Origin: a virus
Taxonomy: Duplodnaviria > Caudoviricetes
Strand: one strand, 5' to 3'
Length of the DNA stretch: 64,000 nucleotides
Virus record (IMG/VR): IMGVR_UViG_2791355224_000001
Location: 20,216-84,215 of that record
Below, piece by piece: positions 1 to 64,000 of the stretch. The translations under genes were made by a program, and so were the position numbers. Numbering within the stretch: the first letter of the stretch is position 1; each line of letters opens with the position of its first letter. Below the pieces are notes generated by a model. It was not told the DNA's origin. It saw only the letters and a program-made list of their open reading frames with translations, and searched no databases.

Positions 1-98
1 TTCGGGATTGGGCGCTATTTTTTTTTTTGCAAAAAAGTGAGCGAGACGTGACTAGTCTCCGTTGAGATAATTGTAGGAGGAAATATTTTCGCGAAAAG

Positions 99-138
99 TG
101 TGCGGAATTGAAGCGAACTTTCTATATAGCGATATGAG
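99..138 (+). promoter_or_regulatory. Repeated promoter-like motif, copy 1
   Basis: TGTGCGG-N14-TTCTATATAG-N4-ATGAG; same spacing as copies at 9005 and 19117. Confidence 0.6.
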
Positions 139-199
139 CGTAAATTTCCACTAACTTGCGAGACCTCGACAAAAAGTAGAGGCGAAAGGAGGCGTAATA

Positions 200-729
200 T
201 TGGACGCTCGGGACCGATTGGAAGCCCATCTAATTTGGAGATCGCACGTTGCTTTGAGATATCAGAGTCCTATGAAACGTATAAGAGATTTTTAAGAGCT
301 TATGGTATCCCCTACCGCTATATAGATCGTAACTATGGAGGAAGAGAGGCCATTTCACAGGGGTATGACTTTGAGCGGAGGTTAGGCAATATTCTTAGCA
401 TTATTTACCCGGTTGTAGAGCAGTGGCCAAAAATAGGAATCTGTATTCCAGATTTTATAATAAACGGCTCAGAATAGGTTGACGCTAAACTAAGCGCCCA
501 TAGTGTGCGTGACTCCCGGTGCCGGACGGTTGAGAAATACGAAGAGGAGGCAGATGTTCTGACGATTTACTACGCTCGTGGAAAAAGGGAGCCGTTTAAG
601 TACGGGATTGCTAACGTACTTCACGTATCCGCATTGTTTCCTGCACTATTGGCCGCTGGGCGTCCTGACTTAATAGCGGACATGAAGAAATTTATATCCA
701 GCGTTTCTTTTAAGGAGGAGGTTGCATAA
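200..729 (+). pseudogene. Disrupted PD-(D/E)XK-type nuclease gene
   Basis: AAAGGAGG then TTG at 200 opens a short frame. ORFs 235-477 and 505-729 share a frame separated only by TAG 475-477; read through they give IPDFIINGSE*VDAKLS, a PD...DxK motif. Confidence 0.55.
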
Positions 730-1163
730 TGACCAGCAATGCTCAGGTGGAACAAAAACTCGTCAGCATCGAATCCCAAACGGAATACTCCGTAACTTCC
801 GGGGCAACCGAAACGCGCATCTTTGTAAAAATGTACGTGGATGCCGCAAAAGCGGGTCTCATAGCGGATATGGGCGCCCAGAATTGGACGACACTTTGCG
901 TGATCGCTTCGTTTATGGATGCGGCCGGTAACTGCTATCCAACGCAGGAGCAGATTGCGCGATACCTCGGAGTTAACCGACAGACAGCGAACAAGTACGT
1001 ACGTAATCTCGTAAACTATCGGTGGCGGGGGCATCCAGTGATTCGCGCAATTAGAAAAAGGGGCGAGGGGAGTGGGCGCTGGGAAAATACGCGCTATACA
1101 GTTCTTCCTATCAGTCAGCTTGCGATATTCAATGCGGAACCAGGTGCTCTTGATAGCGGCTAA
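729..1163 (+). CDS. Winged-HTH protein, phage replication-initiator N-terminal type
   Basis: GNCYPTQEQIARYLGVNRQTANKYVRNL (HTH_36-like); strong SD AAGGAGGAGG. Confidence 0.75.
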   Translation: MTSNAQVEQKLVSIESQTEYSVTSGATETRIFVKMYVDAAKAGLIADMGAQNWTTLCVIASFMDAAGNCYPTQEQIARYLGVNRQTANKYVRNLVNYRWRGHPVIRAIRKRGEGSGRWENTRYTVLPISQLAIFNAEPGALDSG

Positions 1164-1458
1164 GTCCATGTCCGCGTGCACCGACATGGTGATCACCAAC
1201 TTGGTAAATGTGGCACTAACTATAATCACTATTAACTAGAGCCATTAAGAACTAGATAAATAATACCGAATGATTTAAGACTCTATCGCTTCGGAAATAA
1301 ATTTCCTTGCGAGACGATTAATAAATAAACCAATAACGAAACACTTAGCGTTCCTAGATAAGATATTGATGGATTAGATACGCGAAGAAGTTTATTCGAA
1401 GAAGAAAAACCCTAACGGACCCGGCCGCGCGCCGCCCGTAAGAAACGGAGGCCCCACG

Positions 1459-2142
1459 ATGACTTACGCACCAACCCGCACCTTTCCCGATAACCCGCTT
1501 CTCGGTCCGCTATCTCGCGCCGACTTCATTACCGCCAATTTGCCGCTCGTCCACAAGGTCGCGAGCCGTTACGTTACTGTTTCCCGTGCTTTTCGCGTGG
1601 AATTAGCGGACATTATCGGCGAGGGGAGTATCGGACTCATAAACGCTTACGACCGCTATAACGACGCAAAAATCACGTTTGGAACGTACGCTTATAGCCA
1701 AATAAGCGGCCGCATCCAGAATTACTTTCGCGATAAGGTGGGCGACGTTAGTATCCCCGCGCGCTTGGTCGAATTGTCGCGCAAAGTTATCACCGACAAC
1801 CTTGAAGACGCATCCCCGGAAGTGATCGCGGAGAGCCTCGGCATTAGCGTGAATAGAGCGAAGAATGCTGCCATGTGTGCCAAGGCCCGGTTTGCCTCAC
1901 CGATCGACAACGTGGACAATGACGCTAGTATCTTCGCGAGAGTTGATGATGTTAGCCACGTTGATGTCGCCCAGTTTATCGGTAAGCAGCCGGAACGACA
2001 GCGCCAGATCGCACGCTTATTACTAGCCGGTAAGACAAATCGCGAGATCGCGTCAGTAATCGGAGTCAGCCAGGGGCGCGTTACGCAGCTTATCACCCGT
2101 CTACGTAAAGACTGCGCTGCAGAGTTCGAAATTGCCGCTTAA
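1459..2142 (+). CDS. Sigma-70 family sigma factor, SigB/F/G-like
   Basis: Region 2 (NLPLVHKVASRY...GSIGLINAYDRY...FGTYAYSQISGRIQNYFRD), region 3 HTH, region 4 (TNREIASVIGVSQGRVTQL). Confidence 0.9.
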   Translation: MTYAPTRTFPDNPLLGPLSRADFITANLPLVHKVASRYVTVSRAFRVELADIIGEGSIGLINAYDRYNDAKITFGTYAYSQISGRIQNYFRDKVGDVSIPARLVELSRKVITDNLEDASPEVIAESLGISVNRAKNAAMCAKARFASPIDNVDNDASIFARVDDVSHVDVAQFIGKQPERQRQIARLLLAGKTNREIASVIGVSQGRVTQLITRLRKDCAAEFEIAA

Positions 2143-2168
2143 TAAAAATCGAAACGGAGGTATTACGC

Positions 2169-2522
2169 ATGTCTAAATTAAACGTACAGCTTAACGCCAA
2201 CTACCGCTTAACAACGGACGGGACGCAGTTCATCCTCAAACAGCGCAAGCTCGTAGACCCCACGAAAGCGCCCGGCTACAAGCCTGAACCAGGCGTTCCG
2301 TCTCCGGAGCTCCGCGAAACCTGGCCGGACGCAGGCTATTACTCGTATACGCCGGGCGGCCTCAGTGCGCTGATTAATCACGTTGTAATCGCGTCTGCAG
2401 CCGACAGTGATACGGAAGAGCTGACGGAGTTTACCGAGCTTATCCGTGCGGAGTCGGAGAGGTTAGCCGAAGCTATTAACGCAGGGTTTAAGCGTGAAAT
2501 TACCGTTAAATTAGGCGCGTAG
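2169..2522 (+). CDS. Hypothetical phage protein
   Basis: 117 aa ORF with GGAGG SD in the early operon. Confidence 0.75.
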   Translation: MSKLNVQLNANYRLTTDGTQFILKQRKLVDPTKAPGYKPEPGVPSPELRETWPDAGYYSYTPGGLSALINHVVIASAADSDTEELTEFTELIRAESERLAEAINAGFKREITVKLGA

Positions 2523-2599
2523 GGCTTGTGGCAGGGTGTTCGGTAGGGTAACGGGGAAGGACGCTGATATGCGCTGAAAACGAGCAGTTAGAATGGAAG

Positions 2600-2621
2600 C
2601 ACCGCATTTACACCGCATTTA
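2600..2621. repeat. Tandem 11-bp repeat CACCGCATTTA x2
   Basis: Exact tandem copies, followed by TCCCCCA twice. Confidence 0.85.
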
Positions 2622-2677
2622 TTCCCCCAAATCCCCCACGATTTTTGATACGCTTTAAATGACGAAGGAGGTAGCGA

Positions 2678-2746
2678 ATGAACGGAACATTCGAAACAGT
2701 TGACGATATTCTCGATTATTACAACGAAAGGGGCGACGCGAAATGA
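2678..2746 (+). CDS. 22-aa small ORF (MNGTFETVDDILDYYNERGDAK)
   Basis: AAGGAGGT SD; stop overlaps next start (ATGA). Confidence 0.55.
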   Translation: MNGTFETVDDILDYYNERGDAK

Positions 2747-3088
2747 GTGACGTTAAGAAACCGACTATTCCCATAGAGGTTGCGAACGTTATCGAGGAGT
2801 TACGCGTTAGGGAGTACGATAATGCTGGACTTATCTCTATAGCCCTGCGGACAGGCGGCGGACTTCACAACGATACCAAAAACGATGCAGACAATTCCGT
2901 TCGACACGCTGCTGGCCACGTTGGTTAACGGATATGAGCGGGAGCTGACGGAGGAGGAACGTGCTTACGCTGCGATACGTGAAGAGTACGCAGAACTGTC
3001 CGATACCGAATTCGCAGAAGGATATGACGCTGGTATTGAATTTACGCTCAACACGCTCGGAATAAAAATCGGAGGGGTGAACGCTTAA
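2743..3088 (+). pseudogene. Phage protein apparently split by a 1-nt shift in an A run
   Basis: ORFs 2743-2928 and 2885-3088 join as ...LHNDTK/TMQTIPFDTLL if one A is removed from accAAAAAcg near 2880; second ATG has no SD. Confidence 0.55.
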
Positions 3089-3298
3089 ATGAGCGTACTT
3101 AAATCAGTAATTCAGCGTGCAGTTCCGTTTCTTGAGAAAGCCGCAATTATCTACTTTGTTACGGGATTACTTCTAGCGTTCATTGTCTGGGTGTTCGCCG
3201 CCATCAAATTAGGGACGTTCGTACTAACGATCATTTTCGGACCTATCCTATCCGTAGTACTCATATTCATGTGGATCATAGCGGGATTCCCTATATGA
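3089..3298 (+). CDS. Small two-TM membrane protein
   Basis: Two hydrophobic stretches; follows GGAGGGG SD. Confidence 0.6.
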   Translation: MSVLKSVIQRAVPFLEKAAIIYFVTGLLLAFIVWVFAAIKLGTFVLTIIFGPILSVVLIFMWIIAGFPI

Positions 3299-3582
3299 AA
3301 TCAGCAGTGAGGCAATTCTCAATATAATAATGAAAATATGCGAACGGCCGAGATAAACGGAGCATAAACGAGATTGCGTCGTTTGCGTGAAATTCGGAGA
3401 TGTTACGAAAAATCGTAGTTAAGCGGAAATTATTCGATCTCGTGATTATGAAAACCGATCTTAAGTCGGAAAAATTGGACACAAACGAAGGTACACGAAA
3501 ATAGATTCAGGAAGACAAAACGGACGAATTTGGCGTTCGACCTATTTACGCATATCATTTTATAATCGGAGGTGTCAGACGG

Positions 3583-4101
3583 ATGACAACGGAAACTAAA
3601 CGGGATTTGGCGGCAGACCTAGCGATATGCGAGGCGGCAACGCCGGGACCTTGGCGGAGACTCGCGAAATATGAATGCGCAGTTGTTAACACCGACACTT
3701 TTGCGGAAGTCATAAGCGCAAGGGGAGACGATGCGGTATACGTAGACATTGAACCAGAGGATGAACGCTTTATTCTCGAATCCCGCGAAGGCTGGCCGCA
3801 CGCAATCCGGCGGGCAATAGCGGCCGAGGCGGAGGTTGGGCGACAAAAACAGTCGTACCGTAAACTACGTGCGTTACACGACGAACAGTGCGCAAGGGCT
3901 TCGGAATATTACGCAGAAATGAAAACCCTGCGCGACCACGTAATGACCGTATACCAAAAGGCGCGGAATGACTGCGCACGATGGGACGGAGGTCAATGCG
4001 TTGGTCTTCCGGTATTCCAAGATCGTGCCTTCGCCAGGCGATTAGTTCGCGACTTAGAGCCGATTCTATTTCCGGAGGTGCCTGCGGATGCCGCGTCCTA
4101 A
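3583..4101 (+). CDS. Ea22/Ead-like hypothetical phage protein
   Basis: N-terminal DLAICEAATPGPW motif typical of phage early proteins; GGAGGTG SD. Confidence 0.7.
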   Translation: MTTETKRDLAADLAICEAATPGPWRRLAKYECAVVNTDTFAEVISARGDDAVYVDIEPEDERFILESREGWPHAIRRAIAAEAEVGRQKQSYRKLRALHDEQCARASEYYAEMKTLRDHVMTVYQKARNDCARWDGGQCVGLPVFQDRAFARRLVRDLEPILFPEVPADAAS

Positions 4102-4492
4102 AATAACCGCTGAGCAACGCAAGGACTGGCGTAACCTCCCGCTTGAGCACTGGAATGTTCGTACTGTTCACGCAATGGTTATCGATCTAAATGCGGAGAA
4201 GTTCGGTGTCGATACGTACATTCCCCTCCGCGGTTGGGCGTTCGAGCAGGGCGTAATCAAGCGCGCTCTCACAGATTACGGTCCGGCAGCTCTACGCGAG
4301 ACGATTGAACGAGCCTTCGCGGAGTATCGGCCGAGTCCAGAATATCCGCAATTGACAGCGGGCTTTCTGATTGCGTACATGCTACCGCGGATTATGCCGC
4401 AGGTGCTGGCGGAGATGAAGCGGAAAGAGCAGGCGGAGGCAAGGCCGGCTAATGGCGGGATGAGCACGGAGGAGCTGGCGGGTTGGTTGTGA
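4088..4492 (+). CDS. Phage replication-associated protein upstream of helicase loader
   Basis: GGAGGTG SD; position before the DnaC-like ATPase. Confidence 0.65.
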   Translation: MPRPKITAEQRKDWRNLPLEHWNVRTVHAMVIDLNAEKFGVDTYIPLRGWAFEQGVIKRALTDYGPAALRETIERAFAEYRPSPEYPQLTAGFLIAYMLPRIMPQVLAEMKRKEQAEARPANGGMSTEELAGWL

Positions 4493-4581
4493 CGTTCGCA
4501 ATTTAGACACGCGAATAAGTATTTACTCGGATTTACGCCAATCCATCCGCGATCTAAACTTAATTACGAAGGAGGAACGCA

Positions 4582-5361
4582 ATGGGTTCGAGGACACACG
4601 CAGACAACTGTATATTAGCAATGCACTGTACTCTTGCTGGCACCAATAAGTGTAACGCACTCTGCTCGTCTTACATCGCTTGTCACGGCTATAACGGAGC
4701 AGGCGGCCGGATAGCAAACGCAGGTTTGCCGGAAGAGTATCGGCTCGTCACGCTGCAGAACTCGCCAGTACGCACAGATCAGGCGGAGGCTTATACGGTT
4801 ATAGATTCGTACGTTAACACTTTCCAGCGTCAGTTTGGTGAAGTTGCTTCGGACAGGCAGCGAATCAAATCGCTATATCTATTCTCGCTCGAACCTGGCA
4901 CCGGTAAGACCACGTCAGCGGCCGCAATCCTTAACGAATATATCACGCGCCATTATATCGGATCGTTCCAACGCAACAGGCAAGCGTTGGAACGTCCGGC
5001 GTACTTTCTCGACGTTAACGCATGGCAGACGTTATTCCTCGGATTTAACCGTAGTCACGTGCCGCAGGAGACCGCGGAGCCACTTGCCGCAGAGTATTAC
5101 GCAATGGAGCAGCGCGCCAAAGCCGCTCCGTTTGCGGTACTCGACGATATTGGCGTACGGTCGGCGTCCGAAGCGTTTCGGGCGGACCTGCACGGCGTGA
5201 TTAATCATCGCGTAGCTAGTGCGCTGCCGACCATCTATACGAGCAACATTCCGATCGAAGAGCTTGCCCAGGTGTTTGACAAACGGCTAGCGGACCGTGT
5301 GCGGGATATGTGCGGAGTGATTCCGTTTAAGGGCGAGAGCAAGCGAGGAATGAGAAAATGA
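4582..5361 (+). CDS. DnaC/IstB-like helicase loader ATPase
   Basis: Walker A EPGTGKT, Walker B AVLDDIG, PTIYTSN, RLADRVRDM; Cys-rich N-terminus. Confidence 0.9.
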   Translation: MGSRTHADNCILAMHCTLAGTNKCNALCSSYIACHGYNGAGGRIANAGLPEEYRLVTLQNSPVRTDQAEAYTVIDSYVNTFQRQFGEVASDRQRIKSLYLFSLEPGTGKTTSAAAILNEYITRHYIGSFQRNRQALERPAYFLDVNAWQTLFLGFNRSHVPQETAEPLAAEYYAMEQRAKAAPFAVLDDIGVRSASEAFRADLHGVINHRVASALPTIYTSNIPIEELAQVFDKRLADRVRDMCGVIPFKGESKRGMRK

Positions 5362-5620
5362 AATTTTAAGTAAACAGGAGCATAAGCGAGCATTCCTGTC
5401 TTACAACCTATATTTTGAGAGTCAAAAAAATTTACTATCTTATTAATAAATGGATATATAAGTAATTTAATACATGGGTATACACCTGTTGAGACCTGTT
5501 TAGACTGTCTTTTTTGTAAGATAATTTGTAAGACAGACATTGCACGAAAAATTAAAAATCAGCTAATTTGAGGTTAGTAAACTTTACACTACTTAGATTA
5601 GAATCGGAGGTGAGCGGTAG

Positions 5621-7009
5621 ATGGCTGTATACGGCGAGCAGCTAATATCAAAGATCGTAGACACCGGCGAAGTTTCAGCGTTGGACAAGTACGGAATCAC
5701 GCGAGATGATTTCCTGACAGATGGTGAGAAACAGGCGTATGATTTCGTTATTAAGTACGGACGGGATAACGGAGGGCGGGCCCCTTCGTACGCCAGTCTC
5801 ACCGCTGAGTGTCCGGACATTACGTATATACCAGGCGTAACCGACTCCTTTGCATACTTAGCCGAGCGGATAAAAGATGCGTCGGGGAAACGTAATGTTG
5901 CCGAGTTGTTCAACGGAAAAGTGGACGAACAAACGGGAAGGCGTCTTGAGTCAGAGGTGTCAAAGAAATTCCAAGCGCTTGATACGCAAGAGTTTATTAC
6001 ATGGTTGACGAATACTGTCGAAGGAATTAAACTAAAAACAAGAACAAGTGTTCGTATACTGGGTGATATATCCAATGAAACGGACCGTTTTCTAGCGGAA
6101 TACCGCGCACGCAAAGCCGGTGAATCTTACCGCATATGGCTTTCGGCCTTCGCGGCAATTAACGAACAGATCGGCGGTTACCTATCGTCAAACATGTATA
6201 CGTGGTACGCAAGATCCGGACGAGGCAAATCCGTTATCGTCATGGTAGAGGCGATCGAAGCTGCGCTGCAGGGAGCCGTTGTTTTGGTCTACGCACTAGA
6301 GATGTCACGCTTTGAGTGGCTGGCTCGTGCATTCTCGTACTTATCCGCAAAGGCAGGTACGTTCACCGCGCAGATTGCCGGCGTAGATTACGAAGCAGGC
6401 TTTGATAATCGTGCGATGCTCACGGGCCGCCTACCGGAAGAGTACGAACAGCAGCTCGCGGATTTCCTGCGTAATCTCAACGAGCAAATACCCGGCCGCA
6501 TTATCTTACGCGCTACGGATGACGAAGGCTTTACGGACCGCTCCGTGCGCCAGCTTGAGGCGGATATTAACGAGGTGCGCGCGGATGTAGCCGTAGTCGA
6601 TCCGATCTATTACATGGATTACGAGGCGAATACATCTAAAACAGCGGGTGGAGACGCGGCAGCTACGTCGAAAAAACTGCGCCTAATGGCCGGGCGAACG
6701 AGGACAGCGCTTCATGTAATCACGCAGGCTGATGAGAATCCGAACGAAAAGGGCGACGACGGCGTACGCGAGATGAAACCGCCGAAGCGTGCTGAAATCA
6801 AGAAGACGAAGGCGGTCCTGGAGGACGCGGCCAATACGTTCGCCATCGATACTCTGGCGCAGGAAGGACGTGGGATTATTGAACTCGCGAAGGGTCGTAG
6901 CGGTGGGGAAGATACGCGGGTAGAAATCGTGTATTTACCGAATTTCGGTATCGTTCGGGAGATCGTTGATAGCGGGGGAGACAGAGGGCAGTTTGTAAGT
7001 GGATTTTAA
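5621..7009 (+). CDS. DnaB-like (SF4) replicative helicase
   Basis: ARSGRGKS Walker A, YALEM, VVDPIYYM, ITQA, LAKGRSGG. Confidence 0.9.
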   Translation: MAVYGEQLISKIVDTGEVSALDKYGITRDDFLTDGEKQAYDFVIKYGRDNGGRAPSYASLTAECPDITYIPGVTDSFAYLAERIKDASGKRNVAELFNGKVDEQTGRRLESEVSKKFQALDTQEFITWLTNTVEGIKLKTRTSVRILGDISNETDRFLAEYRARKAGESYRIWLSAFAAINEQIGGYLSSNMYTWYARSGRGKSVIVMVEAIEAALQGAVVLVYALEMSRFEWLARAFSYLSAKAGTFTAQIAGVDYEAGFDNRAMLTGRLPEEYEQQLADFLRNLNEQIPGRIILRATDDEGFTDRSVRQLEADINEVRADVAVVDPIYYMDYEANTSKTAGGDAAATSKKLRLMAGRTRTALHVITQADENPNEKGDDGVREMKPPKRAEIKKTKAVLEDAANTFAIDTLAQEGRGIIELAKGRSGGEDTRVEIVYLPNFGIVREIVDSGGDRGQFVSGF

Positions 7010-7061
7010 TTTTGGCGTAATGTATAAGTTTACTATTACGTAATATGTTACGTCTTATATT

Positions 7062-7139
7062 ATGTTTCCTGTTCAGAAACATTGAATCAGGCAATCTTTT
7101 TCAAAGTGTGTTGACACAAGAAACATTTTGGAATATTAT
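7062..7139 (+). promoter_or_regulatory. SigA promoter with palindromic operator for the XRE gene
   Basis: TTGACA(7111)-17-TATTAT(7134); ATGTTTC-N7-GAAACAT at 7062-7082 and another GAAACAT in the promoter spacer. Confidence 0.7.
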
Positions 7140-7187
7140 AGCACTACGAAAGATTTAATAGATTTATATAAAAGGAGACGGCTTAGC

Positions 7188-7667
7188 TTGGATACACTAT
7201 TATTAGGCGAATTTATCAAGGAAGGTAGAAAACGTAAAGGTTTATCGTTGAGAGGTCTTGCGGAAGCTGCCGGAATAAGTCCGTCCCAACTTAGTAAGCT
7301 TGAAAGGGGGCAAGTAAAGTTACCAGAAGACAGGACACTTGAGCGGTTAGCTGAGACATTAAACGTTGATAAATTTGATTTTTTTGCTCTAGCTGGTCGG
7401 GTCTACACTGAAAAAAACGCCGATCCAACAGAAGAGATTTTACAAGGAATTAAAGAGGTTGCTGCATCTTTAGAGGACTTTCGTAATAGCTTCGATGCCG
7501 TTCAGGAAGAATCTGAGGACTTTGGGGAAGCTATCTATCAGTTGTTAAGGAGGAAGATGCAACACCTATCTGAAGATCAAGCCAAAGAGGCTGCGTTAGA
7601 AATGAAGTCGGCCTTTGACCTTTGGGAAAAAAGAACAAGAAATGCACGGATTTTTGGCAGAAAATAA
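7188..7667 (+). CDS. XRE-family HTH transcriptional regulator
   Basis: RKRKGLSLRGLAEAAGISPSQLSKLERG; AAAGGAG SD before TTG 7188; AT-rich. Confidence 0.9.
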   Translation: MDTLLLGEFIKEGRKRKGLSLRGLAEAAGISPSQLSKLERGQVKLPEDRTLERLAETLNVDKFDFFALAGRVYTEKNADPTEEILQGIKEVAASLEDFRNSFDAVQEESEDFGEAIYQLLRRKMQHLSEDQAKEAALEMKSAFDLWEKRTRNARIFGRK

Positions 7668-7684
7668 ATAAAGGGTGTGATTAG

Positions 7685-8623
7685 TTGGATATCCTACGTC
7701 ACATTGAACACTATCCTTGGCGCAATCCCCGCTGGCACCCTCTAAAACTTGAAGCGAGCTCGCCATTTAGACCCGGGGACGACACGCCGTCCTTCTCGGT
7801 TAACCTCGATCCATCTTCGGATAGATACGGGTGGTGGAACGACTGGGGCGCAAAGGAGAAACGTTGGCGTGCAGGCCCACCGGAAAAGTTGATAAGCTTT
7901 ATTTTGAACATAACAGACGAGGAAGCGGCGGAACTCATTTACAAAGGCAGCCACGGAGACCTTGGCACATACATACACATTAGACTCCCAGATCCAGATG
8001 CCAGGGTATGTAAGAAACCGTTAGACATAACTTTTGAACCGCAAGTCTCTGAATATTTGCTGAGCCGCGGAATCTCTGCGGAGGTACAGCGCCTTCATCG
8101 GACAAGCTATGATCCGGCAGCAAAAGCGGTAATCTTGCCGTGGTGGGGAGTAGCGCCAACACCGGACGGTCAACGCTTGCTTAACGTAAAGTACCGGTCG
8201 ACCCGGGATAAGCGCTTCTGGTACGCTCGAAACGGGGCACCTATTCGCGATTTAATCTACGGAATTGACGTCGTGTACCAACGTAGTATTAAACGCGCAG
8301 CAATCGTAGAGGCAGAGATCGATGCGTTAACGTTATGTTCGATGGGAATACCTGCGATTGCAACCGGTGGCGCAGCGTTTAACGAGAAGAAGCGGGATTT
8401 GATCCTGCGCAGTCCAATCGAGGAGATCGTAATAGTCCGGGACAATGACGAAGCGGGCAGACGGTGGCGTAACGATGTTGTGAACGCTTTACGAGGGAAG
8501 GTGCGGATAAGTATCGCTCTTGTGCTACGCGGATATAAGGACGTTAACGAGGCTAGAGGTGTGGGTGTTAGCAAAATACGAACATTAGCTCCCGAATTTC
8601 CTTTTTTAAGGATGACAGTATGA
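7685..8623 (+). CDS. Phage DNA primase (Toprim)
   Basis: IVEAEIDAL and DNDEAG Toprim motifs; N-terminal SPFR..DDTPSF. Confidence 0.9.
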   Translation: MDILRHIEHYPWRNPRWHPLKLEASSPFRPGDDTPSFSVNLDPSSDRYGWWNDWGAKEKRWRAGPPEKLISFILNITDEEAAELIYKGSHGDLGTYIHIRLPDPDARVCKKPLDITFEPQVSEYLLSRGISAEVQRLHRTSYDPAAKAVILPWWGVAPTPDGQRLLNVKYRSTRDKRFWYARNGAPIRDLIYGIDVVYQRSIKRAAIVEAEIDALTLCSMGIPAIATGGAAFNEKKRDLILRSPIEEIVIVRDNDEAGRRWRNDVVNALRGKVRISIALVLRGYKDVNEARGVGVSKIRTLAPEFPFLRMTV

Positions 8624-8716
8624 CGGAAATTGTCGTATAATGGAAATGGTTGAACAAATGGAAACTTTTACTCTAAGGCAAACCAAAAGTTCGCCTTCGC
8701 TGCGCCTATCTTTGAA

Positions 8717-8947
8717 CTACTTTCGCAGGATAACGTACAAGTCACGCGGGCTGTAGTTGCTACCTGTCTTCTCATTAATTATGTCAGTAATAATGATGGA
8801 GTTCAGATAGGAGATTTTAAGATTCCCGTTAGCATACTTTGATATTAATGCTTTGTTAATACCTGTGTAGTCCGCTAGAGTTTGTTGCTTCCAGTTGATT
8901 TCATTCAAGATTTCTATAAGGCGACAGCGACCGAGTTTAAACTCCAT
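8717..8947 (-). CDS. Small XRE/Cro-like repressor, divergent
   Basis: WKQQTLADYTGINKALISKYANG HTH; GGAGG SD. Confidence 0.85.
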   Translation of the reverse strand: MEFKLGRCRLIEILNEINWKQQTLADYTGINKALISKYANGNLKISYLNSIIITDIINEKTGSNYSPRDLYVILRK

Positions 8948-9004
8948 CGTCTGCCTCCAGGATTAATTTCCATAAATTTATCTTAACATATTTTTAGTAA
9001 TATT

Positions 9005-9044
9005 TGTGCGAGTCTCAGTTTTACTTTCTATATAGAAGTATAAG
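9005..9044 (+). promoter_or_regulatory. Repeated promoter-like motif, copy 2
   Basis: TGTGCGA-N14-TTCTATATAG-N4-ATAAG directly before the SD of the sigma-like gene. Confidence 0.6.
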
Positions 9045-9062
9045 TCAAAAGGAGGTTTGCGA

Positions 9063-9656
9063 ATGGTCTTTGAGGATTATTTTAACAAGTACCAACCTGC
9101 TGTAAAAGCAATTAGTCACGCAAGGAGCTTAAGGAGCCGTGTTCCCCGTGAGGAGTTTATCAGTTGCTTGAATGAGGAGTTATGGAGAGCTTTTCAAACA
9201 TTCGATGAATCCAAGGGATGCTCGTTGAATGGTTGGGTAAATAGGCTCTTAGAACAAGCCGCTATTCGTCTTATTAAGTCTAAGGAAGGTAGTTACCACC
9301 GAAACGTATTTAACTTGATCGATGCGGACAAGAGTGAGGAACGGGGAAATAGCGCGCCAACGTTAGAGCCCTGCACTGAGCCAGAGTTCGTTGAGGAAAG
9401 AGTATTCCAAAGGATGCGAAAAAAAGAAGCCGACCAGCGCCAACTGATCGACTTCCTTATACACTCGGGACCTCCCGACGCCACGACGACTGCTATCGTC
9501 GAAGCATTTAAAACAGCGCCAGCCAGCGCCTCGGATACCGCGATCGCCAAATCAATCGGTATCCATCATGAAACCGTTAAACGCAAGCTTCGCAAACTAT
9601 CTCGCCGTTACGACGCCAATCGCTTCGGTGATTTAAACGAATATCTTGCAGTTTAA
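9063..9656 (+). CDS. Sigma-factor-like phage transcription regulator
   Basis: Region-2-like ELWRAFQTFDESKGCSLNGWV and C-terminal HTH DTAIAKSIGIHHETVKRKL; AAAGGAGG SD. Confidence 0.7.
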   Translation: MVFEDYFNKYQPAVKAISHARSLRSRVPREEFISCLNEELWRAFQTFDESKGCSLNGWVNRLLEQAAIRLIKSKEGSYHRNVFNLIDADKSEERGNSAPTLEPCTEPEFVEERVFQRMRKKEADQRQLIDFLIHSGPPDATTTAIVEAFKTAPASASDTAIAKSIGIHHETVKRKLRKLSRRYDANRFGDLNEYLAV

Positions 9657-9896
9657 CTAGGGTTAACGAGAACGGAGTTTCAGGCACGAATCCGTTCTCG
9701 GCCCCACATTTAGTATAACACATTTTTAAAAGCATAAATCAAGAGGTAAAGATTACAGTGAATTGATTCTATATGTATAGTGTTGCCTAAATGTTTCCAT
9801 TTATACTACTTTCGTTTTCAATCTTACGAAAAAAGTTTCGGGTTGTCAACGTTTATTTAAGTACGCCTAAATTACTTTTAACCGGAGGTTCCCGAT

Positions 9897-10079
9897 ATGA
9901 AACACGTTAATCATAAATATTTACGCAATAAAACGCATAAAGTTTCGGATTTATCCGCAGCCGAGCGCAGATGCCCGTCCGATACCTTCCTATTATATAA
10001 CGGTTCGTTCGAAGATTACGAAGATCCAGCGGATTACCTGCCGTATGGACATAGCGCGAAGGCGGTGCGTATCGCATGA
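9897..10079 (+). CDS. Hypothetical small protein
   Basis: GGAGG SD; ATGA overlap with next gene. Confidence 0.65.
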   Translation: MKHVNHKYLRNKTHKVSDLSAAERRCPSDTFLLYNGSFEDYEDPADYLPYGHSAKAVRIA

Positions 10080-10633
10080 TCTGGACGGTATCTATTCACG
10101 CGTCAAAACGAGTCAATGAACGTTTCGGCGTCAAGCCCGACACAGTTACCGAATGGGTGAACGAACGTATGGAGTCCGCAAGGTTCGTATGTAACTCGTT
10201 TGCGGATGACGGAAACGAAGCGCGGATGTTTGTAAACGGAAAGGTTATATTTTTCGTTGACCTTATCGAAAACCACGTCATGACGGTGAGATATGCGTCA
10301 ATGCCGCGGTTTGCTACGGAGTGCTTGGTTGAGGTTGCGGCTAAAGAGCTTCGGAAGAAACAGGCTAAGGTTCTTGAGGCCGAGCGTGAGTTTGTACGCG
10401 CTAAAGCAGAACTTGAATCGGAAAAGATTGACCTACGACTCGCATTATTAAAAACGCGCTCCGAACAACGAGCTGCAGCACTTAGCGCAAGACTGAACGC
10501 GGTCGAACTAAGACTGCGCGAATTAGCGGCCGAGGTAAAACGGGAACGTCGCGAAGTCACATATCTCGCGGAAGGCATCGTATCGCTCTCCGTATCATAT
10601 AAGCCGGAATCTACGCCGGCAGCGCGGTATTAA
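10076..10633 (+). CDS. Hypothetical protein with C-terminal coiled coil
   Basis: N-terminal SIHASKRVNERF; heptad-rich C-terminal half. Confidence 0.7.
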   Translation: MIWTVSIHASKRVNERFGVKPDTVTEWVNERMESARFVCNSFADDGNEARMFVNGKVIFFVDLIENHVMTVRYASMPRFATECLVEVAAKELRKKQAKVLEAEREFVRAKAELESEKIDLRLALLKTRSEQRAAALSARLNAVELRLRELAAEVKRERREVTYLAEGIVSLSVSYKPESTPAARY

Positions 10634-10641
10634 CGATTCTG

Positions 10642-10750
10642 GACGGGTCTCTTCTCGCTTCGCTAGTGGGAAGAGCCGCCGGGTGGGCCGACGTTAGTAC
10701 CGTGCTGCGGACGTAGAAGATTGTCCGGACGCCCGGCGGAGCGTCGTAAG
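10642..10750 (+). ncRNA. Candidate structured leader RNA upstream of SSB
   Basis: Helices 10649-59/10665-75 (11 bp), 10676-85/10730-39 (10 bp), 10708-12/10723-27; possible pseudoknot 10689-93/10742-46. Confidence 0.5.
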
Positions 10751-10787
10751 TTATCCGACTATTCATATTGAAAAGGAACGTGATCGA

Positions 10788-11579
10788 ATGTCTATGTTTA
10801 CGAAGGTTGGCGCAGCAGCGGTGGCCGCAACGAACAACGACGGGGGCACGAAGGAAAGTCCGATCACCTCGTTCAAGTCCGGCTCATCGTATAAGGTCGG
10901 CGTCAAGTCCATCGAAGACGTCGCGGAGTACTACGGCTACAGCGTTTTTAAGAAAGTAAACACGTTCGTGCCGAAGAATCCGGCCACACGCAATGCCCGC
11001 GGCTTCATCGACGCGAATCCGACCGTATGGGATCGCGCTGCGGAATTGCTCTACGCTGACGCTAAAGCCGCGAAGGATGCCGGCGCCAGTGAGGACGCAG
11101 TCAAGAAGATCACGGACGAAGCGTATCTGTATCGCGGCAAGCAGCGGTTTCTACGCGCATTCTTCGACCTAACGACCGGCAAAGATATCGTAGTCGACTT
11201 GAGCCCGAAACAAGAGAAGACGCTTAAGGCCGTAATCGAAAAGTATGCGAAGAAGCTCGGTAGCATTGCGTTCGAGCTGACGAAGACCGGTTCGAGTACG
11301 AATGCGGTTGTCGCGCTGTCTCCGATCATTGATATGGACGAAGACCTAACGGAAGCCGAGCGTGCTAACTTCGCCAAAGTCGGAGAGAAGCCGTTCGACC
11401 TGGCGGAGTTTGAGACGTGCTTGTACGTTGCCGACGAAGAGGAGCAAACGAAGAATCTCGTTGTCGCCGGCTTCGATATCGCGCGACTCGGCTTGTCGAT
11501 CGGAGCAGCAGCGTCAAGCTCCGCACATTCAACGGTAGAGGGCCCGATCGATATCTCCGAAGATGATTTGCCGTTTTAA
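10788..11579 (+). CDS. Phage single-stranded DNA-binding protein
   Basis: Acidic C-tail DISEDDLPF; replication-module position. Confidence 0.7.
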   Translation: MSMFTKVGAAAVAATNNDGGTKESPITSFKSGSSYKVGVKSIEDVAEYYGYSVFKKVNTFVPKNPATRNARGFIDANPTVWDRAAELLYADAKAAKDAGASEDAVKKITDEAYLYRGKQRFLRAFFDLTTGKDIVVDLSPKQEKTLKAVIEKYAKKLGSIAFELTKTGSSTNAVVALSPIIDMDEDLTEAERANFAKVGEKPFDLAEFETCLYVADEEEQTKNLVVAGFDIARLGLSIGAAASSSAHSTVEGPIDISEDDLPF

Positions 11580-11615
11580 GCCGAACACCAAACAATAACG
11601 AAGGGAAGCGGTAAT

Positions 11616-12074
11616 ATCGCACACATAAACGAAGTTAAAGGGAAGCACTCGGAAATGACGGCTCGGCTCGCACTCATGTCTAACGGATGGACGGTAGCCA
11701 CAACGGACACGGACGAGTCGTTCGATATCGTGGCACGAGATCCGGTTAGCCGCGCATGGAAAACGTTCCAAGTTAAGACGATTAAGGTGCGGACAGACCG
11801 ACGCGGCGATCTCGTGGTTAACGGACGAAAAGGTAACGGAGAGCCGTATACGCTATCCGAGACTGATTACTTTATCGGTGTCATGGGATCGGAAGATGGC
11901 GGGTTGCCTACGGTCTACGTATTCGAGAACAACGAGCAATCTGAGTACTGGGCGACGGAGACAAGCGCCGAGCGACGCTGGGTTCGCTTGCCGATCGAGT
12001 TGGACCGTGCTACTTACGCGGTAAACGTTGGTGAAACGGAGTTGGCGGGACCGACGGATTATATCGCGGCTTAG
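11616..12074 (+). CDS. PD-(D/E)XK endonuclease (probable ATC start)
   Basis: KGKHSE..LALMSNGWTV...FDIV...FQVKT; the motif-I Glu lies upstream of ATG 11655. Confidence 0.7.
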   Translation: MAHINEVKGKHSEMTARLALMSNGWTVATTDTDESFDIVARDPVSRAWKTFQVKTIKVRTDRRGDLVVNGRKGNGEPYTLSETDYFIGVMGSEDGGLPTVYVFENNEQSEYWATETSAERRWVRLPIELDRATYAVNVGETELAGPTDYIAA

Positions 12075-12135
12075 TAACGGTAGCTACGCAATTCCAAATA
12101 AACGCGCCTACGAGCGCCCAAAGGAGACCGATTAA

Positions 12136-13377
12136 ATGGCGAAATTGAACGTAGTAATTCCGAATGTGGACGTAGAGGTAAGAGGCGAAGACGGTAAATC
12201 CGTTAAGTACCGCAAAGTTGACCGCAAGCCGCGGGCGGGCGATATCATAAAGTTTACTGCATATGCGACTTCATTCGTACATGAGGGAGCGTTCTACCTC
12301 GTTGATGAAATTGACGCGTGTGGTGACGCACAGATTACTGATGAAGACGGCGATAGTTACGATACGGCGGGGGACAGTTTTGATGTCTACGAAAAGGTAG
12401 CGGAGCAGTCGCAAATTGCGCGAATTCCTGAACGCCTGAAAGTCGGGGATTACGCGAAGGTAGTCGCAGACCAAAAAACCAGCGAGGACGATCCGATTTC
12501 ATCTAACGCGAGGGTCGGAGATATCGTCGAGGTTATCGAGATGGACTCGTCCGCTGTTCCGTATAGAGTACGAACAATCGTCGGGCATATCGTAGGCGGA
12601 ACAGCTTGGGCGCGCCCATTCGCACTCGTCCGAGCAACCGAAGCGGAAGTCGCCGCAGCTAAAGACGCGCTTGACCCACGCAATGAATTTGCAGTTGGCG
12701 ATAAGGTGCGGCTGGTTAGCGGAGGCGACAAGCACCCACTAAACGGATTTATGGACGGAGAGATCTACGAAGTTAAAGATCCCAAGTGTTCACTACACAG
12801 TGGCGAGAGAATCCGTATTACTAAGCCGACTGGCGGAGCAGGATACGCCAAGCCGGACCAACTCGAAAAGGTCAGCGCAGAGGAATTGGCGGAGATCGAA
12901 CGTAAGAAGCTTCTCGCACAGTTTGCTCCGGGCGATACGGTTAAGCTTACGGTCCCTGACGGAAAACGTCCTCGGTACAGTTGGGGCAGCGTAGAGAACG
13001 GAGACGTTGGAACGATACGTCGCGTAGAGGATACACGTGTCATTGTTGACTTTCCGGCGCAGTCAATTTGGAACGCAGATCCTTCGGAGTTAACGAAACT
13101 CTCTGCGGAAGAAGCTGCTCAGCACGAAGAGGAAGCGCGTTGGTCGAAGATCGGGCGTAAGGTGAACGAGTATAAGGCGGGCGATTTGACGGTTCTTCCG
13201 GGCTGCCTACACTTAGGCTTCGCAGAGGTGCTCCGCATAGAAGGCGATAGAATTGTCGTTAAATGGGCGGATAAAACCGGATATGGTACTTGTACGGACC
13301 GCGCGTCAAGCCACCGCCTGATCGTTCCGGTCGAACAGCGCTTTGACCGCACCGAGCCCGAAAAGAACGCAGCTTAA
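12136..13377 (+). CDS. Protein with tandem SH3/KOW-like beta-barrel repeats
   Basis: Repeated RAGDIIK / KVGDYAKV / AVGDKVRL / APGDTVKL / KAGD modules. Confidence 0.75.
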   Translation: MAKLNVVIPNVDVEVRGEDGKSVKYRKVDRKPRAGDIIKFTAYATSFVHEGAFYLVDEIDACGDAQITDEDGDSYDTAGDSFDVYEKVAEQSQIARIPERLKVGDYAKVVADQKTSEDDPISSNARVGDIVEVIEMDSSAVPYRVRTIVGHIVGGTAWARPFALVRATEAEVAAAKDALDPRNEFAVGDKVRLVSGGDKHPLNGFMDGEIYEVKDPKCSLHSGERIRITKPTGGAGYAKPDQLEKVSAEELAEIERKKLLAQFAPGDTVKLTVPDGKRPRYSWGSVENGDVGTIRRVEDTRVIVDFPAQSIWNADPSELTKLSAEEAAQHEEEARWSKIGRKVNEYKAGDLTVLPGCLHLGFAEVLRIEGDRIVVKWADKTGYGTCTDRASSHRLIVPVEQRFDRTEPEKNAA

Positions 13378-13398
13378 TAAACCGGGAGGTGGCGTACT

Positions 13399-16227
13399 TT
13401 GGACGTTAAATTAACGCTAAATCTTCGCTCGCCGACCGTTGATGACGCCGCAGCCGAACGCGTTAAGGACGCAGCCAAACGCAAGAAAGCGGCGGAAGAG
13501 ACGCCGGCCGAAGCAGTTGAACGCATTAGTCGCATGTCACTAACGGACCGCGAGCGTCAACTCGTAAATGCCGTAATTGAGACGGGTAAAACAGGCAATT
13601 ATCCGTCTCTCCGCTCCGGCGGTGGGCAAGTCACGAAAGCGGACGTCATTGCGGCAGGACAGCGAATACTTGCGGAGCAACAATCGGCCGAACGTGCGGA
13701 GAGGATTGCGGAGACGCTGCGGACGAAACCGGATAACTTTTACGTGATTACTGACGACGCGGAGCTGCCGCGAATGGTTGAACGATTGCGTGAAGAGGTG
13801 CGGCTGCAGGGCGGCGACGAGTGGTTCGCGAAGGTGTTCGCGCTTTTTAACAATACGCTGATTAAACGGAAGCTGGCTGAACGCGGCATAACGATTCCCG
13901 ACGCGCAGTCCTTGACCGTTTGGGATACGGAGACATCCGGCGTTGATAAAATGATCGACCTGACCGGCGGTTACTCCGTGTGGCTTCCGCTTTTGAACGA
14001 AGGTTATTACGTAGCTTACGGGCACTTAACGGGCGAGAAGCAGTGTACGCGGTCGGCGGCCCTTGGCGCGATCGAGCGTTTTATGTCGCTTCCTTCGCAG
14101 ATTAAATCGTTCCACAACGCGCCGTTTGACTTGGCGATGTTGCTTAATGACGGACTCAAGCCGCAAGGTATCCGATATGACTCGCTCGAAGCTATGCGGA
14201 CGCTTAACGATCATGAACCTACGTACAGTCTGAAACCGCTGATAACGAAGTACAAGGCAGCAATCGGCGTCGACTGCCCGGACTTTACGTTTGAGGACCT
14301 GTTTCAGAACGAGTCGCCTATGATTCATCCGATCGAACTCGTCGGAATATACGCGATATGGGACGTACTTAAAGGTTGGTGGCTTACGCGCTGGCAGATC
14401 GATAACCTTATTGCGACGGATAACCTGGCGACCGCATACTTCGAGATTGGGCAGTATCTAACGGAAGTCAACGTTAATATCGAGCGTACAGGCTTCGTCA
14501 TTGACTTGGACGGACTCAAAGCGCTGGGCGATGAGCTGCGGCCGAGACTTGCGCAGGCTCAGGCGGACGTCGCGAAGGAATACGGCGTTAACGATCCGGC
14601 GTTTATCCGTAAGATGGACCGCACACTTAATGCGAAGAAGATTGCGGATTGGATCGAGTCCCAGCGTAAGAGGATCGTCCGTAACGAGGAAGCGAAGCGG
14701 AAACAGCGTGCAACTATTGCGGAGTGTGAAGCGACCGGCAAAACGACGCTTAAGAAATATACGAGCGCTGTCGCCAAGCTTGCGGAGTTGGAAGCGGAGG
14801 TCCTTGCGCCGGCTGACGAGGAACATGCGCCGCTATTTATCGAGGAGTTTTCGTTCACGAACGACAACCATCTGCGCTATCTGATTTACGATCACCTCGG
14901 AATCACGGATCGTACGAAGCAAATCGTCAAGGACAAATCGAAGGTACGCGCGGTGTCAAAGGACGTGCTCGACCGTTACTTTGAGGAAGAGGAAGCACTC
15001 AAGCCACTCGCACTCGTATCTGCGTATGAGAAGCTGCTCGGCACGTACATCGATAAGATTCCGGAGGCGCTCGACGTTGACGGTCGTTTACACACGCAGC
15101 TCGATACCGTTTCAACCGGGCGGTATAGCTCGAAGGGGTACTCGGGTAAGCCGAATGATTTGCGGCCGGAGTCCGTAACTGATACGAATTATTTAGCGGC
15201 TATGCGTGCGTTGGTCGATTGTGGTGAGAAGAAAGTCGCGAAAGGAACCAACGTCCAGAACATTCCGGCGCGCACGAAAGAGGGCGAGAAGGTCCGGACC
15301 ATGTTCATTCCTCCGTCAGGCCGTCTGTTCCTCGGCAGCGACCTCTCGTCCATTGAGCCGCGGCTACAGGCGCACAAAATGGAGACGGAACACGGTGATC
15401 CAACCTTTGCGGATATGTACCGGGCCGGTCTCGATCCATACGTCGAGTTTGCATCCATGATGTTCGATGTGCCTCGCGAGTTATGCTTCGAGAGTGCGTA
15501 TAAAGCCGGGCTTACTTCGATTCCTTACCGTAAGCTGACGAAGGATATGTTTCTCGCGAAAGGTTACGGCCAGGCCGAAGACCAGTTCGTTAAGACTGCG
15601 GTTAAGCGCGGTGTCACGGAGGAACAAGCGAAGCGCGCCTATGCGAAGTTCGACGAAATCCTGCCCGGCTTTAGTACGATGGTTAACGCCTCGTTCGAAC
15701 ACTTGCGGGAACACGGATGGACGCAGACACTATGGGGACAGAAGCGCAGATTCCCGGAATATCGAAAGAATTGGCAGCGTCTTTGCGTATTGATGAAGCG
15801 AGCTGGCATTCGCGATAAGAACGATCTGGAGCTCGGCAAGAAGACGTACAAGCTTTCACCGGCGGATCGCAACGAATTCTGGCAGCTTATCCGCTTAACC
15901 GGACGTGATGAGCGGGCGGCGTTCAATCACGAAGTTCAAGGCTCGGGCGCGAACGTTCTTAAATTCTGCATGATCCGCGGCTATTACGAGTTAACGCTTG
16001 GTCGCGGATGGGAGTTTACGTTGACTTTGCACGACGAGCAGAAACACGCCGCGCCGATCGAGCAGGTAACGCCGGAAGCTGTTGCGCTGTATACCGACAT
16101 TATGACGAATACGGTTACGCTTGCCTGTCCGCTTGAGTGTGATACGGTGATCGAACCGCGTTGGATGAAAGAGTACCGCGCTGACGCGTGGGATTTTGAT
16201 AAACAGAAACCGAAGGAGGCTGCGTAA
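13399..16227 (+). CDS. polA: Phage DNA polymerase, family A, with 3'-5' exonuclease
   Basis: Exo I WDTETSG, FHNAPFD; NVQNIP; motif A DLSSIEPR; motif B RKLTKDMFLAKGYG; motif C LHDE. Confidence 0.95.
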   Translation: MDVKLTLNLRSPTVDDAAAERVKDAAKRKKAAEETPAEAVERISRMSLTDRERQLVNAVIETGKTGNYPSLRSGGGQVTKADVIAAGQRILAEQQSAERAERIAETLRTKPDNFYVITDDAELPRMVERLREEVRLQGGDEWFAKVFALFNNTLIKRKLAERGITIPDAQSLTVWDTETSGVDKMIDLTGGYSVWLPLLNEGYYVAYGHLTGEKQCTRSAALGAIERFMSLPSQIKSFHNAPFDLAMLLNDGLKPQGIRYDSLEAMRTLNDHEPTYSLKPLITKYKAAIGVDCPDFTFEDLFQNESPMIHPIELVGIYAIWDVLKGWWLTRWQIDNLIATDNLATAYFEIGQYLTEVNVNIERTGFVIDLDGLKALGDELRPRLAQAQADVAKEYGVNDPAFIRKMDRTLNAKKIADWIESQRKRIVRNEEAKRKQRATIAECEATGKTTLKKYTSAVAKLAELEAEVLAPADEEHAPLFIEEFSFTNDNHLRYLIYDHLGITDRTKQIVKDKSKVRAVSKDVLDRYFEEEEALKPLALVSAYEKLLGTYIDKIPEALDVDGRLHTQLDTVSTGRYSSKGYSGKPNDLRPESVTDTNYLAAMRALVDCGEKKVAKGTNVQNIPARTKEGEKVRTMFIPPSGRLFLGSDLSSIEPRLQAHKMETEHGDPTFADMYRAGLDPYVEFASMMFDVPRELCFESAYKAGLTSIPYRKLTKDMFLAKGYGQAEDQFVKTAVKRGVTEEQAKRAYAKFDEILPGFSTMVNASFEHLREHGWTQTLWGQKRRFPEYRKNWQRLCVLMKRAGIRDKNDLELGKKTYKLSPADRNEFWQLIRLTGRDERAAFNHEVQGSGANVLKFCMIRGYYELTLGRGWEFTLTLHDEQKHAAPIEQVTPEAVALYTDIMTNTVTLACPLECDTVIEPRWMKEYRADAWDFDKQKPKEAA

Positions 16228-16575
16228 ATGGAAAACGTTATTGCAAAGTTGCGCGAGTTGATTGGAGATGAATACGAGGGTCAGGCGTGGGACGAAACGC
16301 ATGAGGCGGTTGACGTGATACTTGGCGCATACAAACCTGAAGGTTATGCGGTTGGGTGCGTAGATGAGGAGTTCGAGGACGGCGGTAGATGGACGAACTT
16401 TAAGACAAACGTATATCGCGTTGAGCAGCCGGACGGACAGGTATCGCATTTCCGTATCTGCCGCGAAGTTCCTGCGACCGAGTGCCAAGAAGGCGGCGAC
16501 TTTTGTGTGAGTATTGACGAAGTCGTCCCGGAAGAAGTCACAGTTATTAAATACATTTCCGCGAGGGCTGCGTAA
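16228..16575 (+). CDS. Acidic hypothetical protein
   Basis: Coupled to the pol stop; AAGGAGG SD. Confidence 0.75.
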   Translation: MENVIAKLRELIGDEYEGQAWDETHEAVDVILGAYKPEGYAVGCVDEEFEDGGRWTNFKTNVYRVEQPDGQVSHFRICREVPATECQEGGDFCVSIDEVVPEEVTVIKYISARAA

Positions 16576-16827
16576 ATGACAACGGGAAAAGTGATTGACT
16601 TAATTGATGCAGCAATTGAAGAGGCCGAGCATAATCCGGATATTGAGGGGGAGGACGTTCTCGTTCACGCGGTGAATGCGGTACGCGAGCGGTTTGGTAT
16701 TACTTGTAATTACGCTTATTGCGGCGGCTTCGATAGCGCAGGATACGACATTGACTGCTACGCGATCGCATTCGTCACGTCCAACGGAGAACTCGGAATA
16801 TACGATTATCAAATCGAAAGCTATTAG
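16576..16827 (+). CDS. Acidic hypothetical protein
   Basis: Abuts the previous stop; SD GAGGG. Confidence 0.7.
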   Translation: MTTGKVIDLIDAAIEEAEHNPDIEGEDVLVHAVNAVRERFGITCNYAYCGGFDSAGYDIDCYAIAFVTSNGELGIYDYQIESY

Positions 16828-16839
16828 GAGGCGGCCATC

Positions 16840-17892
16840 ATATCGCAATCAATCGCAGATAAACTCGCGCAGGACTTTACGCAATTCTTAAATCAATGGC
16901 ACTCCGCACCAGAAGTGTACGATGACGCGCTCGATGCGCAGATCCACAAGTGGTATTACGATTACCTAACGGACAAGTCTCGCAAGGTATGGCCTCCTCG
17001 CGGCATTCCGTACTTTTCTCCGTCAGCCGCCAATTCGGATGCTCGCGGGCTCTACGAAAAGATGCGCGGCGCCAAGAAGGAGCAGACGGAACGTCCACCG
17101 CATCAGGGACGCTGGGTGCGCCTGGGAACGTCAATCGGCGACATGATTCAGCGGGACGTTCTCTTTGCAGAGCAGCATTATGCCCGGCACATGGGCGAGA
17201 ATCCTCCATTCAAGTTCGAGCGTAACGGACTCGGCGAGCCGCTGTTTGAGGAGTTTGCGAAGGTATCGAAGATCGCGGAGCACGCCGGTCAGACGTTTGG
17301 ACTTTACGGCACGGGTGACGGTATTATGCGTGTTTATGTGCCGGAGTTGGGGCGTGAGATTCGCGTTGGGCTCGAAGTAAAATCGAAGCAGACTACGTAT
17401 TCGATGACGTCGGGCTTCTCCGCGCGTAAGGGGCCGAAGGAGGACCACGTGAAGCAGTGTATAACGTACTCGGCGATGTACGGAACGCCGTCCGATCCGC
17501 TTGATTACTACGTTATCCTCTACGTAAATGGCTCTAAGAAGGCGTGGGAGATGACGCCCGAGGACTTCGAAAAGAGCCCGGATATTCTCGCGTTCGGCCT
17601 ACACATTACGGACGAAATGCGCACGGAAGTCCTCGACCACTTCGCGGGAATTGTTGCGGCAGCCGAAGCGGGCGAGCCTCCGAAATTGGACATCGACAAG
17701 TGGACGTTCAACAATTTTAAGCAGGCGTGTGCCTTATCGCTATCGCCATCCGAGCTTGCGGAAATCGAACGCCAAGTCGCAGCCCTACAGCGGTCCAACC
17801 TCCCCGATCATAAAAAGCGTGGCCCAGCGCAAGCCCTAGCGGATATACATCGGATTAGAGCGGAACACGGAGCCGTGAAGGAGGCGGCCTGA
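16840..17892 (+). CDS. PD-(D/E)XK (RecB/Cas4-like) phage exonuclease (probable ATA/ATC start)
   Basis: FSPS, GTGDGIM, GLEVKSK, HVKQCITY motifs; AGGAGG at 16826-31 precedes in-frame ATC ATA. Confidence 0.75.
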   Translation: MSQSIADKLAQDFTQFLNQWHSAPEVYDDALDAQIHKWYYDYLTDKSRKVWPPRGIPYFSPSAANSDARGLYEKMRGAKKEQTERPPHQGRWVRLGTSIGDMIQRDVLFAEQHYARHMGENPPFKFERNGLGEPLFEEFAKVSKIAEHAGQTFGLYGTGDGIMRVYVPELGREIRVGLEVKSKQTTYSMTSGFSARKGPKEDHVKQCITYSAMYGTPSDPLDYYVILYVNGSKKAWEMTPEDFEKSPDILAFGLHITDEMRTEVLDHFAGIVAAAEAGEPPKLDIDKWTFNNFKQACALSLSPSELAEIERQVAALQRSNLPDHKKRGPAQALADIHRIRAEHGAVKEAA

Positions 17893-18168
17893 TTGACGTA
17901 CATTATCGAGTCCATTCGCACGCACGGCGGTACTCCGACTGATCGCGAAGCCCGGCGTAAGGGCCAGCGCGTAGAGATTCTGAACCTTAACGTAGGCCAG
18001 GCGCTCCTTCTCGTGTATCGCGACGATCACAATAAGATCCTGCAGACCTCTCGCGTTGAGAGCATCGCAGGGTACGACGTCCTTACGGTTAAGACGGCGA
18101 ACAGCGTATACACTTTTCGCAAAGGAGGCGTTAGCCCTGGCGGATCAATCGGCCACGAACCGAAGTAA
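17893..18168 (+). CDS. Hypothetical protein
   Basis: AAGGAGG SD, TTG start; TANSVYTF motif. Confidence 0.7.
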   Translation: MTYIIESIRTHGGTPTDREARRKGQRVEILNLNVGQALLLVYRDDHNKILQTSRVESIAGYDVLTVKTANSVYTFRKGGVSPGGSIGHEPK

Positions 18169-18715
18169 AGAACCGGCGTATCGCATACTAGGTTTAGACT
18201 TATCGTCTTCGCCCGGAGCTGCGGCGATCGAGGTGCGGAATAGAACTCCGTATCTCATCGCGGCCTCGTCCGTGGCTACAACGAAAGACGATACGGATGC
18301 CGTGCGGAATGTTGCGGTCGAGTCGTTTATCTCGCAATTCATTTACGAAAATAGGCCGTTCGATATCGTGGTTCGCGAGGACTTTACCAGCGGGCGGAAT
18401 AAACGGGCGACGCAGCTCGTATTCGGATCATGGGCGGCTGCTGACCGCGCACTACTGGCGTTCGGCTACCGTGCGGAAGACCTGAAGCCTGCGCTGAGCC
18501 CGACCAGCGTTAAGAAAATCGTAACCGGAAATGGAAAGGCGGAGAAGCCGGAAGTTGCGGCGGCTGTACGTAAGTGGCTTCGGTTGCCTAATGGTCCAGA
18601 CGGTAGTCCTTACAAGTTTCGAGCCGGATACGATGATAGCGACGCGTGCGCTGTAGCGCTGGCGTACTTGATTCGTGAGGGTCTAATAGATACGGAAGGA
18701 GTTGTTGCGGCGTGA
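18137..18715 (+). CDS. RuvC-like Holliday junction resolvase (probable CTG start)
   Basis: ILGLDLS, VVRED, VKKIVTGNGKAEK, DDSDACAVA; AAAGGAGG 8 nt before CTG 18137. Confidence 0.85.
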   Translation: MADQSATNRSKEPAYRILGLDLSSSPGAAAIEVRNRTPYLIAASSVATTKDDTDAVRNVAVESFISQFIYENRPFDIVVREDFTSGRNKRATQLVFGSWAAADRALLAFGYRAEDLKPALSPTSVKKIVTGNGKAEKPEVAAAVRKWLRLPNGPDGSPYKFRAGYDDSDACAVALAYLIREGLIDTEGVVAA

Positions 18716-18900
18716 GGAAATATCTTGGTACCGCACATGTATCCGGGTACGGCGAAGACTTTGGGAAACGGGTTCATGAGTACGCTAATAGAGTTTCCGA
18801 GGATGGGCGAGAATTGGAGTTCCACTACGCCCAGTCTATAGAACCGTCAGGCCGAGCGCTGTTCTCAGCGTTGATTATCTTCTATGAGGCTGCCGCATGA
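18712..18900 (+). CDS. Hypothetical small protein
   Basis: GTGA overlap; AAGGAG SD. Confidence 0.65.
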   Translation: MRKYLGTAHVSGYGEDFGKRVHEYANRVSEDGRELEFHYAQSIEPSGRALFSALIIFYEAAA

Positions 18901-19079
18901 TCGCGCGGGTACGTCCGGACGCAACGGTCGCCGAGCGCCTTCTCATGTTCCAGCGCGAGGAGGTTGCGAACTTGGAACGGGCTGTCGCGACTTATGGCGC
19001 AATGGCGGCGGAGTATGAACGGAGATTGGCGGAAGCCCGGCTTAGATTAGCGGACACAGAGCGGAGAGTAGCGGAGTAA
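18897..19079 (+). CDS. Small coiled-coil protein
   Basis: ATGA overlap; followed by hairpin and T tract. Confidence 0.6.
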   Translation: MIARVRPDATVAERLLMFQREEVANLERAVATYGAMAAEYERRLAEARLRLADTERRVAE

Positions 19080-19116
19080 TTCCGTTGCCCTCCGTTTTTT
19101 TTATTTTGCGAAAAAG

Positions 19117-19156
19117 TGTGCGGAATCAAAACGAGCCTTCTATTAAGCAACATAAG
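19117..19156 (+). promoter_or_regulatory. Repeated promoter-like motif, copy 3
   Basis: TGTGCGG-N14-TTCTATTAAG-N4-ATAAG right after a T-tract terminator. Confidence 0.6.
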
Positions 19157-19198
19157 CGCAAATCACACGCGCTAATCTCAAAACGGAGGCGATCGTAT

Positions 19199-20071
19199 AT
19201 GAAGACGCAATATAACGAAGTTAAACGCAAAGCAGCGGTGGGCGAGCGTATTAAGATTGTCAAGACATTCATGCCGTGTGGAGAGTACGAAGTAGGTGAT
19301 ATTCTCACGGTTAGCACCGCGCGTTTCCCCGGCAATTGGACGAACGTTGTCTTCGCTGAGGGCGTAGGTGTTGGAATCAGACACAGCGAATACGTCGTTC
19401 TCGAATCTGATCCGCTCTACGATAACTTCCGCCAGTTTGTGCGTGACAATGCGGACGGCCTTCGCAAACTTCTAGCGGAGATAGATAAAGTAGAGCTGAG
19501 AGTGAGCGCAGTACCGGTGTCCAAGCCGTTAACTCGTGCGGAAGTCATCGAGAAGGCGCGTAAGGACGTGGCGGAGTTGATTCGGATTGGTGGCGATATA
19601 TGGACAGACCTGCCGAAGGGAACTCCGTTCCATAATCGCACGTACTACGCTGAGTTCCACGTTAACCGCGAAAAGCGTGCGGTCACAGCGCTTATTTACC
19701 ACGGACGGAATAAACGAAATATGCCCGACGCGAAAGGCATCGCCAAGTGTGCGCCTGGTGACGTATTCCACGCTGAGATCGGCAAGGCAATTGCGCTTAG
19801 AAAGGCGTTGGGGCTGCCGATTCCGACCGAGTATACTGACGCGCCGCAGCCGGATGAGCCGCGAGTGGGTGCGGTTGTTCGCAGAACTACCGGGCGGTGT
19901 ATAGGAGAAAACCGGGTGCTTAAACGAAGAGTTCCGGAAAATGACGGCGGTGAGTACGGAAATCACGCATTTGTAACGGACTTTGGCGGTTGGCTTGCGG
20001 ACAAACAATACGAAGTCATTGACGACACTGACGTTGACTATGGCGCCGTGTCCGCGAAGGAGACTGCGTAG
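19199..20071 (+). CDS. Modular phage protein (SH3-like unit plus GIAKCAP..IALRKALG domain)
   Basis: GGAGG SD before ATG 19199; paralogous to 23467-24849. Confidence 0.75.
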   Translation: MKTQYNEVKRKAAVGERIKIVKTFMPCGEYEVGDILTVSTARFPGNWTNVVFAEGVGVGIRHSEYVVLESDPLYDNFRQFVRDNADGLRKLLAEIDKVELRVSAVPVSKPLTRAEVIEKARKDVAELIRIGGDIWTDLPKGTPFHNRTYYAEFHVNREKRAVTALIYHGRNKRNMPDAKGIAKCAPGDVFHAEIGKAIALRKALGLPIPTEYTDAPQPDEPRVGAVVRRTTGRCIGENRVLKRRVPENDGGEYGNHAFVTDFGGWLADKQYEVIDDTDVDYGAVSAKETA

Positions 20072-20230
20072 ATGAAGATACTTAACGCACTAATTGCGGC
20101 ATATTGGTCGGTTCTGTTTTTCGCGTACATCTTCGGTATCTACGACCCGGACGGTATTATCGTTGGATTCGCACTATTTTTCTGCGCTGTAGTATTCGCT
20201 GACATCGCGTTTGAGGAGGCGCGGGAATGA
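20072..20230 (+). CDS. 52-aa two-TM membrane protein
   Basis: MKILNALIAAYWSVLFFAYIFGIYDPDGIIVGFALFFCAVVFADIAFEEARE; AAGGAG SD; ATGA overlap. Confidence 0.65.
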   Translation: MKILNALIAAYWSVLFFAYIFGIYDPDGIIVGFALFFCAVVFADIAFEEARE

Positions 20231-20382
20231 GCCCCGTTAAAATCGTAGACAAAACGCAGGCTCAACTCATTGCGGACCGACGCGCTGACCGGGCGGAGAT
20301 GCTTGCGGCCGTTGCGGATAGAACGGAGAATGCGCGCAGGCAACTCGGTCTATTAACGGAATTATTCGAAGGAGGACGTAGA

Positions 20383-20949
20383 ATGAACGTACAAATCAAG
20401 CGCCTACATCCGGATGCGGTCGTACCGCGATACGCTAAGCCCGGCGATTCAGGATTTGACCTCGTAGCGGTAGAAGAGGTGGTTATCGCGCCCGGAGAGA
20501 CGAAGGCCGTTCCGACGGGTCTTGCGTTCCAGATCCCCGATGGTTACGAGCTGCAGATACGGCCACGGTCCGGAGTAACGAAGAATACGAAGCTGCGCGT
20601 TCAACTCGGAACCGTTGACTCTGGATATCGCGGTGAGGTTGCGGTGATCGTCGATAACATTGCGCATCCAGAATACGAAATCGACCACTTTGAGAATGAG
20701 CCGTACGAATTGTGGACCGTTAGGCACAACGCACTTCATACGATTGATGGAACCGGATGCTCCCCGCAAGGGAATGTATTAACGGAGGACACTGTGCCAG
20801 TAGGAACGTACATCATCCGCAAAGGCGGCCGCATAGCCCAAGCGGTAATCGCACCGGTCGAGCGCGCCACGTTCCTAGTAGTCGCGGAGTTATCGGAGTC
20901 GGAGCGGGGCGCTGGCGGCTTCGGACATACGGGGGTGAGCGCTGAATGA
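20383..20949 (+). CDS. dut: Trimeric dUTPase (in-frame upstream start at 20227)
   Basis: GDSGFDL, IRPRSG, GTVDSGYRGE, RIAQ, RGAGGFGHTG motifs I-V. Confidence 0.95.
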   Translation: MNVQIKRLHPDAVVPRYAKPGDSGFDLVAVEEVVIAPGETKAVPTGLAFQIPDGYELQIRPRSGVTKNTKLRVQLGTVDSGYRGEVAVIVDNIAHPEYEIDHFENEPYELWTVRHNALHTIDGTGCSPQGNVLTEDTVPVGTYIIRKGGRIAQAVIAPVERATFLVVAELSESERGAGGFGHTGVSAE

Positions 20950-21155
20950 CCGTAATTATTGTAGCAATTGCGTACTATGCGGTGCTTGTTCTCGGATTAA
21001 TCGGACTCATCGCTCTAACCGGCGCGGCCGCCTACGGACTAACTCGTCTTTACGCTTACGTAATCGAGTGCGTACTGGCTGCGAAGAAATTGACGGAGTT
21101 GTTTCGCGCTTTCATGAGGGAGCGCAGGGCTCCGGAAAGGAGAGTGCGTAAATGA
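20946..21155 (+). CDS. Small membrane protein
   Basis: Hydrophobic N-terminal half; ATGA overlap. Confidence 0.65.
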   Translation: MTVIIVAIAYYAVLVLGLIGLIALTGAAAYGLTRLYAYVIECVLAAKKLTELFRAFMRERRAPERRVRK

Positions 21156-21256
21156 CGCAATGGGCGCATGAACATCCGTTTCTAACGTTTTTCATTGTCG
21201 TAATTGGCGTCGGATCAATATGCGAAGCAGTCGCTGCGTTCGCTAAACGAAATTAG
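21152..21256 (+). CDS. 34-aa single-TM peptide
   Basis: MTQWAHEHPFLTFFIVVIGVGSICEAVAAFAKRN; AAAGGAG SD. Confidence 0.55.
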   Translation: MTQWAHEHPFLTFFIVVIGVGSICEAVAAFAKRN

Positions 21257-21272
21257 AAAGAGGGCGAAAAAC

Positions 21273-21521
21273 TTGACCGATGCGATCTACGTAATTCTGA
21301 TCGATGAGCGGCCGTATCGGAAAGACGGCGCAATCCGGACGTATAAAACACGAGAACGCGCTGAGAAAGAGGCGCGGAAAGTCGCCCGCTACTGGTCCTA
21401 TCGGGATTGTACGTTTTCGGTAGCAAGATTTGCGGTAGTTGAGCGGGAGAAAATAGCGGTTGAGCCCTACAAAGACCGCGCGGTCCCCGCACCGTATTCA
21501 ATTTCGAAGGAGGACGCCTAA
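21273..21521 (+). CDS. Hypothetical protein
   Basis: AGAGGG SD before TTG 21273. Confidence 0.6.
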   Translation: MTDAIYVILIDERPYRKDGAIRTYKTRERAEKEARKVARYWSYRDCTFSVARFAVVEREKIAVEPYKDRAVPAPYSISKEDA

Positions 21522-21748
21522 TGAGCGCTGAAATCATTTCGTTTCCTAACAAGGTCGCCGATGTACTCGAAGAAGCCGCAGTCATGGCGCGACGTGGAGA
21601 AATCACTGGCGTAGTGATTGGCGCTATGTTAGCGGGTGGCGACACGTTAACTGCTCACAGTGGCGTTAACTTCCGTGAGCGAGGCGTGCTTATAACGGAT
21701 CTGAACGATAAGCGGACGCTCGATTTTATTGACGTAAATTTCGAATAA
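21521..21748 (+). CDS. Hypothetical protein
   Basis: AAGGAGG SD; TAATG overlap. Confidence 0.7.
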   Translation: MSAEIISFPNKVADVLEEAAVMARRGEITGVVIGAMLAGGDTLTAHSGVNFRERGVLITDLNDKRTLDFIDVNFE

Positions 21749-21760
21749 GGAGGCGTTATC

Positions 21761-22621
21761 TTGGCGCAATTAAGCGGAGTAAAGACGATAAGCAGTACGG
21801 AGATTGAGTACGGAGGTAAGCGGTACGTAAAGACGGAAGGGTTTGGCGAGCCCGGAGATATTGTACGGAGTGATTGGGATTATTCGTATCTACCGCAGGG
21901 GACGTTTTACCTCGTCGGCGCGGAAGGTAGTTTCGCTGACTTGGACGGTGACGTGTACGAAGTAGACACGGAGATGGACGATGAAATCACATTATTCCGC
22001 AAAGTCACCGGAAAAGACGGAAGAAAAGCGGAAGTTATTAATCGAGGAAGAGTCTATACAACGTATAAACGGTTTGCGGAGAAGCACGGATATCCGGACG
22101 CTGCGGTAAATAGCGATAGCACAGATAGCCGCAAGGCTATGAAAAACGGGGATATTGTCACGCTTCTGACGAGAGGAACCCATGAAAATCCTAGCTGGGG
22201 AACGCTATGGATCGTAGAGACTGCGGAAGGCGAGCGTTTTATCATCAACGAAGGAGGATTACGTATTCTTCCTTCTACTTCGGAAATCATCGCTCAAAAA
22301 CGTACCGAACTCGCGGCTCTAACCGCTGAGATCACGGCCCTCGAAACGCAACTTGCCGAGGAACAAGCGCTCAAAGTTGGCGACTGGGCGCGCGTTGTCA
22401 GCCGCACGTATAACGAAGAGTTCCATCACGGTGATATTGTTCGCGTAATTACTGTGGATAGCTCGGACATCCCTTATCAGGTCGAGTCAGCCGGAGGAAT
22501 GACGGATTGGGCTTGTAGCACCTCGCTCGAAAAGATCACGCCAGCCGATGCACGCGCAGCCCTTATCGCCAGCATAGACGAGTTGTTCGGCGGGGAGGAG
22601 GCGGTTGCATCAGCGGCTTAA
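21761..22621 (+). CDS. Protein with SH3/KOW-like modules and coiled coil
   Basis: LKVGDWARVV...GDIVRVITVDSSDIPYQV resembles a module of 12136-13377. Confidence 0.75.
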   Translation: MAQLSGVKTISSTEIEYGGKRYVKTEGFGEPGDIVRSDWDYSYLPQGTFYLVGAEGSFADLDGDVYEVDTEMDDEITLFRKVTGKDGRKAEVINRGRVYTTYKRFAEKHGYPDAAVNSDSTDSRKAMKNGDIVTLLTRGTHENPSWGTLWIVETAEGERFIINEGGLRILPSTSEIIAQKRTELAALTAEITALETQLAEEQALKVGDWARVVSRTYNEEFHHGDIVRVITVDSSDIPYQVESAGGMTDWACSTSLEKITPADARAALIASIDELFGGEEAVASAA

Positions 22622-23073
22622 TACACGTAGTAGTATCGCTTATTATCGCACTGTCCGGGATTAACGGAATTCCGCCTAATATGAACGTTAAGCCTGCGCA
22701 AGTATCTTCGGAGTCAACAGGCAAGGCTCCGAAGGCACAAACGCAGGTATCCGCTAAGTCTTCGCCAAAAGACGTGAAAAAGCGGACAGCAAAAATATAC
22801 GCGGTTACAGCGTACTCTGTCGGCGATGACTACACGCCAAGTACCGGCATTACCGCGTCGGGTAAACCGGTCGAAGAAGGCGTGACGGCCGCGTGTCCGA
22901 AGGAACTGCCGTTCGGGACTAAACTGCGGATTGAGGGCGTCGGCGATCGAGTATGTACGGACGGGGGAGGACGAATTAAAGGGCGTAAGATTGACGTTTA
23001 CATTCCGAAAGTTAAGGACGCCCTGATTTTCGGTAAGAAGAAGTTACGCGTGGAGATACGCGCCGGGGAGTAG
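22609..23073 (+). CDS. 3D-domain (MltA-like) cell-wall hydrolase with N-terminal signal/anchor (probable ATC start)
   Basis: VTAYS, GITASG, LPFGTK, DGGGRIKGRKIDVY; the hydrophobic leader LIHVVVSLIIALSG exists only if ATC 22609 is used. Confidence 0.8.
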   Translation: MSGLIHVVVSLIIALSGINGIPPNMNVKPAQVSSESTGKAPKAQTQVSAKSSPKDVKKRTAKIYAVTAYSVGDDYTPSTGITASGKPVEEGVTAACPKELPFGTKLRIEGVGDRVCTDGGGRIKGRKIDVYIPKVKDALIFGKKKLRVEIRAGE

Positions 23074-23416
23074 GAGCACTTGACTTGCGTTTTTCTTCTA
23101 TTAACAAATCTACGACTCCACGTTCATGAATAACTCTCCTGGTAGCAGTTGATGCGATTAGGGCGCCAACTCCTATTACGAGAAGTAGAACCATCAGCCC
23201 GGTAACCTTTATCTCTGGCGGAATAATGGCATTAGTGATGATGGCAATCGACACAGTAAACATGATTCCAGTAAGCGCGAATTGCTTATTGTTCTCCTCA
23301 GCAGCGAGCAGATTTAGTCTTAATAGTTCTAGCTCTTCAAGGGTGTAAGAAGAGAAGTTATCTTTTAACTTCTTTAATTTCCTCAGTGTCTTTCTGTCCA
23401 AAAACAAAACTACCAA
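23012..23416 (-). CDS. Two-TM membrane protein (moron)
   Basis: Opposite strand, AT-rich, two hydrophobic helices; overlaps the 3' end of the 3D gene. Confidence 0.65.
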   Translation of the reverse strand: MVVLFLDRKTLRKLKKLKDNFSSYTLEELELLRLNLLAAEENNKQFALTGIMFTVSIAIITNAIIPPEIKVTGLMVLLLVIGVGALIASTATRRVIHERGVVDLLIEEKRKSSAPTPRRVSPRVTSSYRKSGRP

Positions 23417-23466
23417 CCACCAATCTTCTTTTCTAACTATATCGGAAAATATTAGGAGGAATTTGA

Positions 23467-24849
23467 ATGACTTTAAATTTTACTGTATTAACCGACGAAC
23501 TCGGCCTGCAGCGTGAATATCGCGAGGTTAAGCGTAAGGCGGCCGAGGGGGAACGGATTAAGAATCTTCGCGCTAGAACCGACTACCCCAGAGGCACTAT
23601 AGCGGAAGTCCTCCGACTGGACATCTCCGGGGATGCGGTGACTAAAGATTTAGTAGGGGCTACGCGCTACTCCGATGACGAGTCGTACGTAGTCCTCGAA
23701 CCGACCGACATTATCCGTATCGGCGACGTCAGATACCGCTTGGTCAATCGGCCGGCTGCGGTGGGCGAGCGTGTTGTTATCACGAAGGTAGACGCTGATT
23801 ATTGGGCGTTCTCGCTCGGCAATGTCGGGATAATGAAAGATGGCGGTTGGATCGATTTTAACGGACAGGGGAACGTCGGATATGACGCTGAAGACGGCGT
23901 ATGGAGAACCGGAATAGTGAACGGAAACTCACAGTACAAAGTACTCGAACCGGTAGATTCCGCTTCGACAACGCTGCTCTCCACGAAGCCAGCAACGGAA
24001 CAAGTCGCGGAGAACATTGCGTCATTGGCCGCCCGCTTTCAGACGCTTGAGGAAACGGTCCGCAATCAAGCGGATAAACTCCGTGTCGCACGCCTGGACA
24101 TCGCCCTCATTAACGAAGGCTTTGCGGACGAGCTGGCGGCATTGAAAGAGCGTATCGAAGCGCTTGAGCTCGCAAGTAAGCCGAAACATGTCGGCATCGG
24201 CGGTCTAACCGGATCAATCGAAGCTCTAGCGAAAGATCTATGTAAATTCGGTAACACGGAAAAGACCCCGCAGCAGCTCCGTGACGAGATCGTTGAGCAT
24301 GCGAAGACTGACGTTAAGGCGCTGTTATCCGGAAAGCTGTATAACGTACCTATTTGCCACAGTCCCGGTTCCAAGGCAATTTACGATCCGGACGGATACG
24401 ACTCGGTTGAGTTCGTTATTAATCGAGATAAAAGGACTGTAGTTGCGCTAATTAGTTCGTCATTCCTGGGAAAGACGATTTGGGCGAGAGGAATCGCTAA
24501 AAGCGCACCAAACAACGTATTCAACGCACATATCGGTATGGCAATCGCGCTGCGCCGTGTGCTGGGACTCCAAGTGCCTGCGGAATATCTGAGCGTGCCG
24601 AATCCGACGGAGGTTCGCGTGGGGGATATCGTAGCATTCGATAACCGAGGCGGTGAGCGCTTGGTAATGCCGGTGACTGAGGTAGAGGGAAAGAAACTCC
24701 GCGGCACCGTCAGCGGTATTTCCGGATTTGTTTACCTTGACGCTGCCGAACGGCATGGGGCGCCTTGTACGAATCCGAAAGTGATCGACGACTCACGCAT
24801 GAGCGAAGTTGAGGACAGCGCCGGATCACGGAAGGAGGTGGCTGCTTGA
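23467..24849 (+). CDS. Modular phage protein (two SH3-like units, coiled coil, GIAKSAP..IALRRVLG domain)
   Basis: AGGAGG SD; paralogous to 19199-20071. Confidence 0.75.
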   Translation: MTLNFTVLTDELGLQREYREVKRKAAEGERIKNLRARTDYPRGTIAEVLRLDISGDAVTKDLVGATRYSDDESYVVLEPTDIIRIGDVRYRLVNRPAAVGERVVITKVDADYWAFSLGNVGIMKDGGWIDFNGQGNVGYDAEDGVWRTGIVNGNSQYKVLEPVDSASTTLLSTKPATEQVAENIASLAARFQTLEETVRNQADKLRVARLDIALINEGFADELAALKERIEALELASKPKHVGIGGLTGSIEALAKDLCKFGNTEKTPQQLRDEIVEHAKTDVKALLSGKLYNVPICHSPGSKAIYDPDGYDSVEFVINRDKRTVVALISSSFLGKTIWARGIAKSAPNNVFNAHIGMAIALRRVLGLQVPAEYLSVPNPTEVRVGDIVAFDNRGGERLVMPVTEVEGKKLRGTVSGISGFVYLDAAERHGAPCTNPKVIDDSRMSEVEDSAGSRKEVAA

Positions 24850-25067
24850 TGGCTCAAGCACACGCAGTGTACGTTCTCTACTACGAAGGCGCACCATACG
24901 AATACACCAAGCGTGCAGCCTACTACACAGAAGGAATGGCGAATGCGGCCGTAACGCGTGCCGTCGATGACTTCGCTGGTTGGCGTGCTAGTGACGAGAG
25001 AAAGGCGGAGTTTCGCGTTAAGTTTTCGGTCGAGAAATATGTCAAATCGGAGGTGGCCGCGGAATGA
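24846..25067 (+). CDS. Hypothetical protein
   Basis: AAGGAGGTG SD; coupled. Confidence 0.7.
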   Translation: MMAQAHAVYVLYYEGAPYEYTKRAAYYTEGMANAAVTRAVDDFAGWRASDERKAEFRVKFSVEKYVKSEVAAE

Positions 25068-25408
25068 CGATAGTATTTACATGGATCGGCTTCACCTGCG
25101 CGACGCTCGTTGTCCTCGCGCTGACTTACACAGCGGTCGTGTACCTCGCATACTTCGCAGTGATTAAGACAAACGTTCTTTCCAAGGTGCTCCGCGTCTT
25201 CTGGCGTTTTTACAGGACGCTGCCTGATTCGAAGTTTGGCCGCAACGTGCGCTATTGGGCGTTGATTTACGATACGGATACGAATACTTTTGCGCACGCC
25301 AAGGCGCTAAACCGTGAATTTCAAACGGAGGCTGAGTTCGAGGCAATGCGTGAAAAGTGGCGGCAACAGAATACGCGAAAGAGAGGCGATAAAGTTGACG
25401 CTGCCTAA
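25064..25408 (+). CDS. Membrane-anchored hypothetical protein
   Basis: N-terminal TM; GGAGGTG SD. Confidence 0.7.
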   Translation: MTIVFTWIGFTCATLVVLALTYTAVVYLAYFAVIKTNVLSKVLRVFWRFYRTLPDSKFGRNVRYWALIYDTDTNTFAHAKALNREFQTEAEFEAMREKWRQQNTRKRGDKVDAA

Positions 25409-25958
25409 CATTGGTCTCATTGGTCGTCTCCGAGCAGGGAAGGACGTTGTTGCTGCTTATCTCGCGGACAAGTGCGGATACACGCGCTTTGCTTTCGGCG
25501 ACCCGTTAAAAGACGATTTCCACCGCCGATATCCCGAGATTCCGCGCGAACCGAAACCTCGCGCTGGCTACCAATTTCACGGACAGTTCATGCGTGAGCA
25601 CGTTTCGGAGGATATATGGATCACGAGCTGCCTTGCGGAAGTAAAGCGCCAGTATTACGGTAGCTTTGATTTTCGCGCCGTCATCTCTGACGTTCGCCAG
25701 CCAAACGAGTACGGGCGCCTAAACGCTGAGGGTTACGTCCTTATCCGCGTAGAGTGTCCGGACGCAATTCGCATCGATCGCGCTATTAAGTCCGGCGACA
25801 GCTTCGCTTATGCGGACCTCATGCACGGAACGGAAACGGCGCTAGATGGATACGCTACGGACTTTACCGTTGTGAATGACGCAGGCCTGCCGGAGCTGTA
25901 CGCGCAGATTGACGAGATAATGCGTTATCTATCGCTAGGAAGGCGTGAGGCCGTTTGA
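25395..25958 (+). CDS. Deoxynucleoside monophosphate kinase
   Basis: IGLIGRLRAGKD P-loop, AFGDPLK, ISDVRQPNE, HGTETALD. Confidence 0.85.
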   Translation: MTLPNIGLIGRLRAGKDVVAAYLADKCGYTRFAFGDPLKDDFHRRYPEIPREPKPRAGYQFHGQFMREHVSEDIWITSCLAEVKRQYYGSFDFRAVISDVRQPNEYGRLNAEGYVLIRVECPDAIRIDRAIKSGDSFAYADLMHGTETALDGYATDFTVVNDAGLPELYAQIDEIMRYLSLGRREAV

Positions 25959-26158
25959 TCCACACATCCGCAGAACTAAACGCACGTGTTGCGGAGGCGT
26001 ACGACCGGGGCTTTGCGATGGGCAAGCGGTTGGGCTATTGGGCCGGGTATGCGGACGCAGTGAAGGGAGGCGCTGACTTATCGGAAAAGCATCACGCGCA
26101 AGATGGGACGGAAACGTCCGAAGCATGGCGATCATCGCAAAGCCACGCGAACAAATAA
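25955..26158 (+). CDS. Hypothetical small protein
   Basis: TTGA overlap; operon position. Confidence 0.55.
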   Translation: MIHTSAELNARVAEAYDRGFAMGKRLGYWAGYADAVKGGADLSEKHHAQDGTETSEAWRSSQSHANK

Positions 26159-27408
26159 CGGCGGAGGACCTCGACTTTCTCCGCCAGAACTACACGTCAA
26201 CAGGCGGGCTCTTACCGAATGCATACGCAGGCGGTGCCTTTTACACGCCGACACACGTTGCCCGCTTCATTATCGAAGCATTGCGCGGTCTCTCCGACGG
26301 TAAGTTCCCGGTTGGCTCAAGTTTTCTCGAACCGTCGGCAGGCAGCGGCGTATTCATCGAACACCTGCCGGAAGACGCGGAGGTCACTGCGCTCGAACTC
26401 GATGAGACAAGCGCAAAGGTTACGTCGCTCCTATATCCGAACGCTAACGTAATCCAGGGCGATGCGTTCCGGTTCGACCGTCGTGATTACTACGATTACG
26501 TAATCGGAAACCCTCCGTACGGCGTTAGTATCGATATCGCGGCCGAAGACGTACCGGACGAGTTCGTGACGTTGACGAAAAAGAAAGGCGGCCGACTCGG
26601 CGGCAAGTCAGAGTGTGCGTTCATCGAACTTGCGATTAAAGCGGTCAAGCCCGGCGGTTATATTGCGTTCGTGCTTCCTCTGGGTCTGAATTACGCTAAT
26701 TATGCGGAGAAAGTGCGCCAGCTATTGTACCAAGCGTGTTGGCACGTAGCGACTGTAATGTTGCCGGGCGAGACGTTCGCGCTAACTGGTACAACGATTC
26801 CAACGCAAATTTTAATCGTGCGGAAAGCGCCGCCAGGAACTCCGCTCATTCCGTCTGCAGAGAAGCGGTGGGGATCGAATTTCCGCAGTGATTACGGAGA
26901 TATAGCCGACTTTGGTGCCAAATTTCTAGCGGGGCAACCTCCGGCCTACTTCGCGAAAATAACGGATATCGGCTACGACAAAGACGGTAAATCAACCGAT
27001 AAATGGGGCGACGGACTCACGCAACTGGACGAATTGCTCGAAGACTTTACGGACGATTACCTGGTGCGCTCGAATTTGTATCCGCATATTCCGTCGTGGC
27101 ACAGTCTCAAGGACGTCAGCACGTTCATGTTTTCTCACGGTAACGATACCTGTGACGGGCACCAAATCGCAAGCAAAACATACTCAGACGGGCCTTACCG
27201 TTGGAATGAACTGACACTAGGCGCCGGCAAGGAAATCGAATGGCGCGGTAAAGGCGGAGCTGAGCTGGTTAGTACGTTTGACTTCGGCTGGCAGGATCGG
27301 ATTGTAGCGGACTATTACGTAGAACTTGCGCAACAGGGACAAGAGAAACAGGCAATCTCTCGTCCGGCGGAGACAAGCGCGAGTTCAACCATTAAGGAGG
27401 CCGCATAA
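26125..27408 (+). CDS. N6-adenine DNA methyltransferase (gamma-type motif order)
   Basis: FYTP, FLEPSAGSG (motif I), IGNPPY (motif IV). Confidence 0.9.
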   Translation: MAIIAKPREQITAEDLDFLRQNYTSTGGLLPNAYAGGAFYTPTHVARFIIEALRGLSDGKFPVGSSFLEPSAGSGVFIEHLPEDAEVTALELDETSAKVTSLLYPNANVIQGDAFRFDRRDYYDYVIGNPPYGVSIDIAAEDVPDEFVTLTKKKGGRLGGKSECAFIELAIKAVKPGGYIAFVLPLGLNYANYAEKVRQLLYQACWHVATVMLPGETFALTGTTIPTQILIVRKAPPGTPLIPSAEKRWGSNFRSDYGDIADFGAKFLAGQPPAYFAKITDIGYDKDGKSTDKWGDGLTQLDELLEDFTDDYLVRSNLYPHIPSWHSLKDVSTFMFSHGNDTCDGHQIASKTYSDGPYRWNELTLGAGKEIEWRGKGGAELVSTFDFGWQDRIVADYYVELAQQGQEKQAISRPAETSASSTIKEAA

Positions 27409-27565
27409 TGCACTACTTTGACCGCTTCCATCCGCTAGGTTCTTCACGATGAGCCGCAATCTATACGCATCTGCACACAGGCTGGCCGTGAGATCTACAT
27501 TTGCAAGTCGCCCGCCGAGTTAGAGACCGGATTGGAGGCCTACAGATGGCATCATGAAATACCTG

Positions 27566-27808
27566 TTAACACGGCGGCATATTGATTCCGCAGTTAGAGC
27601 CCGTAGGGGACCATCCCCCATTACTAATGCAAATATGACATTTGTTATTTATGCATAATTTTGAACCTGGGGAATATTCAGTACCCGCATATACACAATT
27701 TGTAAGTAAAGGTTGGCCTTCGCTTTTCTGTGCTGTAAACGTTGAAATTACTATTACCAGAAGAATAAACAACACAAGTATTACTCCATTGTTTGTAGAA
27801 TTACCCAA
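27566..27808 (-). CDS. YjcZ/SscA-like TM peptide fused to a Cys-rich domain (moron)
   Basis: VLFILLVIV then CVYAGTEYSPGSKLC...CHIC...W...C; AAAGGAGG SD; AT-rich. Confidence 0.75.
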   Translation of the reverse strand: MGNSTNNGVILVLFILLVIVISTFTAQKSEGQPLLTNCVYAGTEYSPGSKLCINNKCHICISNGGWSPTGSNCGINMPPC

Positions 27809-27838
27809 TCAAATTCCTCCTTTTGTTAAACAACAATT

Positions 27839-27869
27839 CATCTTATGCCTACGAGATACTTGTGTATGG
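27839..27869 (-). promoter_or_regulatory. Putative mother-cell (SigK/SigE-type) promoter
   Basis: Minus strand AC-N16-CATAAGATG upstream of the YjcZ-like gene. Confidence 0.45.
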
Positions 27870-28114
27870 ATGAGTGTCTATGCCCAAGTTAAAAAATGTG
27901 AAGGTTGCTGTGCCCACGCGATGTGCCGCCGTAATCAAAAGCGGGGAACAATCAATGAGGACGGAGACCTCACGAAACTTATTCGCAAATATCAATCTAT
28001 GAAAAATTCAGAATAGAAACCGCATCTATATCGACGCTATTACGTGCGGACTTATTCACATAACGTAAAGCGCCCGATATCTGCGGAACTTACACGAAAA
28101 AGGAGCGGATTACT

Positions 28115-28513
28115 ATCGGACACGTCAAGAGGGATATCCACGCATCTGAACGGAGATACACGGTAACATACGCACTTAACGACGTGGCTGGCGTTAAGAA
28201 ACTATTACGTGACCGCCACGCAATTTCAGCCGCTAGATTCACGGGCGATACGGCTGCCAGCGATATTCTTATCGATTTGAACAGCGCAATCAATTCGGCA
28301 GGCTTATCCGAGCGTCAAACGGAGGCCGTTGCGTTAGTATCCGGTTTTGACCTTACGCAGAAGGAAGCGGCCGCTGTTATGGGAAACTCACGCGAAGCCG
28401 TCGCTAAATTGTACGAAGAGGCTGCGGTTAAGATAGCGGAAGTGTACAAGCGGTGGGAGTACGGGGAAGTTACGGCTGAGTACGAACTTGAAACGGAAGA
28501 GGAGGCGGCCTGA
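28115..28513 (+). CDS. Sigma-70 region 4-like HTH regulator (probable ATC start)
   Basis: LSERQTEAV...LTQKEAAAVMGNSREAV; AAAGGAG precedes in-frame ATC 28115. Confidence 0.8.
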   Translation: MGHVKRDIHASERRYTVTYALNDVAGVKKLLRDRHAISAARFTGDTAASDILIDLNSAINSAGLSERQTEAVALVSGFDLTQKEAAAVMGNSREAVAKLYEEAAVKIAEVYKRWEYGEVTAEYELETEEEAA

Positions 28514-29682
28514 TGAGCGAAATTAACGTTGTATTATGCGGAGACAGCGCCGAGATACTTCGCCAATACCCTGACGCGTTCTTTGATAGCGTGGTTTGCG
28601 ATCCGCCTTACGGACTGTCGAAAGAACCAGACATTATCGAAGTGCTTACGAAATGGCTGGCGGGCGAGTCGTACGATCACGGTCATGGCGGATTTATGGG
28701 CAAATCGTGGGACTCTTTCGTTCCGCATCCGGACGTCTGGAAAGAGGTTTGCCGCGTATTGAAGCCGGGAGGCCATGCGCTTGTATTCGCCGGAACTCGG
28801 ACACAGGATTTAATGACGATTGCGATGCGGCTCGGCGGATTCGAGATACGCGATGTTATCGAGTGGCTATATTTTAGCGGATTTCCGAAGAGTATGGACG
28901 TGGGGAAGGCGTTTGATAAGCGCGCAGGGGTAATGCGTAAGGTTATCGTAGAGGGTCCGACCGTTAAACGGATGATTCCCGGTGCAACCCAAGATAAGAC
29001 CGGCTCGTGGATAAAGGACGATGGTCGTACGTTCACTCAAACTATTACCGCGCCCGCAACCGAACTCGCCAGCAAATGGGACGGATGGGGAACCGCGCTC
29101 AAGCCCGCACACGAACCGATTATCGTCGCCAGAAAGCCGCTCGCCGGAACCGTAGCAGAAACGGTCGAGAAGTACGGAACGGGCGCTATTAATATCGACG
29201 GCTGCCGAATCAGACGCGCTGCAGGAGACCGTACAGAATACGGCGTCACAGGTGACGAGGGCAGCCCGACAGTCAACGCATATGGACAGCGCGAACGTGT
29301 CGCATACGTTCCGGATGAGACAGGACGCTTCCCCGCAAACTGCGTCACAATGGACAAGGACGCGTTTTACTCTCCGTACTTCAACGTTTCACCGGCCGAA
29401 CTATCGAAAAAGGCTAATAAGAAAGACCGTAATCTGTGCGCGGATGGGTCGCAAAGCTCCGTTCCGAACACACACCCGACTGTTAAGCCGACTGAGCTTA
29501 TGCGCTGGCTTATCCGCTTGGTAACGCCGCCAGGAGGAACAGTTCTCGATCCGTTCGCGGGTTCCGGTACGACTCCCGTAGCTGCGGCAATGGATGGATT
29601 TAATTATGTTGCGATTGACCTCGCGCAAGAACACGTTGATATTATTAACGCACGCCGGACCGGTGCGAAGGAGGCGGCTTAA
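28513..29682 (+). CDS. N4-C/N6-A DNA methyltransferase (beta-type motif order)
   Basis: DPPY near N-terminus; HPTVKP and VLDPFAGSGTT near C-terminus. Confidence 0.92.
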   Translation: MSEINVVLCGDSAEILRQYPDAFFDSVVCDPPYGLSKEPDIIEVLTKWLAGESYDHGHGGFMGKSWDSFVPHPDVWKEVCRVLKPGGHALVFAGTRTQDLMTIAMRLGGFEIRDVIEWLYFSGFPKSMDVGKAFDKRAGVMRKVIVEGPTVKRMIPGATQDKTGSWIKDDGRTFTQTITAPATELASKWDGWGTALKPAHEPIIVARKPLAGTVAETVEKYGTGAINIDGCRIRRAAGDRTEYGVTGDEGSPTVNAYGQRERVAYVPDETGRFPANCVTMDKDAFYSPYFNVSPAELSKKANKKDRNLCADGSQSSVPNTHPTVKPTELMRWLIRLVTPPGGTVLDPFAGSGTTPVAAAMDGFNYVAIDLAQEHVDIINARRTGAKEAA

Positions 29683-29683
29683 T

Positions 29684-30370
29684 TTGACGTATATCGAACG
29701 CACAAAAGCCGACATTGAGGCGTTAGAGACTGCGCTAAGAACGCACTTCAAGGCCGCTGAATCACCGCCCATTCCGTTCTCTTATAACGGAGTCACTTAC
29801 GATATTCGCGACCGAGAGACGCGCATGCTCTTAGTGGCCGCGATCCAGGACGCTTATTACCAGGAACACGCCGAGTTTAATCAGCGGGCTCTCGACGATT
29901 GGTACGCGAAGGGCTGTCGCGGTGAGCGGCCGTCGCCGGTATTTCCGGATGCCGCGTTAATGGATCGGCTGACTGACGCGGTTTTGAACGAGGAGATCAC
30001 GGACCCGAATCCGCATAAGATCGCACAGACGGAGTACCCGTTTATGTCCGAGCGCCAATTGGACTTGCGACGTGACCGTGAGGCGTCCGAATGGGCTGCG
30101 AAGGCGCACGGCTCTGACGGTAAGGATTACCGGGAACCAACGAAAAGAAAGCGGACGGCTTACGAAAATTACTGCGTGGAGAAGAATGCGCAAAGGTCCG
30201 CGCAGTATAAGCGGGATACCGCGGCAGGTCCAGTATTGCGAAGGGTAAGCGAGCCGTTTACGCAGTGCATCGGACTCGGGCGCAGGTGGGCGGAAGATAT
30301 GGGCGCGATGAACGAGGTAATAGTGGAAAGGGCGGAGGAGACTCCGCTTACTCTTCCGGTTGTAGCGTAA
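29684..30370 (+). CDS. Hypothetical phage protein
   Basis: AAGGAGG SD before TTG 29684. Confidence 0.7.
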   Translation: MTYIERTKADIEALETALRTHFKAAESPPIPFSYNGVTYDIRDRETRMLLVAAIQDAYYQEHAEFNQRALDDWYAKGCRGERPSPVFPDAALMDRLTDAVLNEEITDPNPHKIAQTEYPFMSERQLDLRRDREASEWAAKAHGSDGKDYREPTKRKRTAYENYCVEKNAQRSAQYKRDTAAGPVLRRVSEPFTQCIGLGRRWAEDMGAMNEVIVERAEETPLTLPVVA

Positions 30371-30481
30371 TTAATTTTTTAAAATGATAGTCCATTTACA
30401 GTAATATATAGGAAAAATAACCTGTGTCTATAGAACTAATTATGCTATATTAAGAAAAAATATGAATTAAAGGAGATTTTT

Positions 30482-31267
30482 ATGAAAAAGAAGTTAGCCT
30501 TACTTGTATTCTTTCTTTTAGTCTTAGCCTTACCGACCTCTATTGCTTCTGCTTCGACAATCGCAGTAGGTGGTAAAGCCTTCTCAAGCAGCAATGCTCC
30601 AGGGGTAAGTCCCGACTATGCTTTTGATGGTAAGTTTCTCACAAAAGAAGACCCTAATGTTGGGTTTTGGCAATCAGTACCCGGAGTGCAGACGAACGGG
30701 GTTGCTTTCATAGGATATGATTTTGGGAAGGGGAACGAAAAGAGTGTAGAGAGTATAGTTGTTCAACAACATCCGAGAGAAGGATTTTCCGTTTCAAGTG
30801 TGAAAGTGCAAAACTTGAAGGCTGACGGTACTTGGAATGATGTGGGGACATATGATGTTAAAATGTACGACACAACCACTCTTAAACTTCCAACAACTGA
30901 GAAGTCGCAGGCTTGGAGATTGCTAGCGAATTCAAACGTTTCTAGAGAGTGGGCGGTTGTTGAAGTAGAACTACAGGGACCAGCCTCAGTTGATCCACCG
31001 ACTAATCCAGAGCAACCGCCAGTTTCAGGAGAGCGCGCTCTATTAACAATCACAATGCTCAACGGCATGGAAAAAGAATACGACCTTTCTGCTCAAGAAG
31101 TTTCTGCATTTATTAACTGGTATGATGCGAAAGACGCTGGAAACGGTCCGGCAAAGTATGTATTCAACAAAACGTGGAATAAAGGTCCGTTCAGTAAGCG
31201 GACAGAGTACGTAATCTTCGATAAAATTCTTACGTTTGAGGTTAGTGAATACACGTTAAGTAAATAG
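30482..31267 (+). CDS. Secreted protein with discoidin (F5/8 type C, CBM32-like) domain
   Basis: Signal peptide, PDYAFDG, IGYDFG, VVEVEL; Pro linker; C-terminal EKEYDLS...FINWY domain. Confidence 0.8.
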   Translation: MKKKLALLVFFLLVLALPTSIASASTIAVGGKAFSSSNAPGVSPDYAFDGKFLTKEDPNVGFWQSVPGVQTNGVAFIGYDFGKGNEKSVESIVVQQHPREGFSVSSVKVQNLKADGTWNDVGTYDVKMYDTTTLKLPTTEKSQAWRLLANSNVSREWAVVEVELQGPASVDPPTNPEQPPVSGERALLTITMLNGMEKEYDLSAQEVSAFINWYDAKDAGNGPAKYVFNKTWNKGPFSKRTEYVIFDKILTFEVSEYTLSK

Positions 31268-31281
31268 GACAAAAAAAAAAG

Positions 31282-31309
31282 AAAGAGCCCCTACTAGCGG
31301 GCTCTTTTT
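31282..31309. terminator. Bidirectional intrinsic terminator
   Basis: AAAGAGCCC-loop-GGGCTCTTTT flanked by A and T tracts between convergent genes. Confidence 0.85.
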
Positions 31310-31472
31310 AATTTGCGTCTGTTTTCTCAACGATAAATAACGCTTCAATACTTACGCCGAGTGCCCGTGCGATCGCGAATAAGTGGGCGGCCTCGTGGCG
31401 GCTGTTTTTATCGAAACGGGAGATCGAACCTTGCGGCACACCGGACATTTGCGAAAGCTGTGTTTGAGTGAT
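31308..31472 (-). pseudogene. 5'-truncated XRE HTH gene
   Basis: ITQTQLSQMSGVPQGSISRFD...IARALGVSIEALF lacks the first helix; sequence turns AT-rich just upstream. Confidence 0.6.
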
Positions 31473-31567
31473 GTCGAATATTATAGTCACGCCGGCCAAT
31501 GGTTATATGGTAAAATAGAACATACTTTTCCAATTATTCATAATATAAATTAATAGGTGGGAATAAG

Positions 31568-32647
31568 ATGTTCAAATTAAATGCTGAGCATGGTCGTATG
31601 ATTGGCAAGGTAAAGAGTAAAGAAAACGTGACTAAATCAGCTTTAACTTCTCTTAGGTTAGCTTTAAAGTCTTATTTTAAGACCTACCAGGTTGCGTCAC
31701 AGAAGGGTATAATTAACGACTTATTAGTGGAAGAAAGCAACCCCTTTTATGATTTTAGTCAAAATAATATTGACTTATTTTGTGATAATACAGACTACCA
31801 AGAAGTATACCTACAATGTATATTTCATTTTCACCATTTCTTCGAGCTCCTACTAAAAGATGTGTTATCTAGTGTCCACCCTAAGCTCGCCTACAAAGTA
31901 AAACTTGACGGTGATAACTCTGCTTTAATTTTAGAAATTCTTAAGAACAAACAATCTAATGATCTGAGTAATGATAATACCGCAGAATTTCAGACATCTT
32001 TGAACCGAGTAATAAAACTAATGAATATTCAAGACGAAAATATTCCTATCGTATCTAAGGTTATTTGTGACAATAAGCAAACCCTAGTAGACCTGAATAC
32101 ACTAAGAAATCGAGTTTGGCATAAAGGATTGTATGTTCTTAGACTTAACGAGTTGGATCAATTTATATCTCAAAATATACTGCCTCTCGTTGTTAATTGC
32201 CTACAAGCTACAAACTATAATAATTTGGAAAATTATTGGAAATATAAAAAAGCTCCCTTAGACCCAATAACTGAGATAATTAATTCGGGACAAGGAGTCG
32301 TTGATTATGGACGCATTGCGTTTTATAAGGCGTATGGCCTAGCTTGTTATTCGATGCCTATTTGGAAATCTGATCTTGATGAATTTGAAAAAAAGGCAGA
32401 GGCTATTGTCCGTGCTATTCATGGCATGACTGTTGATTCCTGTTTTGTTTGTGGGAAAAATACTCTCCTTATTAGTACAGAAGCTGACTATAATTCTGAT
32501 GAATTTGGGGTTCCAGTAAGTATCTGGGTTAAGTCAACAGCCGCGGAGTGTCTGAATTGCTCACTGAGATTATTTCCTGATATAGGCGAACCGTGTTCTC
32601 ACGGTGTTGAATACGAGCAATTGTGGAGATTCGAGGATGTACTTTAA
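31568..32647 (+). CDS. HEPN-motif protein with C-terminal Zn ribbon (putative defence RNase)
   Basis: HHFFELLLK and RNRVWH (Rx4H); CFVC...CLNC; markedly AT-rich. Confidence 0.65.
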   Translation: MFKLNAEHGRMIGKVKSKENVTKSALTSLRLALKSYFKTYQVASQKGIINDLLVEESNPFYDFSQNNIDLFCDNTDYQEVYLQCIFHFHHFFELLLKDVLSSVHPKLAYKVKLDGDNSALILEILKNKQSNDLSNDNTAEFQTSLNRVIKLMNIQDENIPIVSKVICDNKQTLVDLNTLRNRVWHKGLYVLRLNELDQFISQNILPLVVNCLQATNYNNLENYWKYKKAPLDPITEIINSGQGVVDYGRIAFYKAYGLACYSMPIWKSDLDEFEKKAEAIVRAIHGMTVDSCFVCGKNTLLISTEADYNSDEFGVPVSIWVKSTAAECLNCSLRLFPDIGEPCSHGVEYEQLWRFEDVL

Positions 32648-32713
32648 GATACCCAACACTTACCGCCTCTATCCGTAGTAGCCACGCGCTATAATCGTAT
32701 AGAGGTGTTTTCT

Positions 32714-33577
32714 ATGTTTATATCCCCGATGTTACTCGAAACGGCAGCCGCTCCGTTCTCGGATTCGCGCTATATTTTCGAACCGAAAATTGACGGCCAC
32801 CGTTTAATATATTCGCAGGAGAGCGGCGTTGTCCGCCTATACACGCGCCATAATAACGACTGTACCCGGCAGTACCCGGAGATCGCCAACGCTGTATTCC
32901 CGCATGACATCGTTCTCGACGGAGAGATCGCGGTCTATGATCCGCAAACCAGCGTAGTCGACTTTGAGTCCGTGATGTCCCGCTTTCAGGCGCGTCGGGC
33001 CGATAAGATAACGCAGCTCAGCGCCCAGTTACCTGTTACGTTCGTTGTTTTCGACATCCTGCGGTACAAGGGCGAGGACTTGCGCCAATTACCGCTCATG
33101 CAGCGCAAGGAAATACTTGCGGGCTTATCGCTACCGAACGCTCATTTCGGCGTTGTTCCCTACGTGGAGGGAGCCGGAGAAGCGTTGTTTACGCAGATGC
33201 AGGCGCGATCGCTCGAAGGCATGGTCGCTAAGCGTACGGATAGCACGTACGTCAGCCGACGGTCGGCCGCATGGCAGAAGGTGATCAACTGGTCTTATGC
33301 CGACGTATGGCTGACCGGTTATAAGAAGGCGGAGTTCGGCTGGCTTGCGGCTGTGCAGGCGGATAATAGCGCGAAGATACGTCCGGCTGGCATTATCGAG
33401 CATGGCGCTAGCCCAACGCACAAGAAGGCGTTTTATGGCGTGGTGAAGCCGCTGATTACCGGAGAGGATCGCGAGTTTGTGTACGTGGAGCCGCGGATAA
33501 GAGCACGCGTGAAAATGCGAAATTGGACTCGCGCAGGGATGCTGCGGAGTCCGGTGTTTACGGAGTTTATTGTTTAA
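32714..33577 (+). CDS. ATP-dependent DNA ligase (LigD-ligase/SPbeta LigB-like)
   Basis: EPKIDGHR (KxDG), LDGEI, FDIL, EGMVAKR, OB-fold LRSP. Confidence 0.92.
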   Translation: MFISPMLLETAAAPFSDSRYIFEPKIDGHRLIYSQESGVVRLYTRHNNDCTRQYPEIANAVFPHDIVLDGEIAVYDPQTSVVDFESVMSRFQARRADKITQLSAQLPVTFVVFDILRYKGEDLRQLPLMQRKEILAGLSLPNAHFGVVPYVEGAGEALFTQMQARSLEGMVAKRTDSTYVSRRSAAWQKVINWSYADVWLTGYKKAEFGWLAAVQADNSAKIRPAGIIEHGASPTHKKAFYGVVKPLITGEDREFVYVEPRIRARVKMRNWTRAGMLRSPVFTEFIV

Positions 33578-34349
33578 TGCAACAGTTACAAAAAGAACGA
33601 CCAAACTTAGTCAATTCCCAATAAGTTTTCTTCAACGCAACGTCGTGGTTTGGGTTTGTCTCGTGTAAGTCCTCTTGAGCAAATTTAATGAAGCTGTGAT
33701 CATATAGACTATCGTATACTGCATCATCGGTAAACGTTACTTTGGTGTCAATATATAACAACCCAAGCCTAATGAGGTTGTCAATTGAAGCTCCGTACGC
33801 ACTGTGGTTACTCTCATTTAGATCCGGGAACGGAAAATAGTTTCTGTAAACTTCCATATATACATCAGAACTCTTGAACAACAGAATAGAGCCAGAGCCA
33901 ACTTTATTTCTATTCTCAAATAAAAAATTAAGAGCCTTTGCGTCCAAAGGAGAAAGTTGTTTTATTATCTCGACAAAGGCTGGATGAGCTTGTTCGGCAA
34001 GTGACTTTGTCACGGATTTAGCTATCAGTTTTGAGAACATTTTTTTCATTGTGTCACTCTCTACGTAATACTTGGAGGCTTCTAGAGCGGGGCCGACAAT
34101 ATTCAATTGAGGATCAATTACTTCCGCAGGTGGTATTTTTGAGACTTCCGATAATAAAAGATCCTTATAGCGCTCGATTTCAATTTGCTTTTTTATTTTA
34201 AGTTTTTGTAACGGGGAAAATACTAAATTAAAAATACTGCTTAGCCCTTCTCCAAGCTCTTTAGATGCTGGCTCAAGTGTATTTTTAGCCAATTGAGTCG
34301 CTGTTTCAATAGGCGACTTTGCTATATCTAATAATTTTTCTTCATCCAT
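33567..34349 (-). CDS. DUF4393 / Abi-alpha-like protein
   Basis: IVGPALEASKY, HPAFVEIIKQLSPLDA, SIDNLIRLGL, LTKFGRSFCNCC. Confidence 0.8.
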   Translation of the reverse strand: MDEEKLLDIAKSPIETATQLAKNTLEPASKELGEGLSSIFNLVFSPLQKLKIKKQIEIERYKDLLLSEVSKIPPAEVIDPQLNIVGPALEASKYYVESDTMKKMFSKLIAKSVTKSLAEQAHPAFVEIIKQLSPLDAKALNFLFENRNKVGSGSILLFKSSDVYMEVYRNYFPFPDLNESNHSAYGASIDNLIRLGLLYIDTKVTFTDDAVYDSLYDHSFIKFAQEDLHETNPNHDVALKKTYWELTKFGRSFCNCCIKQ

Positions 34350-34458
34350 TTATTTTCCTCCTTAGTCTATCGTCACAGCCATAAAAGTAATCCCCTAATA
34401 CAAGTTTTAATTCTACGACTACCACTTAATTCCTTCCGGGAAACATAGACCGCAGAAG

Positions 34459-34803
34459 CTACTCGCCAAAGCGGTCTATTTTTGCGTCCAAAACGTCATC
34501 CAGTGCAATCCACGTCAATTCTCCGTTACTCACCAGTTTCACCTCGCGCCGATACGTCAACACCGTCTTAACCACACCAGCCACCCAGCAATCTTCAATC
34601 ATGTCGAATAACCGCAACTTCACCGACACCTGCAGCGTTAGTGACCGGCTGATCGCAGCCTCGATCAGCTCGGACTCCTGCAGAATTAACTCAGGTTTGG
34701 TTCGCCGGGCCTGTGCTAGTTGCAGCCGGATTTCCGCCTCGCGGTGTTCTGGCATGATCATCCATGAATTCAATATACCGTTCCCTTTGAGTTTATCCTC
34801 CAT
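34459..34803 (-). CDS. YolD-like protein
   Basis: SWMIMPEHREA...KPEL; SOS-box-controlled operon. Confidence 0.85.
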   Translation of the reverse strand: MEDKLKGNGILNSWMIMPEHREAEIRLQLAQARRTKPELILQESELIEAAISRSLTLQVSVKLRLFDMIEDCWVAGVVKTVLTYRREVKLVSNGELTWIALDDVLDAKIDRFGE

Positions 34804-34848
34804 CGTGCTAGTACTCCGTCCAATAATCGGAGCTACTCTGTTGGGAGG

Positions 34849-35103
34849 TCACCGTTGCCTCGACTGTCCCGACAGACTGCGCTCCCACGCCTCCAAAATA
34901 ACGATTGTGTCTATCGCTGGCTTATCCGGCCAATATATGTACTCCGCAAGCATCAATTCGTTTAGCGCCGCTTCAATATCCGCAGGGCTGCGCCCGGTCA
35001 GCCGTTCGAGTTCCTTTTCCGTCGGCATCCGGCGTTGCTGCGACATGTAGTTGAAAAGAATCCGTAGTGTTTTACGTCCAAAATCGGATAACATCGTCAC
35101 CAC
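34849..35103 (-). CDS. Small winged-HTH protein (LexA DNA-binding-domain-like)
   Basis: RRMPTEKELERLTGRS...LNELMLAEYI. Confidence 0.7.
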   Translation of the reverse strand: MVTMLSDFGRKTLRILFNYMSQQRRMPTEKELERLTGRSPADIEAALNELMLAEYIYWPDKPAIDTIVILEAWERSLSGQSRQR

Positions 35104-35117
35104 TCCTTTGAACGTAA

Positions 35118-35147
35118 TTATACGGGAACATGCGTTCTGTTTTCAAG
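35118..35147 (-). promoter_or_regulatory. SigA promoter containing a LexA (SOS) box
   Basis: GAAC-ATGC-GTTC at 35126-35137 between TTGAAA and TATAAT on the minus strand. Confidence 0.8.
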
Positions 35148-35156
35148 CGGAAGTTT

Positions 35157-35351
35157 TTAGCTGGCGTATTTAAACGTACAGACATTCCGCATAAAGTACT
35201 CGCCGTGGACACGTACGGAAACCTCCGTAATGTCTTCAATTACTCCGCTGCCGACGAGTTCGTCCGCGATAAATATAACGATGGGCACGCACTCAAGTTG
35301 CGCGGTGTAAAAGTGGACATTTGCGGTAAGTTCGTTCATAAAACGGTTCAT
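35157..35351 (-). CDS. Hypothetical small beta-rich protein
   Basis: AAAGGA SD before ATG at 35351. Confidence 0.6.
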   Translation of the reverse strand: MNRFMNELTANVHFYTAQLECVPIVIFIADELVGSGVIEDITEVSVRVHGEYFMRNVCTFKYAS

Positions 35352-35482
35352 TTGCGTTGATCCTTTCGTTTGACTTGCGGATAACTTCGACAAATAGTGC
35401 CCATTTTCCTGCTAAAAGGAGGAAATAAGACCCAGTTATCGAATTATTAGGTATATATAACTGGAAAATATGGGGGATAAGT

Positions 35483-36082
35483 ATGGCAAGACGAAAGAGC
35501 AAGGCGAAACAGCAGGAAGAATTATTACAGGCATTACTTGGGGCGGCGTTCGTGTTCCCAGCGTTAGGCATTTTCTCCGCGACGGGATCGCTCGGATCGG
35601 CGGTAACGGCCGGTGTTTTATGCGCAGGTATCGTTATTGCGATCATGATTTACGTAAACGTGAAGAGAACGGAGCGGTTAAAACGTTCGGGGATTGCGGA
35701 AATTGACAAGATGGAAGGCGTACAATTCGAGCATTACCTCGGACACTTATTCCGATCGCAAGGGTATAAAGCGAAGGTAACGAGTGCTTCGGGCGATTAT
35801 GGCGCTGACTTGGTGCTGTCTAAAGATGGTAAACGGATCGTTGTGCAGGCCAAGCGCTACAGCAAAAACGTGGGCTTAAAAGCCGTCCAGGAGGTTCAGA
35901 GTGCCATTGCGCATTATAGGGCTTCCGCAGGCTGGGTCGTGACTAACCGGGATTACACGGACCAGGCGTATAAGCTTGCGAAATCCAATGGCGTACGTCT
36001 TATCGGTAGGGACGAATTGATCGAAATGCTGCTGCAGATGCGGGAAAAGACGGCCGCTACTAAAAAGAAAATTAGCGCATAA
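35483..36082 (+). CDS. Membrane-anchored Mrr-family restriction endonuclease
   Basis: Two TMs then FEHY, GDYGADLV, VQAKRY, VVTN (Mrr_cat). Confidence 0.88.
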   Translation: MARRKSKAKQQEELLQALLGAAFVFPALGIFSATGSLGSAVTAGVLCAGIVIAIMIYVNVKRTERLKRSGIAEIDKMEGVQFEHYLGHLFRSQGYKAKVTSASGDYGADLVLSKDGKRIVVQAKRYSKNVGLKAVQEVQSAIAHYRASAGWVVTNRDYTDQAYKLAKSNGVRLIGRDELIEMLLQMREKTAATKKKISA

Positions 36083-36084
36083 AT

Positions 36085-36127
36085 AAACGCCTACATGGCG
36101 GAAATAATCCGTTAAGTAGGCGTTTTT
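36085..36127. terminator. Bidirectional terminator between mrr-like gene and hicB
   Basis: AAACGCCTAC...GTAGGCGTTT inverted repeat. Confidence 0.75.
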
Positions 36128-36138
36128 CTTACGCATTT

Positions 36139-36570
36139 TTACCGAGTCTTTTTGCGCTCACTGACGCCGAGGTAGTCTTTAAGCGCGTCTTGAAGCACGT
36201 GTGAGTAGTTCACCTTATTCTGCGCGGCTAGATCGTCCAACCATTTCGGAATAGTCAGCGTCTTCTTAACGGCGCGGTCCGCCATCTTATCGCGAACAGG
36301 CGGCATCCAGACGTCGATCAATACGGCAGCCTGGCCGGGTTCGAGTGCGATGTCGGACGCTCGCGTTGGTTCCGGGATGATGTCGCCGTCTTCTTCCATT
36401 CCGAAGAGATGCAGCGAGAGACAGTCCTTCGCCATGAATAGCGCATCTTCGTCGTTATCGCCGCAGGTAAGTGCGCCCGGCAAGTCTGGAAACTCGATAG
36501 AGATACCGTCGTCTCCGTAATCGAAAACGGCAGGGAATACGTACCGGTCTTTTAACTGTTTATCGTACAT
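36139..36570 (-). CDS. hicB: HicB antitoxin
   Basis: FPDLPGALTCGD; C-terminal KKTLTIPKWL RHH. Confidence 0.95.
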   Translation of the reverse strand: MYDKQLKDRYVFPAVFDYGDDGISIEFPDLPGALTCGDNDEDALFMAKDCLSLHLFGMEEDGDIIPEPTRASDIALEPGQAAVLIDVWMPPVRDKMADRAVKKTLTIPKWLDDLAAQNKVNYSHVLQDALKDYLGVSERKKTR

Positions 36571-36598
36571 TTATAATATAAACCTCCTTAGGGAGGAG

Positions 36599-36790
36599 CT
36601 ATTTCAGCCCCGCCTGTTTGAGTATACTTGCTATTGTCTTCTTTGGTAAGTCTTTGTTGGGGTGAGGGATTGTAACTTTCCCCGGCTTAGTCGGATGTTT
36701 GTATTGGTAGTGGTCGCCAGTTGCTCGTATGTAGTACCATCCGTCCTCTTCAATCATTTTTATTAACTCCCTCGAAGAGTATCCCTTCAT
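36599..36790 (-). CDS. hicA: HicA toxin
   Basis: DGWY..RATGDHYQYKHPTKPGKVTIPHP...ILKQAGL. Confidence 0.95.
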   Translation of the reverse strand: MKGYSSRELIKMIEEDGWYYIRATGDHYQYKHPTKPGKVTIPHPNKDLPKKTIASILKQAGLK

Positions 36791-36813
36791 GGCATCACCG
36801 TCCTTATGGTTAA

Positions 36814-36869
36814 ATTATAATACGTATCATTATACGTGTCAAGATATTTATACGTCTTTTTATACGTGT
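36814..36869 (-). promoter_or_regulatory. hicAB promoter with palindromic operators
   Basis: Consensus TTGACA-17-TATAAT (36842-36814); ATACGTAT-N4-ATACGTGT across the spacer and -35, and a second related copy upstream. Confidence 0.85.
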
Positions 36870-36896
36870 TTTCCGTCCAGAGTTGTATTTCGTACG

Positions 36897-37027
36897 ATTT
36901 CAAAGCTATATAAGTATAAGAGCCGCTTTCATGCGGTCTTTTTTCGTTTAGAGGGTTACATTCTGCTCTATTTCAAAGCTATATAAGTATAAAGGGATTT
37001 TAAGGGCCGCCACACGTGCGGTCTTTT
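36897..37027 (+). repeat. Duplicated 23-bp element, each copy followed by a GCCGC...GCGGTCTTTT hairpin
   Basis: ATTTCAAAGCTATATAAGTATAA at 36897-36919 and 36970-36992. Confidence 0.85.
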
Positions 37028-37117
37028 CCCGTTCAGGGAACACGTAAGCATACGAATGATGCGGGTATACTCCGCACACCTTACGTTATTTCTAACAACA
37101 AATAGGAGGCGTTGCAT

Positions 37118-37276
37118 ATGGCCGGAAACACTGGCGAACTGGGCGTTAAAGTTAACGTAGATATTACGGATGCGATCCGCGGACTTAAAGCGGTACAACG
37201 TGAGGCGAAGAAAGCTGCGCAGGCATTGCGTGAGCTAGAGACGGCGCAGAAGGCGGTGTCAAATGGCGCAGAGTAG
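37118..37276 (+). CDS. 52-aa small phage protein
   Basis: AGGAGG SD; MAGNTGELGVKVNVDITDAIRGLKAVQREAKKAAQALRELE. Confidence 0.7.
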   Translation: MAGNTGELGVKVNVDITDAIRGLKAVQREAKKAAQALRELETAQKAVSNGAE

Positions 37277-38087
37277 ACGATTAGCAGATCCGGAAACGGG
37301 CGAACTTATATACGCGACTGTCCTTGATTATGGCGACCGTGTCATTACAGAATCCCAACGTAAGGGAGCCGCTGAACACTTCGAACGAGAAACGTTCAAA
37401 GGGCGCAATGCCGGCTTTACTTTTACGTCTATGGACGACATCCACTACGTAACCGAGCGACTCACAACGGCACAATGCGGATACCTCCTCGTGCTACAAT
37501 GCTACGTTGATTATGACGGCGGCCGCATCGTTAAGGCTCGTGGCGAATCGATGAATACTGCGGACATGCTTAACGTTCTGCAGCTCAAACGAAAGCGCAG
37601 CACGTTTTACGACTTCATGAGCGTTTGCTTAGAATCCGGCATCATAACAGAAGACGGACACGGCAGCTATTACGTTAATCCGCGTTATCACTTCCGAGGA
37701 GCTACGCAAAACCGCGCAGTTATCCGTACATACACGGCAAAGGTGCGCCAAGCTTACCGCGAAGTTAAGGCGGTTGATCTCGGCCTCATGTACAGGATGC
37801 TACCGTACGTCCACGTAAGTAATAACGCGCTCTGCGATAACCCAACGGAGCGCGATCCGAAGAAAATACGTTGGTTTAACGGAAAGGGCCTAGCGGCTGC
37901 GATCGGAGTCGACGAGAAGACGTTAACGCGTAGACTTCCGTATATGAAGTTCGGAGGCGAGTACGTTATTGCACGGACGTCTGTCGGTCCGCAGCGCATG
38001 TTCCAGTTCAATCCTAGCGTGTTCTACCGCGGTAATAAGACGCCGGACGAGTCGTTGATTGCGAAATTTAACGGACTGGTCGCTTAA
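37263..38087 (+). CDS. RepL-like tandem winged-helix protein
   Basis: Two repeats ending YYVNPRYHFRG and FQFNPSVFYRG; HTH segments. Confidence 0.55.
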   Translation: MAQSRRLADPETGELIYATVLDYGDRVITESQRKGAAEHFERETFKGRNAGFTFTSMDDIHYVTERLTTAQCGYLLVLQCYVDYDGGRIVKARGESMNTADMLNVLQLKRKRSTFYDFMSVCLESGIITEDGHGSYYVNPRYHFRGATQNRAVIRTYTAKVRQAYREVKAVDLGLMYRMLPYVHVSNNALCDNPTERDPKKIRWFNGKGLAAAIGVDEKTLTRRLPYMKFGGEYVIARTSVGPQRMFQFNPSVFYRGNKTPDESLIAKFNGLVA

Positions 38088-38138
38088 AAAGTGACCTTAT
38101 TCGGACAAATCAGCGAAAAAAGTGACTTTATTCGGACA
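38086..38138. repeat. 22-bp direct repeats (iteron-like)
   Basis: AAAAAGTGACYTTATTCGGACA at 38086-38107 and 38117-38138. Confidence 0.85.
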
Positions 38139-38540
38139 CTCCGAAATGCCGTTGAGACCTTACGCGGTACAGGATTCCGGCATTTTCGGGGTGAAATTAT
38201 ATCTAGTCTTTGTTATACCGCAATTAATGCAACTCGTTCCATATACTGCGGAGTTAGCAACCGGAGAAGATCACTCCGACACTACGGACCAAGAGCAGGT
38301 CCTTGTGTACCACATAGAATACGCGCATAAATCAATTAATAGTTCGGAGCCGACAGGCGACGGCAAGGCCGAAAGGCCGAGCACAGTCTTTTGTCTGATA
38401 GATACATGAAGCATATTCAAAGTAGTATCTCATGTAGGTAAACCAAAGTAATAACGCGGATATAAAAGCGCAGTCTCCTACGTTATACGCGTGAGGGATT
38501 GCGCTTGTTTACGTTATATCAAACGAAAGGATGTACGTAA

Positions 38541-38702
38541 ATGGAAACGGCAAAGTGCGCTAATTGCGGAGAAGATACCGGACAGGTATCATCCGATAAT
38601 TGGGCGATATATTGCGCCAAGGACGAATGTAAGAAAGCGTTCATGGACGATGTTATTGCCTCCGCTATGAAACCGAAGAGAAAGCGGAAGGAGACTCGTT
38701 AA
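38541..38702 (+). CDS. 53-aa Zn-finger-like protein
   Basis: CANC...CAKDEC; AAAGGA SD. Confidence 0.6.
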   Translation: METAKCANCGEDTGQVSSDNWAIYCAKDECKKAFMDDVIASAMKPKRKRKETR

Positions 38703-38703
38703 T

Positions 38704-38877
38704 ATGACCGTTGATTTATCGCAAGTATCCACTGCGGATTTACACCGCGAATTAGCGCGTAGAGAAGGCGTAAAAGAGATCGTATACGGTCCGGAAGATA
38801 ACGTTTATATCTGCGGTAACGATGGCGTTATTATCGACGATTACGGGCCTGTTCGCGTATTGGTTAACGCTGATTAA
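38704..38877 (+). CDS. BC1881-like small phage protein
   Basis: LSQVSTADLHRELARREGV...GPVRVLVNAD. Confidence 0.65.
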   Translation: MTVDLSQVSTADLHRELARREGVKEIVYGPEDNVYICGNDGVIIDDYGPVRVLVNAD

Positions 38878-38943
38878 AGCGCTGTTTGTCCGCAATGCTT
38901 GAGCGGATGAACGGCGCTCCTTTTATTACAGAAAGGAGGCGGA

Positions 38944-39348
38944 ATGATGGCGAAGCAATTAACGTCAGAACAATATATAGCGATAGAGTGGCTCGCTAAG
39001 CCGCGTAAGGGCGGTAAGACATACGAGGAGATAGCGCAGATGTGCGGAGTTACAGCGCGTACGCTTGAGAACTGGCGCAAGGATGCGACATTCGATGCGG
39101 AGTTTAAGCGTGCTATTGTTCGTGATAATAGTGCTAAGCTTCCGGAACTTATTGATTCGTTATCTACGATTGCCATGCGTGATGGAAACGCAGCAATGGC
39201 GAAGCTTGCGCTGCAGGTCAGCGGAATGCTTACGGATAGGATCGAGGTTGATACGAAGGATAACGCAGGAACGGATGTCGAAGCGTTGAGGGCGCGATTA
39301 GAGGCGTTGAAGCTCCGTAAGGATGGCGAATCCGAAACAGCGGAGTAA
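38944..39348 (+). CDS. phBC6A51-type HTH protein, probable terminase small subunit
   Basis: TYEEIAQMCGVTARTLENWRKD; position upstream of TerL. Confidence 0.8.
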   Translation: MMAKQLTSEQYIAIEWLAKPRKGGKTYEEIAQMCGVTARTLENWRKDATFDAEFKRAIVRDNSAKLPELIDSLSTIAMRDGNAAMAKLALQVSGMLTDRIEVDTKDNAGTDVEALRARLEALKLRKDGESETAE

Positions 39349-39889
39349 TTAGCGCATTATATGAAGCGATTCGTGGGCGGGGACTTCGGATGCTTTCGGA
39401 TCGCTCCGTTTTATCAACGAGAGGGTTCCGGCGCACGGCCCTCCGAAAACTTTCGAAATAGGCGGAATTGGCCGCCGGAATCAACGGATTATATGCGGAA
39501 TAGTACAAACGGTGGGCGATCGGCGGGCATGTTCGCAGACTCATTCGCACGAAAAACGTTGATGTGGCGCGGTTTTAGTAGGCGGGGCAGGGGCGGAGAC
39601 TACTACGCAAAATGTAGATTTTGTGAATATGTAGGTCGCGTTAATGCGATGAAGTGAGGGCCCCCAAGGCCCCCTCCGAAATCGGCCGTTTCTGGTCCGT
39701 CTATAGTCCGCGTATCAAAATTAACTTTTGACTTTGCGAGGGGCTGCGCACAATGCGTAAGCCTCTTGCTTATTATTGCCGTGAAATTAGCGGAGTTATC
39801 ACGAGAGGGGAACGATTACCCTCGGCCGTAGGTAATTGCGCTAATTTTACGTCTAAAATCGCTGAAACGCAGGTGAAAGGGATGATTGC

Positions 39890-40153
39890 ATGGTGGAGTT
39901 TACGGTAATTATCGCGGAAACAGCCGAAAAGGCTGCGGAGATTAACGCGCTTCTGCCGCCGAAGACGGACAAGTTTTGTATTCAAGCGTACTATTACGGT
40001 TATGCGTTTTGCGGACTTAGCTACAGAGGTACGCGTCCGACAACGGTACTATCACTCATCCCTCTGCGTGATGACGACGAGTGGGTGTGCCAATGCCTTC
40101 ACCAGATCGGACGCCATGACGGAAGTACGCGCTGGATCATTCCGGAAGCTTAA
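39890..40153 (+). CDS. Hypothetical protein
   Basis: AAAGGGA SD; stop directly before the TerL SD. Confidence 0.55.
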   Translation: MVEFTVIIAETAEKAAEINALLPPKTDKFCIQAYYYGYAFCGLSYRGTRPTTVLSLIPLRDDDEWVCQCLHQIGRHDGSTRWIIPEA

Positions 40154-40171
40154 AGAAAGGAGGCGATATCT

Positions 40172-41950
40172 ATCGCTTGGGTTAACGGTAAATGGCTAAC
40201 GCGTACTGAACGCGAAGCCAAAATTAACGAAATTGCTGCGTTACTGGACGTACTAGATGGCGTAGATATCGCCGCACTTAGTCCGGAAGACGCGGCCGAG
40301 ATCGACGCACAGCTGGCGGAGTACGAACGCCTAACGCGAATCCACCGCTGCGAAACGAACCTGATCGAGTTTGCGCTTGAGTATTTTAGCGAGGCGCGCA
40401 ATCCCGGCAATGACGGAAACTGGGACGGGTTCGATATTACGAAGTACGACGAGGCGCCGGAGTTCCACCGTGAAATCTGCGCTCTAATGGATGACGTAAG
40501 TAACGTCCATACCAACGACAAGGTAGCGGAGGCGGCGCCCCGTTCTCACGCTAAATCAACGTATTTATCAAAGGCGTTCCCGACACGCGAGATCGTGTAC
40601 CGCAAGCGCAAATACGAGATCATCATATCAGAGACACCAGCGGTAAGCTCAGCGAATCTCGATTGGATTGCGATGCAGCTTAAGAGTAACGCGAAGCTCC
40701 GGGCGGATTTCGGTCCGCTGTTGAGTCCGAAGCAGCAAGAGAATCCGAAGGATAACTCGTCCGAGTTTATTGCGTGGGAACCGCGCGATGATGGTACGAA
40801 AAAGATGCTGACGAAGGTTGAGGCGGCATCAACGGGTCAGGCGCTGCGAGGCCGGAACTGGAACGGCGTGCGGCCGGATCTTATTATCTGCGATGATCTT
40901 GAGGACATCAAGTCGAACGCCGCCACGCCAGAACTCCGCAAGAAATTGAAGGATTGGTTCTCGCAGACCGTCGTACCGCTCGGCGATCCGCGAGGAAAGA
41001 AGACGGCCTTTGTTTACATGGGAACAACGGTCCACCACGAAGCGCTGCTCGTTGACGTTCTATATAACCGGTCGGACTTCAAGAGTCGCGTGTATCGAGC
41101 TGTTATCGAATGGCCTGAGCGGATGGATCTTTGGGAAGCGTGCCGGCTCGTATATAAAGACCCCGACCGACCAAAAGAAGACCGCGTCAAGGATGCGCTC
41201 GCCCTCTACGAGTTGAATCGCGAAGAGATGGATCGCGGAGTGGTCGTATTGTGGCCGGAAGCGCAGCCGATATGGAAGTTGATGACGTGGAAGTGGGATA
41301 ACGGGTCGAAGGCGTTTAATACCGAGTACATGAACAACCCCGTTGATGAAGAGTCGATGATATTTAACCCGGAGAAATTCGTGTACTGGGATTCGGGGAT
41401 ATTTCGCGACTTGTTAACGCAGTATCCTCGCCCGACCGATGAGTTTGACGTTTATATGGGCGTAGACTTCGCGATGGGGAAGACACGGGGAGACTATTCC
41501 GCAATTGTAACGATCGCCCGCCATAAAGAAACCGGAACAAAATACGTTATTGATGCGTTCGGCGAACGGATAAAGCCGGACGCCTTTTTGCGTGTGATCG
41601 TCGAAAAGGCGCTCCGCTTTCAACCGAACGCGATAGCGGCCGAAGCGCAGGCAGCGCAGGAGTTCTTCGTTATGCAACTTAAGGACGCATTAAGAGCGAA
41701 AGGCTATCCCGGCCACACGCGAGTTAAAGAGATACACCAAAGATCGCGTAAGGACCTGCGGATCGAGGCGCTCATGCCAGATATAGAGAGCGGAGCAATT
41801 CAGTTTTCGCGGAAACATTCGCTGTTGCTTGAGCAGTTCGAGATGTACCCGGCTGGCTCTCATGACGATTTGCCGGACGCATTAGAGATGGCAGTAAGTA
41901 TCGCAAAGATTGGGCGGAAGAGAATAAGAGAGAAGCCTAATTGGTTGTGA
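40172..41950 (+). CDS. Terminase large subunit (probable ATC start)
   Basis: APRSHAKST Walker A, RPDLIICDDLE Walker B, GVDFA and HDDLPDA nuclease motifs; frame open from 40154. Confidence 0.92.
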   Translation: MAWVNGKWLTRTEREAKINEIAALLDVLDGVDIAALSPEDAAEIDAQLAEYERLTRIHRCETNLIEFALEYFSEARNPGNDGNWDGFDITKYDEAPEFHREICALMDDVSNVHTNDKVAEAAPRSHAKSTYLSKAFPTREIVYRKRKYEIIISETPAVSSANLDWIAMQLKSNAKLRADFGPLLSPKQQENPKDNSSEFIAWEPRDDGTKKMLTKVEAASTGQALRGRNWNGVRPDLIICDDLEDIKSNAATPELRKKLKDWFSQTVVPLGDPRGKKTAFVYMGTTVHHEALLVDVLYNRSDFKSRVYRAVIEWPERMDLWEACRLVYKDPDRPKEDRVKDALALYELNREEMDRGVVVLWPEAQPIWKLMTWKWDNGSKAFNTEYMNNPVDEESMIFNPEKFVYWDSGIFRDLLTQYPRPTDEFDVYMGVDFAMGKTRGDYSAIVTIARHKETGTKYVIDAFGERIKPDAFLRVIVEKALRFQPNAIAAEAQAAQEFFVMQLKDALRAKGYPGHTRVKEIHQRSRKDLRIEALMPDIESGAIQFSRKHSLLLEQFEMYPAGSHDDLPDALEMAVSIAKIGRKRIREKPNWL

Positions 41951-41951
41951 C

Positions 41952-42437
41952 CTAGTTGACATAAAAATTATGTACAAATGTATTATTTAAGCTATCTACA
42001 AATACAATCTCTAGAACTTGTCCTTTTTTGATCTTGTTAAAATTTTTGATCCAAATTAGCTCTAAGGTGGTAACGACTAGTTCCGTCGATGATGCAGGCT
42101 CAAGACGAAGGGGGAAGTTATTCTTCATTGCTAACTCGTCGACCGCAGGTTTATCTGGCCCCCAAATTCGTATTATTTTTAAATAACATGACTCAATTGT
42201 TGTAGGAACAAGGCCGACATTAACTAGTTTAATCGTGAGATACTCTTGTCCATCTGCAATGCCTTTCCAACTTTTAATATTTAATCTTGGCTTAGAGTTA
42301 AAACGAGCTTCTCTGGCTAAGCGGAGAGAAACTACTACTGCCCAAACAGTTCCGATTGATCCAACCCACTGACCCATAGCCGACCACTGTTCCGGAGTTA
42401 ATGAATAGAAAAAATTAAACATGTTGAATTCTCCCAT
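41952..42437 (-). CDS. Membrane-anchored moron protein with Ig-like C-terminus
   Basis: WVGSIGTVWAVVVSL TM; IKLVNVG motif; AT-rich and antisense between TerL and portal. Confidence 0.7.
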   Translation of the reverse strand: MGEFNMFNFFYSLTPEQWSAMGQWVGSIGTVWAVVVSLRLAREARFNSKPRLNIKSWKGIADGQEYLTIKLVNVGLVPTTIESCYLKIIRIWGPDKPAVDELAMKNNFPLRLEPASSTELVVTTLELIWIKNFNKIKKGQVLEIVFVDSLNNTFVHNFYVN

Positions 42438-42485
42438 TTCAGATATTATGTCCTATTTTAGTATAAGAGAAAGGAGTTGTGTACT

Positions 42486-44051
42486 ATGGGGAAGTTATTT
42501 GCGCCAGGCCAGCAGTATCCCCCGCCGAAGGACATACCGCGCCTGGCCCGTTATAAGCGCGGCAAAACGATATTTGACGGACGGCACCCGGAAATCTACG
42601 AGCGGGCTTCTTCGTTACTCAAGGATACACCACACGCTGCGCAGCTTAAGACGCTCTTTATCGCGGTTAACTTGATGGATATTCTGCTTACGAAGCCTGC
42701 GGATTTGCTGACAGGAGAGCCCCCGACGTTTGAAGCGGGAACAGGAACGGGCACACGCGAACAGGTACGTCTTGACTCGATTGTTGAGGAAAATGACATC
42801 ACGCAGATGATGCATGAACTGACGATCGGAGGCGGCTACCGCGGAGACTCGTTCGTCAAAACGTATTACGGTGCGCGGGCGGACGTAAGTGAGACGGCCG
42901 AACTCGGACTTGAAGCGCCAGACACGGAACTTGAACCGATTATCGAAGCGGTACGAGCTGATATCGTGTTTCCGGAGTTGTCACGCGGATCGCGAAAGAA
43001 GTTCAAAGCGATCAACATCGCATGGATCGATTGGGTCGAAGAGCCCGGCGGGAAGGTAATCCGTTGGCTAACGGGCAGTCCCGTATCCGTTGTTCCGTAC
43101 CTTAATGTAGAACGGCACATCCCTGGCTATATCGTGTATGAGCGGTACAAGCTGTCGGAACGTGGGGTTGATACAAAATGGAGCGTGCCAATTGATACGT
43201 ACACAATCGGGGAGCAGGTCGCTACCGGACGTGAGGAGGACATTGTACGGACAGGAACGGACCGTCTCCTAATTCATCACATTCCATACAAGAGCGTAGA
43301 TGACCGTTGGGAAGGGATCAATGGCGTCGAGAAGCTTGAGAGCGTGCTGAGCGCGATAAACGAACGATTAGCGCAGATCGATTATATTCTTTGGAAACAC
43401 AGTGACCCGTGGATGTACGGTCCGGACGACCTTGATGACGGTGGCGAGGACGGAAAAGTACGCGGTGGTGGCCGATATATCCCGGTCGGTAAAGAAGACA
43501 CAACGCCGGGGTATCTAACGTGGGACTCGCAGTTGGAAGGTGCGTTCAAGGAACTTGATATCCTACTCGGACTCGTCTACCAGATGAGTGAGACGCCGCA
43601 ATGGTTGTTCGGCACAACGCTCGCTAACGACAAAGGCGGCACCGGCACGTCTCACACGGATTCTGGCGCAATCAAAGCACGGTTTATGCCGATCCTGGCG
43701 AAGGTTAATCGGATACGAGCGCACGTAGACAAGGCGTTCCGTGACGCAATATGGACAGCGATGCAGCTCGAAAACTATGCGAACAAGGACGTAGAAGGCT
43801 TCGAGCGGTATGAACCGGTATATCCCGTGATTAACTGGCGCGATGGCATACCACAAGATCCAAAAGAGGCCGCAGAAGTGGCGAACATCCGTACCGGCGG
43901 CAAGCCGACCCAATCCGTAGCGGATGCGATCAAGGAACTCGACGGGGTTAGCGACGCTCAGGCGCAGGAAATGGTTAAGCGCATCGACGACGATGAGCAA
44001 CGCGTTAGTGGCACTGTAGACGGCTCGATATTTAACGGGGAGGCCGCGTAA
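42486..44051 (+). CDS. Portal protein (SPP1 gp6-like)
   Basis: Size and position after TerL; GYLTWD, SETPQWLFG, SGAIK. Confidence 0.88.
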   Translation: MGKLFAPGQQYPPPKDIPRLARYKRGKTIFDGRHPEIYERASSLLKDTPHAAQLKTLFIAVNLMDILLTKPADLLTGEPPTFEAGTGTGTREQVRLDSIVEENDITQMMHELTIGGGYRGDSFVKTYYGARADVSETAELGLEAPDTELEPIIEAVRADIVFPELSRGSRKKFKAINIAWIDWVEEPGGKVIRWLTGSPVSVVPYLNVERHIPGYIVYERYKLSERGVDTKWSVPIDTYTIGEQVATGREEDIVRTGTDRLLIHHIPYKSVDDRWEGINGVEKLESVLSAINERLAQIDYILWKHSDPWMYGPDDLDDGGEDGKVRGGGRYIPVGKEDTTPGYLTWDSQLEGAFKELDILLGLVYQMSETPQWLFGTTLANDKGGTGTSHTDSGAIKARFMPILAKVNRIRAHVDKAFRDAIWTAMQLENYANKDVEGFERYEPVYPVINWRDGIPQDPKEAAEVANIRTGGKPTQSVADAIKELDGVSDAQAQEMVKRIDDDEQRVSGTVDGSIFNGEAA

Positions 44052-44887
44052 TGGTCGCCGAGGGTCTGGTCCCAGTATACGACCGCGATATTGACGTCCT
44101 GGTCCGAGCGTACAAGGAAGCCGTACGATCCATAGGCGCTGAGTTGTCGCGCTTAGATTTATCGGACATGTCTCGCGCTAACGCTAAGGCGGCACTCGCC
44201 GAGGTTGCGAAGATACTCGCGGACCTGAACGAAGAGTCAGTAGCTTGGGTCAACGCACACATTCCGAAGGCGGCTACGGACGGTGTGGCGCAAGCAATTG
44301 TTAGTCTAGGCGCGGCCAAAACGCTCGATGAGGCGGAGAAGATCGTAAGGTTTAACCGGATTAACCGCGAGTTTGTTGCGACAGCCGTTGCGGACACGCA
44401 GGCGGATCTCTTGGCCGTTACTCAAAACATTGACCGCAAGGTGCGGGTAGCCATTCGCCAGGCCACCGCTGAGTCGATGCGGGCGAATCTCGCTAAGGGC
44501 GTGAATGGACGTCGAACGATAAGCCGAGATATTCTCGACCGAATGCGGCAGACGCTCGGTAACGCAGTAAATACCGGGGTCATAGACGCAGCCGGCCGTC
44601 GCTGGAAGCCAGAAACATACGTCGAGATGGTCACGCGGACGAAACTAGCACAGACTCATCGCGAGGCTACGATGAACGAAGCGCTTGGTCGCGGCGCATT
44701 GTACGGACGCATATCGAGACACGGCGCAACGGATGCGTGCAAGAACTACGAGGGATTGATCGTTAAGCTAACGCCGGATGCGCCGGGGAGTTACCGTTAT
44801 ATCGGCGACCTACCTCGACGCGAGATATTCCATCCGCGCTGCCGACACGTGATTACGCCAGTACGCGACCCGTCGAACGCCCTTTGA
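44051..44887 (+). CDS. Minor head (morphogenesis) protein
   Basis: DAAGRRW...YVEMVTRT; C-terminal FHPRCRH. Confidence 0.85.
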   Translation: MVAEGLVPVYDRDIDVLVRAYKEAVRSIGAELSRLDLSDMSRANAKAALAEVAKILADLNEESVAWVNAHIPKAATDGVAQAIVSLGAAKTLDEAEKIVRFNRINREFVATAVADTQADLLAVTQNIDRKVRVAIRQATAESMRANLAKGVNGRRTISRDILDRMRQTLGNAVNTGVIDAAGRRWKPETYVEMVTRTKLAQTHREATMNEALGRGALYGRISRHGATDACKNYEGLIVKLTPDAPGSYRYIGDLPRREIFHPRCRHVITPVRDPSNAL

Positions 44888-44900
44888 GGCGTTTTTATTT

Positions 44901-44964
44901 TGTCCAGACGTGGAATGACGTTAAACTCTACGGATATTTGTGCTGACGAGCCTTATACGGGAGG
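44901..44964 (+). promoter_or_regulatory. Pseudoknot-like leader before the scaffold gene
   Basis: TGTC/GACG and CGTGGA/TCTACG interleaved helices, then GCT-GACG-AGC near the SD. Confidence 0.45.
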
Positions 44965-44971
44965 AAACGAA

Positions 44972-45673
44972 ATGACTAACGATACTATGCGCTTTAGATA
45001 TCCGCTTAATCTTCAACTATTCGCGGAACCTGACCCGACGCCAGATCCGGAACTACAACCGGAGCCTACGCCCGAACCGGAAAAGACATTCACACAGGCT
45101 GAACTCGATGACATTGTTGCGAAGAGACTCGCAAGGGACCGAAAAGGCCGTGAAGACTACGAGGACATTAAAGCGAAGCTTACTGCGTTAGAGCTAGCGG
45201 AGGCAGAACGAGAGAAGGCGAAACTATCCGAGACGGAGCGCCTGGAAGCGGAGAAAGCCGAAGCACTTAAGATCGCAGAGGATGCGAAAGCCGAGCGTGA
45301 TAAAGCACTGACTGCCGCTAACCAACGCCTGATTAAAGCGGAGTTCCGGGCGATTGCTCGCGAGCTGAACATACGTGCTGATGCGCTAGACGATGCTTAC
45401 GTACTTGCCGACCTATCCGCGGTAAAGGTCGATGATGACGGAAATATTGCCGGCGTGAAGGACGTAGTTGAGGCGTTGTTAACAAATAAACCGTTCTTGG
45501 CGGAGCAGCCTAAATCGCAACCGAAACCGATCGGCGGTGCGAGCGGCGGTACTGATCCGGTGGACAAGACGAAAGAGCAGTTACTCAAGGATGCTGCGGA
45601 TAAGGCGCGGAAGACTGGCCGTATTGAAGACCAAGCTGCATACGCGAAATTGAAACGAGAACTTGGATTATAA
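44972..45673 (+). CDS. Capsid scaffolding protein
   Basis: LNLQLFAE N-terminal motif, KTFTQAELD, coiled coil. Confidence 0.9.
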   Translation: MTNDTMRFRYPLNLQLFAEPDPTPDPELQPEPTPEPEKTFTQAELDDIVAKRLARDRKGREDYEDIKAKLTALELAEAEREKAKLSETERLEAEKAEALKIAEDAKAERDKALTAANQRLIKAEFRAIARELNIRADALDDAYVLADLSAVKVDDDGNIAGVKDVVEALLTNKPFLAEQPKSQPKPIGGASGGTDPVDKTKEQLLKDAADKARKTGRIEDQAAYAKLKRELGL

Positions 45674-45739
45674 GTGGAGGCGCACCGAAAATCGGGCGTC
45701 TTTTTGTTTTGCCAAAAAACATATTACGGAGGAATCTAA

Positions 45740-46837
45740 ATGTCTAAAATTTTGTCTGGTGAACTGATTGGTAAACGCGAGTCCGTCTTGGACCAACTTT
45801 TGCTCTTGAACTCATACCAAACGCCGCTAATTGCAATGCTCGGTTTTAGCAATCCGGTAACACAAGTCGAGCACATTTGGTTCGAGGACTCTATGTTCGC
45901 GAACGAAAGCAAAGTAACTACAGCCGCGGCGGTTGACGCAGTTGAATTGATCGTTGCTGATACTGAACCATTCCGCGCTAACCAAGTTGTTAAGATCGGC
46001 GAGGAGCTGATCCTGGTAACTGGTGTAGATGTGGCCGGCAAGAAACTCGCAATCATGCGGGGGTATGCCGGAACTAAAGCGGCAGCCATTACCGCCAACG
46101 CGGTTATTACCGTTCAATTCGTCGAAGGTTCTGAGGGGGCTGACGCTAGGGCTGGGCGTTCCAAGCCTCGTGTAAGAAAGTCCAATATTACGCAAATCTT
46201 CGATGAGACCGTTGAAATCTCTGGAACAGCAGCGGCAGTTGCAAACTACGGTATCGACGACCTATACGAATATGAAAAAGCTAAGAAGCTGCTGGAACTG
46301 GCGCTCCAAGCGGAAAAGGCATTTATCGGCGGTGTTCGTTACGAAAACGGCGTTGTTCGTCAGATGAACGGCATCCGCAACATGCTACAGACTAACGTTA
46401 CCGATCTGAAGGGCGAAGCTCTTACAATGGATGTCCTCAACGACTCCCTGCAGGCAATCCATACGAAAGGCGGATTCAAGAGCGGCGGTAACTACGAGAT
46501 TGTAGTTCCTGCAACTCAAAAGCGTGTAGTCGGGAAATTCAGCGATAATCTTCTCCGCATTAATAACGGCGATGAGACACGCGGTACTGTCGTTAATCGC
46601 TTGATCACTGATTTCGGGGAATTTGATGTTTCAATCAATGATAACCTGAACGCAGACGAGACGCTGATCCTGGATAAGAATCGTATTTCTCTAAAAGCGT
46701 TGAACGGCCGTGATTTCGGTCATGAATACCTCGGTAAAAAAGGCGATTATTATCAGGGCCAAATTGTCGGCGAGTACACGCTTGAATTGCTGCAGGAAGC
46801 CGCCCATGCCCGCATCAAAGGCGCTAAAACGAAGTAA
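45740..46837 (+). CDS. Major capsid protein (SU10/DUF5309-like)
   Basis: TPLIAMLG, HIWFED, NITQIF, ITDFG, GEYTLE. Confidence 0.88.
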   Translation: MSKILSGELIGKRESVLDQLLLLNSYQTPLIAMLGFSNPVTQVEHIWFEDSMFANESKVTTAAAVDAVELIVADTEPFRANQVVKIGEELILVTGVDVAGKKLAIMRGYAGTKAAAITANAVITVQFVEGSEGADARAGRSKPRVRKSNITQIFDETVEISGTAAAVANYGIDDLYEYEKAKKLLELALQAEKAFIGGVRYENGVVRQMNGIRNMLQTNVTDLKGEALTMDVLNDSLQAIHTKGGFKSGGNYEIVVPATQKRVVGKFSDNLLRINNGDETRGTVVNRLITDFGEFDVSINDNLNADETLILDKNRISLKALNGRDFGHEYLGKKGDYYQGQIVGEYTLELLQEAAHARIKGAKTK

Positions 46838-46856
46838 TCGAGAGGAGGACGAGTAA

Positions 46857-47072
46857 ATGGCGGTATTTCAATCGAAGTACCGCGAACTCGCCTTCTACGT
46901 TGACGGTCAGCGTTACGCCTTTTCAAGCGGAACCTTTTCGACCGATGACGCGGAGGTAATCGCGGTACTTGAAACAATGACGGATGCAACACGGATCGAC
47001 GCAGATGAACCGAAAGCGGAGGATAAGCCAAAAACAACACGAAAGCCTGCGGGTAATGCCTCCGGAAAATAA
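46857..47072 (+). CDS. Small virion-associated protein
   Basis: AGGAGG SD; directly after the MCP. Confidence 0.7.
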   Translation: MAVFQSKYRELAFYVDGQRYAFSSGTFSTDDAEVIAVLETMTDATRIDADEPKAEDKPKTTRKPAGNASGK

Positions 47073-47086
47073 CGGAGGTGAGCCGC

Positions 47087-47473
47087 ATGGCAATTACGGT
47101 AAACGACGCAGATACGTACATTAACGCAAATTGTATCAATATCGACGATTGGACGGAGTGCGACGTCGCGAAAAAACAACGGATCGTTACGGTCGCAGGA
47201 CGCACACTTACGAACAAATATCCGAAATATAAGATACCTGACGCGGCAGTGTATGAATATGCAAATGAGCTGGCGATCGCTTTTAACGATACGAACGCGT
47301 TACAACAACAAGGCGTGGCGGCATACGGGGTTACCGGAGTCGCCACGTTTACGTTTAAGGACTGGGCGAAGTCCGGTCTTGAAGCGTGGATTCCGGAAGC
47401 TGCGCTAAACCTTATCGGCACAGAAAACGGAGTGAAGATCGGCAAGAAAGCGGCGAAGTGGGTGACGATGTAA
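47087..47473 (+). CDS. Head-tail adaptor protein
   Basis: TVNDADTY; AVYEYA; position. Confidence 0.7.
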   Translation: MAITVNDADTYINANCINIDDWTECDVAKKQRIVTVAGRTLTNKYPKYKIPDAAVYEYANELAIAFNDTNALQQQGVAAYGVTGVATFTFKDWAKSGLEAWIPEAALNLIGTENGVKIGKKAAKWVTM

Positions 47474-47793
47474 TGGCGCTGATTCCGTTAAAACAAACAG
47501 TCACACTTATGAAGCTAACCGGGACCGACCCGGATTACGGTGATCCCGTCTACAGCGATCCCATTGCGCTGAAATGCCGATTTCAAGAAGGCGTTAAGCT
47601 CGTCCGGAATCAGCGCGGAGAAGAAGTGGCCGCTGTCGGAACGTTCTTTTTCGGCGGGCTAATAGACGTTGGTCTTAGCGACACACTTACGCTCACTAAC
47701 GAATTAGGCACGGTTACAACGTACAAGCCAATCGCAATAAGCGTTAAGAGGGCGCTCAGCGGAAAGCCGTTACTAACGGAGGTGGACGTATAA
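47473..47793 (+). CDS. Head closure protein
   Basis: DPDYGDPVY; position; TAATG overlap. Confidence 0.7.
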   Translation: MALIPLKQTVTLMKLTGTDPDYGDPVYSDPIALKCRFQEGVKLVRNQRGEEVAAVGTFFFGGLIDVGLSDTLTLTNELGTVTTYKPIAISVKRALSGKPLLTEVDV

Positions 47794-48204
47794 GTGACTA
47801 AAAAATCTGTAACATTTGATTCTAGTGTTTTAGTAATAACACTAGACAGAACTAAGGGAAAAACGCGCGAGGCTGGGGTAATTGGTATGCAAGACGCAAC
47901 TGACGATTTACTTTTAAAATCACGTGACGAAGCTCCGATGGAAGAAGGTGTTTTGCGATTAACAGCGTTTAGTGAAGTGACTGCTTCTGAAGATAAAGTA
48001 ACCGGCAGCGTCAACTACAGCGCGGTTAACCAGTCTGCTGACGGCAGGCGTTACAATTACGCGCTGCGTACACACGAAATGGGAACTTTTAAGAATCCAT
48101 CCACTCCTGGAACAAAGCCGAAGTATCTCGAACGTCCACTAAAGGCCAATATTAAACGCTATACTCATATGATTTCATCGACCATCCGAAAGGGGTTAGG
48201 TTGA
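47794..48204 (+). CDS. Neck protein (HK97 gp10-like)
   Basis: APMEEGVLR, YALRTHE, KYLERPL. Confidence 0.75.
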   Translation: MTKKSVTFDSSVLVITLDRTKGKTREAGVIGMQDATDDLLLKSRDEAPMEEGVLRLTAFSEVTASEDKVTGSVNYSAVNQSADGRRYNYALRTHEMGTFKNPSTPGTKPKYLERPLKANIKRYTHMISSTIRKGLG

Positions 48205-48581
48205 TGATTGCTGTAGCGGATATTAACGCATACCTCCGGACAATTCCGAATCTCGGCGGCACGCAGTTCGTGGGTAATGAGTTCGCGGCAACAAGTCCGG
48301 ACGATTGTGCGTATACACGGGTTACTGGCGGGTATGCTCCGTCAGAGTGGACGTCAAAAGCGAAGCCGTCGTTCCAGGTCGTATTGCGTACGAAACTGGC
48401 AAGCGTTGCCGAGACGAGAGCCAACGTGCTTTATGCGGACTTACACCGCAAGACCGAGTTTAATTTCGGTCAGACCCGCGTCGTGAAGTGCGTAGCGGAC
48501 CAGTCGGCGCCGCTATACCTCGGGAAAGACGAGAGCGGACGCACACTCTACTCGCTGAATTTTACGATAACCACAATTTAA
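48201..48581 (+). CDS. Tail terminator protein
   Basis: PSFQVVLR; YLGKDESGR..YSLNF. Confidence 0.75.
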   Translation: MMIAVADINAYLRTIPNLGGTQFVGNEFAATSPDDCAYTRVTGGYAPSEWTSKAKPSFQVVLRTKLASVAETRANVLYADLHRKTEFNFGQTRVVKCVADQSAPLYLGKDESGRTLYSLNFTITTI

Positions 48582-48649
48582 TATACGCAGATAACGGGGC
48601 TGCCTTCGGGCGGCCTTTTTGTCGTGCGCAAAATAGGAGGAACGCTTTA

Positions 48650-49183
48650 ATGGCGCAAAATATTGAGAAGATCGAGCTCGGGCCGGCGATCGTCGAGTAC
48701 GGCGAGGGGGCGGACAAAGTCGTATTTGAAACGACTGTCGGCGGTATTAACCTGCAGGTCGAAACGACGTATCGCGAACAGAAGACGGACCAGACCGGTG
48801 AGACCATCGTATCCAAGCGTATCACCGGCCGTAACGTTTCCGTAGAAGTTCCGTTCGCGGAGTATCAACTCGAAACAATCCCGAAAATCATGGTCGGAGC
48901 TGAGGCGGTAACAAGCGGGGGGAAAACGAAAATTAACGTCAAAACAGGCGTCGGACTGGACCTTATCTCGGCCGCGAAGAAGGTCGTTATCAAGCCAGTA
49001 GCTCACAAGACGAACGCAGACTTTTGGGTCACGCTGCCTCTCGCATTCCCAGAAACGGACCTCCAATACAATTACAACAACGATAACGAGCGGATCACTA
49101 AAGTGGTTCTTCGCTCGACTCCGGATGTGGATAACGTGGTCGCTATTTTGGGCGACGAGAGTATCAAGTCTACTACACCTTAA
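48650..49183 (+). CDS. Major tail tube protein
   Basis: AGGAGG SD before ATG 48650; IELGPA; position before the chaperones. Confidence 0.8.
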   Translation: MAQNIEKIELGPAIVEYGEGADKVVFETTVGGINLQVETTYREQKTDQTGETIVSKRITGRNVSVEVPFAEYQLETIPKIMVGAEAVTSGGKTKINVKTGVGLDLISAAKKVVIKPVAHKTNADFWVTLPLAFPETDLQYNYNNDNERITKVVLRSTPDVDNVVAILGDESIKSTTP

Positions 49184-49235
49184 CTTACCGGGCGGGCTTC
49201 GGCTCGCCTTTACTTTTTAATAAGGGGCGAAAATA

Positions 49236-49640
49236 ATGCGCAATTTGCGAGAAGCTTTTTTGCGTTCAGATACAGTGAAAATCGGCGGAAAATCCGTCAA
49301 GGTCAGTAAAATTACCATCGCACAGTGGCGTGAGCTATTAAGTGTGATCCACGCACTGCCGCAGCTATTAATCACGGTCATGACTGCAGCTCCGGAAGAT
49401 AGACTTCCTTACTTTCTCGTTGCGATTGAGAAGTCGCTAACTGACGTGGTGAACGTTGTATCCGTTTTGACCGAGTTAGACGCGGAGTGGATAGAGAATA
49501 ACGCCGGCGTTGACGAACTGGTTGCGTATTTTGTGGCGGTAGCAAAGGCTAATAACTTCGGAGAACTCCTAAAAAACGGACAGAGCGCTCTGAACCTAGC
49601 GAAGCCGGTAACGGAAGTAACGGATCAGGGCGCAGCATAA
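49236..49640 (+). CDS. Tail assembly chaperone (gpG-like)
   Basis: Between tube and TMP; contains slippery A AAA AAC at 49571-49577. Confidence 0.85.
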   Translation: MRNLREAFLRSDTVKIGGKSVKVSKITIAQWRELLSVIHALPQLLITVMTAAPEDRLPYFLVAIEKSLTDVVNVVSVLTELDAEWIENNAGVDELVAYFVAVAKANNFGELLKNGQSALNLAKPVTEVTDQGAA

Positions 49641-49942
49641 CAATTGATGACTACCTTCTCGAATGCGCAGTCCGGCTCGGTAAAACGCAGATTGAGTTCG
49701 AACACGGGTACTACGTAATGGACCTACTCGACGTGATGGATGCACTAAAGCGTGTTAATGCGCAAGATACGCTTTCCGATCTAAACGTTGCGGTCATGTC
49801 CGGCACTACGGACGTGGACGGATTCAAGCGATTTGCTGGCGAGCTACAGAAACAAGCGGGGTACGGTTCGGAGCCTAGCACGAATCAGTTCGACCAGGCC
49901 GGATTTGAACGGATGAAAATGAAATTAAAGCTTGGAATTTAG
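49571..49942 (+). CDS. Tail chaperone -1 frameshift extension (gpGT-like)
   Basis: -1 frame open from the heptamer to the stop at 49942; ATG 49718 has no SD. Confidence 0.8.
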   Translation, partial: KKRTERSEPSEAGNGSNGSGRSITIDDYLLECAVRLGKTQIEFEHGYYVMDLLDVMDALKRVNAQDTLSDLNVAVMSGTTDVDGFKRFAGELQKQAGYGSEPSTNQFDQAGFERMKMKLKLGI

Positions 49943-49989
49943 CGCCTTTAACGGGGCGCTTTTTATTTTGCCCGGAAAGGAGTGAAACG

Positions 49990-50580
49990 GTGAGCGATAC
50001 AGTTGATATTGGAGCCATCAGGGCACGGATTGATTTAGATATCTCACAGTTTAACAAGGGTGTAGACACAGCTAAGAGTAAACTGACAGGACTGGACAGC
50101 TCCGCAGAGGAGGTGAACAAGTCATTTGGTTTGCTTAAAGCAAGGATGGCCGAACTCGGCGCATCTTCTGCGCAGATCGATAAGATAAACGCCGCGATTC
50201 GAAAGGCTAATCCGGAGATCCTACGTAAACAGATCGCCGAGGTAACTGACGAGATGCGGAAGCTAGGTCTATCCTCTACGGAGATCAATAAGGTAACGCA
50301 AGAATTACAGCGGAGCGCAACCGGGGCATCGATGGCGTCGCGAGAAGTTAAAGCGCTCGCCCTAGCTTACGCAGGACTCGCAGCGGGTATGGCGGCAATT
50401 ATCGCGAAATCGGTCCAAACAAGCGCACAGTTCGAGCAGGCGATGGCTAACGTTAAGGCCATTTCGGAAGCGACCGGTAAGGAGTTCGAACAACTACGTA
50501 AGCAGGCGATTGACCTCGGGGCGGCAACGGTATTTAGTGCGGCACAAGCGGCCGACGCACAGGCTAATTTAGCACAGGCT
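49990..50580 (+). CDS. Tape measure protein, exon 1
   Basis: FEQAMANVKAIS...TVFSAAQAADAQANLAQA ends at the 5' splice site. Confidence 0.9.
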
Positions 50581-51638
50581 TAAATTCGGGCCAGTTCGAT
50601 GGAAACGTCGTCCTAAAAATACTCAGTGAACTCGGTGAAAGCTAATCCTTCCAGCGCGCATCAATTTAGCACAGGCGGTGACAGTTTGAATAAAAACTGC
50701 GACGGTTGCGGAAAATCGATACGCGTATCCAAATATAAACTAAGGAATCAAAAGTACCATTTCTGTAATAAAGATTGCTATAAATCCAATATAGGAAGAT
50801 TCTTTAAAGGCAGTCATAATCCCAATTATGATCGAGTAGAGTGCGTTTGTGAAAATTGTGGAGAGAAGTTCCTTCGCAAGCCATCGCAAATTCGCGGAAA
50901 AAGAAGTTACTGCGGGAATGCTTGCCGAATCGAATCCCTTGTTCGTACTCCTAACACACCCAAGATAAGAATCTCCCGTGCCTGCGATTATTGCGGGAAA
51001 GTAGTAGAGAGGACTCCTTCTCAATTAGCGGGTAAAAAGAACATCTACTGCTCAATGATGTGCAAGGATGCGCATGCCTCTATGATTTATAGTGGTAAAA
51101 ACCACCCCTGCTATAACCCCGATATCACGGATGAGGAGCGTATTTCAAAACGGAAATTTCCTGAGTATTTACTGTGGAGGGGTGATGTGTTTCTCAGGGA
51201 CTCTTATACGTGTACTTGTTGTGGAGACGCTAGGGGCGGAAACTTAACAGCACATCATATTTTTAATTATTCAGAACATCCACACTTAAGGTTAAGTGTG
51301 TATAATGGGGTAACGATGTGCGTTGACTGCCATAAAAAATTCCACGATACCTTCGGATACACTAAAAATAATCTCGATCAACTTATAGAATTTTTCAGAG
51401 AGTGCGGCGGGGACGTCAGCACTCTCTTTGCGTTGGAAGGAACGCTAATACCGAGCCAAGCCTGCTAGGAAACTACAGGAAGGTGTAGAGACTAGGCGGA
51501 TTACCCTAAACCTCTTTGGCATGGGGAAACGCCCACGAGCGCTGAGCACCCTAACGTTATTTACGCGGGTGAAGATATAGTCCGATACTCCGGAGAAATC
51601 CGGAGAGCTAAGGATAAAGAGCCTTAGTGTAACAATTG
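50581..51638 (+). mobile_element. Group I self-splicing intron (1058 nt)
   Basis: U before the 5' site, terminal G; P1, P2, P3, P4, P5, P6, P7 (GACTA/TAGTC), P8, P9, P10 all pair; splicing restores LAQA-GFKTNEIL. Confidence 0.95.
50686..51468 (+). CDS. Intron-encoded HNH homing endonuclease with three Zn-ribbon repeats
   Basis: 3x CxxCG...CxxxC, then CTCC...AHHI...NGVTMCVDCHKKFH; AGGCGGTG SD before TTG 50686. Confidence 0.9.
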   Translation: MNKNCDGCGKSIRVSKYKLRNQKYHFCNKDCYKSNIGRFFKGSHNPNYDRVECVCENCGEKFLRKPSQIRGKRSYCGNACRIESLVRTPNTPKIRISRACDYCGKVVERTPSQLAGKKNIYCSMMCKDAHASMIYSGKNHPCYNPDITDEERISKRKFPEYLLWRGDVFLRDSYTCTCCGDARGGNLTAHHIFNYSEHPHLRLSVYNGVTMCVDCHKKFHDTFGYTKNNLDQLIEFFRECGGDVSTLFALEGTLIPSQAC

Positions 51639-54600
51639 GGATTTAAAACGAACGAGATTCTCGCGGCTATGCCCGGAGTACTATCGTTGGCAGCAGCGGG
51701 ACAAGTAGACCTCGCAACGACTGCGGACATTGCGTCGAGTATATTGCGCGGATTCGGACTCGCCGCAACGGAAACCTCACGAGTAGTAGACGTGCTTGCA
51801 AAGTCGAGCATCGACACGAATTCGGGCGTTACGGACCTGGGATATGCCATGAAATATGTCGCGCCTGTTGCAGCGAATATGGGCGTAAGTATCGAAGAAG
51901 CCACCGCAGCTGTCGGCGAACTCAGTAACGCCGGTATTAAAGGCGAAATGGCCGGGACACAACTTCGCGCTATCTTACTCGCGCTTGCCTCTCCGTCCAA
52001 AGAAGCGGCGGCTTATATGGATAAGCTCGGCATTAGTATTAAGGACAGCGCGGGCAACATTAAACCACTCAGCACGATCGTTGGTGATCTCCAAAAAGCA
52101 TACGGAAGACTTACGCAGGCTCAGCAGGCAGACGTAGCCGCAACGCTAGTCGGACGCGAAGCAGCCTCGGGGTTTATTACGCTAATCAATAACGGCAAGA
52201 CCACTCTCGACAACTATACGGCATCCCTACGAAACGCGGGCGGAACGGCAGAGCGGGTGGCCGGTACGCAAATGGACACGCTCAAGGGCGCAACGGATAA
52301 CTTGTCCTCGGCGCTAGAGTCCGTCGGTATCACAGTTGGCGATAAGCTTGCGCCAGCTATTCGATCGGTCGCTGAGTTTATTACGAATTTGCTAACGGGA
52401 TTTACGAATCTTAGTGCACCATTGCAGTCCGCGATAGTTGCGTTTGGTATGGCTACCGCAGGCGTGCTCGGACTTGTAGCGGCAGTTGGGGCGCTTACCA
52501 TCGCATTCAACGCCCTAAACGTTAGCTTTCCGATATTGGGTGCGGTCGCATTAGCTGTCGGTGCAGTTACAGCGGGCATAACAGCACTCATTTCCAGCAA
52601 CAACGAGGCGGCGGAGGCAACAAAGAAACACGACGAAGCACAACAGTCTCTAAACGAGACGTTGAATAAATCACCTCTAAAAAACTCGGTGGCAGATTTG
52701 GAAAACCTCCGGCAGAAGAGCGATGAGCTTAACGGTGTCCTTAATGAACGCGCTAAGTTGGAGAACCGATTGGCGCAAATTAAAGCGGCAGGGGAGCGTG
52801 GGGAAGGTAGCCCGGCGATGCTATCTGAGGCAATGGACATCAACGATGCACTAGAAGAGATGGACGATAAGCTTCGGACAATGGGTTACGATGGCGTTGA
52901 CCAAGCCAAAGAGAAACTAAAAGAAATGAAGGACACCGTTGACCAATCCGTGCCGGCCTTATTGGAAATGAAAAACGCCGAAATCGCGGACCTGGCTGCT
53001 AAAAACGAAAAGGTTAAGTCTATGGAGGCGCTTTTTGCGCGCTACAAGGACCTGTCCTCCGCACAATCTCTTAATGCCGCGCAGGAACAAGAACTCGCGG
53101 GCATTGTTGAACAGCTACGTAAACAGTATCCGGACTTAATTCAGAAACTCGACGCTACGAATCGGATGCGTATCCAAAACGTCGACACTATCGGACAACA
53201 AATTAAGGCCGACCGCGACTTTGTTACGAACTCGGCGTCGAGTATGCAGACGTATATTGATAACCTCATTAAAACTACGGAAGCGCAAAGAGCCGCAGTT
53301 GAGGCACAGATAAAAAACTATGCGGCTTTATTAAGTGCCATCCGTGCGGTCGAATCTGCAAAACCCGGTCCACAGAAAAGTACGCCGGCAACAAGCGGAG
53401 GTCTTGCTCAATACATGAGTGGTTCGGATAAGGCTTTTTTAAACGCGCGGTATGAGGGGATGAAGAAGTCTACCGAAAAAGGGAATCAGGAAGCCTATGA
53501 CCAGTTGCTTGTTCTGGAGCAGACTGAGCAAGAGTTAAAACGGAAAAAGGACAGCCTTTCCTCGGGGAATTTCGGCAACATAAAGACCGGCAAGGGCGTC
53601 GATCTCTCAACGCCTAAAAAAGCGAAAACGGGGAAGGAGAAGAAACCGAAGGCCGGAAAGTCCGCGGCAGAACTGGCGGAGGAAGCCGCAAAGAAAGCGT
53701 ACGACGCAGATATCGCAACAGTTCGTTACAAGGCGGAAATGTACGATTGGTCTGCGGATCAACAAATTGCTGCGTACAAAAAGGTACAGGCTGCGCATAA
53801 GGCGTACTTAGCCACGCACCTCGAAGATGAGCGTACGATGAATCTGCAGCTCAAGCGGCTCGCGGAGGATAGCGCAAAGGCTAGGTACGATTTCTCTGCG
53901 GAATGGATCGCGAAGGATCAGCGCCGTATGGAAGAGGCCGGCAAGTCTGACGTAGAGATGGCTCAAGCTCGACTTGACGCGTGGACTCGCGTTCTTAAGC
54001 GCTATAAGAAAGACTCGGACGAATATAAGCAGGCGGACGAAGAAGTGTACAAGGCCCGCAAAGACCTGGCCAACGCTCAGAATAACGAAGCGAAACGCCA
54101 GTACGACGCCTCATCCGACTGGATCGACGCTGAAGAACGCCGGATGCAGGACGCCGGCAAGTCTGAACAGGAAATTGCGCAAATGAAGCTAGAAGCGTGG
54201 ACGCGGGTCCGCAATCGCTATACGAAGGACTCCGAACTCTATAAACGTGCGGACGACGAAATGTATAAGGGCCGAAAGGACCTTACGGAGAAATCTACGA
54301 AGCTGGCGGAGGATCTCGTTAAGAAGGAAAAGGCTGCGATTGATCGCGCTAAGAAAGCGGATTTGGATGCGATTGAGGAACGCAAAAAGGCGTTCATTGA
54401 CGCCCAAGACGCGAAGATCAGGGCGATCGAGGAGCAGATAGCGAAGGAAGCGGAGCTAAATATCGATGCCGATTACGAGACGCAGCTCGCCGAGAAACAA
54501 GCACGCGCCGATTTACTTTCCTCCGCCGTCGGTCCGGAAGGCATCCAGGAGCGAGAAGACACGCTGAAAGAAATCGAGCGTATGAAGCTCGAACATGCCC

Positions 54601-55340
54601 GCGATCTCCGTAAACGCGAACTCGAATCGCAAAAGGATGCGCTTCAGGATGAAAAAGACACGAAATCGAAGGCGTTTGATGCGGAGAAGGACGCGACGGC
54701 CGCTCAGTACGAATCGTTGGCGCAAGCCTTCGAAAGCTATTCCGGAGACATTAAAACGATCGAGGCCGCTATCTCTACGTTCCGCGTTAATCAAAGCGCA
54801 ACAGCTAACGCTCAGATACTCGCAGAGCTTGATACGTTTGTGTCGCAATACAACGCGAAGATGGCGACAATTGCGGCAACCAAAGCGGACACATCTCGCG
54901 CCGATGACCTGGCGGAGTATAACGCAAATAAGGACGCGTGGACAGCGGCCAAAGCGCGGGGAGACTCGGCGGAAATGGCGCGGCTGGCGGCTCGCAACGA
55001 GGCTATCCGTAAGCAATACGGGATCACGCAAGACACCGGTAAGCTGCAGTCATTTAGCGCAGGGGGTATCGTACAGGGACAGCGCGGAGCAGCCGTTCCG
55101 GTCATCGCTCATGCGGGCGAGATCGTACTTAATCCGCAGCAACAAGCAACGCTATGGGCGACTTTAAGCGGCGGTCCATCGTTAGCCCCGTCTACAACTA
55201 CACCGGCGCAGTCTATCGTTAACCATATCGATATGAGCGTGAATGACGTGGCGCTGACCGATAAGGCCGATATCGAAACGCTTTATAGCGAGCGCGAACG
55301 GGTAGCTGCCCGGATACAGGCGCAAGGGGTGAAACTATGA
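51639..55340 (+). CDS. Tape measure protein, exon 2 (spliced product about 1430 aa)
   Basis: TP901-type core (MKYVAPVA, AGIKGEMAGTQLR), TM segments, long coiled coil. Confidence 0.92.
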   Translation, partial: GFKTNEILAAMPGVLSLAAAGQVDLATTADIASSILRGFGLAATETSRVVDVLAKSSIDTNSGVTDLGYAMKYVAPVAANMGVSIEEATAAVGELSNAGIKGEMAGTQLRAILLALASPSKEAAAYMDKLGISIKDSAGNIKPLSTIVGDLQKAYGRLTQAQQADVAATLVGREAASGFITLINNGKTTLDNYTASLRNAGGTAERVAGTQMDTLKGATDNLSSALESVGITVGDKLAPAIRSVAEFITNLLTGFTNLSAPLQSAIVAFGMATAGVLGLVAAVGALTIAFNALNVSFPILGAVALAVGAVTAGITALISSNNEAAEATKKHDEAQQSLNETLNKSPLKNSVADLENLRQKSDELNGVLNERAKLENRLAQIKAAGERGEGSPAMLSEAMDINDALEEMDDKLRTMGYDGVDQAKEKLKEMKDTVDQSVPALLEMKNAEIADLAAKNEKVKSMEALFARYKDLSSAQSLNAAQEQELAGIVEQLRKQYPDLIQKLDATNRMRIQNVDTIGQQIKADRDFVTNSASSMQTYIDNLIKTTEAQRAAVEAQIKNYAALLSAIRAVESAKPGPQKSTPATSGGLAQYMSGSDKAFLNARYEGMKKSTEKGNQEAYDQLLVLEQTEQELKRKKDSLSSGNFGNIKTGKGVDLSTPKKAKTGKEKKPKAGKSAAELAEEAAKKAYDADIATVRYKAEMYDWSADQQIAAYKKVQAAHKAYLATHLEDERTMNLQLKRLAEDSAKARYDFSAEWIAKDQRRMEEAGKSDVEMAQARLDAWTRVLKRYKKDSDEYKQADEEVYKARKDLANAQNNEAKRQYDASSDWIDAEERRMQDAGKSEQEIAQMKLEAWTRVRNRYTKDSELYKRADDEMYKGRKDLTEKSTKLAEDLVKKEKAAIDRAKKADLDAIEERKKAFIDAQDAKIRAIEEQIAKEAELNIDADYETQLAEKQARADLLSSAVGPEGIQEREDTLKEIERMKLEHARDLRKRELESQKDALQDEKDTKSKAFDAEKDATAAQYESLAQAFESYSGDIKTIEAAISTFRVNQSATANAQILAELDTFVSQYNAKMATIAATKADTSRADDLAEYNANKDAWTAAKARGDSAEMARLAARNEAIRKQYGITQDTGKLQSFSAGGIVQGQRGAAVPVIAHAGEIVLNPQQQATLWATLSGGPSLAPSTTTPAQSIVNHIDMSVNDVALTDKADIETLYSERERVAARIQAQGVKL

Positions 55341-55888
55341 TTTACGACGTGTGCGTAAACGGAACATGGATATCGACATTAGGCGCTTCTCTTTTTGAGA
55401 GGCGTCTTCCTATTTTGCCCGGCGAAGAAGAGAACACGGTGCGGCTCGCGGGAGTGGACGGCGTAGTCGATTTCGGCGGTTCCTACGGTAGTCGGCCGAT
55501 TGAGCTGACGTTAGAAATTACGGCGGGACCGGCGGAGTTTCACCGCACGTTGGCCCGGCTCGCCCGTTTATTTAACGCTAATCGATCGGAGATGACGCTA
55601 GAGTTTTCGGATATGCCCGGCAAGTATTATCGCGCGTGTTATGCGGGGACATTGGCGCTAGATTCGCAGATAGGTTCGCGGCTTGTCAACGTCAGCTTGC
55701 GCATGAACGATCCGTGGCCGACCGGTCCGGAGCGTGTTACGGAACTAACTATTACGCAATCACCGCAAGTGATTAGCGTTGAGTCTGCGGCGGATGTGCG
55801 GGCGCAGCCGGTTATTACGCTGACGAACACCGGGGCGAGTACAGTCCGACGATTTGCGATAAAAAATGAATATTTACTGGAAGGGTGA
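55337..55888 (+). CDS. Distal tail protein (Dit), N-terminal part
   Basis: LAGVDG, YGSRPIEL, LEFSDMPGKYY, MNDPW, PVITLTN. Confidence 0.8.
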   Translation: MIYDVCVNGTWISTLGASLFERRLPILPGEEENTVRLAGVDGVVDFGGSYGSRPIELTLEITAGPAEFHRTLARLARLFNANRSEMTLEFSDMPGKYYRACYAGTLALDSQIGSRLVNVSLRMNDPWPTGPERVTELTITQSPQVISVESAADVRAQPVITLTNTGASTVRRFAIKNEYLLEG

Positions 55889-55893
55889 ACTAA

Positions 55894-56289
55894 ATGAACG
55901 TATCCAACTATCTCGCCAAGGCATTACTCAACGAGACGTTTCGCGGCATTGAATATGTTAAACCGGATACCGTATATATGGCGCTATACACGTCCAATCC
56001 CACGGCAGCCGACACGGGCCGGGAAGTTACAGGTGGGGCATATGCGCGGCAGACGTTAACATTCGCGGCTCCTACGGTTGAGAGCGGAAGGCAGACGATT
56101 AAGAACAGCGCAGATATTCAGTTCCCGGTTGCTACCGCAGATTGGGGCACAGTGACACACATGGGCATACGGGACGCGGCTACGGGCGGGAACTTGCTAT
56201 ATTACGGACCGTTGGACAGCCCGCGAAGCATCCTTACAAATGACCGATTTAAGATGCTGGCAAACTCCGCTGTATTGACACTGAGTTAA
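55894..56289 (+). CDS. Tail tip/fibre-associated structural protein
   Basis: YMALYTSNPT, EVTGGAYARQ, WGTVTHMGIRDAATGGNLL. Confidence 0.75.
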   Translation: MNVSNYLAKALLNETFRGIEYVKPDTVYMALYTSNPTAADTGREVTGGAYARQTLTFAAPTVESGRQTIKNSADIQFPVATADWGTVTHMGIRDAATGGNLLYYGPLDSPRSILTNDRFKMLANSAVLTLS

Positions 56290-56301
56290 GGAGGCAATTA
56301 G

Positions 56302-57708
56302 ATGGCACAAAAACCAATGTACCCGGCAGCGGTAAACAGTAAACAGACGGAGCTATCCGCGCCGATAGACGCAACACAGACGACTATACCCGTATTGGAT
56401 ATCTCGGTCCTTCCGGCAGCTCCTAACTTGCTCACGGTCGGTACGGACGAAACGGCGGAGACGATCCTTTATACAGGAATTAGCGGCAGTAATCTAACGG
56501 GGGTAACGCGGGGTTTTCAAGGGACAGCGAAGGCGTGGACGCAGGGAACCAAGCTGGCGAGATATTTTACGGCGTACGATCACGATACAGTACGGGATAA
56601 TCTTGCGGATTTGGATACTCGAGTAATGGCGGCACAAACGAAGGCTGATGGCGCAGAGACTCCAACGGGCGCGCAGGCTAAGGCAGACGCAGCCAAGACA
56701 GCGGCAATAACCGCAGCGGCCACAGATGCAACCACAAAGGCAAATACTGCGGAATCAAACGCTAAAGCATACAGTGATACCCAAGCAGCAATTGGTAATA
56801 TCCTGCCGAATTCCACAGGGCAACTGGGTCTTAGCGGTTGGATTCCTAACGTAGCTGGGAAATTCAGCGTAGCTAATAAGGGCACCAACTCGCCCTCCTT
56901 TTTTATTCACGGGCAACCTACGACTATAGCCGAATACGCTCAAAGTGACCCTATAGTTGTAGAGTCGGGTGTACAATATAGCATTTCAGCGGACTTTTTT
57001 ACTTTTGGGGCTACAGGCGGAGAAATCTTCCTACAGGTGGCAGACAACCCAGTAACGACCACTTTAGCCAAAGTTACTGCGCAAGCAAATTCGGGCTGGC
57101 ATAGTAAGAGCGCCACATTCACAGTGCCTTCAGGGGTAAGTTCTATTGTTGTAAGGATGTATGTATCCGCTGGCCTCCCTGCCGTGGCTAAGTGTTTCAA
57201 CCGAATCATGCTTAATATGGGGGCAACGCCAGCGCCGTGGAATGACGTAGCTAGTAATGCATTGCTTTTTACAAATGTCAGTAATGGGAAAACTGCGATC
57301 GCTTCCGCTATTACTGGCAAAGAGGTACCTGCTTCAGGGAGCGATACATTTGCACAGTTGGCGACAAAGATCGGGCAAATAAGTGCTGGTAAAAAGTCGG
57401 CATCAGGCTCAACTAATTCGGGTACCGTTAATAGAGGTTCCATAGATTTAGGGTCAACAAATTATGGTTCAAGTTATGACTTAACAGTGTCAGGTTTAAG
57501 TTTCACGCCGTCCACAGTACTTGCGGTTCGAGCTGATGGAGATCGTACTCAATTCACATATAGATTTTTAAGTTCCAGAGGCACCTTGTCCGAGGGCATC
57601 CGAGTCGGAGGCAATGCGGGGCAGTCTCAAGCCGATATAAGAAGTGGGGGGTTTACTCTACGTGTTCTAGGAATAAACGTTCCATACGAATGGATGGCAA
57701 TAGAATAG
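56302..57708 (+). CDS. Tail fibre / receptor-binding protein with CBM4_9-like module
   Basis: AETPTGAQAKAD helical linker, NILPNS beta-sandwich, GKTAIASAITGK. Confidence 0.75.
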   Translation: MAQKPMYPAAVNSKQTELSAPIDATQTTIPVLDISVLPAAPNLLTVGTDETAETILYTGISGSNLTGVTRGFQGTAKAWTQGTKLARYFTAYDHDTVRDNLADLDTRVMAAQTKADGAETPTGAQAKADAAKTAAITAAATDATTKANTAESNAKAYSDTQAAIGNILPNSTGQLGLSGWIPNVAGKFSVANKGTNSPSFFIHGQPTTIAEYAQSDPIVVESGVQYSISADFFTFGATGGEIFLQVADNPVTTTLAKVTAQANSGWHSKSATFTVPSGVSSIVVRMYVSAGLPAVAKCFNRIMLNMGATPAPWNDVASNALLFTNVSNGKTAIASAITGKEVPASGSDTFAQLATKIGQISAGKKSASGSTNSGTVNRGSIDLGSTNYGSSYDLTVSGLSFTPSTVLAVRADGDRTQFTYRFLSSRGTLSEGIRVGGNAGQSQADIRSGGFTLRVLGINVPYEWMAIE

Positions 57709-57719
57709 GAGGGGATTTT

Positions 57720-58013
57720 GTGCAAATAGGTAACCGAATATTTTACGACCAAAAGGGCGAAATCATCTATCAAACTGGCGAGATGCAAGGGGATGTGTTG
57801 CCAAGAAAAGAAATCACAGAATTGAACTATGTTGATCTTGAATATGGTGCTATCGACTTGACCAAGCAACGTATTGTAAGCATCGACCCAGTAACAAAAC
57901 GCCCAGTGTTAGAAGCTATTGAAACACCACCCACGCCAGAACAGCAGCAGATTAAAAATTTAGAAGACCAGCTATTGATCTTAGCAGACCAATCTACGGG
58001 AGGGATTTTGTAA
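57720..58013 (+). CDS. Tail fibre assembly/chaperone-like protein
   Basis: IGNRIFYD...GEII..TGE; short C-terminal coil. Confidence 0.65.
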   Translation: MQIGNRIFYDQKGEIIYQTGEMQGDVLPRKEITELNYVDLEYGAIDLTKQRIVSIDPVTKRPVLEAIETPPTPEQQQIKNLEDQLLILADQSTGGIL

Positions 58014-58171
58014 TGGTAAACCAAGTAGTTGTACGTATTGCGGCTGAACGGATTATGACAGGCGGACTCAATCCTAAGACAAGCAAGGTGTATGTGCTGG
58101 ACGATATTACAAATCAAGACTATCGCCAAGCTGTAGAGGACTATATCCTGGAACACACTGAGGGCATTTAA
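58013..58171 (+). CDS. 52-aa XkdX/CD1375-like small protein
   Basis: MVNQVVVRIAAERI...LDDITNQDYRQAVEDYIL; TAATG overlap. Confidence 0.65.
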   Translation: MVNQVVVRIAAERIMTGGLNPKTSKVYVLDDITNQDYRQAVEDYILEHTEGI

Positions 58172-58189
58172 GAACGGGGAGGTTAGCGT

Positions 58190-58714
58190 ATGTTTAACCG
58201 TGCATCTCCATTTAACCGCCTAACCTATAATCGACCGCTTACTGTATTTGTCTACGGCAGTGCAACGCTCCACGGATCAGGCGGCATGACCGCAGCGGCC
58301 AACGTGGACATGACCGGATCAGCCCGGTTAGAAGGCGAAGGGTCTCTGTCGGCGGATTTTGTACGCGAAATAGTCTTTGCTGCCCGTATGGACGCGGAGT
58401 CCAGTATGAGCGTGTCTTTTATTCGGGAACGAATGCAAAGCGCTGTATTACACGGTATAGGGACGCTTAAGGCTAACGGCAGCCGGTACCATGTGGATGA
58501 GATTACGTTTACCGGACCGTTCAAGCCGGGGGATAAGATCGTTATAGACTCCGGTAAAATGACGATCACACAAAACGGCGTAAATGCGTTATCACTTTTG
58601 GCGGGCGACTTCTTCGATCTCAACCTCGGCAATAACGAACTCACGTACACGGACCCGGAAACCGGACGCGACATTCTTATCCGGATTTCCTACCGCGATA
58701 AATACTTATACTAA
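58190..58714 (+). CDS. Protein carrying a Dit C-terminal-like domain
   Basis: GDKIVIDS..TITQNGVN...GDFFDLNLGNNELTY...YRDKYL. Confidence 0.7.
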   Translation: MFNRASPFNRLTYNRPLTVFVYGSATLHGSGGMTAAANVDMTGSARLEGEGSLSADFVREIVFAARMDAESSMSVSFIRERMQSAVLHGIGTLKANGSRYHVDEITFTGPFKPGDKIVIDSGKMTITQNGVNALSLLAGDFFDLNLGNNELTYTDPETGRDILIRISYRDKYLY

Positions 58715-58732
58715 CGGAGAGGAGGCCGCAGA

Positions 58733-60856
58733 TTGAAGTATTTACAATCGTACGACAGGTACCGCAAACGCATCGGCATCCTAACGCAAGCTTACGACAT
58801 CCAGCGGACGCGCCGGATTAACGCGGACTATTCGCTTACTTTCTCGGTCCCGATGACGTCCGCTGACTTTCGTGAAAAGCTGCCGTTAAAGGGCCATGTG
58901 ATGGACGAGCGCGGCCAATACTACGTCATCAACTCACGCCAACGAACGCGCGACGGGCGGAAGCTAATCGCACAAATCACTTGTACTCACGTTATGTTCA
59001 AACTAACGGATTATAAATTCCCGTACGCATCGTACATGGCTGAGGGCTACGGGATTCACATATCGCAACTAACAGCGCTCATCCAGACGGCAACGGGTGG
59101 GCGCTTTACAATTTCCGTAGATGATACGTTCGATCTCGTTGACGTTAAGGACTTCGGACGGGGCAACTGCCTGCAGGCGCTAAACGACGTTGTGGCGATG
59201 TATGGCGCGGAGGTCGAGGCGGACAACTTTACGATTCATCTGCGCAAGAAGATCGGAAACCCAGCGTCCGACTTACAGTACCGGATCGGTAAAAATATCG
59301 TATCGACTTCGTTTTCGGACGATGGCGGCTCGTTATGCACACGCCTATTTGCGCAGATGAAGGACGGCCGTACATGGATCGGACAGCCTGCGTCGATATT
59401 GAACGCAGAGGAACAGGCGCGACTCTCTGCGATACCCGGCGCTATTGTTAACGGGAAACTGGCGGTTAATTACCTCGTGTCTCAATACGCAGAGACCTGG
59501 ACGAGCGACAGTGTCCCGTTCTATGACGACGAGTTAATCGCGCAGGATATTACGGACCCGGCAAAGCTTGTTGTCGCGGCCCGGAAGGCGTTGGCTGAGC
59601 GGGAAATCCCTGCGCTTGAAGTATCCGTTAACGCTGCGGACTTGTTTAAGATCGACGGAACGGAGCCGAAGCCGGGCCTCGGCGATACCGTAACGCTCGT
59701 TGACCCGGAACTCGGCTTAACGAACATTAGCGCGCGAATTACCGAGCTCACGGAATACCCGTTCGAGACCGATAAGCACTCGCAGGTCACGGTCGCAAAC
59801 ATCATGCGTCGGGATTACGCGCAGATCATTGCGGATCTCGATAAGGCCAAGCGGACATTCACAGACTTGTTGAGCGGTGGCCGGATACGGGCAGAGGCGT
59901 TCGAGGAATACGCCAAACAAGCGGTTATTGACGTCAACAACTCGAAGACTGAGGTTAAGTACGATATTCGCGGAATCCTCCTGCAGGACAAGACGGACGC
60001 GCGGAATCAAGTCGTGCTCACATCGAATGGAATTACGCTATCTACGGACGGAGGGGCCACCGCAAGGACTGCGATCACGGCTCGCGGAGTAGTAGCGGAA
60101 ACAATCGTCGGCCAGCTCGGTTCCTTTGTGTCGTTGCTGATCGGTAGCGGCAATAACGTCACGCAGATTAATACGAACGGGATTGCGGCCGGCCATGCGA
60201 ACTTTAACAGCGCTCCGTTCCGGGTGGATATGGCGGGCAACTTGACTGCGAACAAGCTAACGGCTAACTCCGCGCAGATCAATACGTCTAATCTGAGCGC
60301 ATCGACGTGGAAGGACGGATATTTTTCCGGAAATATAACGGCGGTCGGCGAAATAACAGGCGGGACGATAACTGGTGCGTTGCTGCGGACGTCTACGAGT
60401 GGGGCCCGAGTGGAAATTGACGCGAGAGGTTGGCGGACTTACGATTCAGGCGGTCGGCAACGCATCTCGATTAACACGAACGATTCATACGGTATGAGCG
60501 CTATTTCCTTCGCGACTTCAAGCGGGGGCGGCTCCGGAACAATTAACGGATCGGACTCCGGGATGCAGCTTTATTCCTACGGGAGTATGTTGATCGCGGC
60601 GCTATCGGGCGGTACCGTTCAGTTTCAGGGTACGGTGGACTTCTCGAATGCGAGTCCGGTCGGGCTTACGATTGATTCGGTGAAAGATTTACGACTGCTA
60701 CTTAGCGGAAAAGTTGACAAAGGGGCGTCCACCCAACCAACAACTGCAGGAGCCCATAACCACGGAATCCGTGACGGCGCGCAGTTTAAAGCAATAGACG
60801 GGACAGTATACACATGGAACGCCTACGACGGCTTCACCCATCAACATTCAATTTAG
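58733..60856 (+). CDS. Tail hub/spike protein (Tal, prophage endopeptidase-tail-like)
   Basis: YRIGKNI, CTRL, LGDTVTLVD..LG...RITE; beta-helical C-terminus. Confidence 0.85.
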   Translation: MKYLQSYDRYRKRIGILTQAYDIQRTRRINADYSLTFSVPMTSADFREKLPLKGHVMDERGQYYVINSRQRTRDGRKLIAQITCTHVMFKLTDYKFPYASYMAEGYGIHISQLTALIQTATGGRFTISVDDTFDLVDVKDFGRGNCLQALNDVVAMYGAEVEADNFTIHLRKKIGNPASDLQYRIGKNIVSTSFSDDGGSLCTRLFAQMKDGRTWIGQPASILNAEEQARLSAIPGAIVNGKLAVNYLVSQYAETWTSDSVPFYDDELIAQDITDPAKLVVAARKALAEREIPALEVSVNAADLFKIDGTEPKPGLGDTVTLVDPELGLTNISARITELTEYPFETDKHSQVTVANIMRRDYAQIIADLDKAKRTFTDLLSGGRIRAEAFEEYAKQAVIDVNNSKTEVKYDIRGILLQDKTDARNQVVLTSNGITLSTDGGATARTAITARGVVAETIVGQLGSFVSLLIGSGNNVTQINTNGIAAGHANFNSAPFRVDMAGNLTANKLTANSAQINTSNLSASTWKDGYFSGNITAVGEITGGTITGALLRTSTSGARVEIDARGWRTYDSGGRQRISINTNDSYGMSAISFATSSGGGSGTINGSDSGMQLYSYGSMLIAALSGGTVQFQGTVDFSNASPVGLTIDSVKDLRLLLSGKVDKGASTQPTTAGAHNHGIRDGAQFKAIDGTVYTWNAYDGFTHQHSI

Positions 60857-60926
60857 CGTAAATCTATTGAAACTTTCTTCCAGTTCAGACGATAATAGAT
60901 ATAACAAGTATAAGGGGGCTGTCTGA

Positions 60927-61487
60927 ATGAAGAAGTTTGTTGCCGGCGTGGTTGTAGGCGCTATGTTATTCGCAGGAACATCCGTATTTGCCGATTCCAT
61001 TAAGGGATTAATAGGAATGAAGGTGGGTGCTACATATGAAGTAATTAAAAATGGGAAGAAGATTGGAGACGCTGCTTTAATTGGAGACAAGGCATATGTA
61101 CCGGTTCGTGCAACCTCAGACGCAGCGGGTATTCCGCTAGTTGTAAAGGGGAAAACAATAACTATGGGTGAGGTTGAAGCTAGTAAAGACAGGGCCTACA
61201 GTCCAGAAGATACCGCAACTTTAGGACAGATTACAACTTTGGAAAACGATATTCGCGGCTATGAAAAAGACCTAGCATACACTGAGGAATCAGAGATTAA
61301 GCCCCTTCAAGAGAGACTAACTGCTCAACAAGCAAAACCTGAAGATACTCAGGCATATAGGGAAGGAATCAAAATTCTACAGGATAAGATTAAGGATCGC
61401 CAAGACTACGCGAGTTCTTTAAAAGCGAAAATTTCAGAGTCAAAGGCGAAGATCGACGCACTCAAAGCGCAATTATCCGCTAAATAA
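60927..61487 (+). CDS. Secreted coiled-coil moron protein
   Basis: Signal peptide, AYVPVRA stalk-like motif, coiled coil; AT-rich. Confidence 0.75.
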   Translation: MKKFVAGVVVGAMLFAGTSVFADSIKGLIGMKVGATYEVIKNGKKIGDAALIGDKAYVPVRATSDAAGIPLVVKGKTITMGEVEASKDRAYSPEDTATLGQITTLENDIRGYEKDLAYTEESEIKPLQERLTAQQAKPEDTQAYREGIKILQDKIKDRQDYASSLKAKISESKAKIDALKAQLSAK

Positions 61488-61557
61488 TCGAATAACTAAA
61501 CGCAGGGCGTGGCCGTAATGGCTGCGCTCTTTTTTATTGTGACGAAAGGGGACACGT

Positions 61558-61779
61558 ATGAAATTACGCCAATTACTCGAATGTACCGTAGACCTGGCGC
61601 ACCCGTCCGCTGAGTTGACCTCAGTTATTAGCGCTGTCCTGTCTGCGATTCCAAGCGTGGAAGAACGCGCCGAGATCCTGCGCCGGATTGACGACGAAAT
61701 CGTGGTCGCGCTGGCTGCACTAGAAGAGGCGGAAGTAACGGAGGAGGAACCGGCCGATGGCGGAAATGGACGTACTTAA
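61558..61779 (+). CDS. Hypothetical protein
   Basis: AAAGGGG SD; before the lysis genes. Confidence 0.65.
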   Translation: MKLRQLLECTVDLAHPSAELTSVISAVLSAIPSVEERAEILRRIDDEIVVALAALEEAEVTEEEPADGGNGRT

Positions 61780-61963
61780 GTACTTTCTAACGCAGGGACC
61801 TTTCGCTATTCTCTTCGTTTGGCTTCTTATTTACGTCATGCGCGCGAATAAAGAACGCGAGGGCCGCCTGCAGGACCTGCTCGATAAATTTTCGGAGAAG
61901 TACGACGTGATTATCGGGGAGCTCCGCGAGATGAAAGACCGATTCCCACACGGAAAGGATTGA
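61757..61963 (+). CDS. BhlA/UviB-family holin-like protein
   Basis: TQGPFAILFVWLLIYV...KERE.RL. Confidence 0.88.
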   Translation: MAEMDVLKYFLTQGPFAILFVWLLIYVMRANKEREGRLQDLLDKFSEKYDVIIGELREMKDRFPHGKD

Positions 61964-61970
61964 CGAAAGA

Positions 61971-62783
61971 ATGCAGAAAAAGGGCAACTTCCTGCTTATG
62001 GACAAGTCGGAGTTCCGCGGATGGCTGGCGGGGCAGAAGATCACGCGAACGATTACGAAGATGCAGGTTCACCACACGGCCTCGCCTAATTACGTGACGC
62101 GACGAATGGTTAACGGAGTCGCACAGCAGGACCATTTCGCGTGTCTCGAAGGAATGCGGAACTATCATCTCAGCGAAGGATGGTCCGGCACCGGCCAGAA
62201 TATCACAACGTTTGAAGACGGTAAGATCGCGATTAGCCTCGACCGTGATCTTAACGCAACGCCGGCCGGCATTAGAGGCGCAAACACCGGCGCACTTTGC
62301 ATCGAGAACGTCGGCAACTTTGATAAGGGCGGCGATACGATGACACCGGCCCAACGCGAGACGATCGTTCACCTTTACGCGTGCTTGTGCGAAAAACTCG
62401 GACTCACTCCAAGCGTCAACACAATCGTTTATCATGCGTGGTATACAGCGGATGGGACCTGGCTCGGTGATTATAGCGCGGGCAAATCGAGCAAAACGTG
62501 TCCCGGTACGAACTTTTGGGGCGCAGGCAATACGAAGGCGGCCGCACAGAGTACGTTTATACCCGCGGTGGCCGCAGAACTTGCGAGATTAAAGAACGGA
62601 GGCAGTGACGTGAAAAAGGACGAGATTGTAGCGGTGAAAGTGAACGGGAAGAAGATCGCGGAGGGCATAGTGGATTGCGGTGTGACGTATATACCGGTCC
62701 GGGCCGTAGCCGAGGCGCTAGGCGCCAACGTAGCCTATGACGCGAAGACGAAGATGGTAACGATTACGAAGGAGGGTGCGTAA
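61971..62783 (+). CDS. Endolysin, N-acetylmuramoyl-L-alanine amidase (Amidase_2) with C-terminal stalk-like domain
   Basis: VHHT, CIENVGNFD, YH, KTCPG; TYIPVRAVAEALGA. Confidence 0.9.
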   Translation: MQKKGNFLLMDKSEFRGWLAGQKITRTITKMQVHHTASPNYVTRRMVNGVAQQDHFACLEGMRNYHLSEGWSGTGQNITTFEDGKIAISLDRDLNATPAGIRGANTGALCIENVGNFDKGGDTMTPAQRETIVHLYACLCEKLGLTPSVNTIVYHAWYTADGTWLGDYSAGKSSKTCPGTNFWGAGNTKAAAQSTFIPAVAAELARLKNGGSDVKKDEIVAVKVNGKKIAEGIVDCGVTYIPVRAVAEALGANVAYDAKTKMVTITKEGA

Positions 62784-62785
62784 TT

Positions 62786-62980
62786 ATGTGGAAGCGGAAA
62801 TTAGCGAGTCGGAAGTTTTGGGCGCTACTGATCGCGTTGGTAACGTCGGTACTGACGGCAACCGGCGCAGGTGAGAACGAAGTCCTGCATATTACCGGGA
62901 TTATCGGCGCGGTCGGCTCGTGCGTTGCGTATATGCTGGCGGAGGGGTTAGCGGACGGAGGCGGAAATAAAGACGAATAA
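62786..62980 (+). CDS. Holin
   Basis: KRKLASRKFW plus two TMs, AEGLAD. Confidence 0.8.
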   Translation: MWKRKLASRKFWALLIALVTSVLTATGAGENEVLHITGIIGAVGSCVAYMLAEGLADGGGNKDE

Positions 62981-62984
62981 AAAT

Positions 62985-63028
62985 AGCGCTCACTTGCGGA
63001 TAGGATTCCGTGGGTGGGCGCTTTTCTT
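62985..63028. terminator. Terminator between lysis operon and convergent gene
   Basis: AGCGCTCACTTGCGGA...TCCGTGGGTGGGCGCT-TTT. Confidence 0.7.
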
Positions 63029-63031
63029 CGT

Positions 63032-63562
63032 TTATATTTGCGCGAGTAGTTCTTTGCGTTTCGCTTCGTATTCTTCGTCCGTGATTAACTGTTTGTTTCG
63101 TAACTCGCTGAGCTTCTCGATCTTTGTAAAGACATCGTCCGAGGGCTGGGTACTTACATGCTGGGCGGATTGTTGCTGGTGGCTTGGAGCTGGCGCAGGG
63201 CTGTTTTGCAATTTATAAATAAGCTGCTCAAGTCTTAAAAAGTGATCGAAGTTGTCGCTTATCATTACTGTATTCTCATCTTGCGCATAATCAAAAGCAG
63301 TGCTGTATCTTTTGGTACGGTCGCCGACCCCGGAGGCAATTATTTGAAAGTGCCCACGAGTTAGAAGGTTTGGCTTCTTTGTTTGGATTGATGAGATACT
63401 TTTAATCGTATAAGTTTTAAATGACTTACGGTCAAGGAGTTTTCCACGTAATAAATAGACTACGCTCTCCGTAACCGCCAGCAGACCGTTAACGCCCTCA
63501 GCCCAGTCAAGTATATCTTTTTTATTAACTCGTTCTATAAGTTTTTGATGGAGTTTAGACAT
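63032..63562 (-). CDS. PH-like (DUF4429-type) protein with C-terminal SHOCT domain
   Basis: ISSIQTKKP...GHFQI; IEKLSELRNKQLITDEEYEAKRKELL. Confidence 0.8.
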   Translation of the reverse strand: MSKLHQKLIERVNKKDILDWAEGVNGLLAVTESVVYLLRGKLLDRKSFKTYTIKSISSIQTKKPNLLTRGHFQIIASGVGDRTKRYSTAFDYAQDENTVMISDNFDHFLRLEQLIYKLQNSPAPAPSHQQQSAQHVSTQPSDDVFTKIEKLSELRNKQLITDEEYEAKRKELLAQI

Positions 63563-63628
63563 ATATGATCCTCCTGAACTATTTATACAACTAATCTACC
63601 AAATATCCCCAAGGAATTCTATATGAAA

Positions 63629-64000
63629 TTAACTCTTCACAAGGAACTGGCCGCTTAGATACTCACGCATCAGCTTCCCGGCCTCCGCAGATAAAAATTC
63701 CCACATCATTCCGCTTTCTCCGGTATACCCGCGACAAATAAATCGCGCCGTTACGTCCTTTGGTCCGCGCTCAACCTCGTACACTTTAATGCCGCGCCGC
63801 CTAAACTGCCGCCGAATCTCCGTTAGATCCTTCGTTACCCGATCGGCCGCTTGCGTAATTATGCCCGTATAAATATCCGGTGATTTGACCGCTGACGCGA
63901 TCAGTTTACTATCGCGTTCAAATACCGTCAGGATCATCGGTAGTAATATGTATCGTTTAACTAGCGTAGTTTCTTCGTCGGTTATGTATCCGGGAGCCAT
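63629..64000 (-). CDS. Hypothetical protein (YhjD-like)
   Basis: YILLPMILTVFERD...RRRGIKVYE; starts at the window edge. Confidence 0.6.
   Translation of the reverse strand: MAPGYITDEETTLVKRYILLPMILTVFERDSKLIASAVKSPDIYTGIITQAADRVTKDLTEIRRQFRRRGIKVYEVERGPKDVTARFICRGYTGESGMMWEFLSAEAGKLMREYLSGQFLVKS

Follow-up and report, generated by a model that had tools for sequence, protein, structure and literature searches.

Initiation at codons other than ATG, GTG and TTG is known from few bacterial genes. In Escherichia coli, infC and pcnB both begin with AUU, an inefficient start that limits their expression and against which IF3 discriminates. ATT, ATA or CTG is occasionally accepted as the start of a phage gene in individual annotations. 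In Staphylococcus aureus, cvfC1 (AUU), ccpN (AUA), citZ (AUA) and infC (AUA) carry extended Shine-Dalgarno (SD) motifs, and AUU or AUA starts with such SDs gave approximately 10%, and at most 30%, of the output of an AUG reporter (PMC13009471).

The 64,000-nt stretch of DNA analysed here (the window) holds a prophage from a widespread lineage of Bacillales siphoviruses, whose relatives include the Paenibacillus larvae Halcyone-like phages, the Bacillus phages 268TH007, phi18-2 and KLEB27-1, and the Sporosarcina phage Lietuvens. At least seven of its approximately 85-90 genes (about 9%, or one in eleven) begin with ATC, ATA or CTG, placed 7-9 nt downstream of a strong, often extended SD. Their products are a terminase, an exonuclease, a resolvase, a nuclease, a methyltransferase, a sigma factor and a wall hydrolase, as follows.

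11601-12074, + strand: PD-(D/E)XK-fold nuclease-like protein; weak SD AAGGGAAG at 11601-11608, 7-nt spacer, ATC 11616, 152 aa.
16826-17892, + strand: Cas4/RecB-like exonuclease; SD AGGAGG at 16826-16831, followed by ATA 16840 (8 nt) or ATC 16837 (5 nt).
18121-18715, + strand: RuvC-like resolvase; SD AAAGGAGG at 18121-18128, 8-nt spacer, CTG 18137, 192 aa.
22596-23073, + strand: 3D-domain wall hydrolase with a hydrophobic leader; SD AGGAGG at 22596-22601, 7-nt spacer, ATC 22609, 154 aa.
26065-27408, + strand: N6 DNA methyltransferase; SD GGGAGG at 26065-26070, ATC 26080.
28098-28513, + strand: small sigma-70 region-4 factor; SD AAAAAGGAG (AAAGGAG), 9-nt spacer, ATC 28115, 132 aa.
40156-41950, + strand: large terminase (TerL); SD AAAGGAGG at 40156-40163, 8-nt spacer, ATC 40172, stop codon at 41948-41950, 592 aa.

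In the window, a single stop codon separates each of the TerL, exonuclease and PD-(D/E)XK genes from an upstream ORF that shares its frame.

We consider it likely (probability of about 0.8) that these are genuine near-cognate starts, conserved in this lineage of Bacillales siphoviruses, which keep the enzymes and regulators concerned at low output. Six of the sites had been listed in an earlier note on this DNA, and their existence, with the listed SD strings and spacings, was confirmed together with the near-cognate pattern that they share. The seventh, the methyltransferase ATC 26080, which precedes ATG 26125 by 15 codons, had been overlooked. The note had also claimed that no canonical start was usable from these SDs, and an SD-centred scan indeed found none at a distance of 4-10 nt in any frame with an ORF of at least 40 aa. 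The SDs of the seven genes formed duplexes of -9.7 to -19.0 kcal/mol with the tail of the host 16S rRNA, each lying at a working distance and serving no canonical codon. As had been stated, TerL ATG 40487 lacks an SD, and so do the canonical codons of the exonuclease, RuvC (TTG 18056, -0.4 kcal/mol) and sigma genes, the energies for these four genes ranging from -1.6 to +1.9 kcal/mol; the values for the first in-frame canonical codons of the 3D and PD-(D/E)XK genes were -3.5 and -5.9 kcal/mol, respectively. The median SD energy of the near-cognate genes (-12.1) was not stronger than that of 42 canonical genes of the window (-12.5; p = 0.24), and there is thus no sign of compensation or of a special kind of site.

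The frequency of such sites was compared with that in the host by flagging near-cognate codons with an SD of -9 or lower and a best canonical alternative above -8. ATC was flagged in 6 of 132 cases in the window versus 48 of 9785 for 4563 host ORFs lying beyond it (Fisher p = 7.6e-5). The host chromosome showed no near-cognate excess, near-cognate codons being flagged there no more often than any other codon. CTG 24842, flagged by the same rule, was judged a false positive. The clustering of seven or eight such genes in one genome, together with the many window proteins of unknown function, would suit a phage or host factor that loosens start-codon fidelity during infection and makes these codons efficient when needed. 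A phage factor of this kind had been proposed in the earlier note, but none was found: the 64,000-nt window has no tRNA gene, and the 70 window proteins, many of them without a known function, include no match to a translation-related PHROG. The four CAU initiator tRNAs of the host are ordinary, as is its tRNA-Ile, and the trait is spread over phages of Paenibacillus, Bacillus and Sporosarcina. We therefore regard a fidelity-loosening factor as very unlikely.

Alignment with homologues, the check suggested in the earlier note, established by homology that in all seven genes a codon other than ATG, GTG or TTG is the N-terminus, as judged from the canonical starts or the first homologous residue in relatives. 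In eight GenBank phages, the codon in exact alignment with each site was ATG, GTG or TTG or another near-cognate codon, and the aligned codons in related phages (canonical, or again ATC, ATT, ATA or CTG) also stood behind an SD. Near-cognate starts were found in 58/76 relatives for TerL and, among IMG/VR relatives, in 22/24 for the exonuclease, 13/23 for RuvC, 8/17 for the methyltransferase and 5/10 for the sigma factor; as the relatives are kin, these counts do not represent independent events. Orthologues of TerL, the exonuclease, RuvC, the 3D protein, the methyltransferase and the sigma factor share the non-canonical codon, which in these genes is not a matter of isolated decay or errors; the ATC of the PD-(D/E)XK gene is not shared in this way.

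The same alignments bear on the possibility that the downstream ATG or GTG codons are the true starts, preceded by untranslated stretches, or that ATC reflects sequencing error or decay. Downstream starts are assumed by gene callers and by most GenBank records, and the predicted truncation was borne out by a 76-aa RuvC and a 478-aa TerL in GenBank relatives and by the database entry for the window's own PD-(D/E)XK protein, a 139-aa call from ATG 11655. However, canonical codons in relatives occupy exactly the aligned upstream position, more than 100 independent contigs carry these codons again, and the downstream codons lack an SD. The extensions show protein-level conservation and synonymous changes, and they contain the RuvC Asp, the nuclease helix and signal-like leaders. 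This explanation is accordingly extremely unlikely.

Compared with a start at ATG 40487 (residue 106), the TerL ATC adds 105 codons. The PHROG 38 profile spans residues 27-589 (E = 3.9e-91), starting well upstream of that ATG, and the Pfam Terminase_6C nuclease domain was found at residues 429-575; the protein is identified as a large terminase by this domain and by the family profile along its whole length. The ATC aligns with GTG in Lietuvens and Scottie, with ATG in Tripp, and with ATC in 268TH007 and phi18-2. In the 71 IMG/VR relatives, the start codon was ATC in 53, ATA in 2, ATT in 1, ATG in 10, TTG in 3 and GTG in 2. Over all 76 relatives, ATC accounted for 55 of the 58 near-cognate starts, all of the Ile type, versus 557 of 1210 Ile codons (46%) in 18 conserved internal Ile columns of the gene; the highest ATC share in any single internal column was 89%. 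In a midpoint-rooted tree of 76 TerL sequences, ATC occurred on both sides of the root, with 9 switches to or from canonical codons, of which at least 6 were forced.

These data also bear on whether the starts, although genuine, lack regulatory meaning, having drifted among ATG, GTG, TTG, ATC, ATT, ATA and CTG under weak selection in low-demand genes behind the strong extended SDs of Firmicutes. The 6 to 9 or more codon switches in TerL agree with this, as do the confinement of the PD-(D/E)XK ATC to this window and the GTA at the methyltransferase start of Tripp. Near-cognate and canonical states are mixed in RuvC (13/10), the methyltransferase (8/9) and the sigma factor (5/5), and canonical codons in about half of the relatives are the pattern expected if usable codons were exchanged by near-neutral drift. 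Against it stand the preference for ATC at the TerL start over other Ile positions, the near-cognate start in nearly all exonuclease relatives, and the host genome, which uses the same ribosomes without a comparable frequency. Drift without regulatory meaning is therefore possible but doubtful.

The exonuclease matches PHROG 1706. Both ATC 16837 and ATA 16840, between which the earlier note had not chosen, are present at the spacings given above, and the alignment of relatives favours ATA 16840. The start in 24 relatives was ATT in 14, CTG in 5, ATC in 2, ATA in 1 and TTG in 2, and no canonical codon precedes the conserved N-terminus in 21 of the 24. At many of these loci the reading frame opens at the ATT or CTG itself, and homology begins there. 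The RuvC-like protein gave a Pfam RuvC match of 31.5 bits (cut-off 22.2) over residues 17-176 and profile positions 1-147, and its identity includes the N-terminal Asp motif. The Asp of its GLD motif, which we take to be catalytic, is residue 21 and lies upstream of GTG 18233 (residue 33). In the P. larvae phages, the RuvC CTG stands two codons past the opening of the frame.

The 3D gene shares its SD and ATC with four GenBank phages (268TH007, phi18-2, KLEB27-1 and Mgbh1), and ATC or ATT was found in 5 of 15 small prophage copies. The proposal that ATC 22609 restores a hydrophobic leader gained support, as the recurrent ATC or ATT of the relatives directly precedes such a leader in each case. 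For the methyltransferase, the aligned codon in 17 IMG/VR relatives was ATC in 7, CTG in 1, ATG in 5 and TTG in 4; 268TH007 has ATA, and the GTA of Tripp is not a classical near-cognate codon. Its N-terminal extension is conserved as protein, with synonymous swaps of Arg codons. PHROG 3512 matches residues 2-121 of the sigma factor, whose aligned codon is TTG in Halcyone and C7Cdelta, ATG in Tripp and 268TH007, and ATA in phi18-2; the ten IMG/VR relatives have ATC (5), ATG (4) or GTG (1).

Of 8 phages, 7 have ATG or TTG at the position aligned with the PD-(D/E)XK start, and M occupies the start column in 7 of 18 homologues from the database. The protein has no Pfam match. Its AlphaFold2 model (pLDDT 80.9) gave I-Ssp6803I (E = 5.5e-6), Hjc and PvuII as top Foldseek matches, and D37 and Q52-x-K54 are invariant; the predicted nuclease thus has, in the model, a restriction-endonuclease-like fold with a conserved D...(D/E/Q)xK. 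A start at ATG 11655 (residue 14) would cut a predicted helix at residues 5-22. One further ORF was retained as a candidate for an eighth site.

187-477, + strand: candidate ORF; SD AGGAGG at 187-192 (-15.8), 6-nt spacer, ATT 199, 92 aa.

Searches of the 12 phage loci, of IMG/VR and of the protein database found no homologue of this ORF.

The arrangement of the upstream genes raises the possibility of termination-reinitiation, in which ribosomes ending an upstream ORF restart at the weak codon instead of a fresh 30S subunit binding there. In the window, the distance from the end of the upstream ORF to the start is 9 nt for the exonuclease, 18 nt for TerL and 36 nt for the nuclease, and the upstream ORF overlaps the starts of RuvC, the 3D protein and the methyltransferase; most exonuclease relatives have the ATT or CTG immediately after the TAA that ends the upstream ORF. 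Moreover, the end of the upstream ORF forms the 5' arm of a stable helix that contains the TerL site. However, TerL of 268TH007, phi18-2 and Lietuvens follows non-coding DNA or an integrase gene on the opposite strand and yet has an SD with ATC or GTG, a 98-nt gap precedes the sigma gene, and every site has its own SD at a working distance. Reinitiation is thus quite unlikely. Stop-codon readthrough or fusion to the upstream ORF was rejected, as some relatives have no ORF before TerL and the distances at which the frame opens vary.

Around the TerL start, a small structure was found.

40161-40178, + strand: small hairpin in the TerL initiation region; the spacer GGCGAU pairs with AUC and the start of codon 2.

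Its 100-nt context gave a z of -3.47, and the start codon was fully paired with the spacer in 50 of 59 near-cognate relatives versus 1 of 18 canonical ones. The hairpin may be a by-product of the extended SD. In a bolder view, taken up below and considered unlikely, pairing of the SD-proximal spacer with the AUC would be opened by binding of the extended SD to 16S rRNA, and the need to preserve this pairing would also explain why ATC is kept over ATT or ATA.

Under the preferred reading of genuine weak starts, the initiator fMet-tRNA would read the near-cognate codons with an output approximately tenfold below that of AUG, as suggested by established initiation biology and the S. aureus reporters. 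By analogy with those reporters, throttling at initiation can reasonably be inferred, and the weak starts probably keep the proteins scarce. The lineage would keep them, and most of all the TerL ATC, because only small amounts of these products have to be made from long polycistronic transcripts. The notion of the earlier note that hazardous proteins are throttled fits only four of the seven confirmed genes; the other three encode a methyltransferase, a sigma factor and the 3D hydrolase, none of which is a DNA-cutting enzyme. In the same prophage, the genes of a restriction-like nuclease and a HicA-like toxin start with ATG behind an SD, and many relatives have ATG, TTG or GTG at these same genes. 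The hazard logic and dependence on IF3 are conjectural. The host's own infC begins at ATC (GGAGGTG-8-ATC), so the phage genes may respond to IF3 activity as infC does. A bolder view, which we consider unlikely, is that the ATC, ATA, ATT and CTG starts form a translational regulon sensing the initiation fidelity of the host, with the TerL hairpin as a second switch. DNA-processing enzymes, sigma factor and terminase would then be low while IF3 is ample, and their output would rise as IF3 per ribosome drops, late in infection or with growth state, giving the phage a built-in timer or sensor. Non-AUG mRNAs have been described as sensitive to nutrient state and ppGpp (PMC5499595).

If the starts act as proposed, near-cognate initiation would be a design feature conserved throughout a phage lineage and, in most relatives, would extend to the large terminase. 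In public records and automatic gene calls for these phages, TerL, the exonuclease, RuvC, the methyltransferase, the 3D hydrolase and the sigma factor are systematically shortened or given a wrong start, and some of the proteins thereby lose catalytic residues or a signal-like leader. Phage classification and the prediction of packaging mode both use TerL as a standard marker. The lineage also offers a natural series, in which one gene has ATC, ATT, ATA, CTG, TTG, GTG or ATG, for measuring the effect of the start codon on protein ratios in polycistronic phage operons, and tractable Bacillus subtilis phages are available within it. Whether phages exploit IF3-dependent start-codon discrimination thereby becomes directly testable.

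A literature search found no description of lineage-wide, gene-specific conserved starts such as the TerL ATC, and the terms "non-canonical" and "CTG" are both absent from a paper on 48 P. larvae phage genomes. In contrast to the sporadic odd starts of phage annotations, the use described here is lineage-wide, gene-specific and conserved. As in E. coli infC and pcnB, a codon of the AUN/CUG class stands behind an SD, is conserved in orthologues and presumably lowers output; an autoregulatory loop of the infC type is not evident in the phage. Whereas infC and pcnB are single chromosomal genes, the phage has seven or eight such genes, of the same families across the lineage. The S. aureus cases share with the phage the ribosomes of Firmicutes, a strong or extended SD nearby and a conserved non-canonical codon (PMC13009471). 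They differ in that AUC, dominant in the phage, is absent from them, with no occurrence in the available text of that report, and in that four sites are described there genome-wide, compared with about 9% of the genes of a single prophage here (PMC13009471).

The window corresponds to positions G000:C4:1897034-1961033 of the host chromosome, in a genome of 5.67 Mb and 49% G+C with seven copies of the 16S rRNA, whose 3' end is GGATCACCTCCTTTCT. The region is a prophage and is syntenic with the Halcyone-like phages of Paenibacillus larvae, the Bacillus phages 268TH007/268TH002, phi18-2, KLEB27-1, and Sporosarcina phage Lietuvens, with Bacillus phage Mgbh1 as a more distant relative. A Shine-Dalgarno (SD) form common to the window phage and its relatives is GGAGGCG(A/G)T, which is the 16S complement, GGAGGTGAT, with C replacing T. 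The genes are arranged as follows.

about 1-30 kb: replication and nucleotide-metabolism genes
30-38 kb (30000-38000): accessory island of lower G+C (42-49%)
38944: small terminase
40172: large terminase (TerL)
from the large terminase to the window end: head and tail genes

In the accessory island, 32705-33577 encodes a protein resembling an ATP-dependent ligase and 35483-36082 one resembling a restriction endonuclease; a HicA/HicB-like pair occupies 36142-36790 on the minus strand. Two phage sigma factors are encoded in the window, a full-length one (1459-2142, ATG with a strong SD) and a small region-4 protein (28115-28513, ATC).

The six near-cognate start sites of the earlier note were all present in the window as described. 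Its statement that these SDs have no usable canonical codon (ATG, GTG, or TTG) also held, as an SD-centred scan found none in any frame that opened an ORF of at least 40 aa at 4-10 nt from them; the first in-frame canonical codons of the six genes were essentially without an SD. A uniform rule was then applied to every ORF (best near-cognate SD at or below -9 kcal/mol and best canonical SD above -8). It picked up the six sites, the sigma gene falling just short at -8.9 with the short anti-SD, together with ATC 26080, ATT 199, and CTG 24842. The last was rejected as a false positive because its SD belongs to an ATG in a different frame (72-aa ORF), and ATT 199, with no homologue among 12 phage loci, in IMG/VR, or in the protein database, is a candidate only. 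Further hits of the SD-centred scan, among them ATT 22265, ATC 25620, and CTG 46013, fell within longer ORFs with good canonical starts and were taken as chance occurrences. The confirmed near-cognate starts are 7 of the about 85-90 genes of the prophage.

Genes of the window with confirmed near-cognate starts
11616, ATC: PD-(D/E)XK-fold nuclease-like protein of 152 aa; no Pfam match
16837/16840, ATC/ATA: exonuclease; Cas4/RecB-like, PHROG 1706
18137, CTG: RuvC; Pfam RuvC
22609, ATC: wall hydrolase; 3D domain
26080, ATC: DNA methyltransferase; PHROG 3820
28115, ATC: small sigma; Sigma70_r4, PHROG 3512
40172, ATC: TerL; Terminase_6C, PHROG 38

None of the flagged genes was structural, and between 42 and 64 kb, where the head, tail, and lysis genes lie, the uniform rule flagged zero sites. 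Within the window, SD strength showed no compensating excess at near-cognate vs canonical sites (p 0.24). Three of the genes are preceded by an ORF in the same frame with one stop between, located 18 nt before the start for TerL (39890-40153/40172), 9 nt for the exonuclease (16576-16827/16837), and 36 nt for the nuclease (10788-11579/11616). Readthrough from these upstream ORFs was rejected because the ORFs are absent in relatives.

The 152-aa protein at 11616 gave an AF2 model with a pLDDT of 80.9, for which the best Foldseek matches were I-Ssp6803I, Hjc, and PvuII, and its residues D37 and Q52-x-K54 are invariant. In this model, a start at ATG 11655 would cost half of the helix at residues 5-22.

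The start codons were next aligned with those of eight GenBank phages. The earlier note had proposed to see by alignment whether the codons match ATG and are conserved; the aligned codons were canonical or near-cognate in both GenBank and IMG/VR relatives. TerL ATC 40172 matched, codon for codon, the GTG of Lietuvens and Scottie and the ATG of Tripp; 268TH007 and phi18-2 likewise have ATC there, and in every case (A)GGAGG lies 7-8 nt upstream. The PD-(D/E)XK start ATC 11616 corresponded to TTG in Halcyone, Tripp, and C7Cdelta and to ATG in 268TH007, phi18-2, KLEB27-1, and Mgbh1, with Lietuvens as a differing case, and sigma ATC 28115 to TTG, ATG, and, in phi18-2, ATA. In three P. larvae phages, RuvC showed GGAGGTGA followed by CTG, two codons past the frame opening, and the exonuclease of the same phages had ATC aligned to ATA 16840 of the window. 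An SD with ATC also preceded the 3D protein in 268TH007, phi18-2, KLEB27-1 (with ATG three codons later), and Mgbh1. For the methyltransferase, the aligned start was ATA in 268TH007 and GTA in Tripp, and the 15-codon extension was conserved at the protein level, with two Arg positions encoded by CGC/CGT/AGA and AGA/CGA/CGC. The GTA of Tripp (L007:48287), which is not a classical near-cognate codon, lies behind GAAAGGGGAG, and the gene is annotated from an ATG located 15 codons further downstream.

Also flagged were an ATA ahead of ribonucleotide reductase alpha in Halcyone and C7Cdelta (L005:12598, L009:37371) and a CTG 42 codons upstream of the annotated portal start of Tripp (L007:3131), with SD energies of -12.7 to -17.4. 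The small-nuclease homologues P0005, P0012, P0013, P0014, and P0027, which are called farther upstream, carry I, T, or L in the alignment position occupied by the initial M of the others; this hints at further non-canonical starts in the family, possibly including ACG.

As the earlier note had predicted for gene callers, the GenBank starts of the relatives were displaced gene by gene.

Displaced annotations in GenBank relatives
TerL: 478 aa annotated in 268TH007; TTG without SD annotated in phi18-2
Exonuclease: 16 codons short in Halcyone; 53 codons short in Tripp
RuvC: 76 aa annotated in Tripp; 102 aa in C7Cdelta
Sigma: 26 codons short in phi18-2
3D protein: 28 codons short in Mgbh1

The sampling was widened to IMG/VR, where 9 of 80 TerL loci were dropped because the N-terminus was missing at the contig end.

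Aligned start codons in IMG/VR
TerL (n=71): ATC 53, ATA 2, ATT 1, ATG 10, TTG 3, GTG 2
Exonuclease (n=24): ATT 14, CTG 5, ATC 2, ATA 1, TTG 2
RuvC (n=23): CTG 5, ATC 5, ATA 2, ATT 1, ATG 5, TTG 4, GTG 1
Methyltransferase (n=17): ATC 7, CTG 1, ATG 5, TTG 4
Sigma (n=10): ATC 5, ATG 4, GTG 1
PD-(D/E)XK (single locus): ATG

The SD duplex energy of TerL was between -12 and -19.5 kcal/mol except in two ATG cases, and the SDs were slightly stronger at near-cognate than at canonical starts (-17.7 vs -16.0, p 0.02, uncorrected for kinship). In 21 of the 24 exonuclease loci, no canonical codon occurred from the frame opening to five codons beyond the homology start, and in many loci TAA stood immediately before the ATT or CTG. 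The RuvC counts include one CTG with a weak SD and one ATT with an ATG two codons upstream. When contig names were collated by hand, single related contigs with 3-5 of the families proved to carry 2-4 near-cognate starts, for example TerL ATC, RuvC ATA, exonuclease ATT, and sigma ATC on one contig.

Relatives of the 3D protein were found by protein query neither in IMG/VR nor in genome contigs. A search of 401 host-family genomes gave 30 loci, from which the copy in the window itself and 13 chromosomal genes of about 387 aa were dropped; of the 16 used (open frames under about 220 aa), one (L174) had no candidate. The 15 small phage-type genes evaluated comprised 5 with ATC or ATT, 1 ambiguous, and 9 with ATG or TTG, and each of the five ATC/ATT starts had a strong SD before it and a hydrophobic leader directly after.

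When 76 TerL genes were aligned, the start column held 55 ATC, 2 ATA, and 1 ATT, whereas ATC accounted for 557 of 1210 codons (46%) in 18 conserved internal Ile columns, the highest of which reached 89%. A FastTree phylogeny, computed from the protein sequences after removal of the first residue and of one 424-aa fragment and rooted at the midpoint, placed ATC on either side of the root and contained 9 switches between near-cognate and canonical codons, at least 6 of them forced by well-supported branches. These results therefore indicate that ATC is old and stable at the TerL start and has been exchanged repeatedly with canonical codons in either direction.

The TerL start is also predicted to fold into a hairpin (40161-40178), in which the spacer GCGAU pairs with AUC and the GC of the next codon. 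The hairpin lies within a longer helix, the 5' arm of which is formed by the terminal part of the upstream ORF, and the initiation region in its 100-nt context (40112-40211) had a fold z of -3.47; the other seven initiation regions showed nothing notable (z -0.42 to +0.70). All three start bases were spacer-paired in 50 of 59 near-cognate vs 1 of 18 canonical relatives. The pairing is kept with ATT and lost with ATA, and one ATG/GTG clade has another spacer, which pairs with UG-GCG-U. The predicted hairpin may act as a small switch that opens when the extended SD pairs, and this would account for ATC being preferred. Alternatively, the hairpin may be a by-product of the extended SD, because GAU is the part complementary to 16S ...GAUCACCUCC.

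The host background was taken from outside the window (4563 ORFs of at least 100 aa). Flagging rates of the four near-cognate codons there were 4.1-5.0 per 1000 codons, like those of any other codon; in the window, ATC was flagged in 6 of 132 (Fisher p 7.6e-5). A stricter threshold left 16 near-cognate candidates in the host, including infC (G000:C4:1321040, locus L093, outside the window), in which GGAGGTG is followed after 8 nt by ATC; SKEHLINDEIR is encoded next, and the match to Pfam IF3_N starts six codons later. A second IF3-like host gene (C4:5152927-5153133, minus strand) starts with ATG. Near-cognate starts beyond infC are thus rare in the host. The infC gene of E. coli starts with AUU, whereas that of the present host starts with ATC.

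In summary, the recurrent near-cognate starts proved real, and both stronger and wider than the earlier note had it, extending to a seventh gene and to relatives. The comparisons of aligned genes show these codons to mark the N-termini, behind working SDs. The output from them would be low, because initiator tRNA reads near-cognate codons poorly and IF3 discriminates against them, as inferred from established knowledge; throttling of these proteins at initiation is plausible. The further proposals of the earlier note, a hazard rationale and a dependence on low IF3 activity or on a phage factor, are hypotheses. The window contained no phage tRNA, no phage translation factor was found among its proteins, and no special initiator tRNA was found in window or host.

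A literature search, with supplementary files outside its scope, found no description of recurrent or conserved non-canonical phage starts. A comparison of 48 P. larvae phages chose starts by Glimmer/GeneMark and SD score, and neither 'non-canonical' nor 'CTG' appears in the passages of its text that were covered. In vitro, nutrient limitation and ppGpp were reported to affect non-AUG mRNAs especially (PMC5499595). The closest experimental precedent for the near-cognate starts of the window comes from S. aureus, where retapamulin ribosome profiling reported four non-canonical starts genome-wide, each with an extended SD, and reporters gave about 10% of the AUG output, with a maximum of 30% when grown in rich medium (PMC13009471).
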